Shown here: piece by piece, positions 1 to 64,000 of the stretch | Layout: each line of letters opens with the position of its first letter | Numbering within the stretch: the stretch's first letter is position 1 | From: Ostrea edulis | Lineage: Eukaryota | Length of the DNA: 64,000 bases | Direction: 5' to 3' | Assembly: GCF_947568905.1 (NCBI RefSeq) | Contig: NC_079172.1 | Location: 30,070,001 to 30,134,000 of the forward strand | The notes under the pieces: model-generated | The model's database searches: none | What the model saw: the letters and a program-made list of their open reading frames with translations, nothing else | Told to the model about the DNA's origin: nothing | Position numbers and translations under genes: made by a program

Positions 1-1177
1 CTGATAAATGTAGACAGTTTGTAACAAACCTAATAACTGATTATGCCTTACCTCCTGCAAATTTGTAATATTATCAGTGGTTTACATCGATCACATGAAG
101 ACAACACCGAGTCAGTGGTAGCCATTAGGCTTTATACACAGTGAATAGACAAGTTACTTCCCTTGCTATGCTTTGGTTTCAAAGTTACAGACTGCTCTAC
201 TGTTACTACACAGCTAAAAACTCCAGCCAAAGAGATAAATTTCCTACTGTTAAAACTGAACACCGTTTCTCATGTCTCTTGTTTGTGATGTCATAGTTAT
301 TTCAGGTCACAGCGTCTCCTACATGATTGCTCAAAATCATGCAAGTTTCATTTCTCATGCATTTTTGTTGATTTTAAAATTGGCAGTTGATAAGTCATAT
401 TCCTTACGAACCATGCAACAGATAATACACATAGTCATAACCCATCATGCAGCTCATTTTTACACAAAAATACCAAGGTATCTAAAATCCACATATTTTT
501 TTCATATATAGGAGATAAAATGTAAAGTTTATCTAACCCGGTTAAAGCAATATGCACACATCATTCAACTTTTTAGAATATTTTTAAATACATGGCAGCT
601 GTAAATTTCATCGTTTTTATTTTATTTCATTCAACAGAAGACTTGCCTGTAAATGACAGTTGTAAAATAGCATCATGTATTCCTAATAAACAGAAATGAA
701 TGCGTCTATCCAGAAAGGCCGGAAAATACACGGTAGAAAGGGGGGGGGGGGGTGAATTAATTCAATGATTCATGGATAGTTTGTATGTCCTGATTGAAAG
801 TAAGGGTTGAATATAGAAAAACATCTGGAATTTGTTTTTTTCATAATTTTTGTTGTTGATCAGTTTAAGGAACAAGCAATTTTCGTGAACATATTAAATT
901 TGTACAAAACTACTCTGATGTGAACAATGCTTGTGATGTATATTTGCTTTATATAGCTTTTACCAATATCATGTATATAGGCAGTGTTGGTGCAATCCGA
1001 AAGTAGAGAAATGAGTTATCATTGAGTTAGTTCTTCACTGCATTGTATGTTGAAAGGGTAATGAAGCTGTTATTTTGTCCTGAATGATTTAAGTGCGATT
1101 ATGTTCCTAAATATGTGGACTGCAGGCATCTTGCATTTCTTTTAGAATTGGTGGCAAAACTGCAGGAATTGCATGCG

Positions 1178-1664
1178 TTTTAATTACATGTGTTTTGATT
1201 GCGTGGTTGGATTACATGTGTTTTAATTACATGTGTTTTGATTACGTGGTTGGATTACATGTATTTTAATTACATGTGTTTTGATTATGTGGTTGGATTA
1301 CATGTGTTTTAATTACATGTGTTTTGATTATGTGGTTGGATTACATGTGTTTTAATTATATGTGTTTTGATTACGTGGTTGGATTACATGCATTTTAATT
1401 ACATGTGTTTTGATTATGTGGTTGGATTACATGCATTTTAATTACATGTGTTTTGATTACGTGGTTGGATTACATGTGTTTTAATTACATGTGTTTTGAT
1501 TACGTGGTTGGATTACATGTATTTTAATTACATGTGTTTTGATTATGTGGTTGGATTACATGTGTTTTAATTACATGTGTTTTGATTACGTGGTTGGATT
1601 ACATGTGTTTTAATTACATGTGTTTTGATTATGTGGTTGGATTACATGTGTTTTAATTACATGT
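1178..1664. repeat. 43-bp minisatellite (~11 copies) built from three diverged 14-15-bp subunits
   Basis: Unit GTGGTTGGATTACATGTG-TTTTAATTACATGTG-TTTTGATTAC recurs with a 43-bp period. Confidence 0.9.
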
Positions 1665-2361
1665 AGCTGATTCCTTTAATTTTCTGATTTAATCATAACA
1701 TAGGAATGAATAGGTCATAATCTAATTGGACAGGTTAATATATATATTGTCACATATTTATAAATTTATCAAAGACATTTGGGGTAATCTTTGTATGTAC
1801 TTACATTTCTATTTTCTGACCAATAACTGAAGTAAACAGTTTCTTATACATTTTTTTTTTACGAGATGTATCTTTTAGTAAATGATTATAGGTTGTTTTT
1901 TTCTCTCTCTCTTTTTTGCGATACTGTTAGTTTATTTAGTGATGTAAAATATAGCTGTATAAATGTGTTCGTGTGCAATACCCTAGTATGTATCATATTG
2001 ACTTCTAGGACAGTCATATATATTGTATTGACTCGATAACTGGTATAATCAGAAATCAGGTGATTTATTGTTGAAAAAAGCATTCTGCAGAAATCGAGTG
2101 GCCATATTATTATTGGATATATTGTGGAATCATTGTAATTCGTGGGGGGGCCAATGTTTGTGGGTAAGGAAAATTTTGCTGGTTCATGGATACGTAATTT
2201 TGTGGGGAAGGGATATGGTGTCACCAGGAGAAATAACTCTACTTGGTTTAAATGTTTTGAGGACACGTGCATATGTTGGTAAGAATGACCCACGGACATC
2301 AATCCCCCACAAACAATGAGGATTTCACAGTATTTAGAAACAAGCAGAATGTTTATATATA

Positions 2362-2580
2362 CAGTCACACACATAGACACACAGACAGGCAGACACACAC
2401 ACAGGCACACACACACACATAGACACACACACAGACAGGCAGACACACACACATAGACACACACACAGGCACACACACAGACAGGCAGACACACAGATAG
2501 ATGCACACACAGACAGACACACAGGCACACACACACACAAGCAGACACACATAAACACACACACAGGCAGACACACACAG
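2362..2580. repeat. Compound CA-rich microsatellite (CACA/CAGA/CAGG)
   Basis: Direct inspection; it explains the spurious VC-rich ORFs. Confidence 0.9.
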
Positions 2581-5500
2581 AGGCAGGATTCATTCTTGTG
2601 TTACCCTGCGATCAGGGAAATAATGTTAAGTTTATCTCTCATGTAACCTGCTTTCATATAGTTTTAAATTTCTGCTTTATTCAACTTAATGTCATTAATG
2701 ACAGTCTATGTGATTAATAGTTGCCCATTGTGGGCATATAAATTGTTTTTGATGAGCCTGAAAGAAACATGCACAAAAAATGGGTGTGAATAAAACGTTT
2801 GATATGGATTAAATTAACATTTTTTCAAAATCCTATGAAATTATTGATAAAGTTATCAATATTTAATATTTACATTTTTATTGTTTTTGCCTTCAATTTC
2901 TTTACAAATTGTAATGAAAGCCATTTCTTCATGAACAAATTACAATTAAAAACAGTGCATGTATGAATCTTGATACGTTATGAATCTTGATACATATAGT
3001 ACATAACTATTTTAACGGCTTGGAATTCTGACAGAAATGAAAGTAGAATGTAAATATAAGAAATGTTTCCCTTTTGATATTACACGGCATGAACTGCAGC
3101 ACTTCACAGCAGCATACTTTTCATGAAGTTTGCTGGCATGAAGCATCACAGTTTATTTACATATTTTCAAAATTGAAGTTTATTTCTTAAATCAGATATT
3201 GTTTGAAATAGACAAAGTCTCCTGTTGAGTGCTGACAGTTTTATTCACACCAGGGTTTTTTTTTTTTGTGGCAGTGTATTTGACTACATCTTCATTTAAG
3301 ATCGGTTTCTTGGTAGCCAATCAGAACTGTACAGAATCTCAGGGCTCTTTTACACATAGAAAATATAACTTTCAGTCAAACAATCTTGATTTCAGTTTAT
3401 CAGGGTAATGAAATTGATGTAGTGAATGTCATCTGAGCTTTCTGCAATTCCATGACAGCTTTAAAGTCTGAGTTTATTATTTTTCTATGACTTGCAAACA
3501 AAACAAACTACAATCAAACATCGTTATCTCGAATTCAATGGTGCAGAGAATTTTTTTTTAAAGATATGATTGTGAGGGTTCAAGATATTTAGGTTAAAAT
3601 ACATATAGAAAATATGATTTTGAACTTCCAACTCACTTTGACACATCCATAGTATTCGAGATATCGATGTTCGAGATACTGAAGATCAATTAACTGTATA
3701 CCTACAATGTCACGTTGCTGGTTTGATTTTTAAGAAAGGCTTTGTAATGACCTACAAAAATTTTGATTTTGTGTATCGCAGGAATATTCAGGTGCTTTAA
3801 TGATTTAAAGTTGAGTTTTTCTCAATTTGTACTGTTGTTGATAATATCATATGTTTACTCTCCATTTGAAAGCTTTCCAACAGATTTCATTTTGTTTTAT
3901 ATCAAATCAGCATAAAATGCTAGTCGATTTTTTGTATATAATATATCCCCATCAGTTAATCAAGCATTTCATCTCTTTTTTTAGTCCTGGTGCTTTATTT
4001 TCATGTACATGCTTGACTAGAATCCAATATTGCAGCTTTTTAAGTGGTGGTTCCAGTATAGACTAGGACCCAAGAAAATTTGCTCATAGCTGTGTATTTT
4101 TGTATACACATGTGTTTGTTTTTCTCTGTTTTATCCACAGTTTATTTTTGTTATGATATTCATTTGTTCTAGTGAAGTTTTTGGTCAGTACATAGTAAGT
4201 ATGAAGTTTGTTAAAACTTTTGCGATCAGACTTCTGTCCATATTACTGAGATCACTGGTCATTAGAATATTCAGATGTTGAATTAATGAATATGTATTAA
4301 AGTAACAAAGAGGTACTTAACTTGTGACTTGTTTAGACCCCATTTGTATGATTTGTATTTGTACTTTGAATTTGTTATTAGCAATTTAAATTGAAAAAAA
4401 AATATATAAGATTTTGCATTTTCAACTTTGTATTTTCACCTTCAGATTATTTTTTTTTTAAAATCTACATCACTTTTTCAGCTAAGACATAGCTTTACTA
4501 TATGCATGTTTCAGAATTTAGTAATATATGTGAAGTTCACAGATGTATGTTTTTATTGAGGTTTTTTTTTAAAAATTAGATATGAACCAAAGTTTTACAA
4601 GTTCTTTAAGCTAAGACGAGCTCTACATAATATTACGTAGACTAATGAACCATGTCAAAGGTGTTTCCAGGAGTAACTCCGAAAATTATTTAATTTTTCC
4701 TCTGGTATTACCAATGTGTAAAAGATTTATTTATAAAGATATCCGAGTTACCTAACTTTTTATGATGACCTTGCTTTTAACGGCATTTGTTAAAAACAAT
4801 TTTTTAAAAATGATGAAAACCGTGTGTTTAGAAGTAAAATGAATAGAATTTACCGTATGGAATGTAATTTATTCCCACAATTTCTCAATTAAGTCCAAAA
4901 CAGTGAGGAAAATTTATATAGTTATATAGGGAGGAATAGTATATTTGAACATCATAGAAAATTTACAAATCTCTTATTTTTTAGGAATCTTATATTTGTA
5001 CTTATTACAACCAACCAAACTAAAATATATTATATTAACCCATGCATGAACTGACTGACATGGAGGTCTTGATTTTCAAATAATCCATAAATATAATCAT
5101 GAGGTGAATAAAAGACAACAGAATTTCCATATTTTGTTCGTTTTTAGGTTGACATTAGATTTCTCGGCCCTACAATTAACTACGTTTTGTATCGTAACTC
5201 TGTTTTAGCTGATACTTCAGATTGGTTGATTTTCTTCTAGCCTTCCATTGTGATTTGTAGGACAACTGGGTTTTTTTTATTGGTGATTTATGTTTTTATT
5301 ATGGATGGCACATGCAGTGAAAAGTTTTGATTTATTCAAAGAGAAGTCATTGGGTTTTTAAATGTATTTCATGTAAATTTCAATCAACAGGTGGTAAGTT
5401 CAATTCTTATTGAGTAAATTCTCAATCAGTGTTAATGAAATATAAAATGGATAAGGAAACGTGATTGACATGGAGGTTCCCAGAAACACACTTGACATGG

Positions 5501-5708
5501 TTTCCAGTGCCTATTTTGTACTTTGCTGTTGTATGTTAGTTTTAGAATTTTTATTGCTATGTATTGGTTATTACGGCAGCATGTTGTAATCTTTGTTATA
5601 TCACTGCTGAAAAATAAATTTGAATGATCATCTGGGTTTTATTACAATATTCATCTTGGAAATAGCACCGTATATCAGGATTTACTACAAGGTAATGTTG
5701 TATTTTAA

Positions 5709-6670
5709 AAAAGAGGCCTATGGGCCACATCGCTCACCTGAGTTACTATGGCCCTGCTATTGTTCAACTATTGTCATTTTTAAAAGAGTTATTGCAATCT
5801 TCATTCCCATGAAAATTTTTGACTCCATAATGTGGTCTCAACCTAGCCCCATAGGGTCACGACATAACAATGCCACAAAGTAAAAAAAAATCATGGTATG
5901 AAATGTAAGGTCTTGCCCTAGGAACCATTTAGAGAATATGAAAGCCCTACCTTAAAAATTTAGGTAGATATTGCCTAGACCTGCTAGATTTTCTTGAAAG
6001 TAGATCAAACTTCAAGGTCAAAGACTGGTACCAAAAAGGACTTATCACAAAAAAGATTTAATCCACAGAGCTAAAGAACATTTGCACTTTGATTTGATTT
6101 AATTGCTTTCTTGAGAAGAATTTGTTTTCACTGATTTCCTATACATATCATATCAAACTTTGATCTATTATGACTCCACCCTACCTCTGGGGCTCCTGAA
6201 TTGAAGGTGCTTGCATATAGATATGACAAATCATGGCTCCGATGTCTTGAGAAGATTTTTAAAGATGTTTTTCTATATATTCCCATATAAAACTTTGATC
6301 CCCGAATGTGGCCCCATCCTACCCCCAGGGTAATGATTTGAACAATCTGCACTATTATTCTTGAGAATAAGATATTTCATATATATCCATATAAAAATTT
6401 GATCCCCCATTGTGGCCCCATTCTACCCACGGGGATCATGATTAAACAAACGTGAATCTACACTATCACTGACTATGTCAGGAGGCTTTGATATAAATCT
6501 CAACTTTTCTGTTCCAGCGATACAAGAATTTTAAATGACCCCACAATTTATCTTTTTGTTGAGTATCTCCCTTTTCGAGGTAGCATAGGCCTTCAATTAA
6601 ACAAACTTGAATTCCTCTTTACCCAAGGATGATTTGTGCCAAGTTTGATTGAAATTGGCCCAGTGATTAA
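5709..6670 (-). mobile_element. Degenerate non-autonomous Helentron-type (HINE) element
   Basis: Starts AAGAGGCCTATGGGCCACATCGCTCACCTGAG, the reverse complement of the terminus type seen at ~8660-8697 and ~49350-49393; internal satellite-like units. Confidence 0.5.
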
Positions 6671-6673
6671 GAT

Positions 6674-8230
6674 TTTTAGGTTACCTGAATTATTCAGGTG
6701 ACCTATTGCTATCTGTTTTTGTCCGTCGTCGTGCGTTAACATTTGAACATTTTCAGCTTCTTCTCTAAAACCCCTGAACTAATTTCAACCAATTTTGGCA
6801 TATAGCATCTGTGGGTGGAGGGGAACAAAAATTGTGAAATTCGTGGTCCCTGCCCCCCTGGGGCCTGAGGGGTGGGGCAAAAACCATCAAAATGAGTGTA
6901 ATTTTAAAAAATCTTCTTCTTTACTCCTGGACACCAAGAAGCCAAACTGTGGGCATAATTATAATGAGCGTTGAGCCCTCTACCAAAATTGGGAAATTCA
7001 TGGCCCTGGGGCAGGGGTTCTTGTGTTAGGGTGGGGCTCTATTGGTCATATAGTGAAAATGTAGAAATTCTTTGAAAATCTTCTTCTCTGTCTCTGGGTA
7101 TTAAGTAGACAAACTAATAGCATGGTAATGATGAGCAAGGATGCCTCTTTATACCCCCCGCAACAAGTTGTTGGGGGGGGGGGGTCCGTCTGTCCGTCCA
7201 TCCGTCTGTAGACGCAATGGTTTCCGGGCTCTAAAGCATTATCCTTTCCACCTACCGTCACCATATCATATATATGGACTACCCATGGGATGAAGATGTT
7301 CCCTATCGATTTTGGGGTCAAAAGGTCAAGCACACTGGACATCGAAGTAGCAATATGGTTTCCGGGCTCTAAAGTGTTATCCTTTCCACCTACCGTCACC
7401 ATATCATACATATGGACTACCCATAGGATGAAGATGTTCCCTATCGATTTTGGGGTCAAAAGGTCAAAGGTCAAGTGCACTGGACATTGAAGTAGCAATA
7501 TGGTTTCCGGGCTCTAAAGCGTTATCCTTTCCACCTACAGTCACCATATCAAACATATGGACTACCCATGGGATGAAGATGTTCCCTATCGATTTTGGGG
7601 TCCAAAGGTCAAGCGCACTGGACATTGAAGTAGCAATATGGTTTCCGGGCTCTAAAGCGTTATCCTTTCCACCTACAGTCACCATATCATATATATGGAC
7701 TACCCATGGGATGAAGATGATCCCTATCGATTTTGGGGTCAAAAGGTCAAAGGTCAAGCGCACTGGACATTGAAGTAGCAATATGGTTTCCGGGCTCTAA
7801 AGCGTTATCCTTTCCACCTACAGTCACCATATCATACATATGGACTACCCATGGGATGAAGATGTTCCCTATTGATTTTGGGGTCAAAAGGTCAAAGGTC
7901 AAGCGCACTGGACATTGAAGTAGCAATATGGTTTCCGGGCTCTAAAGCGTTATCCTTTCCACCTACAGTCACCATATCATACATATGGACTACCCATGGG
8001 ATGAAGATGTTCCCTATCGATTTTGGGGTCAAAAGGTCAAAGGTCATGCGCACTGGACATCGAAGTAGCAACACTCAGAAAAGAGGTAGTTTATACCTAT
8101 TACCAACACCCTTTGGGAGATTGGGGTAAGCGGGGGGTATTCTTAGTGAGCATTGCTCACAGTACCTCTTGTTAAAAATTGTGAAATTCATGGCCCCTGG
8201 ATCAGGGGTTCTGGTGCTAGGGTGGGGCTC

Positions 8231-8280
<50 letters not shown>

Positions 8281-8697
8281 GTCCTTGGGTATTAAGTAGA
8301 CAAACCAATAGCATGGTTATGATGAGCAAGGATGCCTCTTTCAAAATTGTGAAATTCATGGCCCCTGGGTCAGGGGTTCTGGTATTAGGGTGGGGCCCTA
8401 TTGATCATATAGTGAAAATGCATTTTATTTCTTTGAAAATCTTCTCCTCTGCTGCTGGGTATTAAGTAGACAAACTAATAGTATGATAATGATGATCAAG
8501 GATGCTTCTTTCAAAACTGAAATTTATGACCCCTGGGTCAGGGGTTCTGGTGCAAAGGTGGGGCTGACCACATAGCTATTCAATGTTTCTTCCATCCAAA
8601 AGTAAAATTCTTATATTTAAACACAAACCTAATTCAAACATTGGAAGGTTGTTACATGATACTCAGGTGACCTATAAGGCCCCTGGGCCTCTTGTTT
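6674..8697 (+). mobile_element. Non-autonomous Helentron-type element carrying ~167-bp satellite units
   Basis: 5' TTTTTAGGTTACCTGAATTATTCAGGTGACC hairpin then GTCC repeats; tandem AAAATTGTGAAATTCATGGCCCCTGG... units; 3' CAGGTGACCTATAAGGCCCCTGGGCCTCTTGTT. Confidence 0.7.
7149..8173 (+). mobile_element. Nested second Helentron-type element with six 138/145-bp tandem units
   Basis: Interrupts a satellite unit at a T-run; TGGTTTCCGGG unit starts at 7218, 7356, 7501, 7639, 7784, 7929; 3' hairpin GTGAGCATTGCTCAC then CTCTTGTT. Confidence 0.75.
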
Positions 8698-9303
8698 AAA
8701 GATGCCACTCTTTTATTTTAAAACTAAGTCTTGATGATCTCAACATTATCTACCCCCCCCCCCCCCCCAATCTTTTATTTTGAAATTGGCCCAGTGATTC
8801 TTTAGAAGATATTTACTAATTTTTTATTATCTCAATTTCATCTACCCTCCCCCCTTTTTAGAGAGAGATTACAGTTTTGCAATCAATACATTGTAAATGG
8901 GGTTTAAAACCTGAAAAAAACCTGGAACATCAATCCAGTTACCGCAACTCGAAAGATCTATGTAAACTTGGCTCTAACCTTGAACGAGTTGAAAATAAAG
9001 AATAATGAAAGGTATCTCTAAATGGGGTTATTTCCCTTTCACGAATACTTTCTGTAAACGGAGTATAATTTACAACTCATAACGGATAAGAGTGCGAGTG
9101 TGTGTGAGTAATTACAAACACTTGGATATACACATGTATATTATACGACAGGAACGTGCTTACAAAACAAACCTCCGTTTAGCATATTATGTTAAATATG
9201 TTAAAAAAGCATGATTGGCGATGTACAAGGTCCACTCTCCCAAAACGCAGACTATTCAAAAATTAATATCTTGAATAGTTTCACATTTTCCATAACATTT
9301 TTT

Positions 9304-9550
9304 ATGTATTTGGATAACAATCGGTAAGTTTTTGATGCATTTGGATAACAATCGGTAAGTTTTTGATGCATTTGGATAACAATCGGTAAGTTTTTGATGT
9401 ATTTGGATAACAATCGGTAAGTTTTTGATGTATCTGGATAACAATCGGTAAGTTTTTGATGTATCTGGATAACAATCGGTAAGTTTTTGATGTATTTGGA
9501 TAACAATCGGTAAGTTTTTGATGTATTTGGATAACAATCGGAAAGTTTTT
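9304..9550. repeat. 31-bp minisatellite (~8 copies)
   Basis: ATGTATTTGGATAACAATCGGTAAGTTTTTG repeated, no spacers. Confidence 0.9.
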
Positions 9551-9559
9551 GCGTAATAT

Positions 9560-11005
9560 TACAAGAGCAGCATTTTCAATAAATTACCAACAAGGATTGT
9601 TATCGATTCTTGTAAGACACATTTAATATCCCAGTCAATGGGTCAGATGAAAATGAGTCACCGTACCTAAATTGGATTAAAAAAAACTACATAAATTCCT
9701 TACAAGCAATGATACATTGATGGATCCAGTAAGTGTTCTACCAAGCCCTTATCTTTGATCCTCACGAAAATATTAACAGCGGCCACTACATATGCCACAT
9801 AAGTGTAAATTATATGTGGATTTTAAAAAATTATAAAGAACTTTTGGTAAATTTGAAATCGCAAAACTTTTCTCAAATCAACAACATCAATACATATGAC
9901 TTTTCAACACTTTACACGGCAACTCCTCACGATAAATTAAAGACTGGACTTTTTGATATCATAGACAGTTGCTTCTTCGACAAAAATGGAAAACGGAAAT
10001 ATTCATATCTATTGATCAGTCATAAAAAAAATAGTTTGTTAAACACCACTCTGATTCCGCGCACAAGTACTCTGAAGTTGAAATTAAAAAATATGCTGGA
10101 CAATCTAATTAAAATCAGATCCTAGGATACGCTCCCAATCACTATACGCAAAGTATACGGCGCGGATCTAAGAAGTCTGATTTTAATTAGATTGTATGCT
10201 GGAGTTCCTCATTGACATTATCTTCGTAGTTTTTGGTGATCAGGTCTTCCAACAGTCTGTTGGAATTCCCATGGGCACGAATTGTGCTCCTTTGTTAGCT
10301 GAGAAGAAAAAATCGACGACGAATTATCTATCAAAAATAATAATTTTCATTCATCTGTCGATTCGATATATCCCTGTGAACTCGAATTAAAAGACACCAC
10401 AGAGTCGTCCTCTTCTGCTTCATGCCTAGATATAGAATGTGGATATTAATTAACGGCAAACTGACAACTCAACTTTATCACCAACGGGATGATTTCAACT
10501 TATCCATCGTCAACTTCCCATATTTATGTAGCAATATTCCATTATCACCTGCATATGGTGTTTAGATCTCTCAAATGATTCGATACGCATGAGCTTGTTC
10601 TGCGTATGATCAGTTTTTAAATCGACGCAGGCACTGACAAACAAGTTGATAGTGCATGGGTTTCAACAGTCTCGTTTAAAGTCAGCATTTCGCAAATTAT
10701 ATGGTCGTTATAATAAGCCAGTTTGCCAATACAACCTATCATTAGGTCAAATGCTGTTTGACGTGTTTCATACCGATTGTTAGACCGTTCTTGGCACATT
10801 GATTTTCACTACGGATAACTTCGTTTACCTGATCAAGATTTAGGGCTCACGGCGGGTGTGACCGGTCGACAGGGGATGCTTACTCCTCCAAGACACCTGG
10901 TCCCACCTCTGGTATGTCCAGGGGTCTGTGTTTGCTGATCTCTCTATTTTGTATTGCATATAGGGGTTATTAGATTGATCACTATTCGTTATCTTTACCT
11001 TTCAT
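9560..11005 (+). pseudogene. Decayed Penelope-like retroelement reverse transcriptase (Naiad/Chlamys-like, tentative) with 3' end
   Basis: Fragments YDFSTLYT..PH and MLEFLID..FQQSVGIPMGTNCAPLLA; frameshifts and stops; 3' tail GGGCTCACGGCGGGTGTGACCGGTCGACAGGGGATGCTTACTCC shared with 50638-50846. Confidence 0.7.
10101..10194. mobile_element. 94-bp MITE inserted in the RT pseudogene
   Basis: 19-bp TIR CAATCTAATTAAAATCAGA; 9-bp TSD TATGCTGGA at 10092-10100 and 10195-10203. Confidence 0.9.
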
Positions 11006-11393
11006 ACTCAACCCAAACTAAGTTTGAAAATTATAGCGATTTCACAATCTCGTTAATATGAAGCGTAAAATAGAAACTACAGACATATAATTTACCTTCA
11101 CACCAGTTTATTGGATAAATGTAAATATACGCAGCAATAAAATTTGACATGAAACAAAACAAAAACAAACAGGGCATGGTTGTATCTTAGAGACACTAAG
11201 CTAAACAACGATGTTTATCACAGCTCATAGACGTTGTCTTTGTTATTTTCATTACAAGGCGAAATATATACTGTTATTGCTACAGGCAATGGACACAGTA
11301 TCGAAAGTGTTGAATGAAAATAAATCCTCAATACTTATACTTCATGCAGTCTTCTCCCCTCTTATTGAAATGTTCCAACAATCGGAAAAGTGC

Positions 11394-11789
11394 TTACTGA
11401 AACGAAAGACATTCACCGATAGCTTGGAGACCAAACACAACCACAAAGGACCTCCAACTCTGGACAACCTTTGGTGGAACGTACATCATTTTTGCTACCC
11501 CGAATCCATTCTGAATTATGGCCTCAAAAATAACGTTAGAGGTGAAGGACCTTCCATCTACATTATCACAGTATCCTGTTGGAGCGGCACCATTAATACC
11601 ATTATGTCGCAACTGCATGGCAATCGCAAATTTGTTATTGTAATGATTTTTATACTCCACCTTACTAACAATTTGCCCAGCTGTCACTTTTGTTGTCGTG
11701 ATGGAGAGGTTGTTTGTTGTCTTGCCATATTTTTGTGGATGGCAATTGCACGTTTCCAATGATTCTTCAGATGTCCGTGGAGTAGGACT
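11394..11789 (-). CDS. Host RING gene, probable exon 2 (unknown domain)
   Basis: Acceptor TTTTTAATAG at 11790, phase 0 matching the exon 1 donor; open frame to TAA 11396-11394, or a GTAAGC donor at 11397 leading to a short exon ~11279-11251. Confidence 0.55.
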   Translation of the reverse strand, partial: SPTPRTSEESLETCNCHPQKYGKTTNNLSITTTKVTAGQIVSKVEYKNHYNNKFAIAMQLRHNGINGAAPTGYCDNVDGRSFTSNVIFEAIIQNGFGVAKMMYVPPKVVQSWRSFVVVFGLQAIGECLSFQ

Positions 11790-12355
11790 CTATTAAAAAT
11801 ACATTTCAGTATTTCAGTTACATATTTTATTGCACAAGACTATTTTACACATATCATGGAGAATACAGAAATATGATACTCGATTTTTCTCTCACACACA
11901 TACAAACACACACATGCACGCGAGAAAATATAAATAAATTCATGATATGTACTAGGTATCAACAACATTCTCATCGCTGAATAGACGCCAGAAAATGAAC
12001 GGAAATTAACATCTGTTGAAATGATTTAATTAAATACACAACCTATGCAAATATTGCTGACTGAATTGATCAATTATCATACAGTCTAAAAACAGTTAGT
12101 CATACTTAAACGGATTATTATATGAATTTAGATCCACTACATGCAGATACATATACCCATAGATATATAATTCATTATCAGCAATAATCGGATTGATTGG
12201 CTTGCATACATAGTAGAAAATCGAAACTGGATCCAGCCGACAACACGCCTTCTCTCTTTAACTATCATGAATGTAGTTCTTTTCTTATCATCATACAAAC
12301 ACTGGTTTATCAATTATAAATAAAAACACGCAATACGTGTAAAAATTATACTTAC

Positions 12356-12709
12356 CATTTTCAGAAAACTGTTTCTCCTCAGCATCTTTAATATCTCGGA
12401 TGCCACTTTGTTTCTCGGCGCCCATCGTGTAAGATTCATCAGCTTCATTGAGTACTGACACCCGGGAATTTGACAGTGAAGAGTACCCCCATCTCCTCGC
12501 TTGTTGTTCAAGGGGAACTTCATTCGCCATTCCCGAGCAGTTTTATCTCTCAGCTGGATCAGACACTCCTCGCAGAACGTGTGACCGCACGGCAGAATCC
12601 GTGGCTTTCGGAAATATTGATGGCAAATATGACACCGTAAAATCACATCGTAATCCAAAACATCGGTTTCAACGCTCTCATCGAGTCCCGATCCCCCCGG
12701 GTCACTCAT
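12356..12709 (-). CDS. Host RING-finger (C3HC4, TRIM-like) protein, exon 1
   Basis: CHIC...PRILPCGHTFCEECL...C..PGC; donor ATG|GTAAGT at 12355. Confidence 0.8.
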
Positions 12710-13368
12710 TCTGGGAGAGGAGGTCAGAATCCTCTACTTCACTTCGGTATACAAATGTTAAGACATTTGATCAATTTTTTCCTATTGTTGCAGACTCCGG
12801 TCTAGGTAAGCGGCGGTATCGATCGTCTGCTCAGCCCGCCAGCTGACTGATCAGTGTTGAAAGCATCTTCAATGCAGGAAAATTACACCCTGTTACCTTA
12901 ATAACAACACCTTAATACCATGCCTTTGATCGACGTGGTATTTACAGTACCTCGATAATGTTACAGTTTATTTGATAATTGAGGTCAATTATTGTCCGGC
13001 GGACGTACACTTTGATCATAGATTCAATCGTTTAATTTCAGCGTGCTCAGCAATCATGCATAGGATGTCAATAAGTCAATACCCCCACAGCCCCCCCCCC
13101 CTCACCCCTCCTCCACGAGCCCGGCAGTTTGTTAGTGTGTTCGAGCGTTCCCGTGTGCAAAGTTTATCTGATTTTTATCAAACTTGTCTTAAGGAATCCC
13201 CCTTATGTGTAACGAACATAGAGTTCTGTGTCTTGTGCTATTGATGTTGATAAAGCTCTATTTTCAAGAAGGTAACCTGGTTACTACAAACACTGTTTCC
13301 CCCCGGGGCCTTCTGTCAAAGAACATACATTTAATTATACATTGTATACATGTAATTAATTATATACA

Positions 13369-13610
13369 TGTCCCGTGAGGATCCGTGTGAGAATTGATCC
13401 TTAGTACATGCTTATCGTAAGTTTAACAGGCGACTATATGGGGCGGTCTTTCGGAATGATCGCAAAAACCGAGACCCGTCTCACAGAGGGTGTGGCACGA
13501 TAAATAAAGACCGTTAGGGGCGAGGATAGGCCTAATTTTTGCAGCCCTTCACCGGCAATGGTGACGTCTCATGTGAGTAAAAATTCTCCGGAGGGACGTT
13601 AAACAGTACA
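13369..13610 (+). mobile_element. SINE (Meta/Deu-domain type, tentative)
   Basis: CGTAAG..AGGCGACT and AAAACCGAG.CCCGT..GTGGCACGATAAA core; second copy inverted at ~36018-36283. Confidence 0.6.
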
Positions 13611-14963
13611 CGAACAATAATACAGTATACATATATAAACAAATGATGATTACACATTATATTGACAACTGTATTACTTATGTTTTCACTTGTCTGAAAA
13701 CATTGAGTGTTAATGACAATTTTATAGATTTACATTTCCAATGATTTTGTCGTTGGTATCTTTACATGAACGCGCTGCGGGTGTAAACATGCGTATATAC
13801 GTATATATATTATACATATACAACTACATATACTTGATAAATATATAGCCTATTTAAGCGGCTAGTTATTCCGAGAGAAATGATTTGAGTAATGTGTGTT
13901 GCCCCAGACTGAGAGACAATCATCAGTTGTATACAAAGACATAATGTATGAATTGTGGAAAAGCTTCCGTGGTTGGATCGAATGAGGGCAGAGATTTTAA
14001 GCGACAGGGATTTACACACATATGGTCAATATATGAATATTGTACTGCAGCGAGTTATCTAAACATACTTCAAGGATTTTGTTTACGTGTTACTGTGTCT
14101 AGCGGTTGGTTCGATATGCAGAGATGGAAATCTTTTCTGATTTTTTCATATTTCTTCTGATGCGTACGGATCAACAATCGTCGCTTGCTACCCTTACGAA
14201 ATCCGGGATTCTATGACGTGAGTGAACGGAGACAATGGGCGTGGTTTGTGTCGATGACGGACTAACATGCATTTTGTTTTGTGTTGTAGTTATTTGAGAA
14301 CAACCTCTTTCTATATAACCAATAATAAATCGATATTGCATTTTGAAATAGATTGTAAATCTTCGCCAGAAACATGTAAAGGGGTACCTGTAAAGTGCGA
14401 AACGAAATCGAAACGAAACGAAATCTACCGAAACGAAACGAAACCTACCGAAACGAAACCCACCGAAACGAAACGAAACCTACCGAAATGAAACGAAACA
14501 GATTGTATAACCGAACTCTTTTAATTATCATAATTAAAAATGGTATCTTAGGCCCCTGTGAAAGTTACCACATATAACATTCGCCTCCCCTTTGATGTAG
14601 GCTTTCGGCTTGACTGTTACAAAGTTTTAAAAGTTGGAAAAGGGTGGGTGGGGGGGGGGGGGGGGTAAGCACAAAGTACATATCCGTAGTTGATTAAATA
14701 CCATGTACAATTAGTTTTGGATCCATAAATTTCAGAACCGAGGGTTACAGTCTCAGAGATCTGGAGAAACACATTATACGAGGGGTGGGATCGCCGACGT
14801 TGGATCCGCCTTTGGGCATAGATACATTGTTTGAAGAAGCTCGTGTCTGAAAAAATTGAAAGCAGGAAGAGCTCTTAACCTCTTATTTTATCTCTAACTG
14901 CTGAGGTGCGAGTACTTTCAATAATGGAAAAACTCTATACATTTGGGGTGTTGCTAAGACGGG

Positions 14964-15301
14964 AGTAGTATAACGCGTCCCGATAGGGAGTTCAACTGAG
15001 TGCACTTTTTATGCAAATGAGGTCAAGCAAGAGCGTTTTTGATTGGTCAAGCGGTGTCGGGGTCAACGGAGTGCACTAGGACGGGGTCAACCCCAGCAGG
15101 GGTTGTAGAGCGGGTGAATAGACTGGCCTATGGCCGCTGGTCTATGATGCGGTACTTTCGCTTTGAGTTCCTGGAATGAGTTCCTGCTATTTTTCTGAAA
15201 ATCCAGTGAAATCCTGTGTATTAAATCTAAAAGAATAACAGTGTATTAAATCTAAAAGAATAACACAAGGTTTTAAGTTGACATGTTTATTAAAGAACAA
15301 T
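14964..15301 (+). repeat. Left TIR (338 bp)
   Basis: Exact reverse complement of 34725-35062 as read by eye; starts AGTAGTA; contains a 25-bp tandem duplication at 15216-15265. Confidence 0.97.
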
Positions 15302-15407
15302 AGTACAATCCCCAGAGGTGGCACGGTCCCTAGTTTTACCCAGCGCTGTCTACAGGTAATATATATATAAAGCGGCGCGCGGTGCATTGGGTGTCACTTT
15401 CGACATC

Positions 15408-18400
15408 ATGTCAGACAAGTTACCTACTGGACTTCCACGGAGTTATATTGAACAGCGATTGAGATTTTTGAATGATCAGCTGAACAGACAACGGCAGCGT
15501 GAATTACAACTCCGCAGAGAGAATCAACGACGACTACAGTATTTACAGCGGGGAGGGGGGAAAAAGAAACTCATTTCGGATTATTACAAAATTCAACTGG
15601 AACGAGGACGTCAATCACGGAAATTTAAAGTCAAGGAAAATGTCTACAATGTTGCTTTCAAACCTATTCCAGAGAAAGAAAATACAACCTTCATTCGTCG
15701 GCTCTTCCGGGATATGTTAAAAAATGTGAAACAGGAAATGCAGTGCAATCCCAATGATTATCTACGTTTAAATATTCGGCACCCGTCTCTGGATTCAGCT
15801 ATTTGGTACGAATTTACGCAGTCCAATCAGCTCAACGAGGACAAAATTCTGAACAAAATAGAATCCGTCCAGCAATCTAAAAAGGAATTCCTAATCACCG
15901 ACGGGGCAGTGCAGATGGATTTTTTCCATGTCAAATATCCACAAGGCAGCGGGTGCACTAAGAAAAAACATCTACACGTGGATAAGGAGAAATTCAAAAC
16001 CTCTAAGAGAGCGATCGTTCGCATTCAAAATCCTGAGGATTCTCTCTGCTTGTCCCGGGCTATTGTGGTAGCACGTCTACACAGCCAGAAATCAAACGAC
16101 CCGGCATGGGAAACGAAATGGTTACGCATGAGAAAAGGGGATTTCAAAACGCTCGACCAGAAACGAGAAGCGATAGCCTTGATGGAACAAGCTGGGTGTG
16201 TTATGAACCACCCGTGTGGGCCGCGTGAATGGGAGCAATTACAGCACGCGCTCGCCCCACAGTATCGATTGAAAATATTTCAATTCAAAACGAATACAAC
16301 TCGTTTACGACTGGAACCTATTTACAAAGGACCGGGGCACGGGACTTGTTTGAATATCCTGCTGGATAACGAGCATTACGATGCCATTGTGTCTATGGCT
16401 GGAGTGACGGAAAACGGATACTATTGCGATTATTGCGATGTTGGTTACAGTCACATTGAAGATCATCGGACCGTCTGTCCTCATCGATGCTCATTTTGTT
16501 TAGCCGATACCCCCTGTACCCCGGACGGGACTCAGACGAATTGCCCTCATTGTAAGGGATTTTTCAGAAATGCAGCTTGTTACCAGACCCACTTGAAACC
16601 TTACAGCAGTAATACAACAACCACGGTCTGCAGTTTAATGGGGCGGTGTAACCAGTGTCAGAAATGGATGTCCAAGCAATTATTAAAACGCCACGCGTGT
16701 GGGGGTCAAACCGAATGCCGCATCTGTCACAAAGTCGTCACCATGCCTCATCACTGCTTTGTACAGACGAAACCCAAACCTAAGAAAGAAAAAGAAGAAG
16801 AAGAGGAGTTGAAAATATACATTTATTACGATTTCGAATGCAGTCAGGAAAACGGTATTCACATCCCCAATTTATGCGTGGCAGAACGTGTGTGTCAACA
16901 TTGCGACAGTGTGGATATCGACAAGCCCTGTTCTCATTGTGAAGGATTCGGATCACAACGCCGCTTCCTATTTCAAGGACCCGACACGTTAAAACAGTTT
17001 ATGGAATGGCTCTTACAGAGCGAGACCGATGAGCAAGGCCATGTGGAACTCAAACACGATGAAGCCACCATCATTGCCCACAATTTCAAAGGATACGATG
17101 GGCAGTTTATTTTGAATTACCTGGTTCACACGGCGTGTATCAAACCCACCGTCATCCTGAACGGCAGTAAAATCTTATCCATGCAAGTCTTGGGGTTGAG
17201 ATTCATCGATTCTTACAACTTTCTACCCTTTGCTCTTGCCAAGATGCCCTCTGCTTTCGGATTAACGGAATTGAAAAAAGGATATTTCCCGCACTTTTTC
17301 AACACGACAGAGAACCAGCAGTATGTGGGTCCTTACCCGGCCGCTCATTTCTACAATCCTGACGATATGTCCACCGCCAATCGTGAAGCCTTCTATACTT
17401 GGTACCATCAACAAGAGGGCAAAGTCTTTGATTTCCAGAAAGAATTCTTAGCTTACTGCATCTCGGATGTGGATATTTTACGCCGGTGTTGTGCCCATTT
17501 CAAGTCCACCCTGTTTGATCTGGTGGAAGTAGACCCCTTTCAAGAATCCATCACGTTTGCCAGCACGGCTAATTTAGCCTACCGACGAGGATTCATGGTT
17601 GAAAATACCATCGCCATCATTCCCAATATGGGCTACCGGCCAGCACGACGATATTCAGCTAAAGCTTGTCGATGGTTCGCCTGGCTAGAACATCAACATC
17701 ACTGCATACGACATGCTAGAAATGGGGGCGAAGTCACGCTTGGACCCTATACAGTAGATGGATATGATGAGGAATCTCGTATCGTGTACGAATTCTATGG
17801 CTGTTACTGGCACGGTTGTCCCACCTGTTTCCCGAATCTGTTGACTGACATGCATCCTCATCGTGTTCAGCATACGTATCAAGACCTCTACCTGGACACC
17901 TTAAAACGAGCCAGTGCTTTAGAAGACCAAGGCTATACAGTCGTGAGCATATGGGAACACGAGTTTGATCGTCAGACCCAGACCAATCCCGACTTACAGG
18001 AATTTTTACAAGGAGTCGATATACAAGATCCTTTGAATCCCCGTGACGCTTTGTACGGAGGCCGGACCAATGCTACACGACTGTATTGTGAGGAGGGTGA
18101 CATGCGATACGTGGATGTCTGTTCCCTGTACCCGTACGTGTTGAAATACAAGCCATTTCCCGTCCAACATCCCCAAGTCATCACCAGCCATTTCACCGAT
18201 GTCAGAGACTATTTCGGGCTCATTCGTTGTCGTGTCCTCCCACCCCGAGAGCTGTATCACCCCGTATTACCTTACAAGACCGGGGGTAAATTACTCTTTC
18301 CCTTATGCCGCACCTGTGTGGAACAGCGCAACTTAGGACCCGACGAGCGGTGCCAGCACACCGATTCTGAACGCAGTCTCACGGGCACCTGGGTGACCAC

Positions 18401-19370
18401 CGAACTTCACAAAGCATTAGATCTAGGCTATCGTCTCGACCGCATTTACGAAGTTTGGCATTTTGAGAAAACCAGTGACCACTTATTTCGAGCGTATATC
18501 AACACCTTTTTGAAAATTAAACAAGAAGCTTCCGGATTCCCCGAGGATTGTCAAACAGCCCAACAGCAGCAACATTACATTGAGGAAATTCAGCAACGAG
18601 AAGGCATTGCCATGAATCCGGCAGACATCCAGAAAAATCCGGTCCGAAGAACCATTGCCAAACTCTTTTTAAATTGTTTGTGGGGAAAATTTGCTCAACG
18701 ATTACAATTACCCAAATCCCTGTATCTCACGGAAGAAGAAGAATTACAACAGAAATTACAAGATGCCACTTTAGAAGTCAAAGGCATCGAACTCTTAGAA
18801 AATCGTGAACGCCCCGAATGTGATATGATGCTGATCAATTATCAGGAGAAAGAAGAATTTTTAGAAGACTGTCCCTTTGGAAACGTGGTGCTGGCGTGTT
18901 TTACAACAGCTCATGCTCGTTTACATTTGTACGAGACGTTACAGCCTTTGGGAGAGCGTGTCTTATACTTTGACACGGATAGTATCATCTATCAGCACGA
19001 CGAGACCCAGTTCAATCCGACCATTATCAACAGTTTAGGCGGCTGGACCGATGAATTGGGTGGAGATCGTATCATCAAGTACATGTCGGGCGGGCCCAAA
19101 AATTATGCATACGAGACCCAGGGGGGAAAATCTGTCTGCAAAGTCAAAGGATTGACACTCAATTATCGTGCCTCTAGAGTCGTGTCTCTCGATACGTTGG
19201 AAAAAATGTTAAAAGGAGAAGAAGAAGAAGTCCATGTCAGCTATCCGCACTTTATTCAACGAACCCGCCAACATGATGTGCGAACCATTCCTCTGGTGAA
19301 GAAATACCGCATGGTGTATGATAAACGTCAACGTATTCATAACTATGACACGCTGCCTTACGGGTATTAA
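15408..19370 (+). CDS. pPolB: Protein-primed family B DNA polymerase with N-terminal terminal-protein region, Cys-rich Zn region and Vsr-like nuclease insert (1320 aa)
   Basis: ExoI YYDFEC, ExoII AHNFKGYDG, ExoIII YCISDV, pol motifs YVDVCSLYP, KLFLNCLWGKF, LYFDTDS, PKNY; insert VDGY..YEFYGCYWHGCP; TATA at ~15364. Confidence 0.97.
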   Translation: MSDKLPTGLPRSYIEQRLRFLNDQLNRQRQRELQLRRENQRRLQYLQRGGGKKKLISDYYKIQLERGRQSRKFKVKENVYNVAFKPIPEKENTTFIRRLFRDMLKNVKQEMQCNPNDYLRLNIRHPSLDSAIWYEFTQSNQLNEDKILNKIESVQQSKKEFLITDGAVQMDFFHVKYPQGSGCTKKKHLHVDKEKFKTSKRAIVRIQNPEDSLCLSRAIVVARLHSQKSNDPAWETKWLRMRKGDFKTLDQKREAIALMEQAGCVMNHPCGPREWEQLQHALAPQYRLKIFQFKTNTTRLRLEPIYKGPGHGTCLNILLDNEHYDAIVSMAGVTENGYYCDYCDVGYSHIEDHRTVCPHRCSFCLADTPCTPDGTQTNCPHCKGFFRNAACYQTHLKPYSSNTTTTVCSLMGRCNQCQKWMSKQLLKRHACGGQTECRICHKVVTMPHHCFVQTKPKPKKEKEEEEELKIYIYYDFECSQENGIHIPNLCVAERVCQHCDSVDIDKPCSHCEGFGSQRRFLFQGPDTLKQFMEWLLQSETDEQGHVELKHDEATIIAHNFKGYDGQFILNYLVHTACIKPTVILNGSKILSMQVLGLRFIDSYNFLPFALAKMPSAFGLTELKKGYFPHFFNTTENQQYVGPYPAAHFYNPDDMSTANREAFYTWYHQQEGKVFDFQKEFLAYCISDVDILRRCCAHFKSTLFDLVEVDPFQESITFASTANLAYRRGFMVENTIAIIPNMGYRPARRYSAKACRWFAWLEHQHHCIRHARNGGEVTLGPYTVDGYDEESRIVYEFYGCYWHGCPTCFPNLLTDMHPHRVQHTYQDLYLDTLKRASALEDQGYTVVSIWEHEFDRQTQTNPDLQEFLQGVDIQDPLNPRDALYGGRTNATRLYCEEGDMRYVDVCSLYPYVLKYKPFPVQHPQVITSHFTDVRDYFGLIRCRVLPPRELYHPVLPYKTGGKLLFPLCRTCVEQRNLGPDERCQHTDSERSLTGTWVTTELHKALDLGYRLDRIYEVWHFEKTSDHLFRAYINTFLKIKQEASGFPEDCQTAQQQQHYIEEIQQREGIAMNPADIQKNPVRRTIAKLFLNCLWGKFAQRLQLPKSLYLTEEEELQQKLQDATLEVKGIELLENRERPECDMMLINYQEKEEFLEDCPFGNVVLACFTTAHARLHLYETLQPLGERVLYFDTDSIIYQHDETQFNPTIINSLGGWTDELGGDRIIKYMSGGPKNYAYETQGGKSVCKVKGLTLNYRASRVVSLDTLEKMLKGEEEEVHVSYPHFIQRTRQHDVRTIPLVKKYRMVYDKRQRIHNYDTLPYGY

Positions 19371-19405
19371 AAAGGACATGCTAGAGAAAACCATCAGTCG
19401 GCAAA

Positions 19406-19933
19406 ATGACGGACTACGAATCACTACATAACCCGGGTACACCACGTTATGCTCTACTGTCAGATCGAGTAACGTCGTTTGAAAATGCTCCCGAACACTT
19501 GCAGAACCTATTACCTACCATTGCAGAAGCGGGATACTTTTACAAAGGGTACGGGGATAACACGTGCTGTTTTTATTGCAACTTTGGACTTCACCATTGG
19601 GGAGCTGTCGACAATCCTTGGATACAACATGCTTATTGGTATCCTCACTGTCCTTACCTGAAGTGTAATAAGGGTAAACAATGGGTACGACAAGCCTTCA
19701 ATGCCTATGCCCGCGCTAAAGACAGTGGTTGCGATTGGGAAGGCTTACCCTTAGACGCGGCAGGGAATCCAATGTGTACCCAGAAATGTCACATTTGTTT
19801 AGAACGAGACTTGAGAATTGCTTTTTTACCTTGTGGTCATTTATGTACTTGTGCTATATGTGCTACGGGACTGAAACAATGTCCTATTTGTAGACATAGT
19901 GTTGAGCAAGCTGTACGTATTTTTATTTGTTAA
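19406..19933 (+). CDS. iap: Inhibitor of apoptosis (single BIR + C-terminal RING), 175 aa
   Basis: BIR RVTSF..AEAGYFY..CFYC..LHHW..D.PW.QH...PHCPYL; RING CHIC..LPCGHLCTCAIC..CPICR. Confidence 0.95.
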   Translation: MTDYESLHNPGTPRYALLSDRVTSFENAPEHLQNLLPTIAEAGYFYKGYGDNTCCFYCNFGLHHWGAVDNPWIQHAYWYPHCPYLKCNKGKQWVRQAFNAYARAKDSGCDWEGLPLDAAGNPMCTQKCHICLERDLRIAFLPCGHLCTCAICATGLKQCPICRHSVEQAVRIFIC

Positions 19934-19973
19934 TAAATATGTATGATCCCATGAACTTGTGTCATTTATCAAG

Positions 19974-20612
19974 ATGTATACCTACGAGACACTTGAACCT
20001 TTTCAGTTGAAACATGAATTTACCATGGTGGTGGCTGGACCCTCTAAATCGGGTAAAACAGAATTTGTCAAGCAACTGGTGCAAAATACACAGTGGATTG
20101 CACCGCCTCCCGAAAAGATAGTATGGTGTTATCGAGAATGGCAGTCCGCGTACGAATCCTTACAGGACAAGGTCACTTTTATCCGCAATATACCTCAAGA
20201 CGATGAGCAGATAGTGGCGGATCTCAGTACGCGTCATCTACTCATTTTTGATGATATGATGGGAGGTAAAGCCATCGAATCGATTGTCGACTGGTTTACG
20301 CGCAAAGCGCATCATCGCAATACCAGTGTCATTTATATCACACAAAATCTGTTTGATCGAGCAGTACAACATCGTACCATCAGTCTGAATGCTCACTATC
20401 TCGTGCTGTTTAAAAATCCTCGAGATAAATCTCAGATTGGGGTGTTAAGTCGGCAATTACAAATGCCGCATTTACTTCCAGCCTATGAGGACGCCACCCG
20501 TGTACCTCACGGGTATTTACTAGTGGACTTGAGTCCTCAGACGTCGGACGATTTAAGATTAAGAAGTCAACTCTTTACCAACTTGGCTGTGCACATGCCC
20601 CCGAGAGTATAA
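19974..20612 (+). CDS. A32-like FtsK/HerA DNA packaging ATPase
   Basis: Walker A GPSKSGKT, Walker B LLIFDD, ITQN and LNAHYLVLFKNPRD motifs. Confidence 0.95.
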   Translation: MYTYETLEPFQLKHEFTMVVAGPSKSGKTEFVKQLVQNTQWIAPPPEKIVWCYREWQSAYESLQDKVTFIRNIPQDDEQIVADLSTRHLLIFDDMMGGKAIESIVDWFTRKAHHRNTSVIYITQNLFDRAVQHRTISLNAHYLVLFKNPRDKSQIGVLSRQLQMPHLLPAYEDATRVPHGYLLVDLSPQTSDDLRLRSQLFTNLAVHMPPRV

Positions 20613-20661
20613 ATAATGTCACATCATGGGCAGGTGTATCATTCGAAAGACAATCTTCATC

Positions 20662-21534
20662 ATGGGTAGACCTTCCGCGAAGAGTAAATTAGTCAAAACG
20701 TTACGCCGTTTACAACGGGAACGGGATCCCGTTCAACGGAGCCATCTCATTGAATTAGGACGTAGAGCCTTACTCAACTGGTTTGCGATGGGCGCTCGAA
20801 ATTTATTGCGAGGCGTCTTACCAGGCAATAAAATCACTCAGCGGTTCATTCAATCCCATCGCCAAGACTTGAGTGTCATTGCCGATAAGAAGTCCAATGA
20901 AGAAGAGCGTAAAAAAGCCATTTTGAAACGAGGAGGCGCCGGATTCTTAGGAGGGACCATTATCCGTCATTTATTCAAATGGGAAACAGGCCGTAGGCCC
21001 CGTGGGGGACAACCCAAGAAAACCAAGAAACCACGGGCTAAGAAAGCTAAAAAATCGCCTCAGAGAATTCCTAAACTCATTATTCGCTTACCTAAGAAGA
21101 CACCTAAGAAATCCCCTAAGAAGTCCCCTAAGAAGACACCTCTCAGGATGAAGAATCCGTTTCCCAATTGGGCTCCAAAGAAAACCCCTCTCATTGTGAA
21201 GATGCCGTTTCCCAAGGCCACTCCCCCCAAGGCCACTAAAACGTTAGCCAATCTGAAAGCCGGATTAGCTCAAAAGAAAATGGAACGACCCATGCATGGA
21301 CCTATAGGAAGTTCCAGAACCAGTGATACTGCTCTACCGAGTTTTGCTCATACCTTTGGAAGCATGAAATTTCAACCCTTAACCACCTCAACACCGGTTC
21401 AGGTGCAAAAGAAATATAAATGTAAATTTTGCCCTCTGGTCTTCAATGCGAGAGAGAACCGCAATCGTCACGAAGAGACCGTCCATCACAAGCGTTTTGA
21501 TCCTAAACATCCGAGTGCCATTGTCCTGGACTAG
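20662..21534 (+). CDS. Basic core-like protein: conserved Maverick N-domain, GG-FL site, SPKK/TPKK repeats, C-terminal C2H2 finger (alternative start 20626)
   Basis: KRGGAGFLGG; KKTPKKSPKKSPKKTP; CKFC-x12-H-x4-H; TATA 20608 and TCATTC at 20639 favour the 20662 ATG. Confidence 0.8.
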   Translation: MGRPSAKSKLVKTLRRLQRERDPVQRSHLIELGRRALLNWFAMGARNLLRGVLPGNKITQRFIQSHRQDLSVIADKKSNEEERKKAILKRGGAGFLGGTIIRHLFKWETGRRPRGGQPKKTKKPRAKKAKKSPQRIPKLIIRLPKKTPKKSPKKSPKKTPLRMKNPFPNWAPKKTPLIVKMPFPKATPPKATKTLANLKAGLAQKKMERPMHGPIGSSRTSDTALPSFAHTFGSMKFQPLTTSTPVQVQKKYKCKFCPLVFNARENRNRHEETVHHKRFDPKHPSAIVLD

Positions 21535-21574
21535 GTATAAAAAGGAGGGGGAAGGGGCCCCACCCTTCATTACC

Positions 21575-21904
21575 ATGGCTCATACGAAGAAGTGTGAATG
21601 TCGATTACGACCTCATTTACCGCTCTTGCAGACGTTAGCGGCTCCTCACTATTCCAGCAAATTAAAGACAGAGGTGTTGAAACATTGTTCCAATGACTGC
21701 ATTTTAAAGATTTGTGAGATTGTGTACAATCTATTAAAAGGGGTGATTCCTCTCAATCCTACTCAGAAGCGACAACTGGGTCGAAAGAAACACATCTTAA
21801 GACGCTTAGTCCGGACTCAACCCGTGAAAAAACGACGAGGTATACTCATCCACCAAAAAGGATTGGGTTCGTTTGTGTGTGGCAAGATTTGTAAGAAATC
21901 ATGA
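21575..21904 (+). CDS. Conserved small basic Maverick protein (PW-like, name tentative), 109 aa
   Basis: ICEIVYNLLKGVIPL...QKGLG; TATAAAAGG at 21536. Confidence 0.8.
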   Translation: MAHTKKCECRLRPHLPLLQTLAAPHYSSKLKTEVLKHCSNDCILKICEIVYNLLKGVIPLNPTQKRQLGRKKHILRRLVRTQPVKKRRGILIHQKGLGSFVCGKICKKS

Positions 21905-22668
21905 GTCGAAAAATGGTATTGGTACCGGAAGCGATGCTCAACGAATTAAAAGGCAAATTACCTAAACCTCCCGAATTTACCTCGACTATTGGTTTACGCA
22001 GTGATTTGGACGAGATTGAACATCGAGATGATTTAACCGAGAAAGAAAAAGTGGGGTTGTACGGGCATCAACTTCATCGCTATCGTCAATATTTACAACA
22101 AGCTCGACATCCCAACCCAGCCACTCGGCCCTCCCCAACCAGTGCAGCCAGTGCCACCTCACCACCCACAACCGCCGCAGCACCCGATGACTTGGAGGAA
22201 CAGATTATCAAAAGCGTCAATAAACCGGGTCGAAAGAAAGCAGGTTTATTACTCGATCATCTCAAGAAATCCAAAGTGGTGACTTGGAATAAAGAAGGAG
22301 AAATCAGCTATAGAGGACGCAGGGTTCCCGATTCCAATATTGTGGATTTAATGACCGAAGCCCAACGACAAAGACCCTTAAGACATCGTGATCCCCCCAC
22401 GGGATTAGAGGAATTTGCTCAAGCGTTAAAAGAGACTCATGCTCCCAAAGGATATGTGAACAATCGGGATGTTATAAAAGCCATGGACAAACCAGGGAAA
22501 ATCAGTACGCCTAGACCTCTAGAGGAAGAGGAGAGCGGATTTCAAGAAATCTCGGGTTTTGACCAATCGTTCTATGAAACTCCCAGACGAATGATGACCC
22601 CTAAAAATATCTGGGAGGCCAGTAAAAAGACATCACGTGAAATTGGAAAATGGTTAAATCTACCATGA
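21901..22668 (+). CDS. Conserved Maverick protein upstream of integrase, function unknown
   Basis: KMVLVP start; LLLDHL..WNKEGEI..G..VPDSNIVDL motif typical of Maverick ORFs. Confidence 0.8.
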   Translation: MSRKMVLVPEAMLNELKGKLPKPPEFTSTIGLRSDLDEIEHRDDLTEKEKVGLYGHQLHRYRQYLQQARHPNPATRPSPTSAASATSPPTTAAAPDDLEEQIIKSVNKPGRKKAGLLLDHLKKSKVVTWNKEGEISYRGRRVPDSNIVDLMTEAQRQRPLRHRDPPTGLEEFAQALKETHAPKGYVNNRDVIKAMDKPGKISTPRPLEEEESGFQEISGFDQSFYETPRRMMTPKNIWEASKKTSREIGKWLNLP

Positions 22669-23735
22669 AAGCAGAACAGATCTTACAGCGACTGTATTAC
22701 GATCCCAAGACAGGGTATGGGGGAGTCCAGGCGTTGTATCGTCAAGTGCGTCAATTAGGACACAAGATTACCCTGTCTCAAATTCGAGAATGGGTGAAAG
22801 CTCAAGATACCTATACCTTGCATAAACCGATACGGAGGAAATTCAAGCGACGACAAACACGAGTGACGGATATGGATGAACAATGGCAATTAGATTTAGC
22901 CGATGTCTCCAGCTTGAAACAAGACAATAATGGGTATACGTTTTTATTATGTGCCATTGACGTGCTGTCTAAATATGCCTGGGTCGTGCCTTTAAAACAG
23001 AAAACGGGTAAAGAAATGATACGAGGCTTACGAGGGATTTTTCGAGAGGGACGTCGCCCCGTCCGCATTCAGTCCGATCAAGGAAAAGAATTTACCAATA
23101 AAGAATTTCGTCAAGCCTTCAAATCCATTCATTTCTTTACGACCCGTAATGCCGAAACCAAAGCCAGTATTGTGGAACGTTTTCAACGCACGCTGAAAGC
23201 ACGCATGTGGCGGTATTTTACACGTCATAAAACACGACGGTATGTCGATGTCTTGGGGGATCTGGTGTATGGTTACAATCATACCTATCATCGCAGTATC
23301 CGGCGAGCTCCTGCTCAAGTCAATGCCAAGAATGTCTTGACCGTATGGAAAACCTTGTATGGAAAACAGAGTGCCGATACCGCGAGTCGCTTGCAAGTGG
23401 GGGATCGTGTACGCATTAGTAAAGCCAAACGTACGTTTGAAAAAGGATATTTACCGAATTGGACCAAAGAGCTGTTTACCATCTCTAGAAAAGTGCCAGG
23501 ACGAAACGTCTATCGCATTCAAGATGATCACGGGGAAGAATTAGAAGGAACGTTTTACGAGAAGGAATTACAACAAGTGATTAAAGACGATGATGTCTAT
23601 GAAGTGGAAGAAATCTTAGGGTATAAAAAGCGGCGTGTGGGAAAAAAAGTCATTTCAGAAGTCAAAGTGCGTTGGAAAGGATATCCTCCCAGTTTTGATT
23701 CATGGATTCCGCAAGCGGATCTCATTCGGCCATGA
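22665..23735 (+). CDS. int: Retroviral-like DDE integrase with C-terminal chromodomain
   Basis: WQLDLAD, QSDQGKEF, VERFQRTLK; chromo YEVEEIL..VRWKGYPPSFDSWIP. Confidence 0.96.
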   Translation: MKAEQILQRLYYDPKTGYGGVQALYRQVRQLGHKITLSQIREWVKAQDTYTLHKPIRRKFKRRQTRVTDMDEQWQLDLADVSSLKQDNNGYTFLLCAIDVLSKYAWVVPLKQKTGKEMIRGLRGIFREGRRPVRIQSDQGKEFTNKEFRQAFKSIHFFTTRNAETKASIVERFQRTLKARMWRYFTRHKTRRYVDVLGDLVYGYNHTYHRSIRRAPAQVNAKNVLTVWKTLYGKQSADTASRLQVGDRVRISKAKRTFEKGYLPNWTKELFTISRKVPGRNVYRIQDDHGEELEGTFYEKELQQVIKDDDVYEVEEILGYKKRRVGKKVISEVKVRWKGYPPSFDSWIPQADLIRP

Positions 23736-23989
23736 CCAACCAGTGGACTTTCTTGGGTGAAAAAGTCCCTCGAGCAGAAATTGTGTATTTTGCACAATTA
23801 TTCCTGTGTTTAACCATCATTATCACCTCGGTCGTCATGTTAGCCTTAGGCGATCCCAATCGCGATTTTTGGATGGTCACCTTAAGTTCTTTGGTGGGCT
23901 ACGTCATGCCTAGTCCACAAATGACGTTAGCGAGCCCGAGTATAAAACAGGAACGATCTTCTTCAGATTCATCAGTTCACCATGGCTAA
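23732..23989 (+). CDS. Small two-TM membrane protein (85 aa)
   Basis: Hydrophobic IVYFAQLFLCLTIIITSVVMLAL and FWMVTLSSLVGYVMPSP; ATG overlaps the integrase stop. Confidence 0.75.
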   Translation: MTNQWTFLGEKVPRAEIVYFAQLFLCLTIIITSVVMLALGDPNRDFWMVTLSSLVGYVMPSPQMTLASPSIKQERSSSDSSVHHG

Positions 23990-24434
23990 CACACAGTACG
24001 CCTGGAAACAAGAGGGAAAGAAAACGGCATGGTTTGCGGATAAGCAGATGTGTTTGATGCATTGTAAACAACACAAAACGTCCACACATCCTGTGTACTT
24101 GTACAAACGTATACTGATACCTCACGGATGGTCAGCCTTTATCATGAAGACCAAGTATCAAGAGTTTCGCTGGAAAGTCAAAGCCTTCTGGGGATTGATG
24201 GGACGACAAGACGAATCCGATTGGACCTTAAATGAGAGTCCTTGGTTTGACCATTCCGAGGACTGTCTCCGACATTTCAAAGACATGATCAATGAAGGTT
24301 ATGATGTAGCCGATTGCTGGGGAACCCGACACTATCTGGTGATGCGACGACGCTTAGTCCCGAGACGAACACTAGAGTTGGAAGACTCGGATGCGTTGAT
24401 GTGGGGTGGTGGTGGCCGCGATCAAGAAGAATGA
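23982..24434 (+). CDS. Unknown 150-aa protein with an internally duplicated WF..CL.H motif
   Basis: TATA 23941, ATG 23982, AATAAA ~24467. Confidence 0.7.
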   Translation: MANTQYAWKQEGKKTAWFADKQMCLMHCKQHKTSTHPVYLYKRILIPHGWSAFIMKTKYQEFRWKVKAFWGLMGRQDESDWTLNESPWFDHSEDCLRHFKDMINEGYDVADCWGTRHYLVMRRRLVPRRTLELEDSDALMWGGGGRDQEE

Positions 24435-24547
24435 ATTGAATGTATTGTCATGTTGTATGTTGTTTCAAATAAAAAATTGTGAAAAAACAAAACGGTGTTG
24501 TGTATAAATAGAGAAGGAAACAGAGACAGGGGCTCATTTAAGACATC

Positions 24548-25543
24548 ATGGCTGGAGGAGAAGGGTTTTACATGACTCTGTTGAGTGATGGGTCGATGGA
24601 ATCGTTTCCGACGAATACGACTGCTCAATTTAAAACGTTATTGCCACACACCATGGACTTAACGGATGGAGCATGGGAAGTCGGATTGACCGAAATGATG
24701 TACTCGGCCAACTTACAAAACGTATCGGATAGCGAGGCTTATGTGGACGTTCTCATTCCAGATCCGTATACGCAACATGTCCAAGATCCCAACACTTATA
24801 AATGGGAAAGATTTAAGACAGAGAATATGGGCAAAGTCACGATGGCCAGGTGTGAGGTGGTGGTCCCCTGGGATCTGACGCCATGGTCCCATCTCTTTGC
24901 GGGAGGGGATAGTTTATTTCCCTTCGATATCATTCGCATTCACTTTCGACCCGGAGCTTATACACAACCTTTGGCGTTAATCAATGAAATCAACGCAGCC
25001 TTAAGGAGAACCCTGTGGAAAGTATGGACCGAGTTAGGGAATCCTAACGACGAGGGGAACAACCAGATCTTAGTGTATCACCCCGAGTACGATCGTGTCG
25101 AGTATCAGTTTAATGGGAAAGCACTGAGATCCACCCCCATGTGCATTCGTTTCCCTACGCCCTTAGCGTACAAGCTAGGTCTGGATAGTGACAAAATGAT
25201 CCTGGGCCAAGAAACCATGACGAAATGGATCAACGTGAATTACTTGGGGAACACGACCATGGATGTCTACGACAATCTGAAAGCCATGTATGTGTATTGT
25301 GACATTGTGGATCCTCAAGTGGTGGGCACCAACAAATTGAAATTATTGAGAGTCGTCCCCTGTACGGCTCAATACGACGATCGACAACAAGCCCGTTGGG
25401 AACCGATTCGAGCCGAATATTTGAAACTGAGTAAGAAATATTTCGATACCATTGAGGTACACATCATGAATTCTTTAGGGCGTCCTATGGGGTTTTTAAA
25501 TGGGCGCTCCCTAGTCAAACTTCATTTCCGCAAAGTGTATTGA
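24548..25543 (+). CDS. mCP: Minor capsid (penton) protein
   Basis: FYMTLLSD.S...PTNT..QF..LP...WEVGL; MYVYCDIVDPQVVG..LLRVV. Confidence 0.92.
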   Translation: MAGGEGFYMTLLSDGSMESFPTNTTAQFKTLLPHTMDLTDGAWEVGLTEMMYSANLQNVSDSEAYVDVLIPDPYTQHVQDPNTYKWERFKTENMGKVTMARCEVVVPWDLTPWSHLFAGGDSLFPFDIIRIHFRPGAYTQPLALINEINAALRRTLWKVWTELGNPNDEGNNQILVYHPEYDRVEYQFNGKALRSTPMCIRFPTPLAYKLGLDSDKMILGQETMTKWINVNYLGNTTMDVYDNLKAMYVYCDIVDPQVVGTNKLKLLRVVPCTAQYDDRQQARWEPIRAEYLKLSKKYFDTIEVHIMNSLGRPMGFLNGRSLVKLHFRKVY

Positions 25544-25546
25544 AAG

Positions 25547-25690
25547 ATGAAGTACCATCGAGGAGTCAGACGCCAGAAAGGACACGGAATCTGGTTTCTC
25601 ATTCCGTGGATTGCCAATGCCATTGTGGGTCAAGCGGGGCAAGGAAAGAAGAGAAAGAGACGGCGTAAAAAGTATAAAAAGCGGGTGTAA
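25547..25690 (+). CDS. 47-aa basic peptide MKYHRGVRRQKGHGIWFLIPWIANAIVGQAGQGKKRKRRRKKYKKRV (not in the ORF track)
   Basis: ATG 3 nt after the penton stop; QKGHG motif, hydrophobic core, basic tail. Confidence 0.7.
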   Translation: MKYHRGVRRQKGHGIWFLIPWIANAIVGQAGQGKKRKRRRKKYKKRV

Positions 25691-25717
25691 CCCCTAACGA
25701 AGTTCATTTACATCAAG

Positions 25718-26410
25718 ATGCACTACCATAAAGGTTTAATACGGCAGCAGGGTCACGGGCTTGGAGCCCTGTTGGGAATAGCCAGCAAAGTGGCGGGTCC
25801 CCTGATCAGCGGATTATTAGGTGGATCCCCCGCACAACAGCAACAACAACAACAACGTCCTGTCTATCAAGAGAGATATTATGATTACGACCGCCCTTAT
25901 CGCTCTTATCGGAGGAGACGACGTAGAAGCCATCCAACAGAAGAATATGACCCAGAATCTGAAAAGCAGAAGGGAAAAGGATTTTTCACCGATTTACTCA
26001 AATCGGGGGCTAAAAGTGCCTTAAAGGCTGCTGCTAAAACAGGGATGGATGTGTTAGATAATAAACGATCACTCAAAGACGCTCTCAAGACACACGGTGC
26101 CCAAGCCCTGAAAGAGACAGCAGGGTATGCCCGTAGGCGAAAATCTCGAAAAGCCCCATCCAAACGAGGAAGAAAAGCGCGCACAGGAATACTCAGGAAG
26201 CCTGGAACCACGACCCTCAAAAGAAAACAGGTGGGAAAACAGGTGGGAATACAGGAAGGAAAAGGATTTGTTAAAAGAAAACAACGTATCTTAGCTCGGG
26301 GAGGGCCTCATAAGAGACCTAGGAAGCAACCTAGGAAGCGATCTAGGAAGGGAGGTAGGAAGCTAGTGAAAAGGGGTAAGCCAAAACGCTCTCTGGATAT
26401 TTTCGACTGA
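25718..26410 (+). CDS. Basic core/membrane-lytic precursor (PZ-like)
   Basis: QQGHGLG, QKGKGFF, QEGKGFV motifs, amphipathic helices, Arg/Lys-rich; located before MCP. Confidence 0.8.
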   Translation: MHYHKGLIRQQGHGLGALLGIASKVAGPLISGLLGGSPAQQQQQQQRPVYQERYYDYDRPYRSYRRRRRRSHPTEEYDPESEKQKGKGFFTDLLKSGAKSALKAAAKTGMDVLDNKRSLKDALKTHGAQALKETAGYARRRKSRKAPSKRGRKARTGILRKPGTTTLKRKQVGKQVGIQEGKGFVKRKQRILARGGPHKRPRKQPRKRSRKGGRKLVKRGKPKRSLDIFD

Positions 26411-26489
26411 GAACCCTATAAAAAGGGAGTGAGAAGGAGCCCAGAACACATTTGATGCCAGTTCACGCTGAGTAACACATCGTTCCAAT

Positions 26490-27893
26490 ATGATGCACCG
26501 AGAATCTTGCGCTTGTGGCACCAGCAGTTTAGAACTGTTTAAAGTGCCCCCGACCAACGTCACTTTAGAAGATTCGAAATGGATGGAATATTATCCCATT
26601 TCCAGTACCCTCAACTCGGATACGGCTCCGATTGAATTTGAAATCAAAGGACAAGGAGATGAATATCTGGATTTATCCCAAACTTATCTCCAGATGGTAT
26701 GTAAATTCACGAAAGCCAATGGAACGAATCTCGCAGGAGGCAATTCGACCTCCACCCCCGTGAATAACATTCTCCATTCCTTGTTCAGTGAAATCGATGT
26801 CAGTCTCAATGGAAAAGTCATTACCCCGGGGACGGATACTTATCCCTACAAAGCGTATCTGGAGAAATTGTTGTCTTATGCACCCAAGACTCTGGAAACC
26901 CAGATGAGAGCCTGTAGCTTGTGGGAAAAAGATACGGCAGGACATATGGATGAGGTCAAATTAGAAGCTCTGGCTCAAACTCCTGTGGAATTTGCAGTAG
27001 TGTCTAACAAAGTCAACATCGCGGCCGTCATCCCGACTCCCGAGTATCCGGATGATTCCAAGAATGTAGGGTTGAGAAAACGTCACGAGAAGATTACAGA
27101 CAGTAAGGAGATCGTGTTGATGGATCGATTACATCTGGATTTGTTTGAGCAAGAGAAATGTCTCCCTAATGGCTTGGATGTCCGTCTCAGATTCAATCGC
27201 GCTCGACCCCAGTTCTACATGATGACCGCTGCCGGGAGTAGTGGGAAAGTGGCCATTCAAAGTATGATCTTGTGGGTGAGGAAAGTCAAACCTGTGCCGA
27301 GTATCATTAATCTCATCAATCAGCAACTGAGTACTCAAACGGCGAAATATCCATTGAGACGAGTGGAAGTGAAAACCTTCACCATTCCTAGTGGCACCCA
27401 ATCTAAAATCACCGATCATCTGTTTCAAGGACAGATGCCTAAACTGATCGTGTTGGGCTTTGTGGACAATGCGGCTTTTAATGGGGATAATACCAGAAAC
27501 CCCTTTCATTTCCAAAATGAGAGAGTCAAGAAATTAGAAATCAGTATCAATGGAGAAATGATGGAAACCCGACCTTTGGAACCTAATTTCACCGACGATC
27601 AGTACCTGAGATCGTATTTGAGTCTGTACAAAGGCTTGGGAAAATTAGGTCAGGACTGGGCTCCGGACATTACCCTGGAAGAGTATAAAAACGGTTACAC
27701 CCTCTGGTGTGTGGATTTCACGAAAGATCAAGAAGCCCAGACGGATAAATTTCATCTCATACAGACGGGGAACTTGAGAGTGGAAGTGCAATTTGCCGCC
27801 AACGTAGCCAGGACCTTAAACTGTGTGGTGTATGCCGTGTTCGACAATCTGCTAGAAATCAACAAACAACGAGAAGTCAGTATCGATTACTAA
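26490..27893 (+). CDS. MCP: Double jelly-roll major capsid protein (467 aa)
   Basis: C..SSLELF.VPPT; YLDLSQTYL; [10 protein letters not shown]; P..IVLGFV; GNLRVEV.F. Confidence 0.96.
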
Positions 27894-27900
27894 GAGAGAG

Positions 27901-28398
27901 ATGGATACTCAGCAATTGAGAGATGTTTTACAACGAGATTTAGGACCGGCGTTTGCCGGTGTGTATCCTCGAGATGTCATACCTGAGCTGTTACCTCATC
28001 ACAAAGCCATCGTGGTGAATACAGACCCTCACGATCGCCCTGGAGCGCATTGGGTCTGTTTGTATTTGAGTAGCCCTACCGTCGAATATTTTGATTCTTA
28101 CGGATTACCTCCCAGCCATAAAGACATCCAAGACTTTATTCAACGCCACGGAGAGACTTGGATTCATAACACCCATTGTTATCAAGATTTGAATACGGAT
28201 GTCTGTGGACAATACTGTGTGTATTTTTTACATCAACGCCATCGCCATAGAAGCACCGTACGAGAATGGTTACTTCCCTGGAAAGGCACGGCCTTACAAC
28301 GCGATCGTTTTGTGGCGGATTGGTTTAAAGAGACCTTCCGTAAACCGAGAACCCATCAAGGACAAACTTGTCAATGTCAAAGACTGAATGTATTGTAA
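27901..28398 (+). CDS. Adenain-like cysteine maturation protease
   Basis: NTD..PGAHWV, YFDSYG, Q..TDVCGQYC catalytic motifs. Confidence 0.95.
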   Translation: MDTQQLRDVLQRDLGPAFAGVYPRDVIPELLPHHKAIVVNTDPHDRPGAHWVCLYLSSPTVEYFDSYGLPPSHKDIQDFIQRHGETWIHNTHCYQDLNTDVCGQYCVYFLHQRHRHRSTVREWLLPWKGTALQRDRFVADWFKETFRKPRTHQGQTCQCQRLNVL

Positions 28399-28500
28399 AC
28401 TATGTTATTGTTATTGTTCATAGTTGGAGTTTAATAAAACGTTGGAAAAAAAAAATTTCTTGTCATTGTAATCAACCATGTCTTTTCAAAAAGAATGGGT

Positions 28501-28516
28501 AGCCCTGAAAAGGGCT
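28501..28516 (-). terminator. Histone-mRNA-type 3' stem-loop AGCCCT-TTTC-AGGGCT followed by ACCCA and HDE-like GAAAAGAC
   Basis: Minus strand AAAAC AGCCCTTTTCAGGGCT ACCCA TTCTTTTT GAAAAGAC, 94 nt after the stop of 28611-28907. Confidence 0.8.
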
Positions 28517-28610
28517 GTTTTCTTTCTCTCTCTGTTCTTGGTCTTTTCTCTTCTTCTTCTCTCTTCTCCTTCTTCTCCTTCTCTTCTTCTTCTTTTCTTC
28601 TCGGTCCCCC

Positions 28611-28907
28611 TCACTGTCTGTTCTTCTTCTTCTTTCTTCTCTTCTTTTTCTGCTCCTCCGGGGGTTGCTCGTGGTCAAACACAAAAACGGGCAACCACCC
28701 GTGTTTAAAAAACAATCTCCCCGGAGGCCGCTGTACCACTTCTAACTCTGCGTCCCAGTTTTCTTCTGGCGGGGGCAGATCCTGGCTCATGGGCGGTGGG
28801 GGAAGAGCCTCCCGTGAGGCCGGCGGGGTAATCTCTTGCTCCCAATCCTCCTCCCATTTGATACAATAATCATTCACCGTAGGGTCTGGTCCTACTCTGC
28901 GGCTCAT
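28611..28907 (-). CDS. Unknown acidic/Pro-rich 98-aa protein with a basic NLS-like tail
   Basis: ATG-initiated, shared promoter motif upstream, stem-loop downstream. Confidence 0.65.
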   Translation of the reverse strand: MSRRVGPDPTVNDYCIKWEEDWEQEITPPASREALPPPPMSQDLPPPEENWDAELEVVQRPPGRLFFKHGWLPVFVFDHEQPPEEQKKKRRKKKKNRQ

Positions 28908-28973
28908 GGTTCTGGTTCCTTTAAAAAATCGGAATGCCCGATTTTGACGTTGCGCTCGGTTTAAAAAGGCGAG

Positions 28974-29034
28974 AGCGCGGACGTCCTCGAAAACATCCCC
29001 TACCTCAGATGGCTGACGTCATGTTGATGACTCA
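28974..29034. promoter_or_regulatory. Divergent promoter: 26-bp motif copy 1, CRE TGACGTCA (29014-29021), AP-1 TGACTCA (29028-29034)
   Basis: AGCGCGGACGTCCTCGAAAACATCCC matches 30705-30730 at 25/26. Confidence 0.65.
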
Positions 29035-29082
29035 TCAAAAAACACTATATACATAGGTCACTTGTTACCATTTTTCTCAATC

Positions 29083-29484
29083 ATGTCGTTTGAACGGTAC
29101 GCGGATGATGAGAATGATGTACTAGTGTGTGGGTATTGCCGAGGACCTTGGAGCACTTGTGGCTGTTTTCATTATAAAAAAGAAAACATCCTGGCCAAAC
29201 AGAAGTGGATAGAGAGATTGGCAGAGCTGACGTATTATCCCTTTGTCTATAAATGTTGTGGTCACACTAGAGAACCCTGGCTAGAGTGTAAGTGTCCGCA
29301 ACATTGTACCATCACCCCTGAAGAAGAAATAGTGCATAAGGACTGTACCTGTGAGATCTGTCAGGAGTTTAGAGAGCGCTGGACTCATAGAAAGTTTGAT
29401 CCCCGGCTGTTTCAACATTGTCCTTACAGTCAAGAACCCCGGTCAACGTGTACCTGTGAGACCTGTCAACCAGCATGTCGGTGA
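29083..29484 (+). CDS. Cys-rich putative metal-binding protein (133 aa)
   Basis: CGYC, CGC, CC, CKC, CTCEIC, CTCETC clusters; TATA ~29046. Confidence 0.7.
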   Translation: MSFERYADDENDVLVCGYCRGPWSTCGCFHYKKENILAKQKWIERLAELTYYPFVYKCCGHTREPWLECKCPQHCTITPEEEIVHKDCTCEICQEFRERWTHRKFDPRLFQHCPYSQEPRSTCTCETCQPACR

Positions 29485-29663
29485 CGGATCTACGAGGAGA
29501 TGTATTATCTCTACCTTGGGTGGATGCTATTGTACAACAATGTAACTGTTTAACGGTGAAACCTCATGGATTAGCCGGAGGCAATTGGACTCATTATAGA
29601 CAATGGATTTGTGACTTTGCTTATCAGTATCATAAACATGTGTACATTGTCAAGAAAATGTAA
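29475..29663 (+). pseudogene. Internally deleted macrodomain (62 aa)
   Basis: N-terminal GDVL..DAIVQQCNC..PHGLA fused directly to C-terminal GLAGGNW..Y..I..FA..VYIV. Confidence 0.7.
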
Positions 29664-29775
29664 CTTTATTATAGCTTTATTCTAGCTATTACTTGTGTTA
29701 ATAAAAACTTTTTTAAAACAAACTTGTGTGTTTCTTGATTTTTGCCATAAAAAGTGTCTTTTCAAAAAAGTTGGT

Positions 29776-29791
29776 GGCCCTGAAAAGGGCC
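29776..29791 (-). terminator. Canonical histone-mRNA 3' stem-loop GGCCCT-TTTC-AGGGCC with CCAAAC/ACCAA flanks and HDE-like GAAAAGAC
   Basis: Minus strand CCAAAC GGCCCTTTTCAGGGCC ACCAA CTTTTTT GAAAAGAC, 22 nt after the stop of 29814-30602. Confidence 0.9.
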
Positions 29792-29813
29792 GTTTGGTCC
29801 TAAGGACCGACTT

Positions 29814-30602
29814 TCATTCCCTGGTTCCGGTAAACCGGCATAACGGGCACCGTCCCCGGGTGTGTCGCCGCTCCTGTAACTCTTCCACGCACGAGCAGCA
29901 AGCTGGGCGTTGCCCACATCCCCTGCACGTGATACCAGAGTGTACCCTGTCTTGCCAGCAGACAGGGCACTTAAACCAAATGGGAACCGCCCTATCTGCC
30001 CAGCCAGGGACAGTCATAGGGTGGTTCCTCGGGGGATGAGTTGCCACCGGTGCGTGGGTTGGTCTCGGTGGCGGAGTCCTCCCTGCAAACCGGATGGTAG
30101 GTGGTGGGGGTCTTGCAGGGGCTGCCGGTCTCGGTGGTGATGACGTGGCTGCCACCAGCAGCGACGGACTCTGGGCTGGACTGGGAGGTGGTGCGGGGGA
30201 CGGTGACCGCGGTGAATACTCCACCGGTGACGCTGGTGAGTCGCTCATCGGCACCGGGCTGTATTCCACTGGTGCCGATGGGATCGCTGGTGGTGGTGTT
30301 GTAGGCGTCGCCGGGGAGTAAGGTGGTGGTGGTGAGGGTGGCTGTGGGGCCCGTCGGCGCGGTCTCGTGGCCGTGGAGATCCGGGCGGTGCGGCGGCGGG
30401 GTGCCCTCCCTTCATACTCGGCCCGCACCCGGCAGATGATCTCACGGACCCCACTCTGGTCGAAAGGGGAGAAGGTGCTCAGGTCGTTCTCAGAACGCAC
30501 GACCCAATTCTCCCCTACCCGTTCCTCAGCCACCACTACCAGCCGGTACCGGAATCCAGGCAAGGTCTGAAAATTGTAGAGCGGGTCTCTTCTTGTAGCC
30601 AT
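29814..30602 (-). CDS. Pro-rich protein with C-terminal RING-like Zn finger (putative E3 ligase)
   Basis: CPVC-x-CRGC..CCSC-x-CPLC; PPPPY and YSP repeats; visibly GC-rich. Confidence 0.8.
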   Translation of the reverse strand: MATRRDPLYNFQTLPGFRYRLVVVAEERVGENWVVRSENDLSTFSPFDQSGVREIICRVRAEYEGRAPRRRTARISTATRPRRRAPQPPSPPPPYSPATPTTPPPAIPSAPVEYSPVPMSDSPASPVEYSPRSPSPAPPPSPAQSPSLLVAATSSPPRPAAPARPPPPTIRFAGRTPPPRPTHAPVATHPPRNHPMTVPGWADRAVPIWFKCPVCWQDRVHSGITCRGCGQRPACCSCVEELQERRHTRGRCPLCRFTGTRE

Positions 30603-30704
30603 TCTTCTTTCTTCTTTCTTCTTTAAAATCCTTCAAAAATCTTCTATAACTGTGCTGGATCACCAGTGAAGCAAACTGGCGAGTGCGCCGGTATATATCG
30701 GGAA

Positions 30705-30780
30705 AGCGCGGACCTCCTCGAAAACATCCCTCGCTTCGGAGACGAAGCCAAGATGGTGGCCGTCAAAATGGCGGATTTGT
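30705..30780. promoter_or_regulatory. 26-bp motif copy 2 plus YY1-like AAGATGGTGGCC / AAAATGGCGG, upstream of a TATA-like box (~30692-30698) for the RING gene
   Basis: AGCGCGGACCTCCTCGAAAACATCCC at 30705-30730. Confidence 0.6.
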
Positions 30781-31165
30781 GCTTTCGAGTAGAGAGTTTT
30801 TTCTCATTGTCTTTTTCTAGACATTCGATATCTGTGCAAGGTAGATTTAATCTGATAGATTCTGAGACGGCGAATGCGTTAAACTTATTTTTATTTTGCT
30901 ACGTCGCATAGTTTTCAAAGAAACAGAGGTTAAAGAGGTCGAGTCGAGGTTCAATGTTTCTTCACCCCCTCTTTAAAAATTTATTTCTCGACCATGTACA
31001 TCCCTAAAAACATCTCATAAGGTCTATTCGATAGAAAACACCTTATTTGATTCGATTTTCACTCTACCTTTAGGATTTTCTGGATTCCTCAACAAATAAA
31101 CCCTTCTCTGAGAGACTCAACCAAACACAGCTTTCGTGTAAACAATTTTATTCATGTCACATATT

Positions 31166-31384
31166 TCAAATACATAACTCCCACACACAACACCAATTCA
31201 CATGTCTTTTTAAAATAGGGTCCAACATTTTTTCCATTTCTCGAATCCTGCGTTGAAATCGATAGCGATCAGCGGCTACAGTCATCCAGATACTTGTCCG
31301 GTCTTCTTCGGGTAACAGATGCACTTCATTTTGATCCAGATTAAAAGTCACACGTTTAACTTGACGTACATCTCTCGAAGACAT
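31166..31384 (-). CDS. DP71L/ICP34.5/GADD34-like PP1-eIF2alpha adaptor (72 aa)
   Basis: RVxF motif KRVTF plus R..W...AADRYRFQRRI..ME..L..IL; AATAAA 15 nt after the stop. Confidence 0.88.
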   Translation of the reverse strand: MSSRDVRQVKRVTFNLDQNEVHLLPEEDRTSIWMTVAADRYRFQRRIREMEKMLDPILKRHVNWCCVWELCI

Positions 31385-31653
31385 CGTAGTCTGATTTTCT
31401 CGATTTCTGCTCTGTCTGTGGGTCGAATTCGTTTCAATTCCTGGCCCATTAAATGAATCAGTACTAAGGCTTGCGGGGTGATCCGGTTCTCGATCAAATA
31501 CTGACAGAGACATGGATAGTCCTTTAAGCTGATGGGAAATAATTCTTCTCGCATATAGTGTAACACAAATTCAAACTGCCCAGAATGAATGTCTGTGAGA
31601 TAATCCAATACATAAACTATCGCTTTCTCTGTGATGTGGTCACTGCTGGCCAT
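31348..31653 (-). CDS. Helical multigene-family member A (probable divergent Bcl-2 fold), 101 aa
   Basis: FPISLKDY..LVLIHLMGQELKR.P..EIE; DNA around the start nearly identical to member B. Confidence 0.65.
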   Translation of the reverse strand: MASSDHITEKAIVYVLDYLTDIHSGQFEFVLHYMREELFPISLKDYPCLCQYLIENRITPQALVLIHLMGQELKRIRPTDRAEIEKIRLRCLREMYVKLNV

Positions 31654-31987
31654 CCTCCGGGAATAAATGAAATGAATTAAGTTCTTCACACTTTATGTAT
31701 ACTTCTCGAAGCCAGTCCTTGGTGATACTTTCAATCTCGGCGGTTTTTTCAGGCATGCGTTTCTTGAATTCCTCCCCCGCGACATAAATTAACATCAACC
31801 CCGCATCGTTATAGAGATTGATGTACACATGGTTCCGTAGATCTGTATATTCGTCCAGAGTCATTGGAAACACCCCCGCTATCAGATAATTTTTAACAGC
31901 TTGAAACACCGTATCGTCTTGCATTTTCTCCACCCATTCTAATGCATGGTTATGCGCTTTTTCTGCGATGTTGTCACTGCTGGCCAT
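31640..31987 (-). CDS. Helical multigene-family member B (probable divergent Bcl-2 fold), 115 aa
   Basis: FPMTLDEY..NDAGLMLIYVAGEEFKKRMPEK..EIE..WLREVY. Confidence 0.65.
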   Translation of the reverse strand: MASSDNIAEKAHNHALEWVEKMQDDTVFQAVKNYLIAGVFPMTLDEYTDLRNHVYINLYNDAGLMLIYVAGEEFKKRMPEKTAEIESITKDWLREVYIKCEELNSFHLFPEDGQQ

Positions 31988-32015
31988 CCTCCAGGAATAA
32001 AGGAAAAGAAAACGG

Positions 32016-32369
32016 TTAGGTTTTTTTATACACCTTTTCCAGCCAGTGATCGGTAATCGCTACAATCGCCCCAGTCTTCTCAGGTTCCCGTCGTCTAAAT
32101 TCTTGGTCCATGTTATAAATCATGATCAATCCAGACTCTCTGTTCAGGTTGTCGGCTATATGCTTGCAAACGCTGGAATATTCATATAAGGTCATAGGAA
32201 ATTCCCAAAAGATCAACAACTTCATGGCGAATTTATATCTCAACGGCTGTTTTTCTTTCCAGTCCTTGATACACTGTAATGCAGCGCTACGAGCGTTGTT
32301 CACCGATTCTTTGTAGTCCTCGAAATGCTGTAATACAGCGGTAAGAACGTTGTTGGTCAATTCAGCCAT
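32016..32369 (-). CDS. Helical multigene-family member C (probable divergent Bcl-2 fold), 117 aa
   Basis: FPMTLYEY..NRESGLIMIYNMDQEFRRREPEK..WLEKVY. Confidence 0.65.
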   Translation of the reverse strand: MAELTNNVLTAVLQHFEDYKESVNNARSAALQCIKDWKEKQPLRYKFAMKLLIFWEFPMTLYEYSSVCKHIADNLNRESGLIMIYNMDQEFRRREPEKTGAIVAITDHWLEKVYKKT

Positions 32370-32406
32370 GATGATCAAAATGAAAAAATTCCAAAACGTT
32401 CTTGTT

Positions 32407-32739
32407 TTATAACAGGCCAGCCATTCCTTTCATACGAATCAGTTCCACGAATCCTTTTTGTAGACAATCGCGTAAGATCCGATCAATGTCACTCATCTGG
32501 TCTGGAAGATTCTGTTTCAATTCCTCAGCATACAAATAAATCATGAGTAAACGTCCCGTATTGGTATTCTCCGCTAATGAATCAGCAATCCGTTGAAAAC
32601 TATGTACATTTCTGACCTCCGGTGACATCTGTTGTACAAATTGACGAGCATTTTGAATGTGAGGATTATGTAAGGCCACGTTCATACATTGTAGTACATA
32701 ACTATATCCATTTATTCTCGTAGTAGCACTGCCGCCCAT
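32407..32739 (-). CDS. Helical multigene-family member D, the most Bcl-2-like; possible N-myristoylation (MGGSAT), 110 aa
   Basis: BH1-like SFQRIADSL..TNTGRLLMIYLYAEEL; BH2-like LQKGFVELI. Confidence 0.65.
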   Translation of the reverse strand: MGGSATTRINGYSYVLQCMNVALHNPHIQNARQFVQQMSPEVRNVHSFQRIADSLAENTNTGRLLMIYLYAEELKQNLPDQMSDIDRILRDCLQKGFVELIRMKGMAGLL

Positions 32740-32763
32740 AGTAAATAACGAACGTTCAGAAAA

Positions 32764-32843
32764 CACCTGTATTTATAGGTAAAGGTTATGCATCACGTGA
32801 TCAAACACCTGCACCACGTGATCAAACACCTGTACGTCAGCTG
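32764..32843. promoter_or_regulatory. E-box-rich bidirectional promoter with a 21-bp tandem repeat
   Basis: CACCTG x3, CACGTG x2, CAGCTG x1; minus-strand TATAAAT at 32771-32777. Confidence 0.6.
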
Positions 32844-32878
32844 GTTTTTCTACAGTCATTCTTGTCTGACCTTCAGTC

Positions 32879-33385
32879 ATGGATACACGGAGAATTTTAA
32901 GAGCGAGACGCCGCCGCCAGGGAATACAACCAGTAGAGAATTTAACCATAGTAGAAGATTATGTAGACGAGATGGAGATCTGGGATAATTTAGTACAGAG
33001 ATGTCGCCATCGATTACGCTGGGGCCGATCTAAAAATTGGTGTTTTGACTATGTATTGCGGTCACATGAAACAGTGGAGGATATTTACCTGCGTTTAAGT
33101 GACATGTACCTGAAAAATTCCCCCCTCATACAGTACATGATTTACCAGTTTTACACGTTATTGAACGGCACTCAAAAAGTATCGGGATTTATTCGACTGG
33201 AGAAACCACGTTACCGGAGAAGTGTATGGGTATTGTTTTGGGATGCACACTGGATGTGGGAAACCGTCGAAGAGATACGTTTCCCCGGGAGAAGAGCTCG
33301 ACAATTAGTACAACACATTATATCCGAAGATCATGACTTACACGTGTATATAGAAGAACCTGCGTATGAAGCCGGCCATTTTTAA
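32879..33385 (+). CDS. Inactivated CRESS-DNA-virus Rep-like HUH endonuclease domain (168 aa)
   Basis: Motif I-like RSKNWCF; YMIYQ..NGTQKVSGFIRLEKP..AHW aligns by eye with circovirus-type YxIxxxE..GTPHLQGF..AHxE; catalytic His and Tyr absent. Confidence 0.65.
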   Translation: MDTRRILRARRRRQGIQPVENLTIVEDYVDEMEIWDNLVQRCRHRLRWGRSKNWCFDYVLRSHETVEDIYLRLSDMYLKNSPLIQYMIYQFYTLLNGTQKVSGFIRLEKPRYRRSVWVLFWDAHWMWETVEEIRFPGRRARQLVQHIISEDHDLHVYIEEPAYEAGHF

Positions 33386-33404
33386 AAATAAAAACTTCAT
33401 GCAC

Positions 33405-33420
33405 AGCCCTTTTTAGGGCT
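33405..33420 (+). terminator. Third histone-type stem-loop AGCCCT-TTTT-AGGGCT
   Basis: 19 nt after the stop of 32879-33385; flanks GCAC/ACTTT; no clear HDE; AATAAA also at 33387-33392. Confidence 0.6.
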
Positions 33421-33705
33421 ACTTTAAACACCAATATAAGTTCCATTCCACTAAAGTCAATGTGTACCAATGGGCACTAGCACGCGCTGGTCGCGAGAAA
33501 CCGGCTTTTCAAGTTCAATTAGTGCACTAGCACGCGCTGGTCGCGCGATGTTCTAGCTGAAACCGGTTTTTCCAGAAAAAGATGATGCAACCACGTGATC
33601 CCCACGTGCCCCTCACGAGACAGAATAGTCTAGACATTTTGCTGGCTATAAAAGCGGAGCCCCAGTGTCAGTCCTCATTCGATCTTCAATCACCTTCCAG
33701 AAGAC

Positions 33706-34623
33706 ATGGCTCAGAAACAACTAGAATTTGTGGACAAAGCTCAGAAGAAAATAGATCAGCTGGTACAGAAGGAGATGGGGCCACAGAAAGACTACATTGA
33801 ACTGAAGAAAGCTAAGAGTGACGATCAGAAGACTGAACTGGGGAAGACCTCGAACTTCTTGCTCACGTCTCCAGACTACGTTGCTCAAAGAAGAAGAGAA
33901 GAGAAGAAGATGGCCCAGACCTCGAACCAGACCACGAGCTTCAATCTCACGCCTTCAGACCACGTTGCTCGACAAGTGAAGATGGCCCAGACCTCGGATT
34001 ACCTCCCTAGCCAGAATCCGACAGACCCGGGATTAGGCTTCTATTTTCCCGATTCACAGGACGCTACGGGACTGGAGATGGGCTTATACGATAAACCCCC
34101 CTTCGGCGGAGAAGATTCCCCCATGAGCAGGACCGATTTCGCCATCATTACCACGACACTAGACGGGATCGTTAACCGCATTAATGTGCTGAGTAATGAG
34201 ATTGGAAATCATACCACAATCCTACTGAAGAAGCTGGAAGACCTGACTTCTAAAAAACCTAGGAAGGAATACACTCCAGATTACACTGCTAACCCGTGCT
34301 ACACGTGTGGAGAAACAGGACATTGGTCGCCGGATTGCCCACAGAAAACAGATTATCCGCAGACCAGTAAGAAATCGTGGTCGGCAGATTCTCAACAGAC
34401 CAGCAAGAAAACCAAACAAAAGGATCCTTGCTTCAAATGCGGAAAAATAGGACACTGGATTAGTGAGTGTCCAGAAGAACAAGCGGAGATAGATGCGATG
34501 ATTGGACCCGTACCTGGCTCAAAACCACCTGTGAAGAGAGAATACACACCGTTAGAGATGTGGAATCCACCCGCACCTACTGAAGAACGGCCAAAAAAGA
34601 AGAAGAAACTCAGCAGAAAGTAA
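33706..34623 (+). CDS. Double CCHC zinc-knuckle protein with coiled coil and NLS (305 aa)
   Basis: CYTCGETGHWSPDC and CFKCGKIGHWISEC; PKKKKK; TATAAAAG at 33647; AATAAA 34735 inside the right TIR. Confidence 0.85.
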   Translation: MAQKQLEFVDKAQKKIDQLVQKEMGPQKDYIELKKAKSDDQKTELGKTSNFLLTSPDYVAQRRREEKKMAQTSNQTTSFNLTPSDHVARQVKMAQTSDYLPSQNPTDPGLGFYFPDSQDATGLEMGLYDKPPFGGEDSPMSRTDFAIITTTLDGIVNRINVLSNEIGNHTTILLKKLEDLTSKKPRKEYTPDYTANPCYTCGETGHWSPDCPQKTDYPQTSKKSWSADSQQTSKKTKQKDPCFKCGKIGHWISECPEEQAEIDAMIGPVPGSKPPVKREYTPLEMWNPPAPTEERPKKKKKLSRK

Positions 34624-34724
34624 TGGACTGTGCTTGAACTGTTATACTTATTGAACTGTTTTTTATGCTTATTGAACTGTTTTTATGTTTATTGAATTGT
34701 TTTGCATTGTTCTATGCTTGTACC

Positions 34725-35062
34725 ATTGTTCTTTAATAAACATGTCAACTTAAAACCTTGTGTTATTCTTTTAGATTTAATACACTGTTATTCTTTTAGA
34801 TTTAATACACAGGATTTCACTGGATTTTCAGAAAAATAGCAGGAACTCATTCCAGGAACTCAAAGCGAAAGTACCGCATCATAGACCAGCGGCCATAGGC
34901 CAGTCTATTCACCCGCTCTACAACCCCTGCTGGGGTTGACCCCGTCCTAGTGCACTCCGTTGACCCCGACACCGCTTGACCAATCAAAAACGCTCTTGCT
35001 TGACCTCATTTGCATAAAAAGTGCACTCAGTTGAACTCCCTATCGGGACGCGTTATACTACT
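34725..35062 (-). repeat. Right TIR (338 bp)
   Basis: Ends ...CGTTATACTACT followed by TSD GACGGG. Confidence 0.97.
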
Positions 35063-36017
35063 GACGGGGAATTGAAAACGGGACGGAAAACGGAATTTTT
35101 TTAATGCAATAATATTAGGAGGAGGTCGGCATTTTGTAAACTGAAAAGGCTTAAGAACGAGGTAATTTTAAGCAGAAATCACAAAGAGAACGGGAGGGCA
35201 TATTCAGAATCCACCGTTTGATATACTACATACAAATACACAATATCCACATGTATACATATATTTGTCTTCAGAGCAAAAAATACTGAAACATGTATTT
35301 ATGTCCAAAGGCGGATCCAACGCCGACGACCCCATCCCTCGTTTAGTGTGTTTCCCCAGACCTCTGACCTGTGAGACTGTAACCTTCCGTTCTGAAATTG
35401 ATGATATTTATGTACTTTGTGCTTACCACCCCCCCCCCCCTTTCCAACTTTTAAAACTTTGTATCAGTCAAGCCGAAAGCCTACATCAAAAGGGAGGCGA
35501 ATTTTATTTATATGTGTAAACTTTAACAAGGGCCTAAGATACCATTTTTAATTATTATAAATAAAAGAGTTCAATTATACAATCTGTTTCGTTTCGTTTC
35601 GGTAGGTTTCGTTTCGTTTCGGTGGGTTTCGTTTCGTTTAGGTAGATTTCGTTTCGTTTCGGTAGATTTCGTTTCGTTTTGGTAGATTTCGTTTCGTTTC
35701 GTTTCGATTTCGTTTCGCACTTTACAGGTACCCCATGTAAAGTGGCATTATCAGCAAATAAATCGATGTTACAGTATATGGCCATAAATGAGTCATGATT
35801 TAATTTTTTTTTCGCTATAAAAATATGTAATGAGCTATCAATAACGTTGCAATAGGTTAAAAAAAATTTCAATGACATATGAAATGAGGACTCACTTATA
35901 CGGCCATATACTGTAGAGTTTTAAATGCATGGTGGATCATTACTGTAACACAGAAATAAAAGCGGTCATAGTATAGACCCTTGCGGAACTCCCGTTGCGA
36001 CTGACTGGTATTGGTTA

Positions 36018-36283
36018 GATTGATTGATTGATTGAATATTGTTTTACGTCCCTCTCGAGAATATTTCACTCATATGGAGACGTCACCAATGCCGGTGAAG
36101 GGCTGCAAACTTTAGCCTATGCTCGGCGCTTATGACCTTTGAGCAGGGAGGGATCTTCATCGTGCCACACGTGCTGTGACACGGGACCTCGGTTGTTGCG
36201 GTCTCATCCGAAGGACCGCCCCATTTAGTCACCTCTTACGACAAGCAAGAGATTCTGAGGACCTATTCTAACCCGGATTCCCT
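36018..36283 (-). mobile_element. SINE copy with (ATTG)n tail
   Basis: Reverse complement of the 13369-13610 family. Confidence 0.65.
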
Positions 36284-37125
36284 AAGGATGGTATTAGTTA
36301 GATCAGCACTCTGAAATCTGTTATCACTTAATTCTGTAGTTTTAGTGAGAGACCGAGAGCTGTTTGCCAAGAGTAAAATTCTCTGACGCCATACCGAGAT
36401 TTTATTATAAGATCAAAGTTTGCAAAAGGAGAACGCATATATATTTTGCGACATATTTTTGAAAAGTTGGTAAAATAAAAATGGGCCTAGAATTATTTGG
36501 AATCTAATCTGTAACATTTTTTTTAAAGATAAAAGTGACGATTGCAAGTTTAAAACTATCAGGAAAAACTCCCGGTATGATTCTGTATAAATATTGTATG
36601 CAAATGAGGGGGACATTGTAAATTATGAACCCGAGAAAACCAATGTCGACTAAGTCGAAGTGGGCAATGGTTTTACGTGGGGTGACAATTCATCATTTGG
36701 GTCAGAGAATAATTCTAATCAAAGGAAATTTGTCTCTTGCACGTAGACACCCCCCCCCCCCCCTATAAATGTTGGAAGTCTCTACAGGTATGTTATTTCT
36801 ATGTGTTTATGCTATAACTATATTTATTTCCAATCAAGGGCCCTCAAGGGGCAGCATGAAAATACATACAAATAATGTACATATACATATACAAGTAAAG
36901 AAAGAAGTGATTACATAACAGATAATTATATACAAATACAGTGTCATATAATGTTCAAAATAAATGTTCCAGTATGAGAGTTAGAGATTAACATATTATG
37001 TTCTCGGGTAGGTTAGGCCATGCATTTGTATATGATCAATAAAAGTTGATGTTGTTATAGTAGGTATGTTGATTATTTGTGTGGAATCATATTCCTCAGA
37101 AGCATAGGTCAAGTACTGTGTGTGT

Positions 37126-37156
<31 letters not shown>

Positions 37157-38009
37157 GGGGGTGGGTGTCTTAAATTTGGTCAATATTGAAGTCACCTGCT
37201 AAAATCATTTCAGCATAGTTACAGCGGAATGAATAGTGAATCTAATGTGTAGATCTTTCTACCCAGCAGTAGGTAGCAAATGGAGGTCTGCATACGGTGC
37301 CAAATAAATAGTGTTTAAAAGTATGTTTTCTTGACATATAAATCTCTGATCCTCCCCCGAATTTTAATGATCTTCGCATTTCGCAATATAACGATCCACT
37401 TTACAAATACAAGTTATGCTGACACGGCTGAAATGTAGGGGCGTGGCTTGCGAAGATGGGTCGAATGCTGTCGGACGTGTTTCATACCATATTGTTAGGC
37501 CGTTCTTTATACATACTAATTTTCATCTTCATTATACGTCGGACGCATAAAACATACAAATTTGCAAATTTACACTTGTTGTATATAGTGTTCTATTGAA
37601 ATATTGATGAATAAATCTCAACTACCTATAAAAAAAAACAATAAAAATCTGTTAAGATTGGAAAATAGTAGGGAAGTGTTGGACAAACAAATACGGACAC
37701 AAAGCTCCTGGATTTTACAGATTTTATAGGGCTTGAAATATATGTCTCCAAAGTAATCATTTTTACTATTTTCTGTCATTTTTAATAAGGTGAAATTAAT
37801 AAAATGACGCAAATTTTAACGGTTTGGGGGGGGGGGGGGGGGTAAGTTCTCCCAATAAATGTAATTCAATAAGTCAAATTATTTTGTAATTTTTTTCTCC
37901 GAGAGTGGAAGAAATTATTGCTTCTTTTATCGTTTACATTTTTCTAAACAAGAGACCACGATTTATTAAATTTTGAAAATTTTAGGGTGGTGGCGCCCCC
38001 GTTAAATCC

Positions 38010-38780
38010 GCCATTGCCATTCCTGGGGCCCCTGATGTGAACAACCTTGAAATTGAACTACACTACCTGTAGATGTTGTATGTTAATGATTAATCATGGC
38101 CTGGTTGTTCATGGGAAGAAGATTTTCCCCTAAATATTCTCATGTAAAACTTTGATCCCATCTTACTTTCGGGGACCACAATTTGAATAAACTTGAATCT
38201 ACATTACCTGTGGCTGCTTGCATATCAATATGACTAATCATTATCCTGTTGTTCTTGGGAAGATTTTCCTATATATATATATATATATCCGCATGCTAAA
38301 CACTGATCCCCTAATATGGCCCCATCCTATCCCCGGGGGACCATGATTTGAACAAACTTGAATCTACTTTATGTCTGGAAGCTTTCGTGTAAATTTTTGA
38401 TCCATTGATTCTTGAGATCTTTAAACGACACACCCTCACCTTTTCTGGATTTTTGCCCTTTGGAAAGAGTATAGGGCCTTCATTTAAACAAACTTGAATC
38501 CCATTCACCTAGTAATGATTTGTGCCATGTTGGATTGAAATTGGTCCAATGGTTCTTGGGAAGATTTTTAAAAGATACCACAAAATGTTTATTAATTCTT
38601 AATTACCTCCACTTCAAAAAAAGGGTATGGCACTTCATTTCAACAAACTTGAATCATTTTTATCCAAGCATGCTGGTTCTGGAGAAAATGTGAAAAGTGT
38701 ACGGACGGACGGATTGGTCAGACGGACAAAAAGTGATCACAAAAGCTTAATTAAGCTTTGAGCTCAGGCGAGCTAAAAAT
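38010..38780 (-). mobile_element. Degenerate Helentron-type non-autonomous element
   Basis: Ends TGAGCTCAGGCGAGCTAAAAA with GGAC repeats; satellite-like interior. Confidence 0.5.
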
Positions 38781-39046
38781 TGTTCTAATTTTTCAATGAA
38801 ATTTGCTTTTTCATATTTTTAAAACAATCAACAAAATTCGAAACAGCATCTTTTTTTTTAATAGAAATGTAATGTCGAAATTATATATCTATATGATAAT
38901 TCTTTTTACTTGGGGTCCTAATAAATCATATCACAGATTAACAACAACAACAACCCCCCCTTTAATAATATAATAATATTACACAGTTAACAAACAACTT
39001 ATAGTCAATAAATTATTCTATAAACACTGTATGTTGTCAAAACGTT

Positions 39047-39268
39047 TTAGATTCCAATCTGACGTAACACTTTATTTTCCATTTTCTCCTTCAGCAAACC
39101 CTCGTATTGAACATATACATGTCTTCTAGACGACTCCTCTTTCTCTGAATATTCCTTCATCAAACAGTGTTTGAGGTATAGGGCTAGGGTAACATGGGAC
39201 TGACGAAATATGACGGGGATATCCTCGTACAGTTTCCCACATATTTCAAAAACGTGTTGTAGAATTAC
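39047..39268 (-). CDS. Orphan gene exon 2 (73 aa + stop)
   Basis: Acceptor TATTCAG|GTA at 39268, phase 0; open frame VILQHVFEICG...VLRQIGI*. Confidence 0.6.
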   Translation of the reverse strand, partial: VILQHVFEICGKLYEDIPVIFRQSHVTLALYLKHCLMKEYSEKEESSRRHVYVQYEGLLKEKMENKVLRQIGI

Positions 39269-39694
39269 CTGAATAGATTAGAAACTCTTATTTGACTAGT
39301 CTTATGCTGTAGAAAATAGTTTGTATGGATATACTTGCAATTTATTGCTTAATTACTAAAACTGCATCAATCAAGCAATTAGTATAAAAATTATGTATGA
39401 TTTCACAACACTCACATTTGTCAGTAATAAACCTCTGCTGATTCACTGTAGTTTATGACAAAGCAATCACTTTTTAAATTTCAAACAGACATAAAATACA
39501 ATCTATCTAAGGACAAAATCCTAACTAAAATAAAAGAAGACCTACATTTTTGCTCTTTCTTCCCTTACACTGCATGGAAGCTGTGGGTGTGATTTTCGTG
39601 CAGGTTACGGAATTCTTTAGTATGCTCATTTATAAGAGATTACACTTTAAAAAAAATAAATGTACATTTCTTTAAACTGTCGCATTGGGGAGGG

Positions 39695-39817
39695 TAGTCC
39701 GAAATATCTGACGTTTTCCTAGCCTTTTTTATGATTTTGATATTTAATATAGATATCAAAATCATATAAATATCAAGATCATAAAAATGCCAGGAAAACG
39801 TCAGATATTTCGGACTA
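39695..39817. mobile_element. MITE, TIR TAGTCCGAAATATCTGACGTTTTCCT, 9-bp TSD TGGGGAGGG
   Basis: TIRs and TSD read directly. Confidence 0.9.
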
Positions 39818-40208
39818 TGGGGAGGGGAGGGGGTGTTGTGTTAAAAGTTGTATTTGATGTTTATCTCTGTTCAAGTTTTGATTTATGAAACAAATAACAC
39901 CCAATCTGATTAAATGAATTCCTAAATCTGTTCCTTTTTATATTCTTTCGATACACGTGTGGCGACAGTATAAAAAATGGAGCGGATGGATGATAAAGCT
40001 CATTTTAATTACAGTGAATAAATACTAAGATTTTCAGAGGTTGTCTAACAAGCAAAACAAAATAAAATCTCAAAGCTCTAAATCCTCCCCGGGGGTGGGG
40101 GGGGGGGGGGGGGGCAATGTTAATTGATCCTTCAGTTCAATATGCAAAATCGCTAATACCACGTTACTGGAGATTTCGTATTTTAATGAAGTCTTAAAAA
40201 AAAAGTGT

Positions 40209-40438
40209 CATTCTGATTAAAACCAGATCCTTTGATCCGCTCACTAAATCGCTATACACAAGGTTTTAAATTTTTTAAAACAATTCATTTTACACATTGA
40301 ATTCAATTTTGGGCTTAATTTTGCGATTCTTTTGCCGTTTTAACGATTTTACCTATCGCTCAACGCTTTGGCAGCACTTATTTTAACGCCATATTTTGGG
40401 CAGTGTTCCGATCAAAGAATTTAATTTTAATCAGATTG
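40209..40438. mobile_element. MITE related to 10101-10194, 9-bp TSD AAAAAGTGT
   Basis: CATTCTGATTAAAA..TTTTAATCAGATTG; TSD at 40200-40208 and 40439-40447. Confidence 0.8.
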
Positions 40439-40672
40439 AAAAAGTGTGTACACGATGATGAAGCTGTGATGCTCAAGTACACACTTTAACTTTTAACTAC
40501 TTTAGATACTTTTAATTATATTATGATGTGAACTCAAAAATGCATGCTATTTTAAAGGGGCATTGTTTACAATGCTTAATTAAAGTATTTCTAATAATCA
40601 ACCAAAACTTGAAAATCACTTTGTTGAGTTACAAGTTAGCACTCACAATTCTTTGTTATGTAAACAAGGTTC

Positions 40673-40758
40673 TAGTCCGAAATATCTGACGTTTTCCTGG
40701 CACGGTAAATATCAAAATCATTAAAAAAAGTCAGGAAAACGTCAGATATTTCGGACTA
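40673..40758. mobile_element. MITE, same family as 39695-39817, 9-bp TSD ACAAGGTTC
   Basis: TIRs and TSD read directly. Confidence 0.9.
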
Positions 40759-41760
40759 ACAAGGTTCGTGCCATATTTTCGTTTACATTAGATTAATTGC
40801 TTAATTGAAAATAGCATGCTTAAAACAAAATGAAATGTGCCAAACACTAGAAAATATTTAATTGCGTTTAGAATTAACATGTAAATTGAAAAAATCTGCC
40901 CTAAAGGAAACTTTTACTAGTATATTTAAACTATGTAAACAAAAACATGGCACGAGCGAGCCTTAATGTTTACATTTAAACAAAAAAATGTGAGCTCTTT
41001 ATCTCCCATGTGCCTTGAGAACTGACATTTAAATTTTTGCTGACCATTAGAAACACCTTAGTTTTAAAGCAATCTAAACATTAAAAATGGAAAATAAAAT
41101 TTTAAAATTTTCCGCTCAAATCGTGTCCATGTCCCATTATCACAGCAAAGGATTTATTTTCCAAAAAAAAAGAAGTTAAAAATGAAATTTTAAAATTAGA
41201 TGATTTATACATTTTTCATGAAATTTTCATTTGTTCGCAATACAAAGTATTTTGATCCATAAATCAAATCGTGTACATACATAACATAACAAATTACCCC
41301 TTTATGACACGTCACAAGATGGCGATCTAAATGTTTTGTGAAATTGTATGTTTGTCTATCATCATCTTAGGCTCTTAGTTCAGTGGTTAAAGCATGAAAC
41401 ATCTGGTTGGTGAACCCCAGATCCCGAGTTCAAAACCACCGGACGCCCAAGCTCAGCAATTTTAACCATGCAAACGGACATATGAAAGATTGTGAACAAT
41501 AACTTCAGATCTTTGGAAGCACATGACAATATGAGTATAAGATGGACTAATGTCCCAAAAATTCAGATATGAAATACTTTTAAGTTTAAGATAGATAAAA
41601 ATTCTATTTATCTTTAAACATTTAGAATTCCCCCCCCCCCCTTCTTTTCGCAAAAATGCACTCAAAAATTGCTCGCTCCCCATCCTCTCTCAGTCATGGA
41701 CATAGGTAGGGAATTTATGTCGAGTTTAAGTAAACTAATCCTAACCCTGCATTAACATAC

Positions 41761-56000: not shown

Positions 56001-59000
56001 GGCGAGGTTCACTGATTTGACTGCTGATGAAATACAAAATTAATCAGAAGAAACGCTGACCAGAAACATGAAAATGTAATCATTAATTGGATATTGGGTT
56101 ATGTTTTCTTTTAAACTAGTGGATACGGTAAAAGTTCAAAGTCAACAAACCATGTGCACATATACATGTAGTAAAAACAAGCAAAATAAATGAAGGCAGT
56201 TATAGACCATGTCCTCAGACAACAGCTGTTTTGTTTGACCATCGAACGGATCTGAGGGCCAGTCAAACAATACAGCTGTTGTCCTTGAACCCAGTCAATA
56301 TCTTCTCAATATCAAAAAAATCTGAAAATTGAAAGGGGTCTTCCTCTGCCTAATCCAAGTATTATGTATAAAGTTTATGAAAATCTTTCCAAGAAATCAA
56401 GTTATTGTGTGCCATATGGTGGGGCCCTAATAATGTGATTAATAACACCATTTTATGGTGGGCCCTAATAATGTGATTAATAACACCATTTTAATGATCA
56501 TGAGCACCTTCAATATTTGTGTTTTCCATTATGATAGATGGCAGCAGTATTTGAACGATGACAATGCGAGTGGAACAGATAAGCAGCCAGTTTGCTATTT
56601 CTCAAATGTGAAACGATGCCCAAGTGATCTGGAAATTTGTCCCTCGCCAGCATCATATACCCTCAGCAGAAATCGAAACAGCAATACAACAGCAGGAGCT
56701 GCTCCTACAGTATCTGCAGCTAATGTCCACAGAATGTCCAATCTCTATCTGTCACAAAACTTACAAAATAGTCAGCAGAGTGCAACTTCGTCATGCTGGA
56801 CAAAGTCAACTTCCATGTCTGAATCTCATAATGACACATTGTTACAACCAACTTCATTGTCTGGAAATCCTACCATAAAACAACAGCAAACAGTAGCCAT
56901 AAAAGGGCTTCACGATACTGGAATTAACAATTCACAGGTACCACAGGAAAGTGATATAGAAATGACTCCAGTGCAAACACTGACAGGAAATCTTATTCCT
57001 ACCACCCCTCAAAACTTCGGAGACTATGCCCTCACCATTAATCCCATGAATTATGCAGATGACATTGTTTACCAGTGTGATCCAGCTTCCAATGTCAATG
57101 TGCCAAAGGATCAAGAGAAAACAGAAAGCATGGAATTTGGTTCCATTATGTCTAATGCAGTTAAGGCTCTGCATGGAGACCTGGATGTATACAATGCCGC
57201 TCCTGAACAGTATCAGTTATCTGAATACAACGAATCTGTGCCATACATGAATCCACAATTAGATGTTCCACCACTGTATGTGCAGCCCTCCGGATCAAAT
57301 GAGAACTGCCACATTTTCAAATATCAAGAGGAAAACAACAGACCCATTAAGAAGCGGTCGTACAAAATTATTGAAGGTCTCCTGGAGAATGAAGTGTGGA
57401 GGGCAAAGTTTTATCAAAACAAGTCAGCCTCAACGACCACCCAGTTACAGAATGTTGCAGCCTCAACGACCACCCAGTTACAGAATGTTACAGCCTCAAC
57501 GACCACCCGGTTACAGAATGTTGCAGCCTCAACGACCACCCAGTTACAGAATGTTACAGCCTCAACGACCACCCAGTTACAGAATGTTGCAGCCCCAACG
57601 ACCACTCAGTTACAGAATGTTACAGCCTCAACGACCACCCAGTTACAGAATGTTGCAGCCTCAACGACCACTCAGTTACAGAATGTTGCAGCCTCAACGA
57701 CCACTCAGTTACAGAATATTACAGCTTCAACACCTATACAGTTACAGAATGTTACTGCCTCAACGACCACTCAGTTACAGAACATTGCAGCCTCAATGAC
57801 CACTCAGTTACAGAGTGATACTGCCTCAACGACCACTCAGTTACAGAATATGGCAGCCTCAACAACCACTCTGTTACAAAACGATACAACCTCAACACCC
57901 ATTCCATTACAGAATGTTACAGCCTCAACATTCACTCCATTACAGAATGTTACAACTTCAACTCCATTACAGAATGTTACAGCCTCATTCTCAATGCCAT
58001 TACAGAATGTTACAGCCTCAACACCCACTCCATTACAGAAAGTTTCAGCCTCATTCTCCACGCCATTACAGAATGTTACAGCCTCATTCTCCACTCCATT
58101 ACAGAATGTTACAGCCTCAACACCCACTCCATTACAGAATGTTTCAGCCTCATTCTCAATGCCATTAAAGAATGTTACAGCCTCATTTGCCATGCCATTA
58201 CAGAATGTTACAGCCTCATTTGCCATGCCATTACAGAATGTTACAGCTTCAACATCCACTCCATTACAGAATGTTACAGCCTCATTCTCCACACCATTAC
58301 AGAATGTTACAGCCTCAACACCCACTCCATTACAGAATGTTACAGCCTCAACATTCACTCCGTTACAGAATGTTACAACTTCAACTCCATTACAGAATGT
58401 TATAGCCTCATTCTCCACACCATTACAGAATGTTACAGCCTCAACACCCACTCCATTACAGAATGTTTCAGCCTCATTCTCCATGCCATTACAGAATGTT
58501 ACAGCCTCATTCTCCACTCCATTACAGAATGTTACAGCCTCAACATCCACTCCATTACATAATGTTGCAGCCTCAACACCCATTCCATTACATAATGTTG
58601 CAGCCTCAACACCCACTCCATTACAGAATGTTACAGCCTCATTCTCCACTCCATTACAGTATGTTACAGCCTCAATCTCCACTCCATTACAGAATGTTAC
58701 AGCCTCAACACCCACTCCATTACAGAATGTTACAGCCTCATTCTCCACTCCATTACAGTATTTTACAGCCTCAACATCCACGCCATTACAGAATATTAGA
58801 GCCTCAACACCCATTCCGTTAGCGAATGTTACAAATGATTGTGTATCACAAGACAGGGTACAGATTCACAGTGAAGAAAGAGAAAACGAAGCAAGTTGTC
58901 ACACAGCAGTAAGGGACAATCATATAAGCGAGAAACATGATGACAGTAATGTTACTACAAATATTCTGCAAAAGGTCGACTCTGATGTAGCACACATGTC

Positions 59001-59766
59001 AGCTAGTCAAGCTGGGCCTTTGAATGAAACTCAAGAAACTGGTGAATACGTAGAACTGCTCCTAGGATTAAAAGCAGATAATGTGAATTCTATAGAACAA
59101 AATCAAAGCGAGACAACAGTCATCTACGACACCGAGTACAGCAAAGATAGTGGAAGTTTAAATGAAGAGGTTGCGGAACTAGAAGTCAAAAGAACAGAAA
59201 ACTTTGAGATTCTGGTGGAGACTAAACGTAACGACCATAATGGATCTAATTTGCAGTATGACATGGAGATTGGACCTGCAGAAAAATCAGGAGTTGACGA
59301 TGAAGAGGATTCAAGTAAAAAATATTCTGAGGTAGAAATTGTCATTGATAATGCAGAGGAGCTGTCTGTGACATCTTGTGAAGAAAAATATTACAGCAGT
59401 AATTTATCAGAAGCTGTGTCAGAAACCACAGATGATGGGGGTCCTAGAGAAGTTAAGGAAGAAGTTGTGAAAGACAATGTCTCTGAATCTTTACCTAATC
59501 AGGGAGAGAGCCTCAATTCAAAGAATATGGTGATTTATAGTAACATGCAACAAAATCCCAAAGATGATCATGAACAACTAAAATGCTCCAACAAGTTCGA
59601 ATGTACAGGAGATCATTCAAATTTGGAGTCAGGAGATGCCCCCAGAAGTGTAAAGGACATAGCTCTGGAAACAAAAAACAAATCCACTAGATCTATGAAA
59701 TCTGTAAATAAGAAGAGGCATCAATACAATTCACCGGTCCGTGCATCTAAAAGACATAAGCAATGA
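42156..59766 (+). CDS. SoxH: SoxH/Sox30-like HMG-box transcription factor, 8 exons: 42156-42591, 43735-43989, 50930-51436, 51550-51723, 51888-52140, 54269-54402, 54709-54826, 56538-59766 (5106 nt, 1701 aa)
   Basis: HMG VKRPMNAFMLWAR..NAEIS..LG..W..HRKDFPG|WVYQP resembles Sox30; all introns GT-AG with compatible phases (1,1,1,1,2,1,2). Confidence 0.85.
45059..45433. mobile_element. 375-bp near-perfect palindromic MITE, CACAGG termini, 8-bp TSD GATTTATG
   Basis: Arms mirror each other over most of the length; TSD at 45051-45058 and 45434-45441. Confidence 0.88.
47493..47620. mobile_element. 128-bp palindromic MITE, CACAGG termini, 8-bp TSD ATGAAAAC
   Basis: TSD at 47485-47492 and 47621-47628. 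Confidence 0.88.
48095..49393 (+). mobile_element. Helentron-type non-autonomous element with satellite units
   Basis: 5' TTTTTAGGTCACCTGAATAAACTCAGGTGACC; 3' CAGGTGACCGATAAGGCC..CTCTTGTT. Confidence 0.7.
49454..49550. mobile_element. MITE-like relic related to 10101 and 40209 (no TSD seen)
   Basis: CAGTCTGATTAAAACCAGA..TCTGGTTTTAATCAAACTG. Confidence 0.55.
50638..50846 (+). mobile_element. 5'-truncated 3' end of the Penelope-like retroelement
   Basis: Matches 10800-11005. Confidence 0.75.
52888..54010. mobile_element. Helentron-type element(s), degenerate
   Basis: TTTTTTAGCTCACCTGAGCTAAAAGCTCAAGTG start; satellite-like interior. Confidence 0.55.
57423..58830 (+). repeat. Coding 33-bp (11-aa) tandem repeat, ~42 units, in the last SoxH exon
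   Basis: ASTTTQLQNVA/T block followed by AS(F/T)(S/P)TPLQNVT block. Confidence 0.92.
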
Positions 59767-60999
59767 TTAAACTACCATTCATCACTAATTCTTCATATCA
59801 ATTAAGTACCGATGAAACATTTCATTTCTAGTATATCTCATACCTGAAATTCTAGGTGTGTTTTTTCTCTCTAGATTCTAACAAAGCTAAAAACATGACA
59901 CTGACTTTTAAAATCAATTTAATTACTGTGTAGTTGCAAAATTGTGAAAAGGACAATTCCAATATTTTTCAATCAAGTGTTATACCGTAAAACTTGAAAC
60001 AGATGAGTGTCATGAAGTATTTTCTGCATGATGATCAAATAAAGTAGTTCTTGTTTTTATCAATGTACAAAACATGTTTGAAGATTTTGCTATGAAGGAA
60101 ATAATCTGGTCATTAGTTAAAATGCACTATTCTTCATACATTGAATTGTAAAACACGGTTATTGCGATCCTCAAGGGTCTTCATTATATCCCATACAATT
60201 TTTATTATTTTTCTCTCATAGATATAAATATCACTTCTCAATAAGCGTGGATTCATTATAAGTGTGATCACTGAAGTGTGTTTTACTGTATATTCATAAC
60301 TACCTGGGCCACATTTAAAAATATGTTTGTTTCCCCTCTCCCGACCCTAAATTTCACATATGGGTAGGTAGGTAGGTAAAAAGTTTTTTTTTTCTACAAC
60401 ATTTTTTGTACTAAATTTCCATGGCAATATACTAAGACATACTACAAGGTAGTATGCTTTAAACCAATCAGTGAATACCTTTAATAGGATGACCTGTAGA
60501 AGTGTAATTGTTTGTTAATATTTGTCATTTTGTTGATGGTTGTCTCTTTGACAATCATATCACATCTTTTATTGTTTGTATTGCTTTCTGTTCGGAAATT
60601 AAAAAAAATGTCGCTGAAAAATATGAATAAAAACTTTTGGGTCGGCGGGAATTTGACTGGGTCGGTCGGGCGAGGGGAAACAAACTATCTTTTTTTTTTG
60701 GCCCTGGTTCATGCCTCAGATATTCAGACCGATTTTGATATGTTCAATATCTCCTTGTCAATACCATGAACAGTTGTTTGACAAGTATGAGGTTATAACC
60801 TTTATCATTGTCAAGGGTTCCAGTAAAACTCACTGTAACTTGCATGTTTTGTGAGTGGATAAGACTGTTTATATTGCACATTAATAATACATGTACATGG
60901 TTTTAATTATCGTTGCTTCTTGTTGGACAAATTGTCAACTTTTGTTGAGAAAAATTTTAAAATGTAGTTTTAATTGGGTTTACCTCATCTTGTTCACAT

Positions 61000-61157
61000 T
61001 ATGTAAATTATGAGTGATATCAATATCTACATGTATATGTAAATTATGAGTGATATCAATATCCAAATGTAAATTATGAGTAATATCAATATCCATATGT
61101 AAATTATGAGTGATATCGATATCCATATGTAAATTATGAGTGATATCAATATCCATC
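61000..61157. repeat. 30-bp minisatellite (~5 copies)
   Basis: ATGTAAATTATGAGTGATATCAATATCCAT. Confidence 0.85.
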
Positions 61158-64000
61158 TGAACAAGGGAAAGTAAAACTCAAAAGTATTAGATTTTCTACT
61201 TTTATATAAAATTTCAATATTATACAAAGAAATTCAACAGTTAAAATCAACAATGCTGATTATAACAAAATAAATTGATTAAGACTTTATAAAAGGTATA
61301 CAAAATTTCCCCACATATGTTATACTTCATTGAACATAACTGGTTTTTGCTGCCATATGAGAACATATCCTTGAACACATGTAGACAACTTATAAATCAT
61401 CACTTTGAAAAGTCACTATAAATGCAATGGAGCCAAAAAATCTCAAACCAAAATAAGATCGAGTTTTCACTTGAGGCCTGGATCTAATCTTGTGGAGGCA
61501 GGTTACTCCAATCAATGGCAGATTTCCCCTCCTTCTTCAAAAGTTCATTGCACTTGGAGAAATGTTTGCACCCAAAGAATCCCCTGTGGGCTGACAGTGG
61601 AGAGGGGTGGACACCAGACAACACATGATGCTTCTTCTGAAATTAAGAAGATGTGATTGATAAAGTGGACCTTTCAAATATATTATTGTTCACAACACAG
61701 GCCATGCTTTGACTCCAAACACAATCACAGACAAACTTTTCATTAAAATGACCCATGGTGCAAATACTGGTATGAACATCTATGTTCAAACTCTTCTCAA
61801 ATATTTCTGAGGAAGCATATATATATGTATATCTATTTTCCGTCACAGAGGAAACACCTTTTGAATCTGTAGACAATTACATGCAAGTAATTTATACAAC
61901 AACCCATGGTGCAAATATGAACATCCAAGTCCTGTCTCGTCAAGTTGTTGCTGAGAAACCAAATATCTCTTAATTGCCATGCCCCCTGACCCCGTGGGCT
62001 CTGGAGGCAATCCAAGCTTTTCCATATATCTACTTATAGTGCAAGTATGAAGCTTCCAACACTTACAAAATTATAGCTAAGGATAAATCAGATGACAGAC
62101 AAAAAGATGAGAGACAATATGTGTCCTGTTCTTCAGTCTTGACGGAATAGAAATGAAAATTATTTCTCTATTAAAAAAACCCTTAAGTCCTTTGTTCAAA
62201 TGCATTATGCTTCTTGCAATATTGATGAAAGCAGTGTACATACATAAATCTACATCTCTGAAACCTGCATATTGATTTTGGCGTTGACAGTTTTGATAGA
62301 TTTCACAGAATACATGAAACCAAATTATTTCTAGAAATGTTCACTAGCCCTACACAGCATGTTTTAGCATGTTCCACCTGCAGCTGAAATACGATGAGGC
62401 GTCTGACAAAGGTGGGTTGCTATCTATAGATAAATGTATTGTGGAATATCAATTATTTATGAATGCTCAGTCTTTGTGGGAATAATCAATTGCTCCCATC
62501 CTAAGAATTTGAAACAAAATACACAATTTGAAATAATATTTCAATGTAAAGAAATAAAACTGAAACTGAAAAATCTCGCACAAATCCATGAAAATTTTAT
62601 CTCATAATCCTCTGCAATATCTGAAGCTGAAACCAGTTTGCTGAATTGCTGTTCGTTGCAGTATTGATGAAAACACGACAAAAATCCAAGCATACTGGGC
62701 ACGCAAATACAAAACATCAGCAAATATACAAATGCAAGCATGTATCCAAAATCTTTCTCTGCAACTGATAAAACACCAGATTTTAACATATACATGTACT
62801 GAAAAGTAGTTCCAAGATAAAGGTAATCATTTCAGTATGCTTGCAACAAGGAATACTCATTCGAAATACTTAACACCTTTGATAGTGAGCGAAAGTCACG
62901 TCGCGACGAGCTCGCTCCAATGATTACACACGAGTCACGTGATTTGCTCTTCATCAGCTGAAAAATGGGGACTACCCATAATGCTTCCGAAAAAATGTCA
63001 CCGTCACTGCGGAATACTTCATTGTTAACCCCGTACATAAAACAAATAAATAGTTTGGAAAGTACCACAAATGATTTTAAATTTCAGACAAGCTTTCCCA
63101 TAGTTTTGTATGTTTTGTTGTGGATAATTGCTTGATTTGAAAGATAAACAGTCGCAGCTAATGATGACATCACAATGTACTGTTAACATTAACCGCGTTA
63201 TATGAATTGCCTCATGTCGTGTTGTAAGATGCTATGGGGTCTTCGCTCGTCTCAACGGTCACACCGTAAACATATTATGTCTAAAGGCTAATATAGAAAT
63301 TTTGAAATAGCAGATCGTGTTGAAGGAAAGAAGGATCATTAACTGAGGTGTTAATAACACGCTTTCCACCCAGTATGAATTTGACGCATTCCTTTGTTAT
63401 GTAGACATAACATAACAACACAAAATGGAGTCAATCTCATAAAGGTTTTGGGAGTTAAAAGGTCATGTTAGACACTGATTTCACATGACCAGGGTGTAAT
63501 AATATATTTGTAACTTTGAAAAGGAAGGCCAGCTCATTATTTTGCAATAACGAAACTAAACTGCATGTTTAACAGAACACATTAAGCCTGTTTCTATGGA
63601 AATGTGTCCTCCTGGTCTTCTGCGCTTGATTTGGATCATATTCGAAAATTGCCTATTTTTCGTCTCATGTGCTGATTAACTTGAAAAATTTACAGAGCTA
63701 TGAAGCGGGAAAGTACATGTTTGGGATTCATAGGTTTTGTTCACTTGCCAGTCTCGCTTTATATTACATCTAGAATAAACATGACATTGAACCTTACTCA
63801 TAAATATCGTGAAAATATTTCTAGCTGAAATTTTACTGGCACTTGTATGGCAGAAGAAGAAAAAACTCGGCCCAAAATTTCTACTCGGATGATGATCGAT
63901 ACTCTGGACAAGTTAGAGATATATTGTATTGACAGGTGAAACATTTAATTAAAGAAGACCCAAATTACTGTTACCTTGTCAATATGAGCTCCTTTTTTCT

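Follow-up and report, generated by a model that had tools for sequence, protein, structure and literature searches.

The 64,000-nucleotide stretch of Ostrea edulis DNA analyzed here (the window) contains a complete Maverick with its core genes in order (positions 14964-35062, 20,099 bp), and three of its accessory ORFs are followed on the sense strand, 20 to 95 nt past the stop codon, by a histone mRNA stem-loop. Reading from this one copy, we think it somewhat probable that it is a recent, coding-competent Ostreidae Maverick/polintovirus whose accessory genes use SLBP/U7 processing. The intact Maverick is ordinary and well known, with 134 counted across 17 vertebrate species in PMC8097293; the histone-type 3' ends are the unusual part.

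Boundaries and age of the Maverick

The ends and the insertion site comprise the following features.

14382..35733, no strand: older non-autonomous TIR element interrupted by the Maverick, 1,247 bp without it
14958..14963, + strand: left target-site duplication (TSD), GACGGG
14964..15301, + strand: left TIR, 338 nt, equal to the right TIR; starts with (AGT)2 and contains a 25-nt tandem duplication
34725..35062, + strand: right TIR, 338 nt, an exact run shared with the left TIR
35063..35068, + strand: right TSD, GACGGG

PMC8097293 defines Mavericks/Polintons by long TIRs and (AG)n or (AGT)n ends, and the hallmarks present here are TIRs, (AGT)n ends (the termini read 5'-(AGT)2...(ACT)2-3'), a 6-bp TSD, pPolB, a DDE integrase, a packaging ATPase, and a protease. 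An earlier note on this DNA described identical 338-bp TIRs and a perfect 6-bp TSD, and both descriptions are correct: the TIRs show 0 mismatches in 338 bases (the match extends to 345 nt with one mismatch), and GACGGG is present on both sides. Among repeat lengths of 2 to 11, the TSD matches at 6 only, and a 6-mer match is expected by chance about once in 4096. The TIRs bound the per-copy divergence at <0.44%, or at ~0.16% when the intact ORFs are added, which under assumed rates places the upper bound of the insertion age below ~0.2 to 2 My. The TIRs, together with the conserved columns and sister copies described below, support the idea that this copy is young, with the age as an upper bound only.

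The same note held that the surrounding host repeats are clearly decayed and that the Maverick is much younger than they are. The first statement applies in part: the inner arms of the older TIR element diverge by 7 to 9%, but its 42-bp termini and 9-bp TSD are perfect (alternatively, 43 bp with a 7-bp TSD), and several tandem arrays near the Maverick are still 94 to 97% alike. As to the second, the nesting order shows the Maverick to be younger than the element that it interrupts; otherwise, the contrast is not a valid clock. From its TSD length, we take the older element to be Mutator-like. CpG observed/expected was rejected as an age marker: at 0.92, the Maverick exceeds its flanks (0.66 and 0.60), yet host DNA next to it (10-14 kb) likewise reaches 0.9 to 1.0. 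A GTDB scan for contaminant Maverick contigs yielded one 1,387-bp locus that lacked flanks.

Core genes

The core genes all lie on one strand.

15408..19370, + strand: protein-primed DNA polymerase B (pPolB), 1320 aa; Pfam DNA_pol_B_2, E 2.5e-57; ExoI-III and Pol A/B/C motifs present
19974..20612, + strand: A32/FtsK-like packaging ATPase, 212 aa; Pfam Pox_A32, E 5.4e-07, over cut-off; Walker A and B present
20626..21534, + strand: 302-aa ORF with a Lys/Pro-rich middle and a C2H2 finger at the C-terminus
21446..21904, + strand: PM-like ORF, by gene order alone (atp-pm-pz in PMC8097293)
21901..22668, + strand: PZ-like ORF, 255 aa, by gene order alone (same paper)
22650..23735, + strand: retroviral-type integrase, 361 aa, with a chromodomain at its C-terminus; Pfam rve, E 1.3e-10, and Chromo, E 4.1e-08
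23702..23989, + strand: 95-aa ORF with two hydrophobic stretches in its sequence
23982..24434, + strand: 150-aa ORF
24548..25543, + strand: minor capsid protein mCP (PX, penton), 331 aa, by its N-terminus and its position one gene upstream of MCP
25718..26410, + strand: basic core protein in the PW position, 230 aa, by gene order (same paper)
26490..27893, + strand: major capsid protein MCP (PY), 467 aa, by gene order, size, and family
27901..28398, + strand: adenain-like cysteine protease, 165 aa; Pfam Peptidase_C5, E 2.9e-04; His, Asp, Gln, and Cys present

As had been claimed, the core genes are undamaged, every core ORF being single, full length, and free of stops. The integrase has its D, D, and E residues and matches a foamy-virus integrase (E 6.5e-07), and the protease scores 21.0 bits against a Peptidase_C5 cut-off of 21.3. 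The N-terminus of mCP agrees by eye with the P-1_CI PX row published in the supplement of PMC4028283, and with its position this makes it the predicted single jelly-roll minor capsid protein. MCP has 515 homologues at E<=1e-20, the best being 98 to 99% identical and from O. edulis; its single-sequence structure model (pLDDT 30) is unusable as evidence of a double jelly roll, and PDB sequence searches with MCP and with mCP gave no match. The 302-aa ORF shows weak paralogy at its N-terminus with the ORF that follows it (27% over 56 aa, E 0.001), and the 95-aa ORF has no match in Pfam or PHROG.

Neither pPolB (0/215) nor MCP (0/144) departs from conserved columns, and MCP has no residue that is unseen among 86 relatives, compared with 0 to 7 in its sisters. 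In tblastn with O. edulis and Saccostrea relatives, MCP and pPolB each run in a single uninterrupted frame. Sister proteins in O. edulis are 98 to 99% identical, which suggests that the family spread recently, and the pPolB terminal branch has a length of 0.0015 in a quick-search tree (20 named relatives out of 120). Seven pPolB residues are unseen in 120 relatives; all are located before residue 514, outside the region covered by a 99% sister, and were therefore not scored as decay. These sequence comparisons support a young and coding-competent copy.

The element resembles the aquatic-animal Mavericks of Barreat and Katzourakis (2021, PMC8097293) in TIR length (338 bp here, 46 to 1,447 there), total length (20.1 kb, within 12.7 to 24.6), (AGT)2 ends, 6-bp TSD, and gene order (pPolB-ATP-PM-PZ and INT-mCP-PW-MCP-PRO). 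It differs in carrying both modules on a single strand, an arrangement shared with X. tropicalis, and in having an IAP between pPolB and the ATPase and a single 6-kb accessory region with histone-type ends. The words "histone" and "stem-loop" each occur 0 times in the text of PMC8097293.

Accessory genes

The accessory region with histone-type ends was absent from the earlier note. The accessory genes are as follows.

19406..19933, + strand: IAP (BIR and RING), 175 aa; Pfam BIR, E 1.7e-15, and zf-C3HC4_3, E 9.6e-12
28611..28907, - strand: ORF98, acidic/Pro-rich, its C-terminal tail basic
29083..29484, + strand: Cys-rich ORF of 133 aa (ORF133)
29814..30602, - strand: RING262, with a Pro-rich linker and a RING-like finger at the C-terminus
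31166..31513, - strand: DP71L/GADD34-like, predicted PP1-recruiting ORF with RVxF and an eIF2-alpha-binding-type motif
31348..32739, - strand: tandem array of four all-helical paralogues (ORFs of 101, 115, 117, and 110 aa)
32879..33385, + strand: ORF168; AATAAA follows at +2 and the stem-loop of element 3 at +20
33706..34623, + strand: 305-aa ORF that carries two CCHC zinc knuckles and whose C-terminal tail is basic; Pfam zf-CCHC, E 3.1e-15

RING262 belongs to a 68-protein mollusc cluster (ESM Atlas 0.99, 263 aa, Mollusca), and further Atlas rows are RING proteins at ~0.83; by these comparisons, it is a real, mollusc-wide gene. A search against phages gave no match. The DP71L-like ORF matches Pfam PP1c_bdg (E 1.9e-05; 24.9 bits, just below the cut-off of 26.1), African swine fever virus (ASFV) DP71L (E 1.3e-04), and PPP1R15B (E 2.8e-04). 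It is similar to ASFV DP71L and PPP1R15 (GADD34, CReP) in its RVxF and downstream W...DR.RF..RI motif and in its ~70 aa, but it differs in being carried by a Maverick and in overlapping, in another frame, the end of paralogue 1. An internal ATG would give 72 aa, near the 71-aa ASFV chain. The DP71L-type motif occurs in 1 of 30 family relatives (P0250), there in one ORF with the paralogue; most are stand-alone in length. A literature search for polinton plus GADD34 found no paper.

The four paralogues possibly adopt a truncated Bcl-2-like fold, as judged from structural models. The best comparison was with ASFV A179L (Z 7.3, below 8; rmsd 3.3; 100 aligned), and Bcl-2 family members made up 10 of the 14 top rows and 17 of the best 50. 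Pfam Bcl-2 matched weakly (E 0.0066) in one of the four and in 0 of 14 relatives. A homologue search with paralogue 1 found no match and no close relatives, paralogue 2 had no usable match in the Atlas, Foldseek against viral models gave none at E<=0.001, and a PDB-sequence profile search gave none. Together, the IAP, DP71L/GADD34-like, RING, and possible Bcl-2-fold genes are, from their predicted domains, a counter-defense-like set. Adintoviruses (Starrett et al. 2021, PMC8502044) are likewise polintoviruses of animals whose accessory genes include Bcl2 and IAP, and Fig. S2 has an IAP label beside bivalve maps; the text of that paper mentions neither GADD34 nor a stem-loop.

Histone-type 3' ends and a shared promoter block

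28476..28521, - strand: histone-type 3' element 1; Rfam RF00032 (Histone3), 32.0 bits, E 8.5e-06
28974..28999, - strand: promoter block at ORF98, common to the RING262 gene, whose GTCCGC core lies upstream of a box rich in T/A
29751..29796, - strand: element 2 (best); RF00032, 40.2 bits, E 2.3e-08
30705..30730, - strand: promoter block at RING262, AGGTCCGC 11 nt upstream of TATATA
33400..33446, + strand: element 3 (weak); RF00032, 22.3 bits, E 0.036

Relative to the Rfam gathering score of 34, element 2 is above and elements 1 and 3 are below. Element 1 (ORF98 stop +95 nt) has an AAAAC flank, a stem-loop at 28501-28516, ACCCA, and a purine-rich downstream element, the candidate site for pairing with U7 snRNA; element 2 (RING262 stop +23 nt) has a CAAAC flank, a stem-loop at 29776-29791, ACCA, and the same downstream element, which in both lies 13 to 14 nt past the stem. 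Element 3 (ORF168 stop +20 nt) has a perfect stem-loop (33405-33420) with poor flanks and without ACCA, and AATAAA is just upstream. The metazoan histone stem-loop lies at a median of 30 nt from the stop, and element 1 exceeds the 25- to 60-nt range called critical (10.64898/2026.10.14.759114).

All three stem-loops have a 6-bp stem and a 4-nt loop, in each of them the diagnostic positions (G-C at stem pair 2, U3 of the loop) are retained, and stem pair 1 varies by a two-sided change (G-C versus A-U). The three matches to the pattern in the window all lie within the Maverick, with 0.16 expected and at least three in 0 of 100 shuffles; the 43.9 kb of flank contains no histone stem-loop. That all three are on the sense strand less than 100 nt past a stop has a chance of 0.006, even when only noncoding positions are counted. 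AATAAA signals ~130 nt downstream of RING262 make poly(A) forms of its mRNA possible.

The 26-nt promoter block occurs at ORF98 and RING262 and has no further copy in the 64 kb. At RING262, its AGGTCCGC...TATA layout matches that of a mouse primer for the histone H4 proximal promoter (PMC3128520). By analogy with this one mouse primer and an H4 motif, the block resembles histone H4 promoters. Replication-dependent histone genes are matched in stem-loop, flanks, stop distance (2/3), downstream purine element (2/3), lack of introns, and H4-like promoter layout, but the Maverick ORFs are not histones and sit in a virus-like element.

Discussion

In the explanation that we favor, the Maverick would, as family knowledge suggests, be replicated in a protein-primed manner from its (AGT)2 ends, could be packaged, and would be inserted with a 6-bp TSD by its own integrase. 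At least RING262 and ORF98 would be organized like replication-dependent histone genes, with transcription driven by the H4-like promoter and the transcripts cut by the host SLBP/U7 machinery five bases past the stem-loop. The resulting poly(A)-less mRNAs would be translated during S phase, or else kept in oocytes, and degraded once replication stops, which would restrict the proteins to dividing cells. Cleavage would also end both transcripts before the facing convergent genes (protease and ORF133), so that no double-stranded RNA would form. It is quite possible, if a little short of probable, that oyster Mavericks in general are animal DNA viruses that use the whole histone cassette (HINFP/NPAT-type promoter and SLBP/U7 3' end) for non-histone genes.

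Alternatively, this may be an ordinary young Maverick with normally polyadenylated mRNAs, whose hairpins and promoter block would be leftovers from host histone genes, acquired, for example, when the element had once inserted into a histone cluster, and duplicated along with the genes that they flank; we regard this as rather unlikely. Elements 1 and 2 may be one duplicated capture, because downstream and promoter sequences are common to both, and the degenerate flanks of element 3 and the nearby poly(A) signals point the same way. However, ORF98 and RING262 have dissimilar sequences but conserved signals, the stems remain completely paired although pair 1 has changed on both sides, Pfam found no histone match in 24 ORFs, and a compact 20-kb genome with 16,952 of 20,099 bases coding retains little junk.

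It is improbable that the hairpins are functional in a way other than S-phase timing, as SLBP-binding decoys (SLBP titration disturbing the host histone supply) or as U7-independent terminators or stabilizers (blocking read-through between convergent genes). The location of elements 1 and 2 between convergent genes would suit such roles, and human cytomegalovirus (HCMV) relocalizes and requires SLBP for a non-histone purpose (PMC9169081), but elements 1 and 2 have a cleavage flank and a purine element downstream, which U7-dependent cutting needs and a decoy would not, and the H4-like promoter suggests cell cycle control. Least probable, and very much so, is that the copy is not competent, being an older fixed insertion tidied by TIR gene conversion or a low mutation rate, or having an accessory gene already damaged. 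The age is an upper bound only, the search with paralogue 1 found no close relatives, and the DP71L-like motif is out of frame with that paralogue, whereas P0250 has both in one ORF. Against this, the fused arrangement is that of one relative in 30, there is a separate ATG for the DP71L-like part, the two core proteins depart in 0 of 359 conserved columns, and MCP lacks the unseen residues that some sisters have.

Replication-dependent histone mRNAs are described as the sole mRNAs ending in this stem-loop rather than a poly(A) tail (PMC4604434, PMC9169081), and SLBP CLIP in HeLa cells found no non-histone target (PMC4604434). The literature listings that we searched contained no non-histone or viral mRNA with a histone-type stem-loop end. 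If SLBP/U7 processing of the accessory genes is true, the mRNAs of the RING ligase and other accessory genes would be the first non-histone mRNAs in nature that lack poly(A) and are bound by SLBP, and use of the histone pathway by a virus-like element would add a new kind of mimicry of the host. As poly(A)-less transcripts, they would escape poly(A)-selected RNA-seq, the usual gauge of Maverick activity. No Maverick particles were known at the time of PMC8097293. The histone-type ends offer a testable answer to the question of the time and the cell types of Maverick activation: it would be tied to S phase or to the storage of mRNA in oocytes, and hence to germ line insertion. The intact copy, with its predicted apoptosis and eIF2-alpha counter-defense genes, is also support for a real viral phase in a species that is farmed.

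Histone-type 3' ends on accessory genes

The earlier note on this Maverick overlooked three histone-type 3' ends behind accessory ORFs of the element, and these, together with a promoter block, are the novel part of the finding.

Stem-loops in the Maverick, with Rfam RF00032 scores
29751-29796, minus strand: element 2, behind RING262, 40.2 bits (cut-off 34)
28476-28521, minus strand: element 1, behind ORF98, 32.0 bits
33400-33446, plus strand: element 3, behind ORF168, 22.3 bits

Histone3 (RF00032) is the sole Rfam match above the gathering score in the 64 kb, and a scan of the Maverick up to E 1 returned nothing besides the three Histone3 matches. A degenerate stem-loop pattern, for which 0.16 matches are expected, matches three times in the window, always inside the Maverick; none of 100 shuffles reaches three. 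The stem-loops lie on the sense strand 23 nt (RING262), 20 nt (ORF168), and 95 nt (ORF98) past the stop, and the chance of such stop-proximal placement among non-coding positions is 0.006. All three have a 6-bp stem whose pair 2 is G-C and a 4-nt loop whose third base is U; this G-C and this U are described as diagnostic for the histone stem-loop in the available part of a 2026 survey (10.64898/2026.10.14.759114). Pair 1 is G-C in one stem-loop and A-U in the other two. Elements 1 and 2 also have A-rich 5' flanks, ACCA or ACCCA past the stem, and, 13-14 nt downstream, a purine-rich element that both have in common. RING262 is a real gene and a member of a mollusc cluster with 68 members. A Pfam search of 24 ORFs gave no histone family match.

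RING262 and ORF98, whose protein sequences are unalike, have in common a 26-nt promoter block that is absent elsewhere in the window. At RING262 it reads AGGTCCGC, followed by 11 nt and then TATATA, and it contains GGTCCG, which we take to be a HINFP site. A primer from the mouse H4 proximal promoter has the same layout, as far as the accessible text of PMC3128520 goes. Paralogue 4 (one of four tandem accessory ORFs) and ORF168 diverge from a promoter in which 21-nt units with CACGTG E-boxes are repeated in tandem (32789-32832), and a 25-nt repeat pair lies upstream of an ORF with CCHC zinc knuckles (33474-33548). Both are candidate transcription factor sites.

Structure and integrity of the Maverick

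The Maverick measures 20,099 bp (14964-35062), with a GC content of 45% versus 36% in the flanks, and 23 plausible ORFs cover 16,952 of its bases. It had been called a very young, potentially mobile insertion on the grounds of identical 338-bp TIRs, a perfect 6-bp TSD, and core genes with no visible frameshift or stop, and these three features we confirmed. The TIRs, which start with (AGT)2, are exact over 338 nt (345 nt if one mismatch is allowed), and GACGGG lies at both flanks, the only match among repeat lengths of 2-11. The protein-primed polymerase pPolB retains all exonuclease and polymerase motifs and departs at 0 of 215 conserved columns (those where 90% or more of 121 rows agree), where the median relative departs at 5. 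The predicted major capsid protein (MCP), labelled by position and family, departs at 0 of 144 conserved columns among 87 rows (86 of 120 matches were long enough), and each of its residues is also seen elsewhere among those rows. The sequence also shows the DDE of the integrase, the Walker motifs of the ATPase, and the catalytic residues of the protease.

The plus-strand core order is pPolB, (IAP), ATPase, (PM-like paralogue), PM-like, PZ-like, integrase, two small ORFs, minor capsid protein, PW-like, MCP, protease, where PM, PZ, and PW are labels by position only. The minor capsid protein agrees by eye with a published PX row. The gene order fits the two gene modules described for vertebrate Mavericks in the available part of PMC8097293.

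The absence of TIR mismatches limits per-copy divergence to at most 0.44% (95%), and counting the 10.5 kb of open core ORFs as well lowers the bound to 0.11-0.26%, depending on the assumed indel rate. This corresponds to at most 0.2-2 My if rates between 2e-9 and 1e-8 per year are assumed, a bound to be read with the caution that intact copies are more readily noticed. The contrast drawn earlier with decayed host repeats held for order only. The Maverick does interrupt an older, 1,247-bp non-autonomous TIR element (14382-14957 and 35069-35733), with arms that are 7-9% apart, yet with 42-bp ends and a 9-bp TSD that are still perfect. Nesting yields order alone, and the host-repeat clock is weak. 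CpG content was also considered as an age marker and is uninformative. The outer element carries CGAAA-type subterminal arrays, no second copy of its end occurs within the 64-kb window, and in principle it may move the Maverick as cargo.

Host features around the insertion
12314-12733, minus strand: exon of a host RING (TRIM-like) gene
from 42 kb on, plus strand: long host exons
56446-59766, plus strand: host exon, 1,106 codons, 43 copies of a 33-bp repeat (Thr/Ser-rich 11-mer)
45056-45436: host repeat, about 380 bp, palindromic, MITE-like
1168-1664, 7217-8071, 9298-9551: tandem arrays, 94-97% alike

Since host exons lie at 12314-12733 and past 42 kb, the insertion site appears to be intergenic. 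A Pfam search of the 56446-59766 exon gave nothing significant. Across 10-14 kb, about 2 kb from the insertion, CpG o/e is 0.9-1.0, resembling an unmethylated promoter region.

Relatives of the Maverick

The best named matches to the Maverick proteins come from Ostrea edulis. For MCP, identity to such matches is 98% across 467 aa and 99% across 329 aa, with another group at 87-88%; for pPolB it is 99.1% across 789 aa, gap-free, and 81% to a separate cluster of 22 members. The contigs of the O. edulis matches differ in length (77-112 Mb), so the matches sit on different chromosomes. In a quick pPolB tree of 21 sequences (the window plus 20 named among 120 matches), the window falls inside a fully supported oyster clade with Ostrea, Crassostrea, and Saccostrea groups, on an end branch of 0.0015 versus 0.0073 for its sister. 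The clade, the short branch, and the near-identical matches together suggest a lineage long present in oysters that recently spread in Ostrea. An MCP fragment, 32% identical, also occurs on a 1,387-bp bacterial MAG scaffold (L001:453-1385), probably as eukaryotic or viral contamination.

Accessory genes

Among its putative counter-defence genes, the Maverick encodes an IAP and a putative PP1-recruiting ORF whose best PDB matches are ASFV DP71L and PPP1R15B. This DP71L/GADD34-like ORF overlaps, in a different reading frame, with the end of paralogue 1 (31166-31653, minus strand, for the two together); its motif can start at an ATG of its own, which gives 72 aa, and shares one ORF with the paralogue in 1 of 30 family members (P0250). 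As read from the sequence, its own start, recoding, or a lesion are possible explanations. A literature search pairing polinton with GADD34 found no paper.

Four tandem paralogues lie at 31348-32739 (minus strand), 21-36% identical to the first; a block of 56 nt around the start codon region is 89% alike between paralogues 1 and 2. The family is small (30 matches among 50% representatives), and a homologue search for paralogue 1 gave no close relative. The structure model, a confident one, has five helices (pLDDT 88), and Bcl-2 proteins fill 10 of the 14 top rows of the structure comparison, though only with Z up to 7.3; Pfam Bcl-2 matches weakly in one of the four paralogues and in 0 of 14 relatives. 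A truncated Bcl-2 fold is possible from the model, a lead rather than a result. Adintoviruses are already known to carry IAP and Bcl2 genes (PMC8502044, available part). The ORF adjoining the right TIR (33706-34623, plus strand) has two gag-like CCHC zinc knuckles, and its product may bind RNA.

Discussion

Intact Mavericks number 134 in 17 vertebrate species (PMC8097293), and some corals have hundreds with TIRs (PMC11131425), according to the accessible parts of both papers; an intact Maverick as such is ordinary, and the finding as first noted is true but ordinary. For the stem-loops, searches of an incompletely covered literature found no paper joining histone stem-loop and polinton and no description of viral or transposon mRNAs that end in histone fashion, which does not prove absence from print. 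The term "stem-loop" is absent from the available text of PMC8097293, PMC8502044, and PMC11071296, as is "histone" from that of PMC8097293, PMC11131425, and PMC10748475. SLBP CLIP in HeLa cells recovered histone mRNAs only (PMC4604434), HCMV requires SLBP by an unknown mechanism (PMC9169081), and the 2026 survey, which sought stem-loops behind histone genes, detected no protein of the SLBP pathway in large DNA viruses (10.64898/2026.10.14.759114).

We lean towards a reading in which RING262 and ORF98, with ORF168 as a further candidate, share the expression mode of replication-dependent histone genes, as the sequence of this one copy suggests. Several things count against it: it draws on a single copy, the spacer of element 1 is long (+95), element 3 has weak flanks and an AATAAA, and RING262 is followed by poly(A) signals about 130 nt downstream. 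That the stem-loops are inert captured relics is unlikely, and their use as a decoy or terminator is distinctly less likely again. A non-competent copy, for which the DP71L-like motif out of frame with paralogue 1 is one possible lesion, is the least probable of these, and the core genes are complete.

The Maverick most likely replicates, is packaged, and integrates as in the Polinton model (PMC4028283, available part). If the accessory genes are expressed in histone fashion, processing by host SLBP and U7 would yield poly(A)-less, S-phase-restricted mRNAs, and transcripts would end before the convergent genes opposite RING262 and ORF98. In this way the Maverick may time a putative ubiquitin ligase and a small, probably nuclear protein to dividing or germ cells.

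Follow-up and report, generated by a model that had tools for sequence, protein, structure and literature searches.

A young Maverick/Polinton in the flat oyster Ostrea edulis, probably a recently active integrating DNA virus with a candidate cell-survival and translation gene set

The window analysed here, 64,000 nucleotides of Ostrea edulis contig NC_079172.1, contains a complete young Maverick/Polinton of about 20 kb at 14964-35062, extending beyond the span 19406..34623 in which a sequence-only reading had noted an anti-host gene set in an integrating virus of a mollusc. The host is indeed a mollusc by its NCBI name, and all of the ORFs named in that reading are present in that span. We interpret the element as a flat-oyster DNA virus (Maverick/polintovirus) that integrates, was recently active and carries a cell-survival and translation kit, with a probability of roughly 0.6. 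Its features are listed below, with window positions, strand and omega.

14958..14963, no strand, left 6-bp TSD, GACGGG
14964..15308, +, left TIR, 345 nt, AGTAGT at its start, 100% complementary to 34718-35062
15408..19370, +, protein-primed PolB (Pfam DNA_pol_B_2, E 2.5e-57)
19406..19933, +, IAP, 175 aa, one BIR and a C-terminal RING (Pfam BIR E 1.7e-15, RING E 9.6e-12; omega 0.54)
19974..20612, +, A32/FtsK-like packaging ATPase (Pfam Pox_A32 E 5.4e-7, above cut-off; omega 0.12)
20626..22668, +, three conserved ORFs of the core set (302, 152/109 and 255 aa)
22650..23735, +, retrovirus-like integrase carrying a chromodomain (Pfam rve E 1.3e-10, Chromo E 4.1e-8; omega 0.15)
23702..24434, +, two small conserved ORFs (95 and 150 aa)
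24548..25543, +, putative minor capsid protein, judged by its size and place in the gene order (omega 0.25)
25718..26410, +, basic 230-aa ORF, probably in the PW position
26490..27893, +, putative major capsid protein (MCP), 467 aa, from gene order and size (omega 0.16)
27901..28398, +, adenain-type C5 maturation protease (Pfam Peptidase_C5 E 2.9e-4, 21.0 bits against a cut-off of 21.3; omega 0.22)
28611..28907, -, 98-aa ORF with a basic tail (omega 0.23)
29083..29484, +, Cys-rich 133-aa ORF, only in family A (omega 0.80, p 0.23)
29477..29663, +, macrodomain relic, 62 aa, which has lost about 100 internal codons in frame
29814..30602, -, 262-aa ORF with a conserved N-terminal domain, Pro-rich linker and C-terminal Cys-rich RING-like finger (omega 0.44)
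31166..31513, -, DP71L/GADD34-like PP1 adaptor, 115 aa (omega 0.38 for the part outside the B1 overlap)
31348..31653, -, B1, minimal Bcl-2-fold paralogue (fold predicted by homology) without BH1 Gly-Arg; two alleles, 38% identity
31640..31987, -, B2, minimal Bcl-2-fold paralogue (fold model) without the BH1 arginine (omega 0.48)
32016..32369, -, B3, paralogue of B2 (fold predicted by homology), missing in 22/70 copies (omega 0.51)
32407..32739, -, B4, minimal Bcl-2 with BH1-like NxGR and a modelled BH3 trap (omega 0.26)
32879..33385, +, ORF weakly like the CRESS-virus Rep endonuclease domain (Pfam Viral_Rep E 0.015; omega 0.31)
33706..34623, +, 305-aa ORF with two CCHC zinc knuckles (Pfam zf-CCHC E 3.1e-15; omega 0.43)
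34718..35062, -, right TIR, ACTACT at its end
35063..35068, no strand, right 6-bp TSD, GACGGG

TIRs ending in (AGT)2 and a 6-bp TSD are defining traits of Mavericks/Polintons (PMC8097293), and the element has both, together with a protein-primed PolB and retrovirus-like integrase recognised by Pfam, and a packaging ATPase and C5 protease, the latter just short of its cut-off. At least 91 copies are present in the Ostrea edulis genome, these being the copies scored among 270 candidates, a sample skewed to the best-scoring and young ones. The same terminal motif closes 65 of 70 fetched right halves with differing flanks, and these are therefore independent insertions. All 30 bins are covered in each of the four contig-level runs examined (seven are listed), whose depth gives no copy number; run X1 is labelled metatranscriptomic and flagged as probably DNA.

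The capsid, protease and ATPase genes had been described as intact. Pfam recognises the ATPase and, just short of the cut-off, the protease; the capsid ORFs are open and in the expected order, are identified by order and size, and have no match in Pfam, NCBIfam, PHROGs or PDB. Assignment of the 467-aa ORF also draws on motifs that we take to be those of a major capsid protein, and stops interrupt only two of its 91 scored genomic matches. The position of the minor capsid ORF fits the capsid-module order described in PMC8097293. A scan of IMG/VR with the putative major capsid protein gave three pattern matches, none of which was confirmed, and a metagenome scan gave two loci, one of them a short genuine relative.

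The proposed IAP is well supported, with BIR and C-terminal RING both recognised by Pfam and the BIR Cys/His zinc ligands retained in every BIR variant seen among 40 aligned copies. There are three alleles in the genome and 104 full-length matches, two with stops, giving about 100 intact copies per genome. Element-type IAPs account for 116 of the 150 scored BIR matches in Ostrea edulis and some are annotated as host genes by NCBI, so bivalve IAP family counts and expression studies may be confounded by Polintons, whose IAPs are a new candidate source for intronless bivalve IAPs.

The DP71L-like adaptor is likewise borne out. Its top PDB match is ASFV DP71L (9nb9_B, E 1.3e-4) followed by PPP1R15B, and an RVxF PP1-docking motif is present in 65 of 66 aligned copies. 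Pfam PP1c_bdg scores 24.9 bits, slightly below the 26.1 cut-off, and 31.1 with another allele. The strict eIF2-alpha motif (PMC5346070) occurs in none of the 66 copies, and all of it except the Gly/Asn/Leu position in 66/66. The first 55 codons are overprinted on B1 in another frame, and we discarded the whole-ORF dN/dS of 1.28 as an artefact of this overlap. A 72-aa, DP71L-sized product starting at the second Met was also dropped, as another allele has no Met there.

The four Bcl-2-like proteins are encoded in a single block (31348-32739, leftwards) and are mutually homologous (hhalign 98.5%, E 1.5e-15), with lengths of about 100-117 aa (B4 is 110 aa). By sequence their relationship to Bcl-2 is non-significant, and the identification, which rests on the predicted folds of B2 and B4, is a qualified one. 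Pfam Bcl-2 matches B4 at E 0.0066 (17.4 bits against a curated cut-off of 31.4) and gives no match to B1-B3, neither B4 nor the paralogue profile has a significant sequence match in PDB, and hhalign of the paralogues to host Bcl-2 exons gives P 0.033-0.035. A match to FPV039 (E 0.49) was set aside as mostly out of register. A 17-paralogue profile run against 1.84 billion representatives gave 31 matches, with Pfam Bcl-2 in none of the 28 scanned. The top nine VIA rows for the B2 model are all of the Bcl-2 family (Bcl-xL at Z 8.7, rmsd 3.0, 102 aligned), as are eight of the top ten for B4 (best Z 6.8, rmsd 3.6, 101 aligned), Z values of 6.8-8.7 being modest for helical bundles. Foldseek places Bcl-2 matches to the two models at E 0.19 or worse; the best B2 match in PDB has E 1.5 and the best B4 match in BFVD E 0.79, both among mixed matches, and the ESM Atlas gave no usable match for B4. 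B1 and B3 probably share the fold by homology to B2 and B4.

The description of four Bcl-2-like proteins stands for the fold as modelled in B2 and B4, but the Gly-Arg that a BH3 trap has in BH1 is found only in B4; alignments show it to be absent from B1-B3. NxGR is present in 68/68 intact B4 copies, in register with the host NWGR with the Trp lost, and Pfam, hhalign and the complex model agree on this register. A model of B4 with the host Bak BH3 scores 0.84, compared with 0.01 for the best of three controls, with contact agreement of at least 92% between runs and partner pLDDT of at least 85, and places Arg63 and Gly62 on the Gly-Asp of the peptide. The score mark is reached by 51/78 solved and 2/108 mismatched microbial pairs (39/65 and 2/126 for eukaryotes), a calibration that excludes peptides and host-pathogen pairs. 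Since similar Bcl-2:BH3 complexes are already solved and may be echoed here, the model is a likeness and not a demonstration of binding. If it does bind, B4 with its 110 aa would set the minimum for a BH3 trap.

In the window copy the macrodomain is broken, as had been noted, but only a minority lineage has it in this relic state: it is intact in 51 of 70 copies and short in 16, with 165 aa in sister copies and 62 aa here. Intact copies match 2fg1 (E 0.0033), DarG (E 0.0014) and phrog_335 (E 1.2e-9). The proposed RING ligase at 29814-30602 is better described as a protein with a weakly RING-like finger and a putative ligase function; Pfam zf-RING_2 matches the C-terminal part only (E 0.0048), RING entries have E 0.37 or worse and are outscored by ZZ domains, and the Atlas RING leads stand at 0.82-0.83.

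Accessory ORFs are intact in most copies and mostly under purifying selection, so that the neutral evolution with frequent stops that would have counted against the sequence-only reading is not the pattern found. Omega, calculated from intact ORFs only and with recombination violating the single-tree assumption, is below 1 in IAP, the PP1 adaptor core, B2, B3, B4, the macrodomain (0.32) and the RING-like ORF (likelihood-ratio test, p 0.027 to 2e-21), a range of 0.26-0.54 that indicates moderate constraint only. Neutrality is not rejected for the non-overlapping half of B1 (0.91) or for ORF 29083. The capsid module is more constrained (0.12-0.25), which argues for particle formation. Shared variants in family A have lower omega than singletons in the ATPase (0.05 vs 0.28) and integrase (0.08 vs 0.30). 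Alleles have been swapped between element subfamilies, as seen in mosaics with a family-B-type IAP in 5 of 28 family-A left halves. Of 24 ORFs, 9 have a TATA box 30-50 nt upstream, B2-B4 among them, compared with 16 of 704 control ATGs.

The element's anatomy and motifs, the predicted folds, recent integration at many sites, the exchange of alleles and the purifying selection are observed, and from them we infer the biochemical activities, expression and particle formation of the following scheme. The element would be copied as linear DNA by its own polymerase, integrate with a 6-bp duplication, and its DNA would probably be packaged in capsids and carried to new cells, while the accessory genes would maintain survival and translation in the producing cell. 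The adaptor may recruit host PP1, leading to eIF2-alpha dephosphorylation; B4 may trap pro-death BH3 helices such as that of Bak; and the BIR-RING IAP may bind and ubiquitinate caspases or IAP antagonists. Poxviral Bcl-2-fold proteins include scaffolds re-purposed for other partners, perhaps in innate signalling, and B1-B3 could have been re-purposed similarly. An intact macrodomain may reverse ADP-ribosylation. Lineages with a short macrodomain (16/70) or without B3 (22/70) have spread nonetheless, which counts against this explanation.

An unlikely alternative is a germline selfish element with no present extracellular phase, whose kit shields the oocyte, spermatocyte or embryo during copy-and-paste from DNA-damage apoptosis and stress arrest triggered by free linear DNA, and whose capsid genes are constrained by a function inside the cell or by having recently been viral. 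Germline activity is indeed required for 91 or more heritable insertions, and all of the evidence comes from integrated copies; the capsid-module omegas are also far above the 0.001-0.0001 of fish Mavericks, obtained by a different method (PMC8097293). Shared variants in the youngest family are, however, mostly synonymous in the ATPase (0.05), protease (0.12) and MCP (0.20), showing that constraint on the morphogenesis genes was acting in the latest burst, and a PKR/ISR antagonist would suit high-level viral gene expression more than transposition. We regard as improbable an element that depends on a helper or benefits its host, reactivated by a larger virus or intracellular parasite, with the kit prolonging survival of the co-infected cell or oyster stress tolerance. 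In its favour, entomopoxvirus-associated Polinton-like viruses are described (PMC11296320), and each genome has about 100 intact copies of the IAP. The element lacks an RNA polymerase gene, but its host-type TATA and poly(A) signals remove the need for a helper, and singleton changes appear neutral in several accessory genes (IAP 1.16, macrodomain 1.14, B1 1.12; small counts), so the host does not keep individual integrated copies.

It is very improbable that the accessory ORFs are passive, decaying captures and the paralogues generic helical bundles. That reading draws on the lack of a significant sequence or Foldseek match to Bcl-2, its absence by Pfam from the scanned distant relatives, and the loss of genes in some lineages; it is opposed by omega below 1 in seven accessory genes, by Bcl-2 proteins ranking top for two separately predicted models, and by the consistent BH1 register. 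The reading as a recently active integrating virus can be extended, tentatively and with considerable doubt, to a still-circulating infectious flat-oyster DNA virus whose 20-kb set acts against apoptosis, eIF2-alpha shut-off and ADP-ribosylation. This set would include a Bcl-2 fold smaller than any other that traps BH3, and a family of Bcl-2 scaffolds put to new uses, and Polinton IAPs would form much of the bivalve 'IAP expansion', dispersed and intronless, that is now credited to retroposition. On the question of whether Polintons function as viruses in animals, a strong argument comes from genes that make sense only as counters to host antiviral responses and that selection has kept in dozens of young intact copies; the oyster element also allows work on this in a farmed species with a system that is tractable.

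The element shares with Mavericks/Polintons and adintoviruses its size, AGTAGT-ended TIRs, 6-bp TSD, pPolB, integrase, ATPase, protease, capsid-module order and variable accessory region (Starrett et al. 2021, PMC8502044; Barreat and Katzourakis 2021, PMC8097293). IAP and Bcl-2 are already known in Polintons: Starrett et al. 2021 observed Bcl2 and IAP homologues in adintoviruses, and IAP labels appear, judging by text order, beside the Mytilus and Pinctada maps of their Supplementary Fig S2 (PMC8502044). Neither DP71L nor GADD34 occurs in the portion of that supplement that was searched, and our searches of open-access full text gave no PP1 adaptor (GADD34 mimic) or macrodomain in a Polinton. 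The oyster element differs from these in combining within one element an IAP and three or four Bcl-2-fold genes with both a PP1 adaptor and a macrodomain, with selection measured. Intact macrodomain copies resemble BT1257 (PDB 2fg1) and 5e3b, and are probably of the TARG1/DarG-like class.

The suggested parallel with ASFV A224L, A179L and DP71L holds as functional likeness by convergence, with no orthology to A224L and A179L. The element IAP has the BIR zinc ligands and cIAP-like RING of cellular and baculovirus-type BIR-RING IAPs, but differs from these and from A224L in its single BIR and 175-aa length; A224L has no RING (PMC5618007), so the two are not orthologues. With ASFV DP71L, HSV ICP34.5 and GADD34/CReP (PPP1R15) the adaptor shares RVxF and the W-x3-A-x-D-R-x-R-F eIF2-alpha motif, and with DP71L both leucines of LSAVL, but it deviates at one motif position in all copies and has its N-terminal half overprinted on B1. 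The B paralogues share, as predicted, the helical Bcl-2 topology of A179L (8% identical to B4 in the fold match), GIV66, F1L and ORFV125, with BH3 in the groove of the B4 model and, as in A179L, no transmembrane anchor (PMC5618007). They differ from viral Bcl-2 proteins in having five long helices rather than about eight, a reduced BH2 region, 8-16% identity and a tandem arrangement in which three lack the BH1 arginine, and at 100-117 aa they are shorter than the 197-aa Branchiostoma adintovirus Bcl2 in BFVD.

Window 14964-35062 (20,099 bp) is occupied by a complete Maverick/Polinton, which contains the accessory genes and encloses the whole span that the sequence-only reading had taken for an anti-host-defence kit. 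Its 345-nt TIRs are 100% complementary and start with AGTAGT, and a 6-bp duplication is present on both flanks. The accessory genes include:

19406-19933 (+), IAP, with BIR and RING
29477-29663 (+), macrodomain relic
29814-30602 (-), RING-like ORF
31166-31513 (-), PP1 adaptor, DP71L/GADD34-like
31348-32739 (-), B1-B4, four small paralogous ORFs read as Bcl-2-fold proteins

By Pfam, the core genes encode pPolB, an A32-like ATPase, a chromodomain-bearing integrase and a C5 protease. Two ORFs of 331 and 467 aa have no match in any library searched; gene order, size, and motifs that we assume to be those of capsid proteins make them the putative minor and major capsid proteins. The module order in the relevant passages of PMC8097293 is integrase, minor capsid, PW, major capsid, and protease. 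TATA boxes are located 30-50 nt upstream of 9/24 ORFs, including B2, B3 and B4, compared with 16/704 control ATGs, and a poly(A) signal lies 3' of the PP1 adaptor. Two minus-strand genes are each preceded by a 29-nt repeat (93%; 28971-28999 and 30702-30730), a possible shared promoter element, and a short GC-stemmed palindrome recurring 3' of gene ends (28484-28520, 29759-29795, 33403-33422) may act in termination or processing.

On either side of the element are older inverted repeats (74-91%), at 14381-14827 and 35293-35734; its insertion target seems to have been an earlier non-autonomous DNA transposon. A TRIM-like RING exon of the host (12314-12709, minus strand; Pfam E 2.3e-11) is 2 kb left of the insertion, and a 33-nt repeat array, strongly C-skewed and possibly coding, extends from 57337 to about 58900.

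The genome contains many copies. Among the best 91 of 270 candidates scored in a capsid protein search, family A comprises 78 matches at 97-100% and family B the other 13, at 87-88%, and two contain stops; the IAP search gave 104 full-length matches among 150 scored of 326 candidates, also with stops in two, and three IAP alleles at about 99, 87 and 68% identity. The halves examined (70 right, 40 left) are a sample skewed to young copies; the terminal motif closes 65/70 right halves, with differing flanks. The IAP is intact in 39/40 left halves (absent in one), compared with 32/40 for integrase and 39/40 for major capsid, and intact ORFs in the 70 right halves number 64 for the PP1 adaptor, 67 for B1, 63 for B2, 47 for B3 (22 absent), 66 for B4, and 60 for the RING-like ORF. 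Alleles are shuffled between the families, with a family-B-type IAP in 5/28 family-A left halves and the other B1 allele in 6/56 right halves classed as family A. Run X5 yields long near-identical contigs over 15320-34710 at a depth of about 220-265, without a host baseline, for which a dominant variant or the collapse of several copies might account; run X2 is fragmented instead.

The claimed IAP stands: it combines a single BIR, zinc ligands included, with a RING like that of cIAPs. Its close relatives are named Ostrea edulis proteins by NCBI, and the element gene is itself annotated as host IAP genes (P0009, P0011, P0013, P0100; L092, L094, L099, L100); element copy L100 encodes an IAP with the same sequence as P0011 (XP_056015982.1, 'BIRC7-like'), and chimeras joining the element's IAP with its ATPase make up two of the NCBI models. 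Of the 150 BIR matches scored among 374 candidates, a set that under-counts host exons, 116 fall on element-type IAP places; element context was verified for the window copy and 39 others. Intronless dispersed IAPs are ascribed to retroposition in the accessible portions of two IAP surveys (PMC13159474, PMC8917759), where the words Polinton and Maverick are absent.

B1-B4 form one family, with 31 relatives among 50% representatives. Of the four Bcl-2-like proteins proposed, the modeled folds of B2 and B4 match Bcl-2, but sequence likeness is not significant (Pfam E 0.0066 for B4; P 0.033-0.035 by hhalign against Bcl-2 exons of the host, though in the BH1 register) and the BH1 NxGR is retained by B4 only (68/68 B4 copies). 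The AlphaFold models of B4 and B2 have five helices (pLDDT 80 and 81). By VIA, the top nine rows for B2 are all Bcl-2 proteins (Bcl-xL Z 8.7, rmsd 3.0, 102 aligned), as are eight of the top ten for B4 (BOK Z 6.8), Z values that are modest for helical proteins; the Foldseek listing is mixed for B2 and almost only Bcl-2 proteins for B4, yet at E 0.19 or worse. Modeled with the Bak-like BH3 of the host (L126, presumably Bak), B4 scores 0.84 against 0.01 for the best of three controls, with at least 92% of contacts agreeing between runs, partner pLDDT of at least 85, and Gly62 and Arg63 placed on the Gly-Asp of the peptide. The score mark is attained by 51/78 solved and 2/108 mismatched microbial pairs, and by 39/65 and 2/126 eukaryotic pairs. 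As similar complexes are already solved, the model shows likeness to Bcl-2:BH3 complexes, not binding. B1-B4 all lack a transmembrane segment; all 68 intact B4 copies (32407-32739) start with Met-Gly-Gly, and N-myristoylation might, speculatively, substitute for the absent anchor.

The proposed DP71L-like adaptor holds up: ASFV DP71L is its best PDB match and PPP1R15B the second, RVxF is kept in 65/66 aligned copies, and both leucines of the DP71L LSAVL align with it. The eIF2-alpha motif, as worded in an excerpt of PMC5346070, fits 66/66 copies at all positions except one, and 0/66 strictly. The first 55 codons overlap B1. Among database proteins, P0025 and P0058 are fusions, of a B1-like domain with the adaptor and of B3 with B1, and distant relatives maintain the adjacency. 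At least 12 equal-scoring genomic matches to the adaptor core (53% identity, 83-aa frames; G000:C8:33733640 and 11 more places) perhaps represent a further family of elements that encodes an adaptor itself.

The macrodomain is a relic in the window copy, a 62-aa in-frame deletion form, but not in general: 51 of 70 copies are intact, weakly matching BT1257-type macrodomains, and 16 have 46-62-aa forms. It is old in the lineage, as the gene order is shared by L128, a decayed metagenome contig with a capsid gene (45-62%), a protease gene and a macrodomain (55%). The supposed RING ligase is no more than RING-like. ORFs at 32879-33385 (Pfam E 0.015) and L019:2103-2432 (E 0.048) weakly resemble the CRESS-virus Rep endonuclease domain, apparently without the histidines of what we take as the HUH motif; family B has two. 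A length-variable double CCHC zinc-knuckle protein (33706-34623) adjoins the right TIR, and a Cys-rich ORF (29083-29484), confined to family A, is open in 55/57 copies having it.

We favor, at roughly 60%, an element that would replicate as linear DNA and then integrate, forming particles that re-infect, with a kit that would restrain Bak/Bax, caspases and eIF2-alpha arrest in the cell that produces it. One-ratio codon models, fitted to intact copies with broken ones left out and recombination ignored, give omega (dN/dS) of 0.12 for ATPase, 0.15 for integrase, 0.16 for the putative major capsid, 0.22 for protease and 0.25 for the putative minor capsid, and between-allele pairwise counts concur. 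That the morphogenesis genes stayed constrained through the latest burst speaks for particle formation and re-infection, an argument also made for fish Mavericks in part of PMC8097293. Germline self-protection with no extracellular phase is the less probable account, and a helper-dependent or host-beneficial element is rather improbable.

Passive decay of the accessory genes is least credible of all. Neutral ratios and frequent stops had been named as grounds for rejecting the sequence-only reading, and most accessory ORFs are mostly intact at 0.26-0.54: B4 0.26, Rep-like 0.31, macrodomain 0.32, PP1 core 0.38, CCHC 0.43, RING-like 0.44, B2 0.48, B3 0.51 (p 0.027) and IAP 0.54 (p 9e-5). Contrary to selection are the non-overlapping half of B1 (0.91, p 0.75), the Cys-rich ORF (0.80, p 0.23), whose evolution is neutral or diversifying, and the IAP linker (0.68, p 0.23). 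The PP1-adaptor half overlapped by B1 has 1.68.

The sequence-only observation is thus confirmed with corrections and its interpretation supported in part. Large viruses other than ASFV likewise combine such genes. Our literature search found no paper on a macrodomain in a Polinton, nor on an eIF2/phosphatase function there, with the adintovirus supplement of PMC8502044 covered partly; a 2024 viral Bcl-2 review (PMC11209288) mentions neither Polinton nor adintovirus. Both IAP and Bcl-2 are already reported in Polinton-type elements: the covered part of PMC8502044 (Starrett et al.) describes adintovirus homologues of each, and the IAP labels apparently belong to the maps from Mytilus and Pinctada. 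The ASFV trio (A224L, A179L, DP71L) was correctly stated, according to the pertinent section of PMC5618007, but A224L there is without a RING whereas the element IAP has one, and the parallel is therefore convergent.

Follow-up and report, generated by a model that had tools for sequence, protein, structure and literature searches.

Two accessory genes of a Maverick/Polinton in the oyster genome are enclosed between sequences that match the regulatory signals of the host's own histone genes, with an H1-type promoter block in front of each gene and a histone stem-loop followed by the host histone downstream element (HDE) behind it. What the DNA shows directly is that the signal sequences are present, how closely they match host histone signals, where they lie and that they have been retained. 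We consider it probable that an ancestor of this Maverick captured histone regulatory DNA and that the element runs non-histone accessory genes as SLBP/U7-processed, cell-cycle-coupled units. Judged by their sequence, these are not histone genes, but they appear to be built to work like them.

The window (the whole stretch of 64,000 nucleotides that was analyzed) contains one complete Maverick (Table 1). As in other Mavericks/Polintons, inverted repeats and a 6-bp duplication enclose genes for PolB, integrase, ATPase, protease and a double jelly-roll capsid; the difference lies in the accessory genes that are framed by histone promoter and 3′ signals. Pfam searches identified a protein-primed family B polymerase (PF03175, E = 2.5e-57), a retroviral-type integrase (rve, E = 1.3e-10, plus a chromodomain), a packaging ATPase (Pox_A32, above the cut-off) and a protease (Peptidase_C5, E = 2.9e-4, 21.0 bits against a cut-off of 21.3). 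The model of a 467 amino acid protein (pLDDT 77.8) matches double jelly-roll capsid structures, the best being the Sputnik, PBCV-1 and mavirus capsids (E = 5e-16 and up), and by this predicted fold the protein is the major capsid protein. The 331 amino acid ORF at 24548-25543 had no Pfam match; from its position alone, our guess is a minor capsid (penton) protein. Of 270 candidate capsid matches in the host genome 91 were scored, 78 of them being 97-100% identical and 13 being 87-88% identical. The family is young and present in high copy number. Proteins almost identical to those of the Maverick bear the label Ostrea edulis, which makes the host an oyster.

Table 1. The Maverick, its histone-type signals and neighboring genes, with positions counted from the first nucleotide of the window.
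Feature	Position	Strand	Description
6-bp target-site duplication	14958-14963 and 35063-35068		
Complete Maverick/Polinton	14964-35062	.	20,099 nt; inverted repeats, target-site duplication, core genes
Inverted repeats	14964-15308 and 34718-35062		345 nt, 100% identical
Adenovirus-type protease gene	27901-28398	+	Converges on 98-aa gene; AATAAA at 28433
HDE 2, GAAAAGAC	28480-28487	-	13 nt past stem of hairpin 2
Histone stem-loop 2	28501-28516	-	15/16 identical to host H1 hairpin; then ACCCA to 28496
98-aa gene	28611-28907	-	Belongs to no known family; Trp-acidic words recur, C-terminal tail is basic
Host-H1-type promoter block, 98-aa gene	28974-28998	-	23/25 to host H1; just before TATA box
133-aa cysteine-rich ORF	29083-29484	+	Converges on RING-like gene; own AATAAA at 29700
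Two AATAAA signals (starts)	29670-29681	-	Past hairpin 1; may give an alternative, polyadenylated form
Third short block, AGAAAC	29730-29735	-	28 nt after HDE start; common to many host histone ends
HDE 1, GAAAAGAC	29756-29763	-	12 nt past stem of hairpin 1
Predicted cut sites	29771 (hairpin 1), 28496 (hairpin 2)	-	5 nt after stem
Histone stem-loop 1	29776-29791	-	16 nt; identical to host H2B hairpin; then ACCAA (to 29771)
RING-like gene, 262 aa	29814-30602	-	Proline-rich; C-terminal RING-like 8-cysteine finger
Host-H1-type promoter block, RING-like gene	30705-30729	-	24/25 to host H1; ~8 nt before TATA box
168-aa ORF	32879-33385	+	No known family; upstream of hairpin 3; weak Viral_Rep match, unconfirmed
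Histone stem-loop 3	33405-33420	+	Identical to host H1 16-mer; AATAAA just upstream

Several other ORFs were recorded in the window. Among the accessory genes of the Maverick are an IAP gene (BIR plus RING, 19406-19933), a gene for a PP1-binding GADD34-like protein (31166-31513), four small ORFs in a row (31348-32739), the last with a weak Bcl-2 match, and a gene for a 305 amino acid protein with two CCHC zinc knuckles (33706-34623) that adjoins the right inverted repeat. Outside the element, a host ORF (56455-59766) contains 39 copies of a 33-nt tandem repeat that encode a Thr/Ser-rich protein stretch.

Three histone-type hairpins were found in the Maverick, each after a stop codon and on the sense strand, at distances of 22 nt (hairpin 1, RING-like gene), 94 nt (hairpin 2, 98-aa gene) and 19 nt (hairpin 3, 168-aa ORF) from the stop. 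The earlier note on this DNA had placed hairpins 1 and 2 correctly, together with the 22-nt distance and the GAAAAGAC element 12-13 nt past the stems, and had missed hairpin 3. The match to the Rfam Histone3 model (RF00032) that it anticipated was recovered, with 40.2 bits for hairpin 1 (above the 34-bit cut-off) and 32 bits for hairpin 2 (below it, E = 8.5e-6); hairpin 3 scored 22.3 bits. A covariance model built from 11 host histone 3′ ends gave 61.8 bits for hairpin 1 and 50.1 bits for hairpin 2, and the best of the seven listed matches other than the three hairpins reached 13.3 bits. Both MFE and centroid folds of hairpins 1 and 2 have a 6-bp stem and a 4-nt loop, with folding-energy z-scores of -2.98 and -1.19, respectively, so that hairpin 2 is not unusual by energy alone. 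Across the 20,099 nt of the Maverick, three strict hairpins were observed against a mean of 0.047 and a maximum of 2 in 300 Markov simulations. The hairpin observation is real, beyond chance and larger than first described. As for the covariation claimed between hairpins, the basal stem pair does differ, being G-C in hairpin 1, as in host H2B, and A-U in hairpins 2 and 3, as in host H1; however, since these are the forms of different host genes, the difference need not have arisen within the Maverick.

The sequence GAAAAGA lies 12-13 nt past the stem in 30 of the 30 host histone hairpins sampled and 12-14 nt past the stem in 47 of the 53 hairpins from 35 Maverick stretches, both sets having been picked via the Rfam model. 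Five of the six Maverick hairpins without it are of the hairpin 3 type, and the sixth carries a single change; hairpin 3 of the window lacks the sequence. The element downstream of hairpins 1 and 2, described earlier as HDE-like, is identical to the host's own histone HDE. When 75 candidates from a genome search with RF00032 were scored, the best 30 loci comprised 27 Maverick-like loci and three H2B genes; twenty further host stretches cover all five histone types plus an H2A.X-like gene. A third short block, AGAAAY, is found in 9 of 17 distinct host ends and 22 of 28 distinct Maverick ends, 27-33 nt downstream of the HDE start, over a background of 2%; we know of no description of a conserved block beyond the HDE of histone ends. 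In the host histone ends L031-L038 it lies 28-33 nt after the HDE start in H1, H2B, H3 and H4, and not in H2A. Two lone hairpins in the host genome (L048:4749 and L050:4977) carry another purine element, CAGAAAGA, and no ORF was found upstream of them.

An SLBP domain is encoded in the host genome. The Rfam search of the host genome for a U7 snRNA gene came back blank, with its controls likewise silent, and three pattern searches stayed at or near control level; none of the 11 stretches read among 12 candidates was convincing. Pairing between the Maverick HDE and U7 is assumed from the likeness to host histone genes.

The second line of evidence comes from the other end of the genes. Allowing as many as three mismatches, the 25-nt H1-type promoter block has two matches in the 64-kb window and none in 100 shuffles. 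Its core is found within 150 nt upstream of just two of the 23 Maverick ORFs, those of the RING-like and 98-aa proteins; in the window it is absent before the other 21, including the 168-aa gene of hairpin 3. The host H2B promoter has a shorter, related core of the same block. Genome-wide, the exact host 23-mer of the block occurs 17 times (13 in histone clusters, one at a lone H1 gene and three in a Maverick-type promoter context). Because the block never served to pick loci, it lends independent support to the reading of these signals as a histone frame, and its presence before exactly these two genes, which the earlier note had not predicted, strengthens that note's interpretation. A GGTCCG core is known as the HINFP site. 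An H4-box in H1.0 promoters is mentioned in a legend of one review (PMC5414669). We found no confirmation of either name for oysters in the literature, and the block is left unnamed here.

No histone family was detected by Pfam among the Maverick proteins, and the idea that the 98-aa protein is a decayed H1 was rejected, as it gave no alignment to host H1. Since the Maverick genes encode no histone, they are not replication-dependent histone genes, and the claim is limited to their working like them. The label "RING" given earlier to the 262-aa protein is weak by Pfam (E = 0.0012 for the domain alone, below the cut-off), but is favored by comparison of the family profile with solved structures, where 22 of 23 matches fall on the C-terminal cysteine stretch (best E = 0.01) and bear the names TRIM, BRCA1, CBL, Not4 or RING proteins. 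The RING-like protein is a probable ubiquitin ligase, and it is plausible that this ligase and the 98-aa protein are early regulators. A relationship of the 168-aa ORF to CRESS Rep proteins was considered and set aside (Pfam E = 0.015 and 0.0087, below the cut-off; 0.1% in profile comparison).

In several respects the two cassettes resemble replication-dependent histone genes: a 16-nt hairpin with AC-rich flanks, a host-identical HDE at host spacing, a short uninterrupted ORF as read from the DNA, the host H1 promoter block and a TATA box. They differ in that the Maverick encodes the RING-like protein and two orphan proteins without likeness to host H1, and in that its cassettes are dispersed in mobile elements rather than gathered in histone clusters.

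The signals are also conserved in related Mavericks, as the earlier note had anticipated. Among 29 copies picked by their capsid (C1, C2 and part of C3, scored against the first 100 of 375 genome matches listed), 28 carry one or more exact stem-loops with HDE on the expected strand, no farther than 5 kb away, and 25 carry two; the signal is present in four of the five copies that belong to the 87-88% family. Most copies are 97-100% identical in the capsid, so that retention among them says little about selection. Between families, the RING-like proteins are 31-41% identical (one pair, 88%) and the 98-aa proteins 26-47% (one pair, 75%), with capsids at 86-88%. In loci mostly found through the hairpin itself, the stem-loop is kept at 13-16 of 16 positions, the HDE at 7 of 7 (an identity partly built into the comparison script) and the spacer at 5-7 of 10, and the flanks are near background in most pairs. 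Hairpin 3 is kept in a family whose 168-aa-type protein is 37% identical. At one locus (L007), a 41%-identical RING-like protein precedes a nearly identical 3′ region; Maverick families swap modules, and flanks can stay preserved without selection.

Some copies keep more of a histone gene than its known signals. Beyond the HDE, the ends of a second family match a host H2B end at 24-26 of 32 nt, with 0-2 of 200 shuffles as good, which points to capture from host histone genes. The 32 nt past the HDE of the window copy are at chance level against H2B (21-22 of 32; shuffles, 19.7-19.8), with hairpin and HDE intact. The simplest reading of these sequences is that histone DNA was captured from the host and then decayed outside the working signals. 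What the earlier note called a disguise of transcripts as histone mRNAs is better read as captured host regulatory DNA than as convergent mimicry.

Captured DNA could also be an inert passenger, gained by recombination and spread by an expanding family, with no effect on the genes or with the genes silent. The youth and high copy number of the family would agree with this, as would the survival of H2B sequence past the HDE in the second family, and other oyster repeats share these ends (47 of the first 100 matches listed lie outside the 29 capsid-scored copies, as at L148, L149 and L042). We nevertheless consider it very unlikely, as the window copy is at chance level past the HDE with its hairpin and HDE intact, and as three unrelated ORFs, in lineages whose capsids are about 50% apart, have kept both the promoter block and the 3′ signal, in the correct strand and position every time.

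Beyond this genome, we kept 80 of 370 metagenome loci encoding capsid relatives, most of them short. Hairpins above the Rfam cut-off follow non-histone frames in L061 (capsid 47% identical) and L128 (34%), the frame upstream of the latter being interrupted by an in-frame stop, and L110 (53%) has a weaker hairpin plus the oyster GAAAAGA, again after a non-histone frame. The L061 hairpin is accompanied by a different purine element, CAAGAAAGA. In L110 the loop contains a G and the top of the stem a mismatch, and some sister-family ends have C-rich 5′ flanks, unlike the host pattern; by sequence, both features may weaken SLBP binding. Of the three occurrences of a GTCCG-plus-TATA pattern in 83 outside loci, two immediately precede the hairpin genes of L061 and L110. 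Strict-pattern hairpins were found in three of the 80 metagenome loci against 0.017 expected (60 simulations, with the pattern fixed after the matches had been seen). The hairpin of L097 has a canonical stem, but matches neither the Rfam nor the host model and has no clear upstream gene, and was counted as weak. L078 (8430-8470), a sister of L110, has the same gene with the same promoter block, again in the GTCCG-TATA arrangement. Its contig stops within the first hairpin arm, which suggests that assemblies break at this point and hide further cases.

In a quick capsid tree, from which 8 of 86 rows with short overlap were left out, the window family, L110, L078 and L061 share one branch with 99% support; on short contigs, "no hairpin" does not equal absence. 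L128 and L097 fall elsewhere, which hints at more than one capture. No hairpin was found in three longer outside loci, L150-L152, two of which belong to the same capsid clade. The trait is patchy: not all Mavericks have it, and in the oyster genome it also occurs outside them. The Maverick of L152 (13790-21287) lies beside a tandem U1, U2 and 5S array. Its contig had been assigned to a bacterial genome bin, which thus contains eukaryotic DNA; the Mavericks of L150 and L151 were also binned as bacterial.

Histone-type ends were also seen on sequences other than Mavericks. A dispersed oyster repeat with a GDSL/SGNH-hydrolase-like ORF (Pfam E = 1.5e-9; L148:590-1213 and L149:658-1212, on C1) has a histone stem-loop and the host HDE ~18 nt after the ORF, and roughly a dozen of the first 100 matches listed share its end sequence. 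A second repeat (L042:3900-4620), without similarity to the window Maverick, carries a 132 amino acid orphan ORF with TATA box, stem-loop and HDE. Another hairpin lies upstream in inverted orientation, and similar ends cluster at C1:47.36-47.39 Mb. On a 2.3-kb circular-Rep-type viral contig, a canonical histone hairpin (L142:1223-1258, minus strand) lies on the capsid strand ~88 nt past the capsid stop, with AATAAA upstream of it. IMG/VR yielded no relatives of the Maverick by capsid or polymerase and no match to the strict hairpin pattern. A looser pattern gave seven loci, of which one was retained and six were set aside (two phage-like and four of one RNA-virus-like genome, with hairpins on the opposite strand or inside genes).

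A broader proposal, which we advance tentatively and with somewhat less than even confidence, is that a clade of animal Mavericks routinely routes its own genes via the histone promoter, SLBP and U7, retuning the HDE to the U7 of each host, and that other Mavericks, other repeats and one or more small circular DNA viruses do so independently.

For the window Maverick, the SLBP, U7, poly(A)-free and S-phase steps of the capture reading are drawn by analogy with the known pathway. The ancestor of the lineage would have taken up an H1-type promoter block along with H1-type and H2B-type 3′ ends. The host factor that drives the H1 and H2B genes would start transcription of the two Maverick genes, SLBP would bind the hairpins, U7 snRNA would pair with GAAAAGA, and CPSF73 would cut 5 nt past the stem, at the sites given in Table 1. 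For histone pre-mRNA, the accessible text of a 2026 survey (10.64898/2026.10.14.759114) describes how CPSF73, together with SLBP and U7, cuts five nucleotides past the stem. The resulting messages would lack poly(A), be translated via SLBP and be destroyed once DNA synthesis stops, so that the RING-like ligase and the 98-aa protein would be made only in S-phase, cleavage-stage or gonial cells and could serve as early switches tying Maverick activity to dividing (germ-line) cells. Counting against this explanation, the available part of an SLBP CLIP study in human cells reports no targets beyond histone genes (PMC4604434).

The messages might instead be mostly polyadenylated downstream, the hairpin being kept for SLBP-dependent storage, translation or decay and not for U7 cleavage. 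H2A.X-type genes can be polyadenylated downstream of the hairpin, and potential signals are at hand in the Maverick, with AATAAA 133 and 144 nt past the RING-like stop and ATTAAA 176 nt past the 98-aa stop; hairpin 3, which lacks an HDE but has AATAAA, is nevertheless retained. In Drosophila, maternal histone mRNAs that depend on SLBP and are polyadenylated have been reported (PMC11997800). What makes this alternative unlikely is that the families retain the HDE, needed only for U7 cleavage, precisely spaced at hairpins 1 and 2.

Hairpins 1 and 2 each lie where two genes converge, ~60-70 nt from the opposing poly(A) signal, and under the capture reading a sharp cut would halt each message just that far short of the opposing gene's signal. 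The same arrangement could mean that the hairpins are compact terminators between converging genes, avoiding double-stranded RNA, or a handle for U7 silencing, with no cell-cycle purpose; U7 is reported, in the accessible part of one study, to repress HERV1/LTR12 through HDE-like motifs (10.1101/2023.08.25.554787). This appears quite unlikely, as it does not account for the H1 promoter block that these two genes also carry, and the hairpin genes of L061 and L110 run in the same direction as the capsid genes. The interpretation offered by the earlier note is partly supported, all of its sequence-level predictions having been borne out.

We found no description of Maverick/Polinton genes with histone promoter and 3′ signals in the literature searched, its scope lying outside Repbase entries and subscription journals. 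Davila Lopez and Samuelsson (2008) may have discussed stem-loops in protist non-histone genes. The available text of PMC3256202 contained nothing on stem-loops. Human cytomegalovirus offers a likeness as a DNA virus that needs host SLBP; in the parts of that account available (PMC9169081), however, the mechanism is stated to be unknown, SLBP loss brings no global change in viral transcripts and no viral stem-loop is mentioned. Virus-encoded histones, such as bracovirus H4 and the giant-virus doublets, are similar in being histone material taken from or shared with hosts (PMC12819152, PMC13525598, as far as these sources were accessible), but they carry the histone protein, whereas the Maverick keeps the regulatory frame around a non-histone protein. 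The 2026 survey, in its accessible text, reports that neither SLBP nor processing factors turned up in the genomes of large DNA viruses, and it sought stem-loops behind histone genes (10.64898/2026.10.14.759114). HERV1/LTR12 elements likewise are mobile elements with U7-complementary motifs; unlike the Maverick, they have no stem-loop in what the source makes available, and U7 acts there as a host brake on transcription (10.1101/2023.08.25.554787).

If a virus-like element of high copy number supplied natural substrates other than histone messages, this would break the rule on what the histone message pathway acts upon, and such genes would be missed by poly(A)-selected RNA-seq. To our knowledge, little has been established about the transcription program of Mavericks. 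If the capture reading is true, it would give a first hint of the time and the cell types in which Mavericks become active, and would present a virus-like element that senses the cell cycle through both ends of a histone gene. Should the broader proposal also hold, integrated viruses would be exploiting a host circuit, the histone message pathway, to switch on in cells that divide or belong to the germ line, and histone genes would face competition for SLBP, U7 and histone-locus factors from hundreds of dispersed cassettes of the histone type.

What the first reader, a model, noticed from the sequence alone, without database searches (positions are those of the whole stretch)
32879..33385. Captured, catalytically dead circovirus-type Rep (HUH) domain
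Seen: RSKNWCF / QYMIYQ / NGTQKVSGFIRLEKP / AHW line up in order and spacing with CRESS Rep motif I (xWxFTxNN), the following beta-strand, motif II (GTPHLQGF) and AHxE. HLQ is replaced by KVS, motif III Tyr is missing, and there is no helicase. Established: inactivated HUH folds serve as origin-binding domains in polyoma- and papillomaviruses. Inference: gene flow from an ssDNA virus, repurposed as a DNA-binding regulator (for example of the TIR) or a dominant-negative against co-infecting CRESS viruses.
Basis: partly seen in the sequence, partly recalled or inferred. Interest (0 to 1): 0.72.

Follow-up and report, generated by a model that had tools for sequence, protein, structure and literature searches.

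The report
Dead CRESS Rep domain in Polinton
A large virus-like transposon (Polinton/Maverick) in an animal genome carries a small gene descended from the DNA-nicking domain of small circular ssDNA viruses; its cutting residues are gone but selection keeps the protein, so it has probably been re-used as a DNA-binding accessory factor, as was described before in bird poxviruses.

Summary
The 168-aa ORF lies in an intact 20.1-kb Polinton (perfect 345-nt TIRs, AGTAGT ends, 6-bp TSD, pPolB, integrase). It is a CRESS-type Rep endonuclease domain with no oligomerisation or helicase domain. Evidence: HHalign 95% against 58 CRESS Reps, above all 200 shuffles; Foldseek ranks Reps first in PDB and BFVD, although the model is low-confidence. 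The metal triad E/H/Q reads Y/K/S in every family row; the motif III Tyr is absent here but kept in one metagenomic subfamily. The 'AHW' match is chance. The gene is in 82 of 83 close element copies, under purifying selection (shared pN/pS 0.25), fast-evolving, and lost by deletion in some copies. Best reading: a non-catalytic nucleic-acid-binding accessory protein (about 0.5). Binding, target, expression and donor are not shown. A dominant negative by co-assembly is unlikely without the oligomerisation domain. Closest precedent: avipoxvirus apvRep-1/3/4; I found no report in Polintons. New variant of a known kind.

The parts
32879..33385 (+). Rep-like ORF, 168 aa: N-terminal extension plus CRESS-type HUH endonuclease domain only
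33026..33058 (+). Motif I equivalent, residues 50-60 (RSKNWCFDYVL; strand 1; T and NN of the canonical motif replaced)
33128..33154 (+). Strand 2, residues 84-92; Tyr92 stands where CRESS Reps have the metal-binding Glu
   Evidence: Glu at -8/-9 in 58 of 58 Reps; Tyr in 18 of 18 family rows with a residue
33167..33190 (+). Motif II equivalent, residues 97-104 (GTQKVSGF); Lys100 and Ser102 stand at the His and Gln positions
   Evidence: each 18 of 18 rows with a residue
33257..33262 (+). W127-E128, probable remnant of the ssDNA-bridging strand
   Evidence: global HHalign only; model confidence below 50 here
33314..33325 (+). Motif III position, residues 146-149 (HIIS; YITK in the metagenomic subfamily D)
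33365..33376 (+). C-terminal YEAG, matching the ExG that ends the Rep endonuclease domain; the protein stops two residues later
   Evidence: 14 of 18 family rows; ExG in 37 of 58 Reps
33387..33392 (+). AATAAA directly after the stop codon (candidate polyadenylation signal)
   Evidence: sequence; function inferred
32794..32820 (.). Two CACGTG (E-box-like) copies in the divergent intergenic region upstream
   Evidence: not at this place in the subfamily C loci examined
14964..15308 (+). Left terminal inverted repeat, begins AGTAGT; TSD GACGGG at 14958-14963
34718..35062 (-). Right terminal inverted repeat, 100% complementary to the left; TSD GACGGG at 35063-35068
15408..19370 (+). [quoted passage not shown]
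   Evidence: PF03175 E 2.5e-57
19974..20612 (+). A32-like packaging ATPase
   Evidence: PF04665 E 5.4e-7
22650..23735 (+). rve integrase with chromodomain
   Evidence: PF00665, PF00385
26490..27893 (+). Probable major capsid protein
   Evidence: inferred from size, position and conservation; no Pfam or PDB support
27901..28398 (+). Adenovirus-type cysteine protease
   Evidence: PF00770 E 2.9e-4, just under the cut-off
32407..32739 (-). Upstream, divergently read neighbour: Bcl-2-like ORF, last of four paralogues
   Evidence: PF00452 E 0.0066, weak; neighbour in 18 of 20 divergent loci
33706..34623 (+). Downstream neighbour: two-CCHC zinc-knuckle protein
   Evidence: PF00098 E 3.1e-15; neighbour in 20 of 20 divergent loci

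Best explanation
An ancestor of this Polinton lineage acquired, once, the endonuclease domain of a CRESS-type Rep (shown as homology; the donor is inferred). The active site was then overwritten: Glu/His/Gln became Tyr/Lys/Ser in all subfamilies, and the nucleophilic Tyr survives in only one (shown). The protein therefore cannot do canonical metal-dependent nicking, cannot form a Rep hexamer and cannot unwind DNA (inferred from missing residues and domains). It is kept by purifying selection while the element replicates (shown). Most likely it works as a small nuclear, non-catalytic DNA-binding accessory factor, with the basic flanks and the fixed Lys holding phosphates where the metal sat, acting in trans on the element's own ends or displaced single strands to tune protein-primed replication or transcription (all inferred). 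Odds by step: homology 0.93; no canonical nicking 0.87; nucleic-acid binding as main job 0.6; the element's own DNA as target, given binding, about 0.7.
For: Profile match above controls. Predicted element order strand-helix-strand-strand-helix-helix-strand fits the Rep layout given in PMC10288648 except for strand 4. Foldseek: rank 1 of 350,542 PDB chains is a circovirus Rep domain, and 7 of the top 13 rows are CRESS Rep domains, two more papillomavirus E1; 19 BFVD hits at E<=0.001, all 9 named ones Reps. ESM Atlas hits for relative P0003 are Rep-clan clusters (weak, recognition below threshold). PCV2 triad E48/H57/Q59 maps to Y92/K100/S102, each invariant. Selection: shared variants among 80 copies pN/pS 0.25, p=1.4e-5, singletons 0.78; dN/dS 0.12-0.49 between subfamilies. 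Conserved basic residues R106, K109, R111, R113, R139. Precedent for dead HUH domains as origin binders (PMC13595969).
Confidence: 0.5

Rival explanations
1. The Rep scaffold has lost DNA binding too and works as a protein-protein host modulator, like the neighbouring Bcl-2-like, PP1-binding and IAP genes.
For: Lies in the accessory block; diverges at accessory-gene rates; aromatic-rich (19-23 of about 118 core residues versus a mean fraction of 0.11 in Reps); DNA-contact motifs diverged; dispensable in cis.
Against: The residues on the former active-site face (Y92, K100, S102) and several Arg/Lys are the invariant ones, which suits a phosphate ligand.
Confidence: 0.22
2. Defence against co-infecting CRESS viruses: the dead domain occupies their replication origin as a decoy (or, less likely, poisons their Rep).
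For: Proposed for apvReps (PMC10193959 Discussion), where cytoplasmic location counted against it; a Polinton must reach the nucleus to integrate (inference), and this protein keeps a basic N-terminal stretch.
Against: No oligomerisation domain, so co-assembly is unlikely; origin-reading motifs are diverged; no endogenous Viral_Rep match in the genome (but that search's control also rang nowhere).
Confidence: 0.15
3. The active site was rebuilt, not killed: invariant Lys100 replaces the metal and invariant Tyr92 (or the motif III Tyr of subfamily D) acts as nucleophile in metal-free nicking, perhaps at the element end.
For: The three replacement residues are invariant over subfamilies 36-51% identical; 16 of 25 element ends read TAGTATAAC, one base from the CRESS nonamer.
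Against: No known HUH enzyme works this way (own knowledge); four of the nine bases come from the universal AGTAGT end; 9 of 25 ends differ; copies lacking the gene have normal ends; integration is explained by the rve integrase.
Confidence: 0.06
4. No Rep ancestry: a generic ferredoxin-like/RRM fold with chance motif likeness.
For: No full-length Rep among 8 hits in 1.84 billion proteins; none among longer proteins; PDB sequence searches give only noise; VIA-align does not single out Reps.
Against: Seven collinear motif matches and profile scores above 200 shuffles; BFVD and PDB Foldseek rankings; retained YxxK in subfamily D.
Confidence: 0.05

Closest known systems
Avipoxvirus apvRep-1, -3, -4 (PMC10193959; passages and Discussion read)
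   Same: Cressdnavirus Rep captured by a dsDNA virus; endonuclease domain only; HUH/HUQ inactivated and catalytic Tyr missing; no oligomerisation domain; purifying selection (dN/dS 0.23 for apvRep-1); loss is tolerated; function unknown.
   Different: Host is an integrating Polinton, not a cytoplasmic poxvirus; a basic N-terminal stretch is kept, whereas apvReps lost the NLS region; one gene, not five; replacement residues invariant; donor not traceable; expression not shown here.
HHV-6 U94 (as described in PMC10193959)
   Same: ssDNA-virus Rep captured by a dsDNA virus, endonuclease motifs inactivated.
   Different: Parvovirus-derived and keeps the helicase.
Polyoma-/papillomavirus origin-binding domain (PMC13595969 passages)
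   Same: Inactivated HUH domain; E1 DBD appears at ranks 9-10 in the PDB fold search.
   Different: Fused to an active SF3 helicase and essential for replication; here stand-alone and dispensable in cis.
CRESS-like Reps in other mobile elements: Gulliviroviridae virophages (10.64898/2026.10.13.758929, section 11), adomaviruses and parvoviruses (PMC11071296), Replitrons (PMC10288648)
   Same: CRESS-related Rep outside CRESS viruses; Replitrons also lack the helicase; all are possible donors.
   Different: Those are treated as replicases or transposases (Replitrons keep HUQ and YxxK and a putative oligomerisation domain); none of the passages read describes a dead accessory copy in a pPolB/integrase Polinton.

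Membership tests
CRESS-DNA Rep (Viral_Rep PF02407) | Pfam gathering score | tested here: not met
   16 bits versus 26; best family E 0.0082
CRESS-DNA Rep (Viral_Rep PF02407) | Profile-level homology to the endonuclease domain | tested here: met
   HHalign 95.0-95.6%, above 200 of 200 shuffles; the Rep set was chosen by motifs I and II
CRESS-DNA Rep (Viral_Rep PF02407) | HUH fold (five strands, three helices) | tested here: inconclusive
   Low-confidence model with four strands; Reps rank first by Foldseek but tie with generic ferredoxin-like folds by VIA-align
CRESS-DNA Rep (Viral_Rep PF02407) | Motif I with conserved Thr | tested here: not met
   WCF kept, Thr position is D or E in 17 of 17 rows
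CRESS-DNA Rep (Viral_Rep PF02407) | Motif II HUH/HUQ and third metal ligand Glu | tested here: not met
   K-x-S and Tyr in 18 of 18 rows with a residue
CRESS-DNA Rep (Viral_Rep PF02407) | Motif III YxxK | tested here: not met
   HIIS in the window, AITS/AITC in B and C; YITK only in subfamily D; 56 of 58 Reps have it
CRESS-DNA Rep (Viral_Rep PF02407) | Oligomerisation domain and SF3 helicase | tested here: not met
   Protein ends at the end of the endonuclease domain; no longer homologue found (weak evidence)
CRESS-DNA Rep (Viral_Rep PF02407) | Origin nicking activity | not testable with these tools
   needs a biochemical assay
Circoviridae Rep specifically | Phylogenetic placement with circoviruses | tested here: inconclusive
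   Family on a branch of length 4.09 outside 58 unclassified Reps; quick tree, 114 columns
Polinton/Maverick (Polintoviricetes) | pPolB and rve integrase | tested here: met
Polinton/Maverick (Polintoviricetes) | Long TIRs, AGT ends, 6-bp TSD (criteria recalled) | tested here: met
Polinton/Maverick (Polintoviricetes) | Morphogenetic module: ATPase, protease, double-jelly-roll capsid | tested here: inconclusive
   ATPase and protease hit; capsid names inferred, no Pfam or PDB match
apvRep (avipoxvirus captured Reps) | Krikovirus-derived gene in an avipoxvirus genome | tested here: not met
   Gene is in a Polinton; no sequence comparison with apvReps was run; analogy only

The most novel reading that the evidence does not exclude
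The Polinton turned a rolling-circle nickase into a reader of its own ends: an invariant Lys stands in for the metal, and the domain recognises the TAGTATAAC at the element terminus, a near-copy of the CRESS nonamer, as an origin factor for protein-primed replication (or even nicks there without metal). This would be an independent repeat, inside a Polinton, of the HUH-to-origin-binding-domain switch seen in polyoma- and papillomaviruses, with subfamily D as a surviving half-way state.
Probability: 0.12. Interest if true: 0.8.

Novelty: new variant of a known kind. Interest (0 to 1): 0.55.

Why it matters
It extends Rep capture by dsDNA viruses from pox- and herpesviruses to Polintons, and implies that a Polinton ancestor shared cells with a CRESS-type replicon. 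The function of endonuclease-only dead Reps is an open question since the apvRep paper. This family offers a handle on it: about 80 near-identical copies, at least five subfamilies, natural deletion variants, a natural series with and without the motif III Tyr, and a candidate substrate (the element end).

Full report
Context. The ORF (32879-33385, +, 168 aa) lies in an intact element from 14964 to 35062. It has 345-nt TIRs that are 100% complementary, AGTAGT ends and a 6-bp target duplication GACGGG. It encodes pPolB, IAP, an A32-like ATPase, an rve integrase with chromodomain and a C5 protease. The capsid genes are named by inference only. This is a Polinton/Maverick. The host is an 895-Mb genome, an animal by inference; I did not identify it.

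The family. The genome search scored 150 of 154 candidates and gave 148 matches. By my count, 82 of 86 loci of the window's subfamily (A) are full-length without stops; 4 are split. About 50 further loci are 30-59% identical. I fetched 20 non-identical loci: a zinc-knuckle gene is adjacent in 20 of 20 and the Bcl-2-like gene in 18 of 20. They define subfamilies B and C. Metagenomic proteins add P0002, a subfamily D (P0003-P0006, P0020-P0022) and P0007; their genomic context is unknown. The family is small: 8 hits in 1.84 billion representatives, none a full-length Rep.

Is it dead? PCV2 Rep binds metal with Glu48, His57 and Gln59 (10.1101/2020.09.01.278671, passages). All 58 Reps have Glu eight or nine residues before the His. 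The family has Tyr92, Lys100 and Ser102 there, each in 18 of 18 rows with a residue. Motif I keeps WCF, but its Thr is D or E. YxxK is in 56 of 58 Reps; the family has HIIS (A), AITC/AITS (B, C), FITS (P0007) and YITK (D). So the metal site is absent throughout and the Tyr survives in one branch; the order of loss is inferred, as the tree is unrooted. The protein stops right after the endonuclease domain, so the oligomerisation domain that hexamerises PCV2 Rep (PMC10288648, passages) and the helicase are absent.

Is it maintained? Among 80 of the 82 intact A copies (mean 1.3% from the window), variants shared by two or more copies are 21 synonymous to 20 non-synonymous (pN/pS 0.25, p=1.4e-5; 0.15 in residues 50-110); singletons are near neutral (0.78, p=0.28). 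Neighbours give 0.32 (B4), 0.36 (zinc knuckle), 0.65 (B3) and 0.72 (B2). This pattern fits selection during element replication followed by drift after insertion (inference). Variants were scored against the window copy, and one non-synonymous count is an artefact of splitting a two-base change. Between subfamilies dN/dS is 0.12-0.49, with dS near saturation and 2 of 8 A-B pairs saturated. Using capsid hits as denominator (142 of 150 scored rows; 8 fragment rows dropped; 213 candidates), the gene is within 12 kb in 82 of 83 A, 36 of 47 B/C and 0 of 12 distant-family loci. Of 7 B/C loci without it that I fetched, 4 keep both flanks and lack the gene by deletion between direct repeats; the two C copies share one deletion. 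Three distant-family elements gave no profile hit. So the gene is selected, but not needed in cis, and it diverges fast (45.5% A versus C; core genes 79-91%).

Mechanism. I commit to a non-catalytic nucleic-acid-binding accessory factor acting on the element's own DNA (0.5). Dead HUH domains bind origins in papovaviruses (PMC13595969, passages), and the invariant residues here lie on the former active-site face or are basic. This is inference. The main ssDNA-reading strand is diverged, and element ends do not track the protein's subfamilies. Rivals: protein-binding host modulator (0.22), anti-CRESS decoy (0.15), rebuilt metal-free enzyme (0.06), convergence (0.05). A lead for the bold case: 16 of 25 ends of A/B/C elements read TAGTATAAC, one base from the CRESS nonamer, while candidate ends of the distant family read AGTAGTAAG. 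It is post hoc, four bases come from the universal end, and only two lineages are compared.

Donor. Not resolved. The family is one clade on a long branch. CRESS-like Reps also occur in Gulliviroviridae (10.64898/2026.10.13.758929, section 11 and passages), adomaviruses and parvoviruses (PMC11071296, passages and supplement searches) and Replitrons, so transfer through another mobile element is open.

Prior art. apvRep-1/3/4 are the same kind of object: endonuclease-only, motifs inactivated, purifying selection, function unknown (PMC10193959, passages and Discussion). I found no report in Polintons in full-text searches (listings only, apart from the papers named), in passages of PMC8502044, PMC11296320 and 10.1101/2025.04.19.649669, or in supplement searches for names and family motifs (files were cut when stored, and motifs can be split by line ends). 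bioRxiv supplements could not be seen and may list the gene.

Verdict. Observation confirmed; interpretation partly supported; new variant of a known kind; interest 0.55.

Noticed in passing
window 31348-32739 (-): Four tandem paralogous ORFs of 101-117 aa; one scores weakly against Bcl-2 (E 0.0066). Copy number differs among elements; the 32016-32369 paralogue is absent or partial in 17 of 80 subfamily A copies.
   Followed up: partly
window 31166-31513 (-): ORF with a PP1 catalytic-subunit binding region (PF10488, E 1.9e-5), a GADD34/ICP34.5-like candidate (name recalled); conserved in B and C and with short hits in the distant family.
   Followed up: no
window 19406-19933 (+): BIR plus RING inhibitor-of-apoptosis gene next to pPolB.
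   Followed up: no
window 14964-14990 and ends of L021-L039, L232-L241: Element ends share AGTAGTATA but are highly variable at about positions 10-20, and the variants do not follow the gene subfamilies, which suggests exchange of ends between subfamilies.
   Followed up: partly
L226:5652-6683, L229:3302-4321: The distant Polinton family carries a CARD domain fused to two PC4-like domains; PC4 is an ssDNA-binding fold (own knowledge), a possible functional stand-in for the Rep-like gene.
   Followed up: no
L023:3305-7862: A 4.6-kb element with both ends, two inverted zinc-knuckle genes and one Rep-like gene, and no hits to core genes: a possible non-autonomous derivative.
   Followed up: no
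G000:C8, several loci between 3.9 and 52.1 Mb: 11 of the 12 scored distant-family capsid hits lie on contig C8; the list was cut at 150 rows.
   Followed up: no
window 14381-14827 and 35293-35734: Host sequence on both sides of the element forms imperfect inverted repeats with a TTTCG-rich array, so the Polinton probably inserted into an older inverted-repeat element.
   Followed up: no
window 14964-15110: The first 147 nt of the TIR fold better than all 200 shuffles (z -3.26).
   Followed up: no
window 56455-59766 (+): A 1103-aa ORF outside the element with only weak Pfam matches.
   Followed up: no

Follow-up and report, generated by a model that had tools for sequence, protein, structure and literature searches.

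A host-type histone stem-loop without a U7 signal behind the Rep-like gene of a Maverick/Polinton element in Ostrea edulis

The window analysed here is a stretch of 64,000 nucleotides from Ostrea edulis. It contains a Maverick/Polinton element with three histone-type stem-loops, SL1, SL2 and SL3, each following a gene that does not code for a histone. Judged from the DNA, the third of these, SL3, is a true histone-type hairpin that stands beyond chance and beside a poly(A) signal; it is homologous between lineages of the element, identical to a hairpin of the host, and without the U7 signal. We propose, with a probability of about one half, that SL3 may be an SLBP site on a polyadenylated mRNA, at which a hairpin of the host type has been kept without the docking signal for U7. 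The features of the region are as follows.

14964-35062, no strand assigned: Maverick/Polinton element of 20,099 bp, recognised by TIRs, target duplication and protein hits
28481-28487, minus strand: GAAAAGA, the HDE of SL2, from the sequence
28501-28516, minus strand: SL2, 94 nt after the 98-aa ORF 28611-28907
29757-29763, minus strand: GAAAAGA, the HDE of SL1, from the sequence
29776-29791, minus strand: SL1, same sequence as the H2B hairpin of the host; the 262-aa Pro-rich gene ends 22 nt before it
29814-30602, minus strand: 262-aa Pro-rich gene with a C-terminal RING-like Cys pattern seen by eye and no Pfam hit
32879-33385, plus strand: 168-aa Rep-like gene, predicted CRESS-virus Rep (HUH) endonuclease fold, no helicase domain
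33387-33392, plus strand: AATAAA, the sole canonical poly(A) signal from the Rep-like stop to the next gene
33405-33420, plus strand: SL3, third histone-type stem-loop, stem AGCCCT/AGGGCT and loop TTTT as in the host histone H1 hairpin, no HDE downstream
33421-33441, plus strand: tail kept together with SL3 between lineages; the likeness to subfamily A2 stops at 33441
33647-34623, plus strand: TATA box (33647) and zinc-knuckle (zf-CCHC) gene (33706-34623); the stretch ahead varies between subfamilies

The hairpin and the element that carries it

The 16-mer at 33405-33420 is AGCCCTTTTTAGGGCT. The stop codon TAA (33383-33385) ends 19 nt upstream of it, and the spacing from AATAAA to SL3 is 13 nt. 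Neither GAAAAGA nor GAAAGA occurs within 33386-33705, before the next gene. The stem is that of SL2, and the two hairpins differ at loop position 4, which is U in SL3 and C in SL2. A preliminary description of this DNA had reported the hairpin and its distance from the stop, the AATAAA just upstream, the stem shared with the copy at 28501 and the absence of a downstream element, and the sequence bears out each of these points. Its argument that three hairpins placed 3' of genes in the sense orientation exceed chance is also upheld: a degenerate histone-hairpin pattern has three matches in the 64-kb window and none in 100 shuffles, and all three hairpins lie in sense and 3' of an ORF, at 22 (SL1), 94 (SL2) and 19 nt (SL3) from the stop.

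SL3 has a 6-bp stem, a 4-nt loop, U at loop positions 1 and 3, and the G2-C and top U-A pairs. In local contexts this hairpin is the predicted fold, with pair probabilities of 0.91-1.0, and the folding z of its 63-nt context is -2.1. In the covariance check against RF00032, SL3 scores 22.3 bits (E 0.11 when the whole window is searched and 0.016 for 9 kb), which is below the gathering score of 34 bits for a canonical histone 3' end, while SL1 scores 40.2 and the HDE-bearing SL2, at 32 bits, is also below it. The low score of SL3 is due to bits lost in the flanks, since the 16-mer itself equals the host H1 hairpin. In the tail at 33421-33441, CA at 33429-33430 and at 33432-33433 are candidate cleavage sites, and AATATA at 33433-33438 lies in the register of the HDE in host genes.

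The element has identical TIRs of 345 nt (14964-15308 and 34718-35062) that start with AGTAGT, and a 6-bp target duplication, GACGGG; TIRs with AGT ends and a duplication of this length identify it as a Maverick/Polinton. Its genes include pPolB, IAP, an A32-like ATPase, an rve integrase with a chromodomain, a likely DJR capsid and an adenain-type protease. The Pfam matches are PF03175 (E 2.5e-57), rve (E 1.3e-10), Pox_A32 (E 5.4e-7) and Peptidase_C5, at 21.0 bits just under the cut-off of 21.3, and the core set of PolB, integrase, ATPase and protease is present. The capsid candidate (26490-27893) has no Pfam hit; its atlas neighbours at 0.98 carry the DJR-like PF21738 in 14-24% of members. 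The family is young, with about 80 near-identical copies in the genome, which was searched over 895 Mb with all hits on ten large contigs.

Several other features of the region were observed. The Maverick is nested in another element, whose inverted ends of GAAAC repeats are at 14402-14655 and 35426-35683. The minus strand has, at 31348-32739, four small ORFs that are paralogues of each other (101-117 aa, with a likeness of 30-40% by tblastn), one of them with a weak Bcl-2 match (E 0.007). They are followed by an ORF with a PP1-binding region (31166-31384, E 1.7e-5), and together with the IAP at 19406 they look like a block of host-control genes. Before the zinc-knuckle gene, at 33506-33590, lies a module of which lineage B has a duplicate ahead of the Rep-like gene and which gives way to another stretch in subfamily A2 (both described below); the number of its repeats varies among copies (L096, L071, L074 and L081 in the module comparison). 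Long near-perfect inverted repeats at 45089-45412 and 39697-39815, with Rfam microRNA matches far below gathering, are probably MITE-like, and a plus-strand ORF of 1103 aa (56455-59766) lies over a 33-nt tandem repeat.

The gene immediately in front of SL3 had been called a dead Rep-like gene. A structure model made from 17 sequences (pLDDT 67) has its best Foldseek matches among circovirus, vientovirus and other Rep domains (E 3e-4 in PDB, 2e-6 in BFVD), and by this model the 168-aa protein has the Rep nuclease fold. The comparison of VIA with PCV2 Rep' gave Z 8.3, rmsd 3.3 and 87 aligned, values tied with those of unrelated ferredoxin-like folds, and Pfam Viral_Rep (PF02407) gave weak hits in 7 of the 17 members with a score below the cut-off. 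There is no His in the strand 99-111 and no Tyr in the helix 137-149, which we take to be the positions of the catalytic residues of motif II and motif III, and the protein ends at 168 aa. No frameshift interrupts the reading frame in 62 of 65 loci. The pN/pS ratio is 0.29 for shared variants and 0.60 for singletons; the difference between the two is not significant (p 0.16), but the shared variants alone depart from neutrality with p 0.0005. The gene is under purifying selection and is not a pseudogene. The earlier wording is therefore retained for the fold and for the missing catalytic His and Tyr, and "dead" describes the enzyme but does not apply to the gene.

A genome search with the Rep-like protein gave 148 matches, which fall at about 86 places of family A and about 50 places with 27-59% identity. 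Queries with the Rep-like, RING-like and capsid sequences had no hits among viral contigs, and the Rep-like alignment found nothing in metagenome contigs. For the Rep-like protein, no useful match came from PDB sequence searches, from the atlas or from the phage collection, its single-sequence fold had no matches, and the protein library searched contains only five relatives, which come without genomic context.

Comparison with the histone 3' ends of the host

SL3 agrees at 16 of 16 nt with the histone H1 stem-loop of this genome (loci L122, L123 and L125). Because the match is complete, its A-U pair and the U at loop position 4 are native features and not signs of decay. In the host clusters that were fetched, H1, H2A, H2B, H3 and H4 each have a hairpin at the 3' end that is followed by an AC-rich flank and, at +13 or +14, by GAAAAGA. 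The host hairpins themselves vary (L122, L128 and L130): H2A, H3 and H4 have G-C at stem position 5, and one H4 type has a TATA-like loop variant, GGCCGT-TATA-ACGGCC, with A at loop position 2.

The HDE was defined as a purine-rich element 13-15 nt after the stem, which in this host is GAAAAGA. It is present in all 19 distinct host contexts and in none of the 37 distinct SL3 contexts, the latter being assigned on the three letters that follow the stem, without regard to the HDE, with contexts of one lineage not independent of each other. Other contexts, mostly SL1 and SL2 with L131, L132, L135 and L210 in addition, have it in 55 of 59 cases. Cleavage by U7 at SL3 is unlikely in view of this difference between host and SL3.

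The sequence between stem and HDE also differs. The five nucleotides after the SL3 stem are ACTTT in the window and ACTTT, ATTTT or ACTAA across the SL3 contexts, and in the host they are ACCAA (12), ACACA (5) or ACCTA (2; n = 19), none of which occurs in an SL3 context. The host-type cleavage flank, AC-rich over five nucleotides and ending in A, is thus absent from SL3. The 5' flank takes part in SLBP binding. It is TGCAC in family A and AAAAC in lineage B, compared with CAAAC, AAAAC and ACAAA in the host; TGCAC is without the A at -3 that is present in 19 of 19 host contexts. The flanks CCCAC and CCCCC precede HDE-bearing Maverick hairpins. Upstream, AATAAA or ATTAAA occurs within 70 nt in 30 of 37 SL3 contexts, 11 of 59 others and 0 of 19 in the host. 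The ATTAAA of lineages B, C and D is derivable from the Tyr-stop codons alone; the lineage A gene no longer ends in Tyr-TAA-A, and a separate AATAAA is present.

With the HDE and the cleavage flank both failing, SL3 is placed by its sequence outside the canonical class of histone 3' ends. It likely works like the SLBP-binding half of such an end. The host genome contains an SLBP RNA-binding domain, PF15247, above the cut-off, at 75155048-75157060 of the contig from which the window is taken, and SL3 retains the loop U1 and U3, which matter for SLBP binding (PMC4604434).

Hairpins with an HDE were also observed at other places. In lineages B and C, SL1 and SL2 have in addition a later TGAGAA-like box, as after host histone genes. 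A hairpin with an HDE and no histone ORF in the fetched stretch is found at L131:4988, L132:4583 (plus strand), the L132 3937 region (minus strand), L135:4749 and L210:5075; the two of L132 lie on opposite strands, one of them after a 132-aa ORF. Among 34 metagenome matches to the combined hairpin and HDE, 12 follow histone ORFs and three (L226, L233 and L237) follow non-histone ORFs on contigs with hits to the proteins of the element, the protein likeness being 44% for the protease, 52% for the capsid and 31% for the RING-like protein. Contig L241 resembles L226. The full signal after non-histone genes in L226, L233 and L237 suggests that the borrowing may be wider than this genome. In viral contigs the same pattern had three matches, all rejected as phage-like chance matches.

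SL3 across copies and lineages

In flank-anchored searches of family A, SL3 is altered in 3 of 79 copies and intact in 76, compared with alterations in 5 of 83 for SL1 and 2 of 79 for SL2 (SL3 against the others, p 1.0). The three altered copies each have a different single change. No variant of SL3 is shared among the 65 fetched loci of family A, which were selected so as to cover the most divergent; for a stretch of 16 nt this absence does not reach significance (p 0.23).

For the divergent matches 40 loci were fetched, namely 39 of the approximately 50 divergent places and L094. Lineage B (n = 22) has 13 perfect SL3 hairpins with C at loop position 4, seven with one change and two loci without the hairpin. 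Lineage C (16 of the 40 loci, one truncated) has no hairpin, and the gene runs into the next TATA box; several intact ORFs of the same gene are found in this lineage, so that the hairpin is dispensable there. L094 belongs to subfamily A2 and L097 is a further type. Of the 15 lineage B loci that have all three hairpins, three show a changed SL3, and none of their 30 SL1 and SL2 hairpins is changed (p 0.03 in a post hoc test), an excess that counts against strong constraint. A (CA)n spacer in lineage B places the hairpin 17-71 nt after the stop, and cleavage for poly(A) could therefore precede the hairpin in these copies.

The comparison of subfamily A2 with lineage B gives the clearest contrast. 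Subfamily A2 (L094, L152, L153, L155, L158 and L163) has the gene of the window, the hairpin and 21 nt, followed by a different downstream stretch. In run X1, a contig of 1,027 nt can be aligned with 32856-33441, beyond which it diverges like subfamily A2. The Rep-like proteins of A2 and B are identical at 60 of 132 residues (45%), with four-fold sites at 7 of 18. In a tree of 27 rows the two clades are separated by about 1.1 amino-acid changes per site; its root is poorly supported (48/71) and compatible both with a loss in lineage C and with a gain elsewhere. At this distance the hairpins agree at 15 of 16 positions, with the sole difference at loop position 4, and the following approximately 20 nt at 16-17 of 21, which gives an island with 31-32 of 37 nt alike. 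The flanks are at the level of shuffled sequence, the 19 nt before the stem agreeing at 9 of 19 (shuffle about 0.5) and the 100 nt beyond at about 0.48 (shuffle 0.43). Three background rates were applied to this one contrast, and each gives the island a binomial p of 0.002 or less. The elements are mosaics with swapped promoters, and the 37-nt island could for this reason be a recombination tract.

Decayed copies (L097, L195 and L196) have two HDE-less hairpins in tandem with unlike spacers, and in the first hairpin of L097 stem positions 4/13 are T/A, both partners having changed with the pair preserved; two other changes are also present. Crossovers between lineages map at or just after SL3; a finer mapping to 33423-33428 was weakened by L196, which has the same C at +2. 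As a whole, SL3 was probably kept by selection in three of four lineages and is dispensable in one. Conservation in sister elements, a point raised in the preliminary description, thus holds in family A and in the island shared by A2 and B and fails in lineage C. The suggestion that SL3 is a decaying copy is for the most part not sustained, given the frequencies of change in family A and the island between deep lineages.

A related explanation is that SL3 is a vestige. The gene would once have had a full histone-type end, the HDE would have been lost when a promoter module took the place of the downstream sequence, the gene would have switched to AATAAA, and the hairpin would ride along and be spread by recombination. 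We regard this as rather unlikely, though to be taken seriously. The lack of a hairpin in lineage C, its precise absence from the lineage B copy L099, the excess of changes in lineage B, and the mosaic genomes with swapped promoters would all be expected from a vestige, and the flank (CA)n-AAAAC-AGCCCT of lineage B resembles that of an HDE-bearing hairpin in the distant Maverick contig L233. However, a vestige would hardly be conserved as an island while the adjoining gene accumulated about 1.1 amino-acid changes per site, with the sole A2/B difference of the hairpin at a free loop position. The old tandem duplicates in L097, L195 and L196 and the absence of excess damage in family A (3 of 79 against 7 of 162) also argue against it.

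Proposed role, alternatives and known systems

If SL3 is an SLBP site on a polyadenylated mRNA, CPSF would recognise AAUAAA at 33387 and the hairpin would fold out between the hexamer and the cut; RNA folding between a poly(A) signal and the cut is a known arrangement. The cut could fall within SL3 or at the CA sites 9-13 nt after it, for example at 33429-33433, about 22 nt from the hexamer if the 16 nt of the hairpin are discounted. The product would be an mRNA with a stem-loop plus poly(A). Host SLBP would bind SL3 and may contribute to end formation or act on translation or stability; germ cells are the most plausible setting, since the element must be expressed there to be inherited. The element would then use two arms of the histone pathway: the two genes to the left would have full U7-type ends, and the Rep-like gene an end that relies on SLBP alone. 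The identity with the H1 hairpin including loop U1 and U3, the HDE counts, the A2/B island, the upstream hexamer, the tandem hairpins, the low damage in family A, the host SLBP domain and the oocyte precedent given below speak for this reading. A stem-loop inside a polyadenylated mRNA is not known to confer S-phase decay, and this counts against it, as do the missing hairpin of lineage C, the changed SL3 copies and the (CA)n spacer of lineage B, the mosaic make-up of the elements, the TGCAC flank and the possible origin of ATTAAA from the stop codons.

A wider form of the proposal is that the Maverick took over both arms of histone mRNA processing for non-histone genes: U7-cut, non-polyadenylated ends on two of them, and on the nuclease-dead Rep gene an HDE-less, SLBP-recruiting hairpin for U7-independent polyadenylation of the oocyte type, which would give separate S-phase and germ-line control. 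We hold this wider form to be unlikely.

The hairpin might also act only through its structure, by setting the distance from AAUAAA to the cut or by shielding the next promoter from read-through, without participation of SLBP. SL3 does lie where the cut is expected after the sole AATAAA, the 20 nt after it are also conserved, and the hairpin-less lineage C runs straight into the next TATA box. A spacer, however, needs no histone-specific stem and TTTN loop, and the SL3 sequence stays within the host histone set. This makes such a purely structural role improbable.

The preliminary description had proposed, besides a decaying copy, a dual-mode end, by poly(A) or by stem-loop. The poly(A) part of this is supported, as a poly(A) signal adjoins the hairpin; the U7-cut part is not supported, with the HDE missing from all SL3 contexts and the host cleavage flank replaced. 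A true dual mode, in which a cryptic HDE directs a U7-dependent cut 5 nt after the stem in S phase and poly(A) is used otherwise, is quite improbable. The perfect H1 hairpin would suit it, ATATAAG at the HDE register is a weak look-alike, and dual ends are known for H2A.X and H2AC18 (PMC5100578 and PMC9756948). Nevertheless, the known dual-mode genes retain the HDE, which is invariant in the host and absent at SL3, and in mouse extract the loss of the purine core of the HDE reduces processing to less than 5% (PMC7026596). The pairing of SL3 was judged on an inferred U7 arm, the host U7 not having been found: a pattern search of the host for U7 snRNA gave 21 matches against 30 in the control, none of the 21 with a convincing 3' hairpin, a second pattern set, judged from the matched strings only, gave 5 against 2, and RF00066 had one match (E 0.93). 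The pairing energy with this arm is -2.0 kcal/mol, which 92% of random 25-mers equal or exceed; the test is a weak one, as SL1 and SL2 reach only -5.6.

Finally, the hairpin could act at the DNA level as a palindrome, bound by a protein, nicked by the Rep-like protein or serving as a hot spot of recombination. Such a role would agree with the lineage crossovers and with the position of SL3 3' of a Rep-fold gene but is very improbable, as the protein is without the catalytic residues, the sense orientation and the TTTN loop, which is strand-specific, are those of an RNA signal, and the loop is presumably not a CRESS nonanucleotide.

According to published descriptions, histone mRNAs alone among cellular mRNAs have this hairpin at their end (PMC4604434 and PMC5100578). 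In the literature covered, in which few subscription journals are represented, no report of histone-type stem-loops on Polinton/Maverick, adintovirus or viral mRNAs, or of U7 in connection with a virus, appeared among the papers listed, several of the lists being judged by title or term count. The adintovirus paper (PMC8502044) mentions histone once and polyadenylation not at all. A 2026 preprint (10.64898/2026.10.14.759114) examined large DNA virus genomes and finds neither SLBP nor processing factors in them; the words non-histone and transposon do not occur in it. A mobile element with host-identical hairpins, two with an HDE and one without, is a natural test of SLBP with and without U7, and also of whether non-histone genes can use the histone 3'-end pathway. 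The stronger novelty lies in the full signals of SL1 and SL2; SL3 matters chiefly as the U7-less variant.

SL3 resembles a canonical histone 3' end in its H1 hairpin, its position 19 nt after the stop, its sense orientation and its loop U1 and U3, and SL1 and SL2 match host hairpins together with the HDE in sequence and spacing. Unlike the canonical end, SL3 follows a non-histone gene of a virus-like element, has no HDE, has ACTTT in place of ACCAA or ACACA, and has AATAAA upstream. Maternal histone mRNAs of Drosophila and Xenopus oocytes undergo SLBP-dependent, U7-independent polyadenylation (PMC11997800). The end proposed for SL3 would be of this kind, with poly(A) in or beside the hairpin; the oocyte genes, however, keep the HDE and canonical processing in other cells, while the DNA of SL3 is without an HDE and has its poly(A) signal upstream. 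The dual-mode genes H2A.X, H2AC18 and H1C (PMC5100578 and PMC9756948) likewise combine a hairpin and a poly(A) signal at one 3' end, and SL3 has AATATA at the HDE register, but those genes have a working HDE and a poly(A) signal after the hairpin, whereas the canonical signal of SL3 stands before it.

The Rep-like protein is similar to the CRESS Rep HUH domain in its best Foldseek matches and differs in the absence of a helicase, of His in the motif II strand and of Tyr in the motif III helix. The element as a whole agrees with Maverick/Polintons of the adintovirus type (PMC8502044) in its AGTAGT TIRs, 6-bp duplication, pPolB, ATPase, rve and adenain protease, and probably in a DJR capsid-like gene. 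It is set apart from those in the literature covered by the histone-type RNA ends predicted for its accessory genes.
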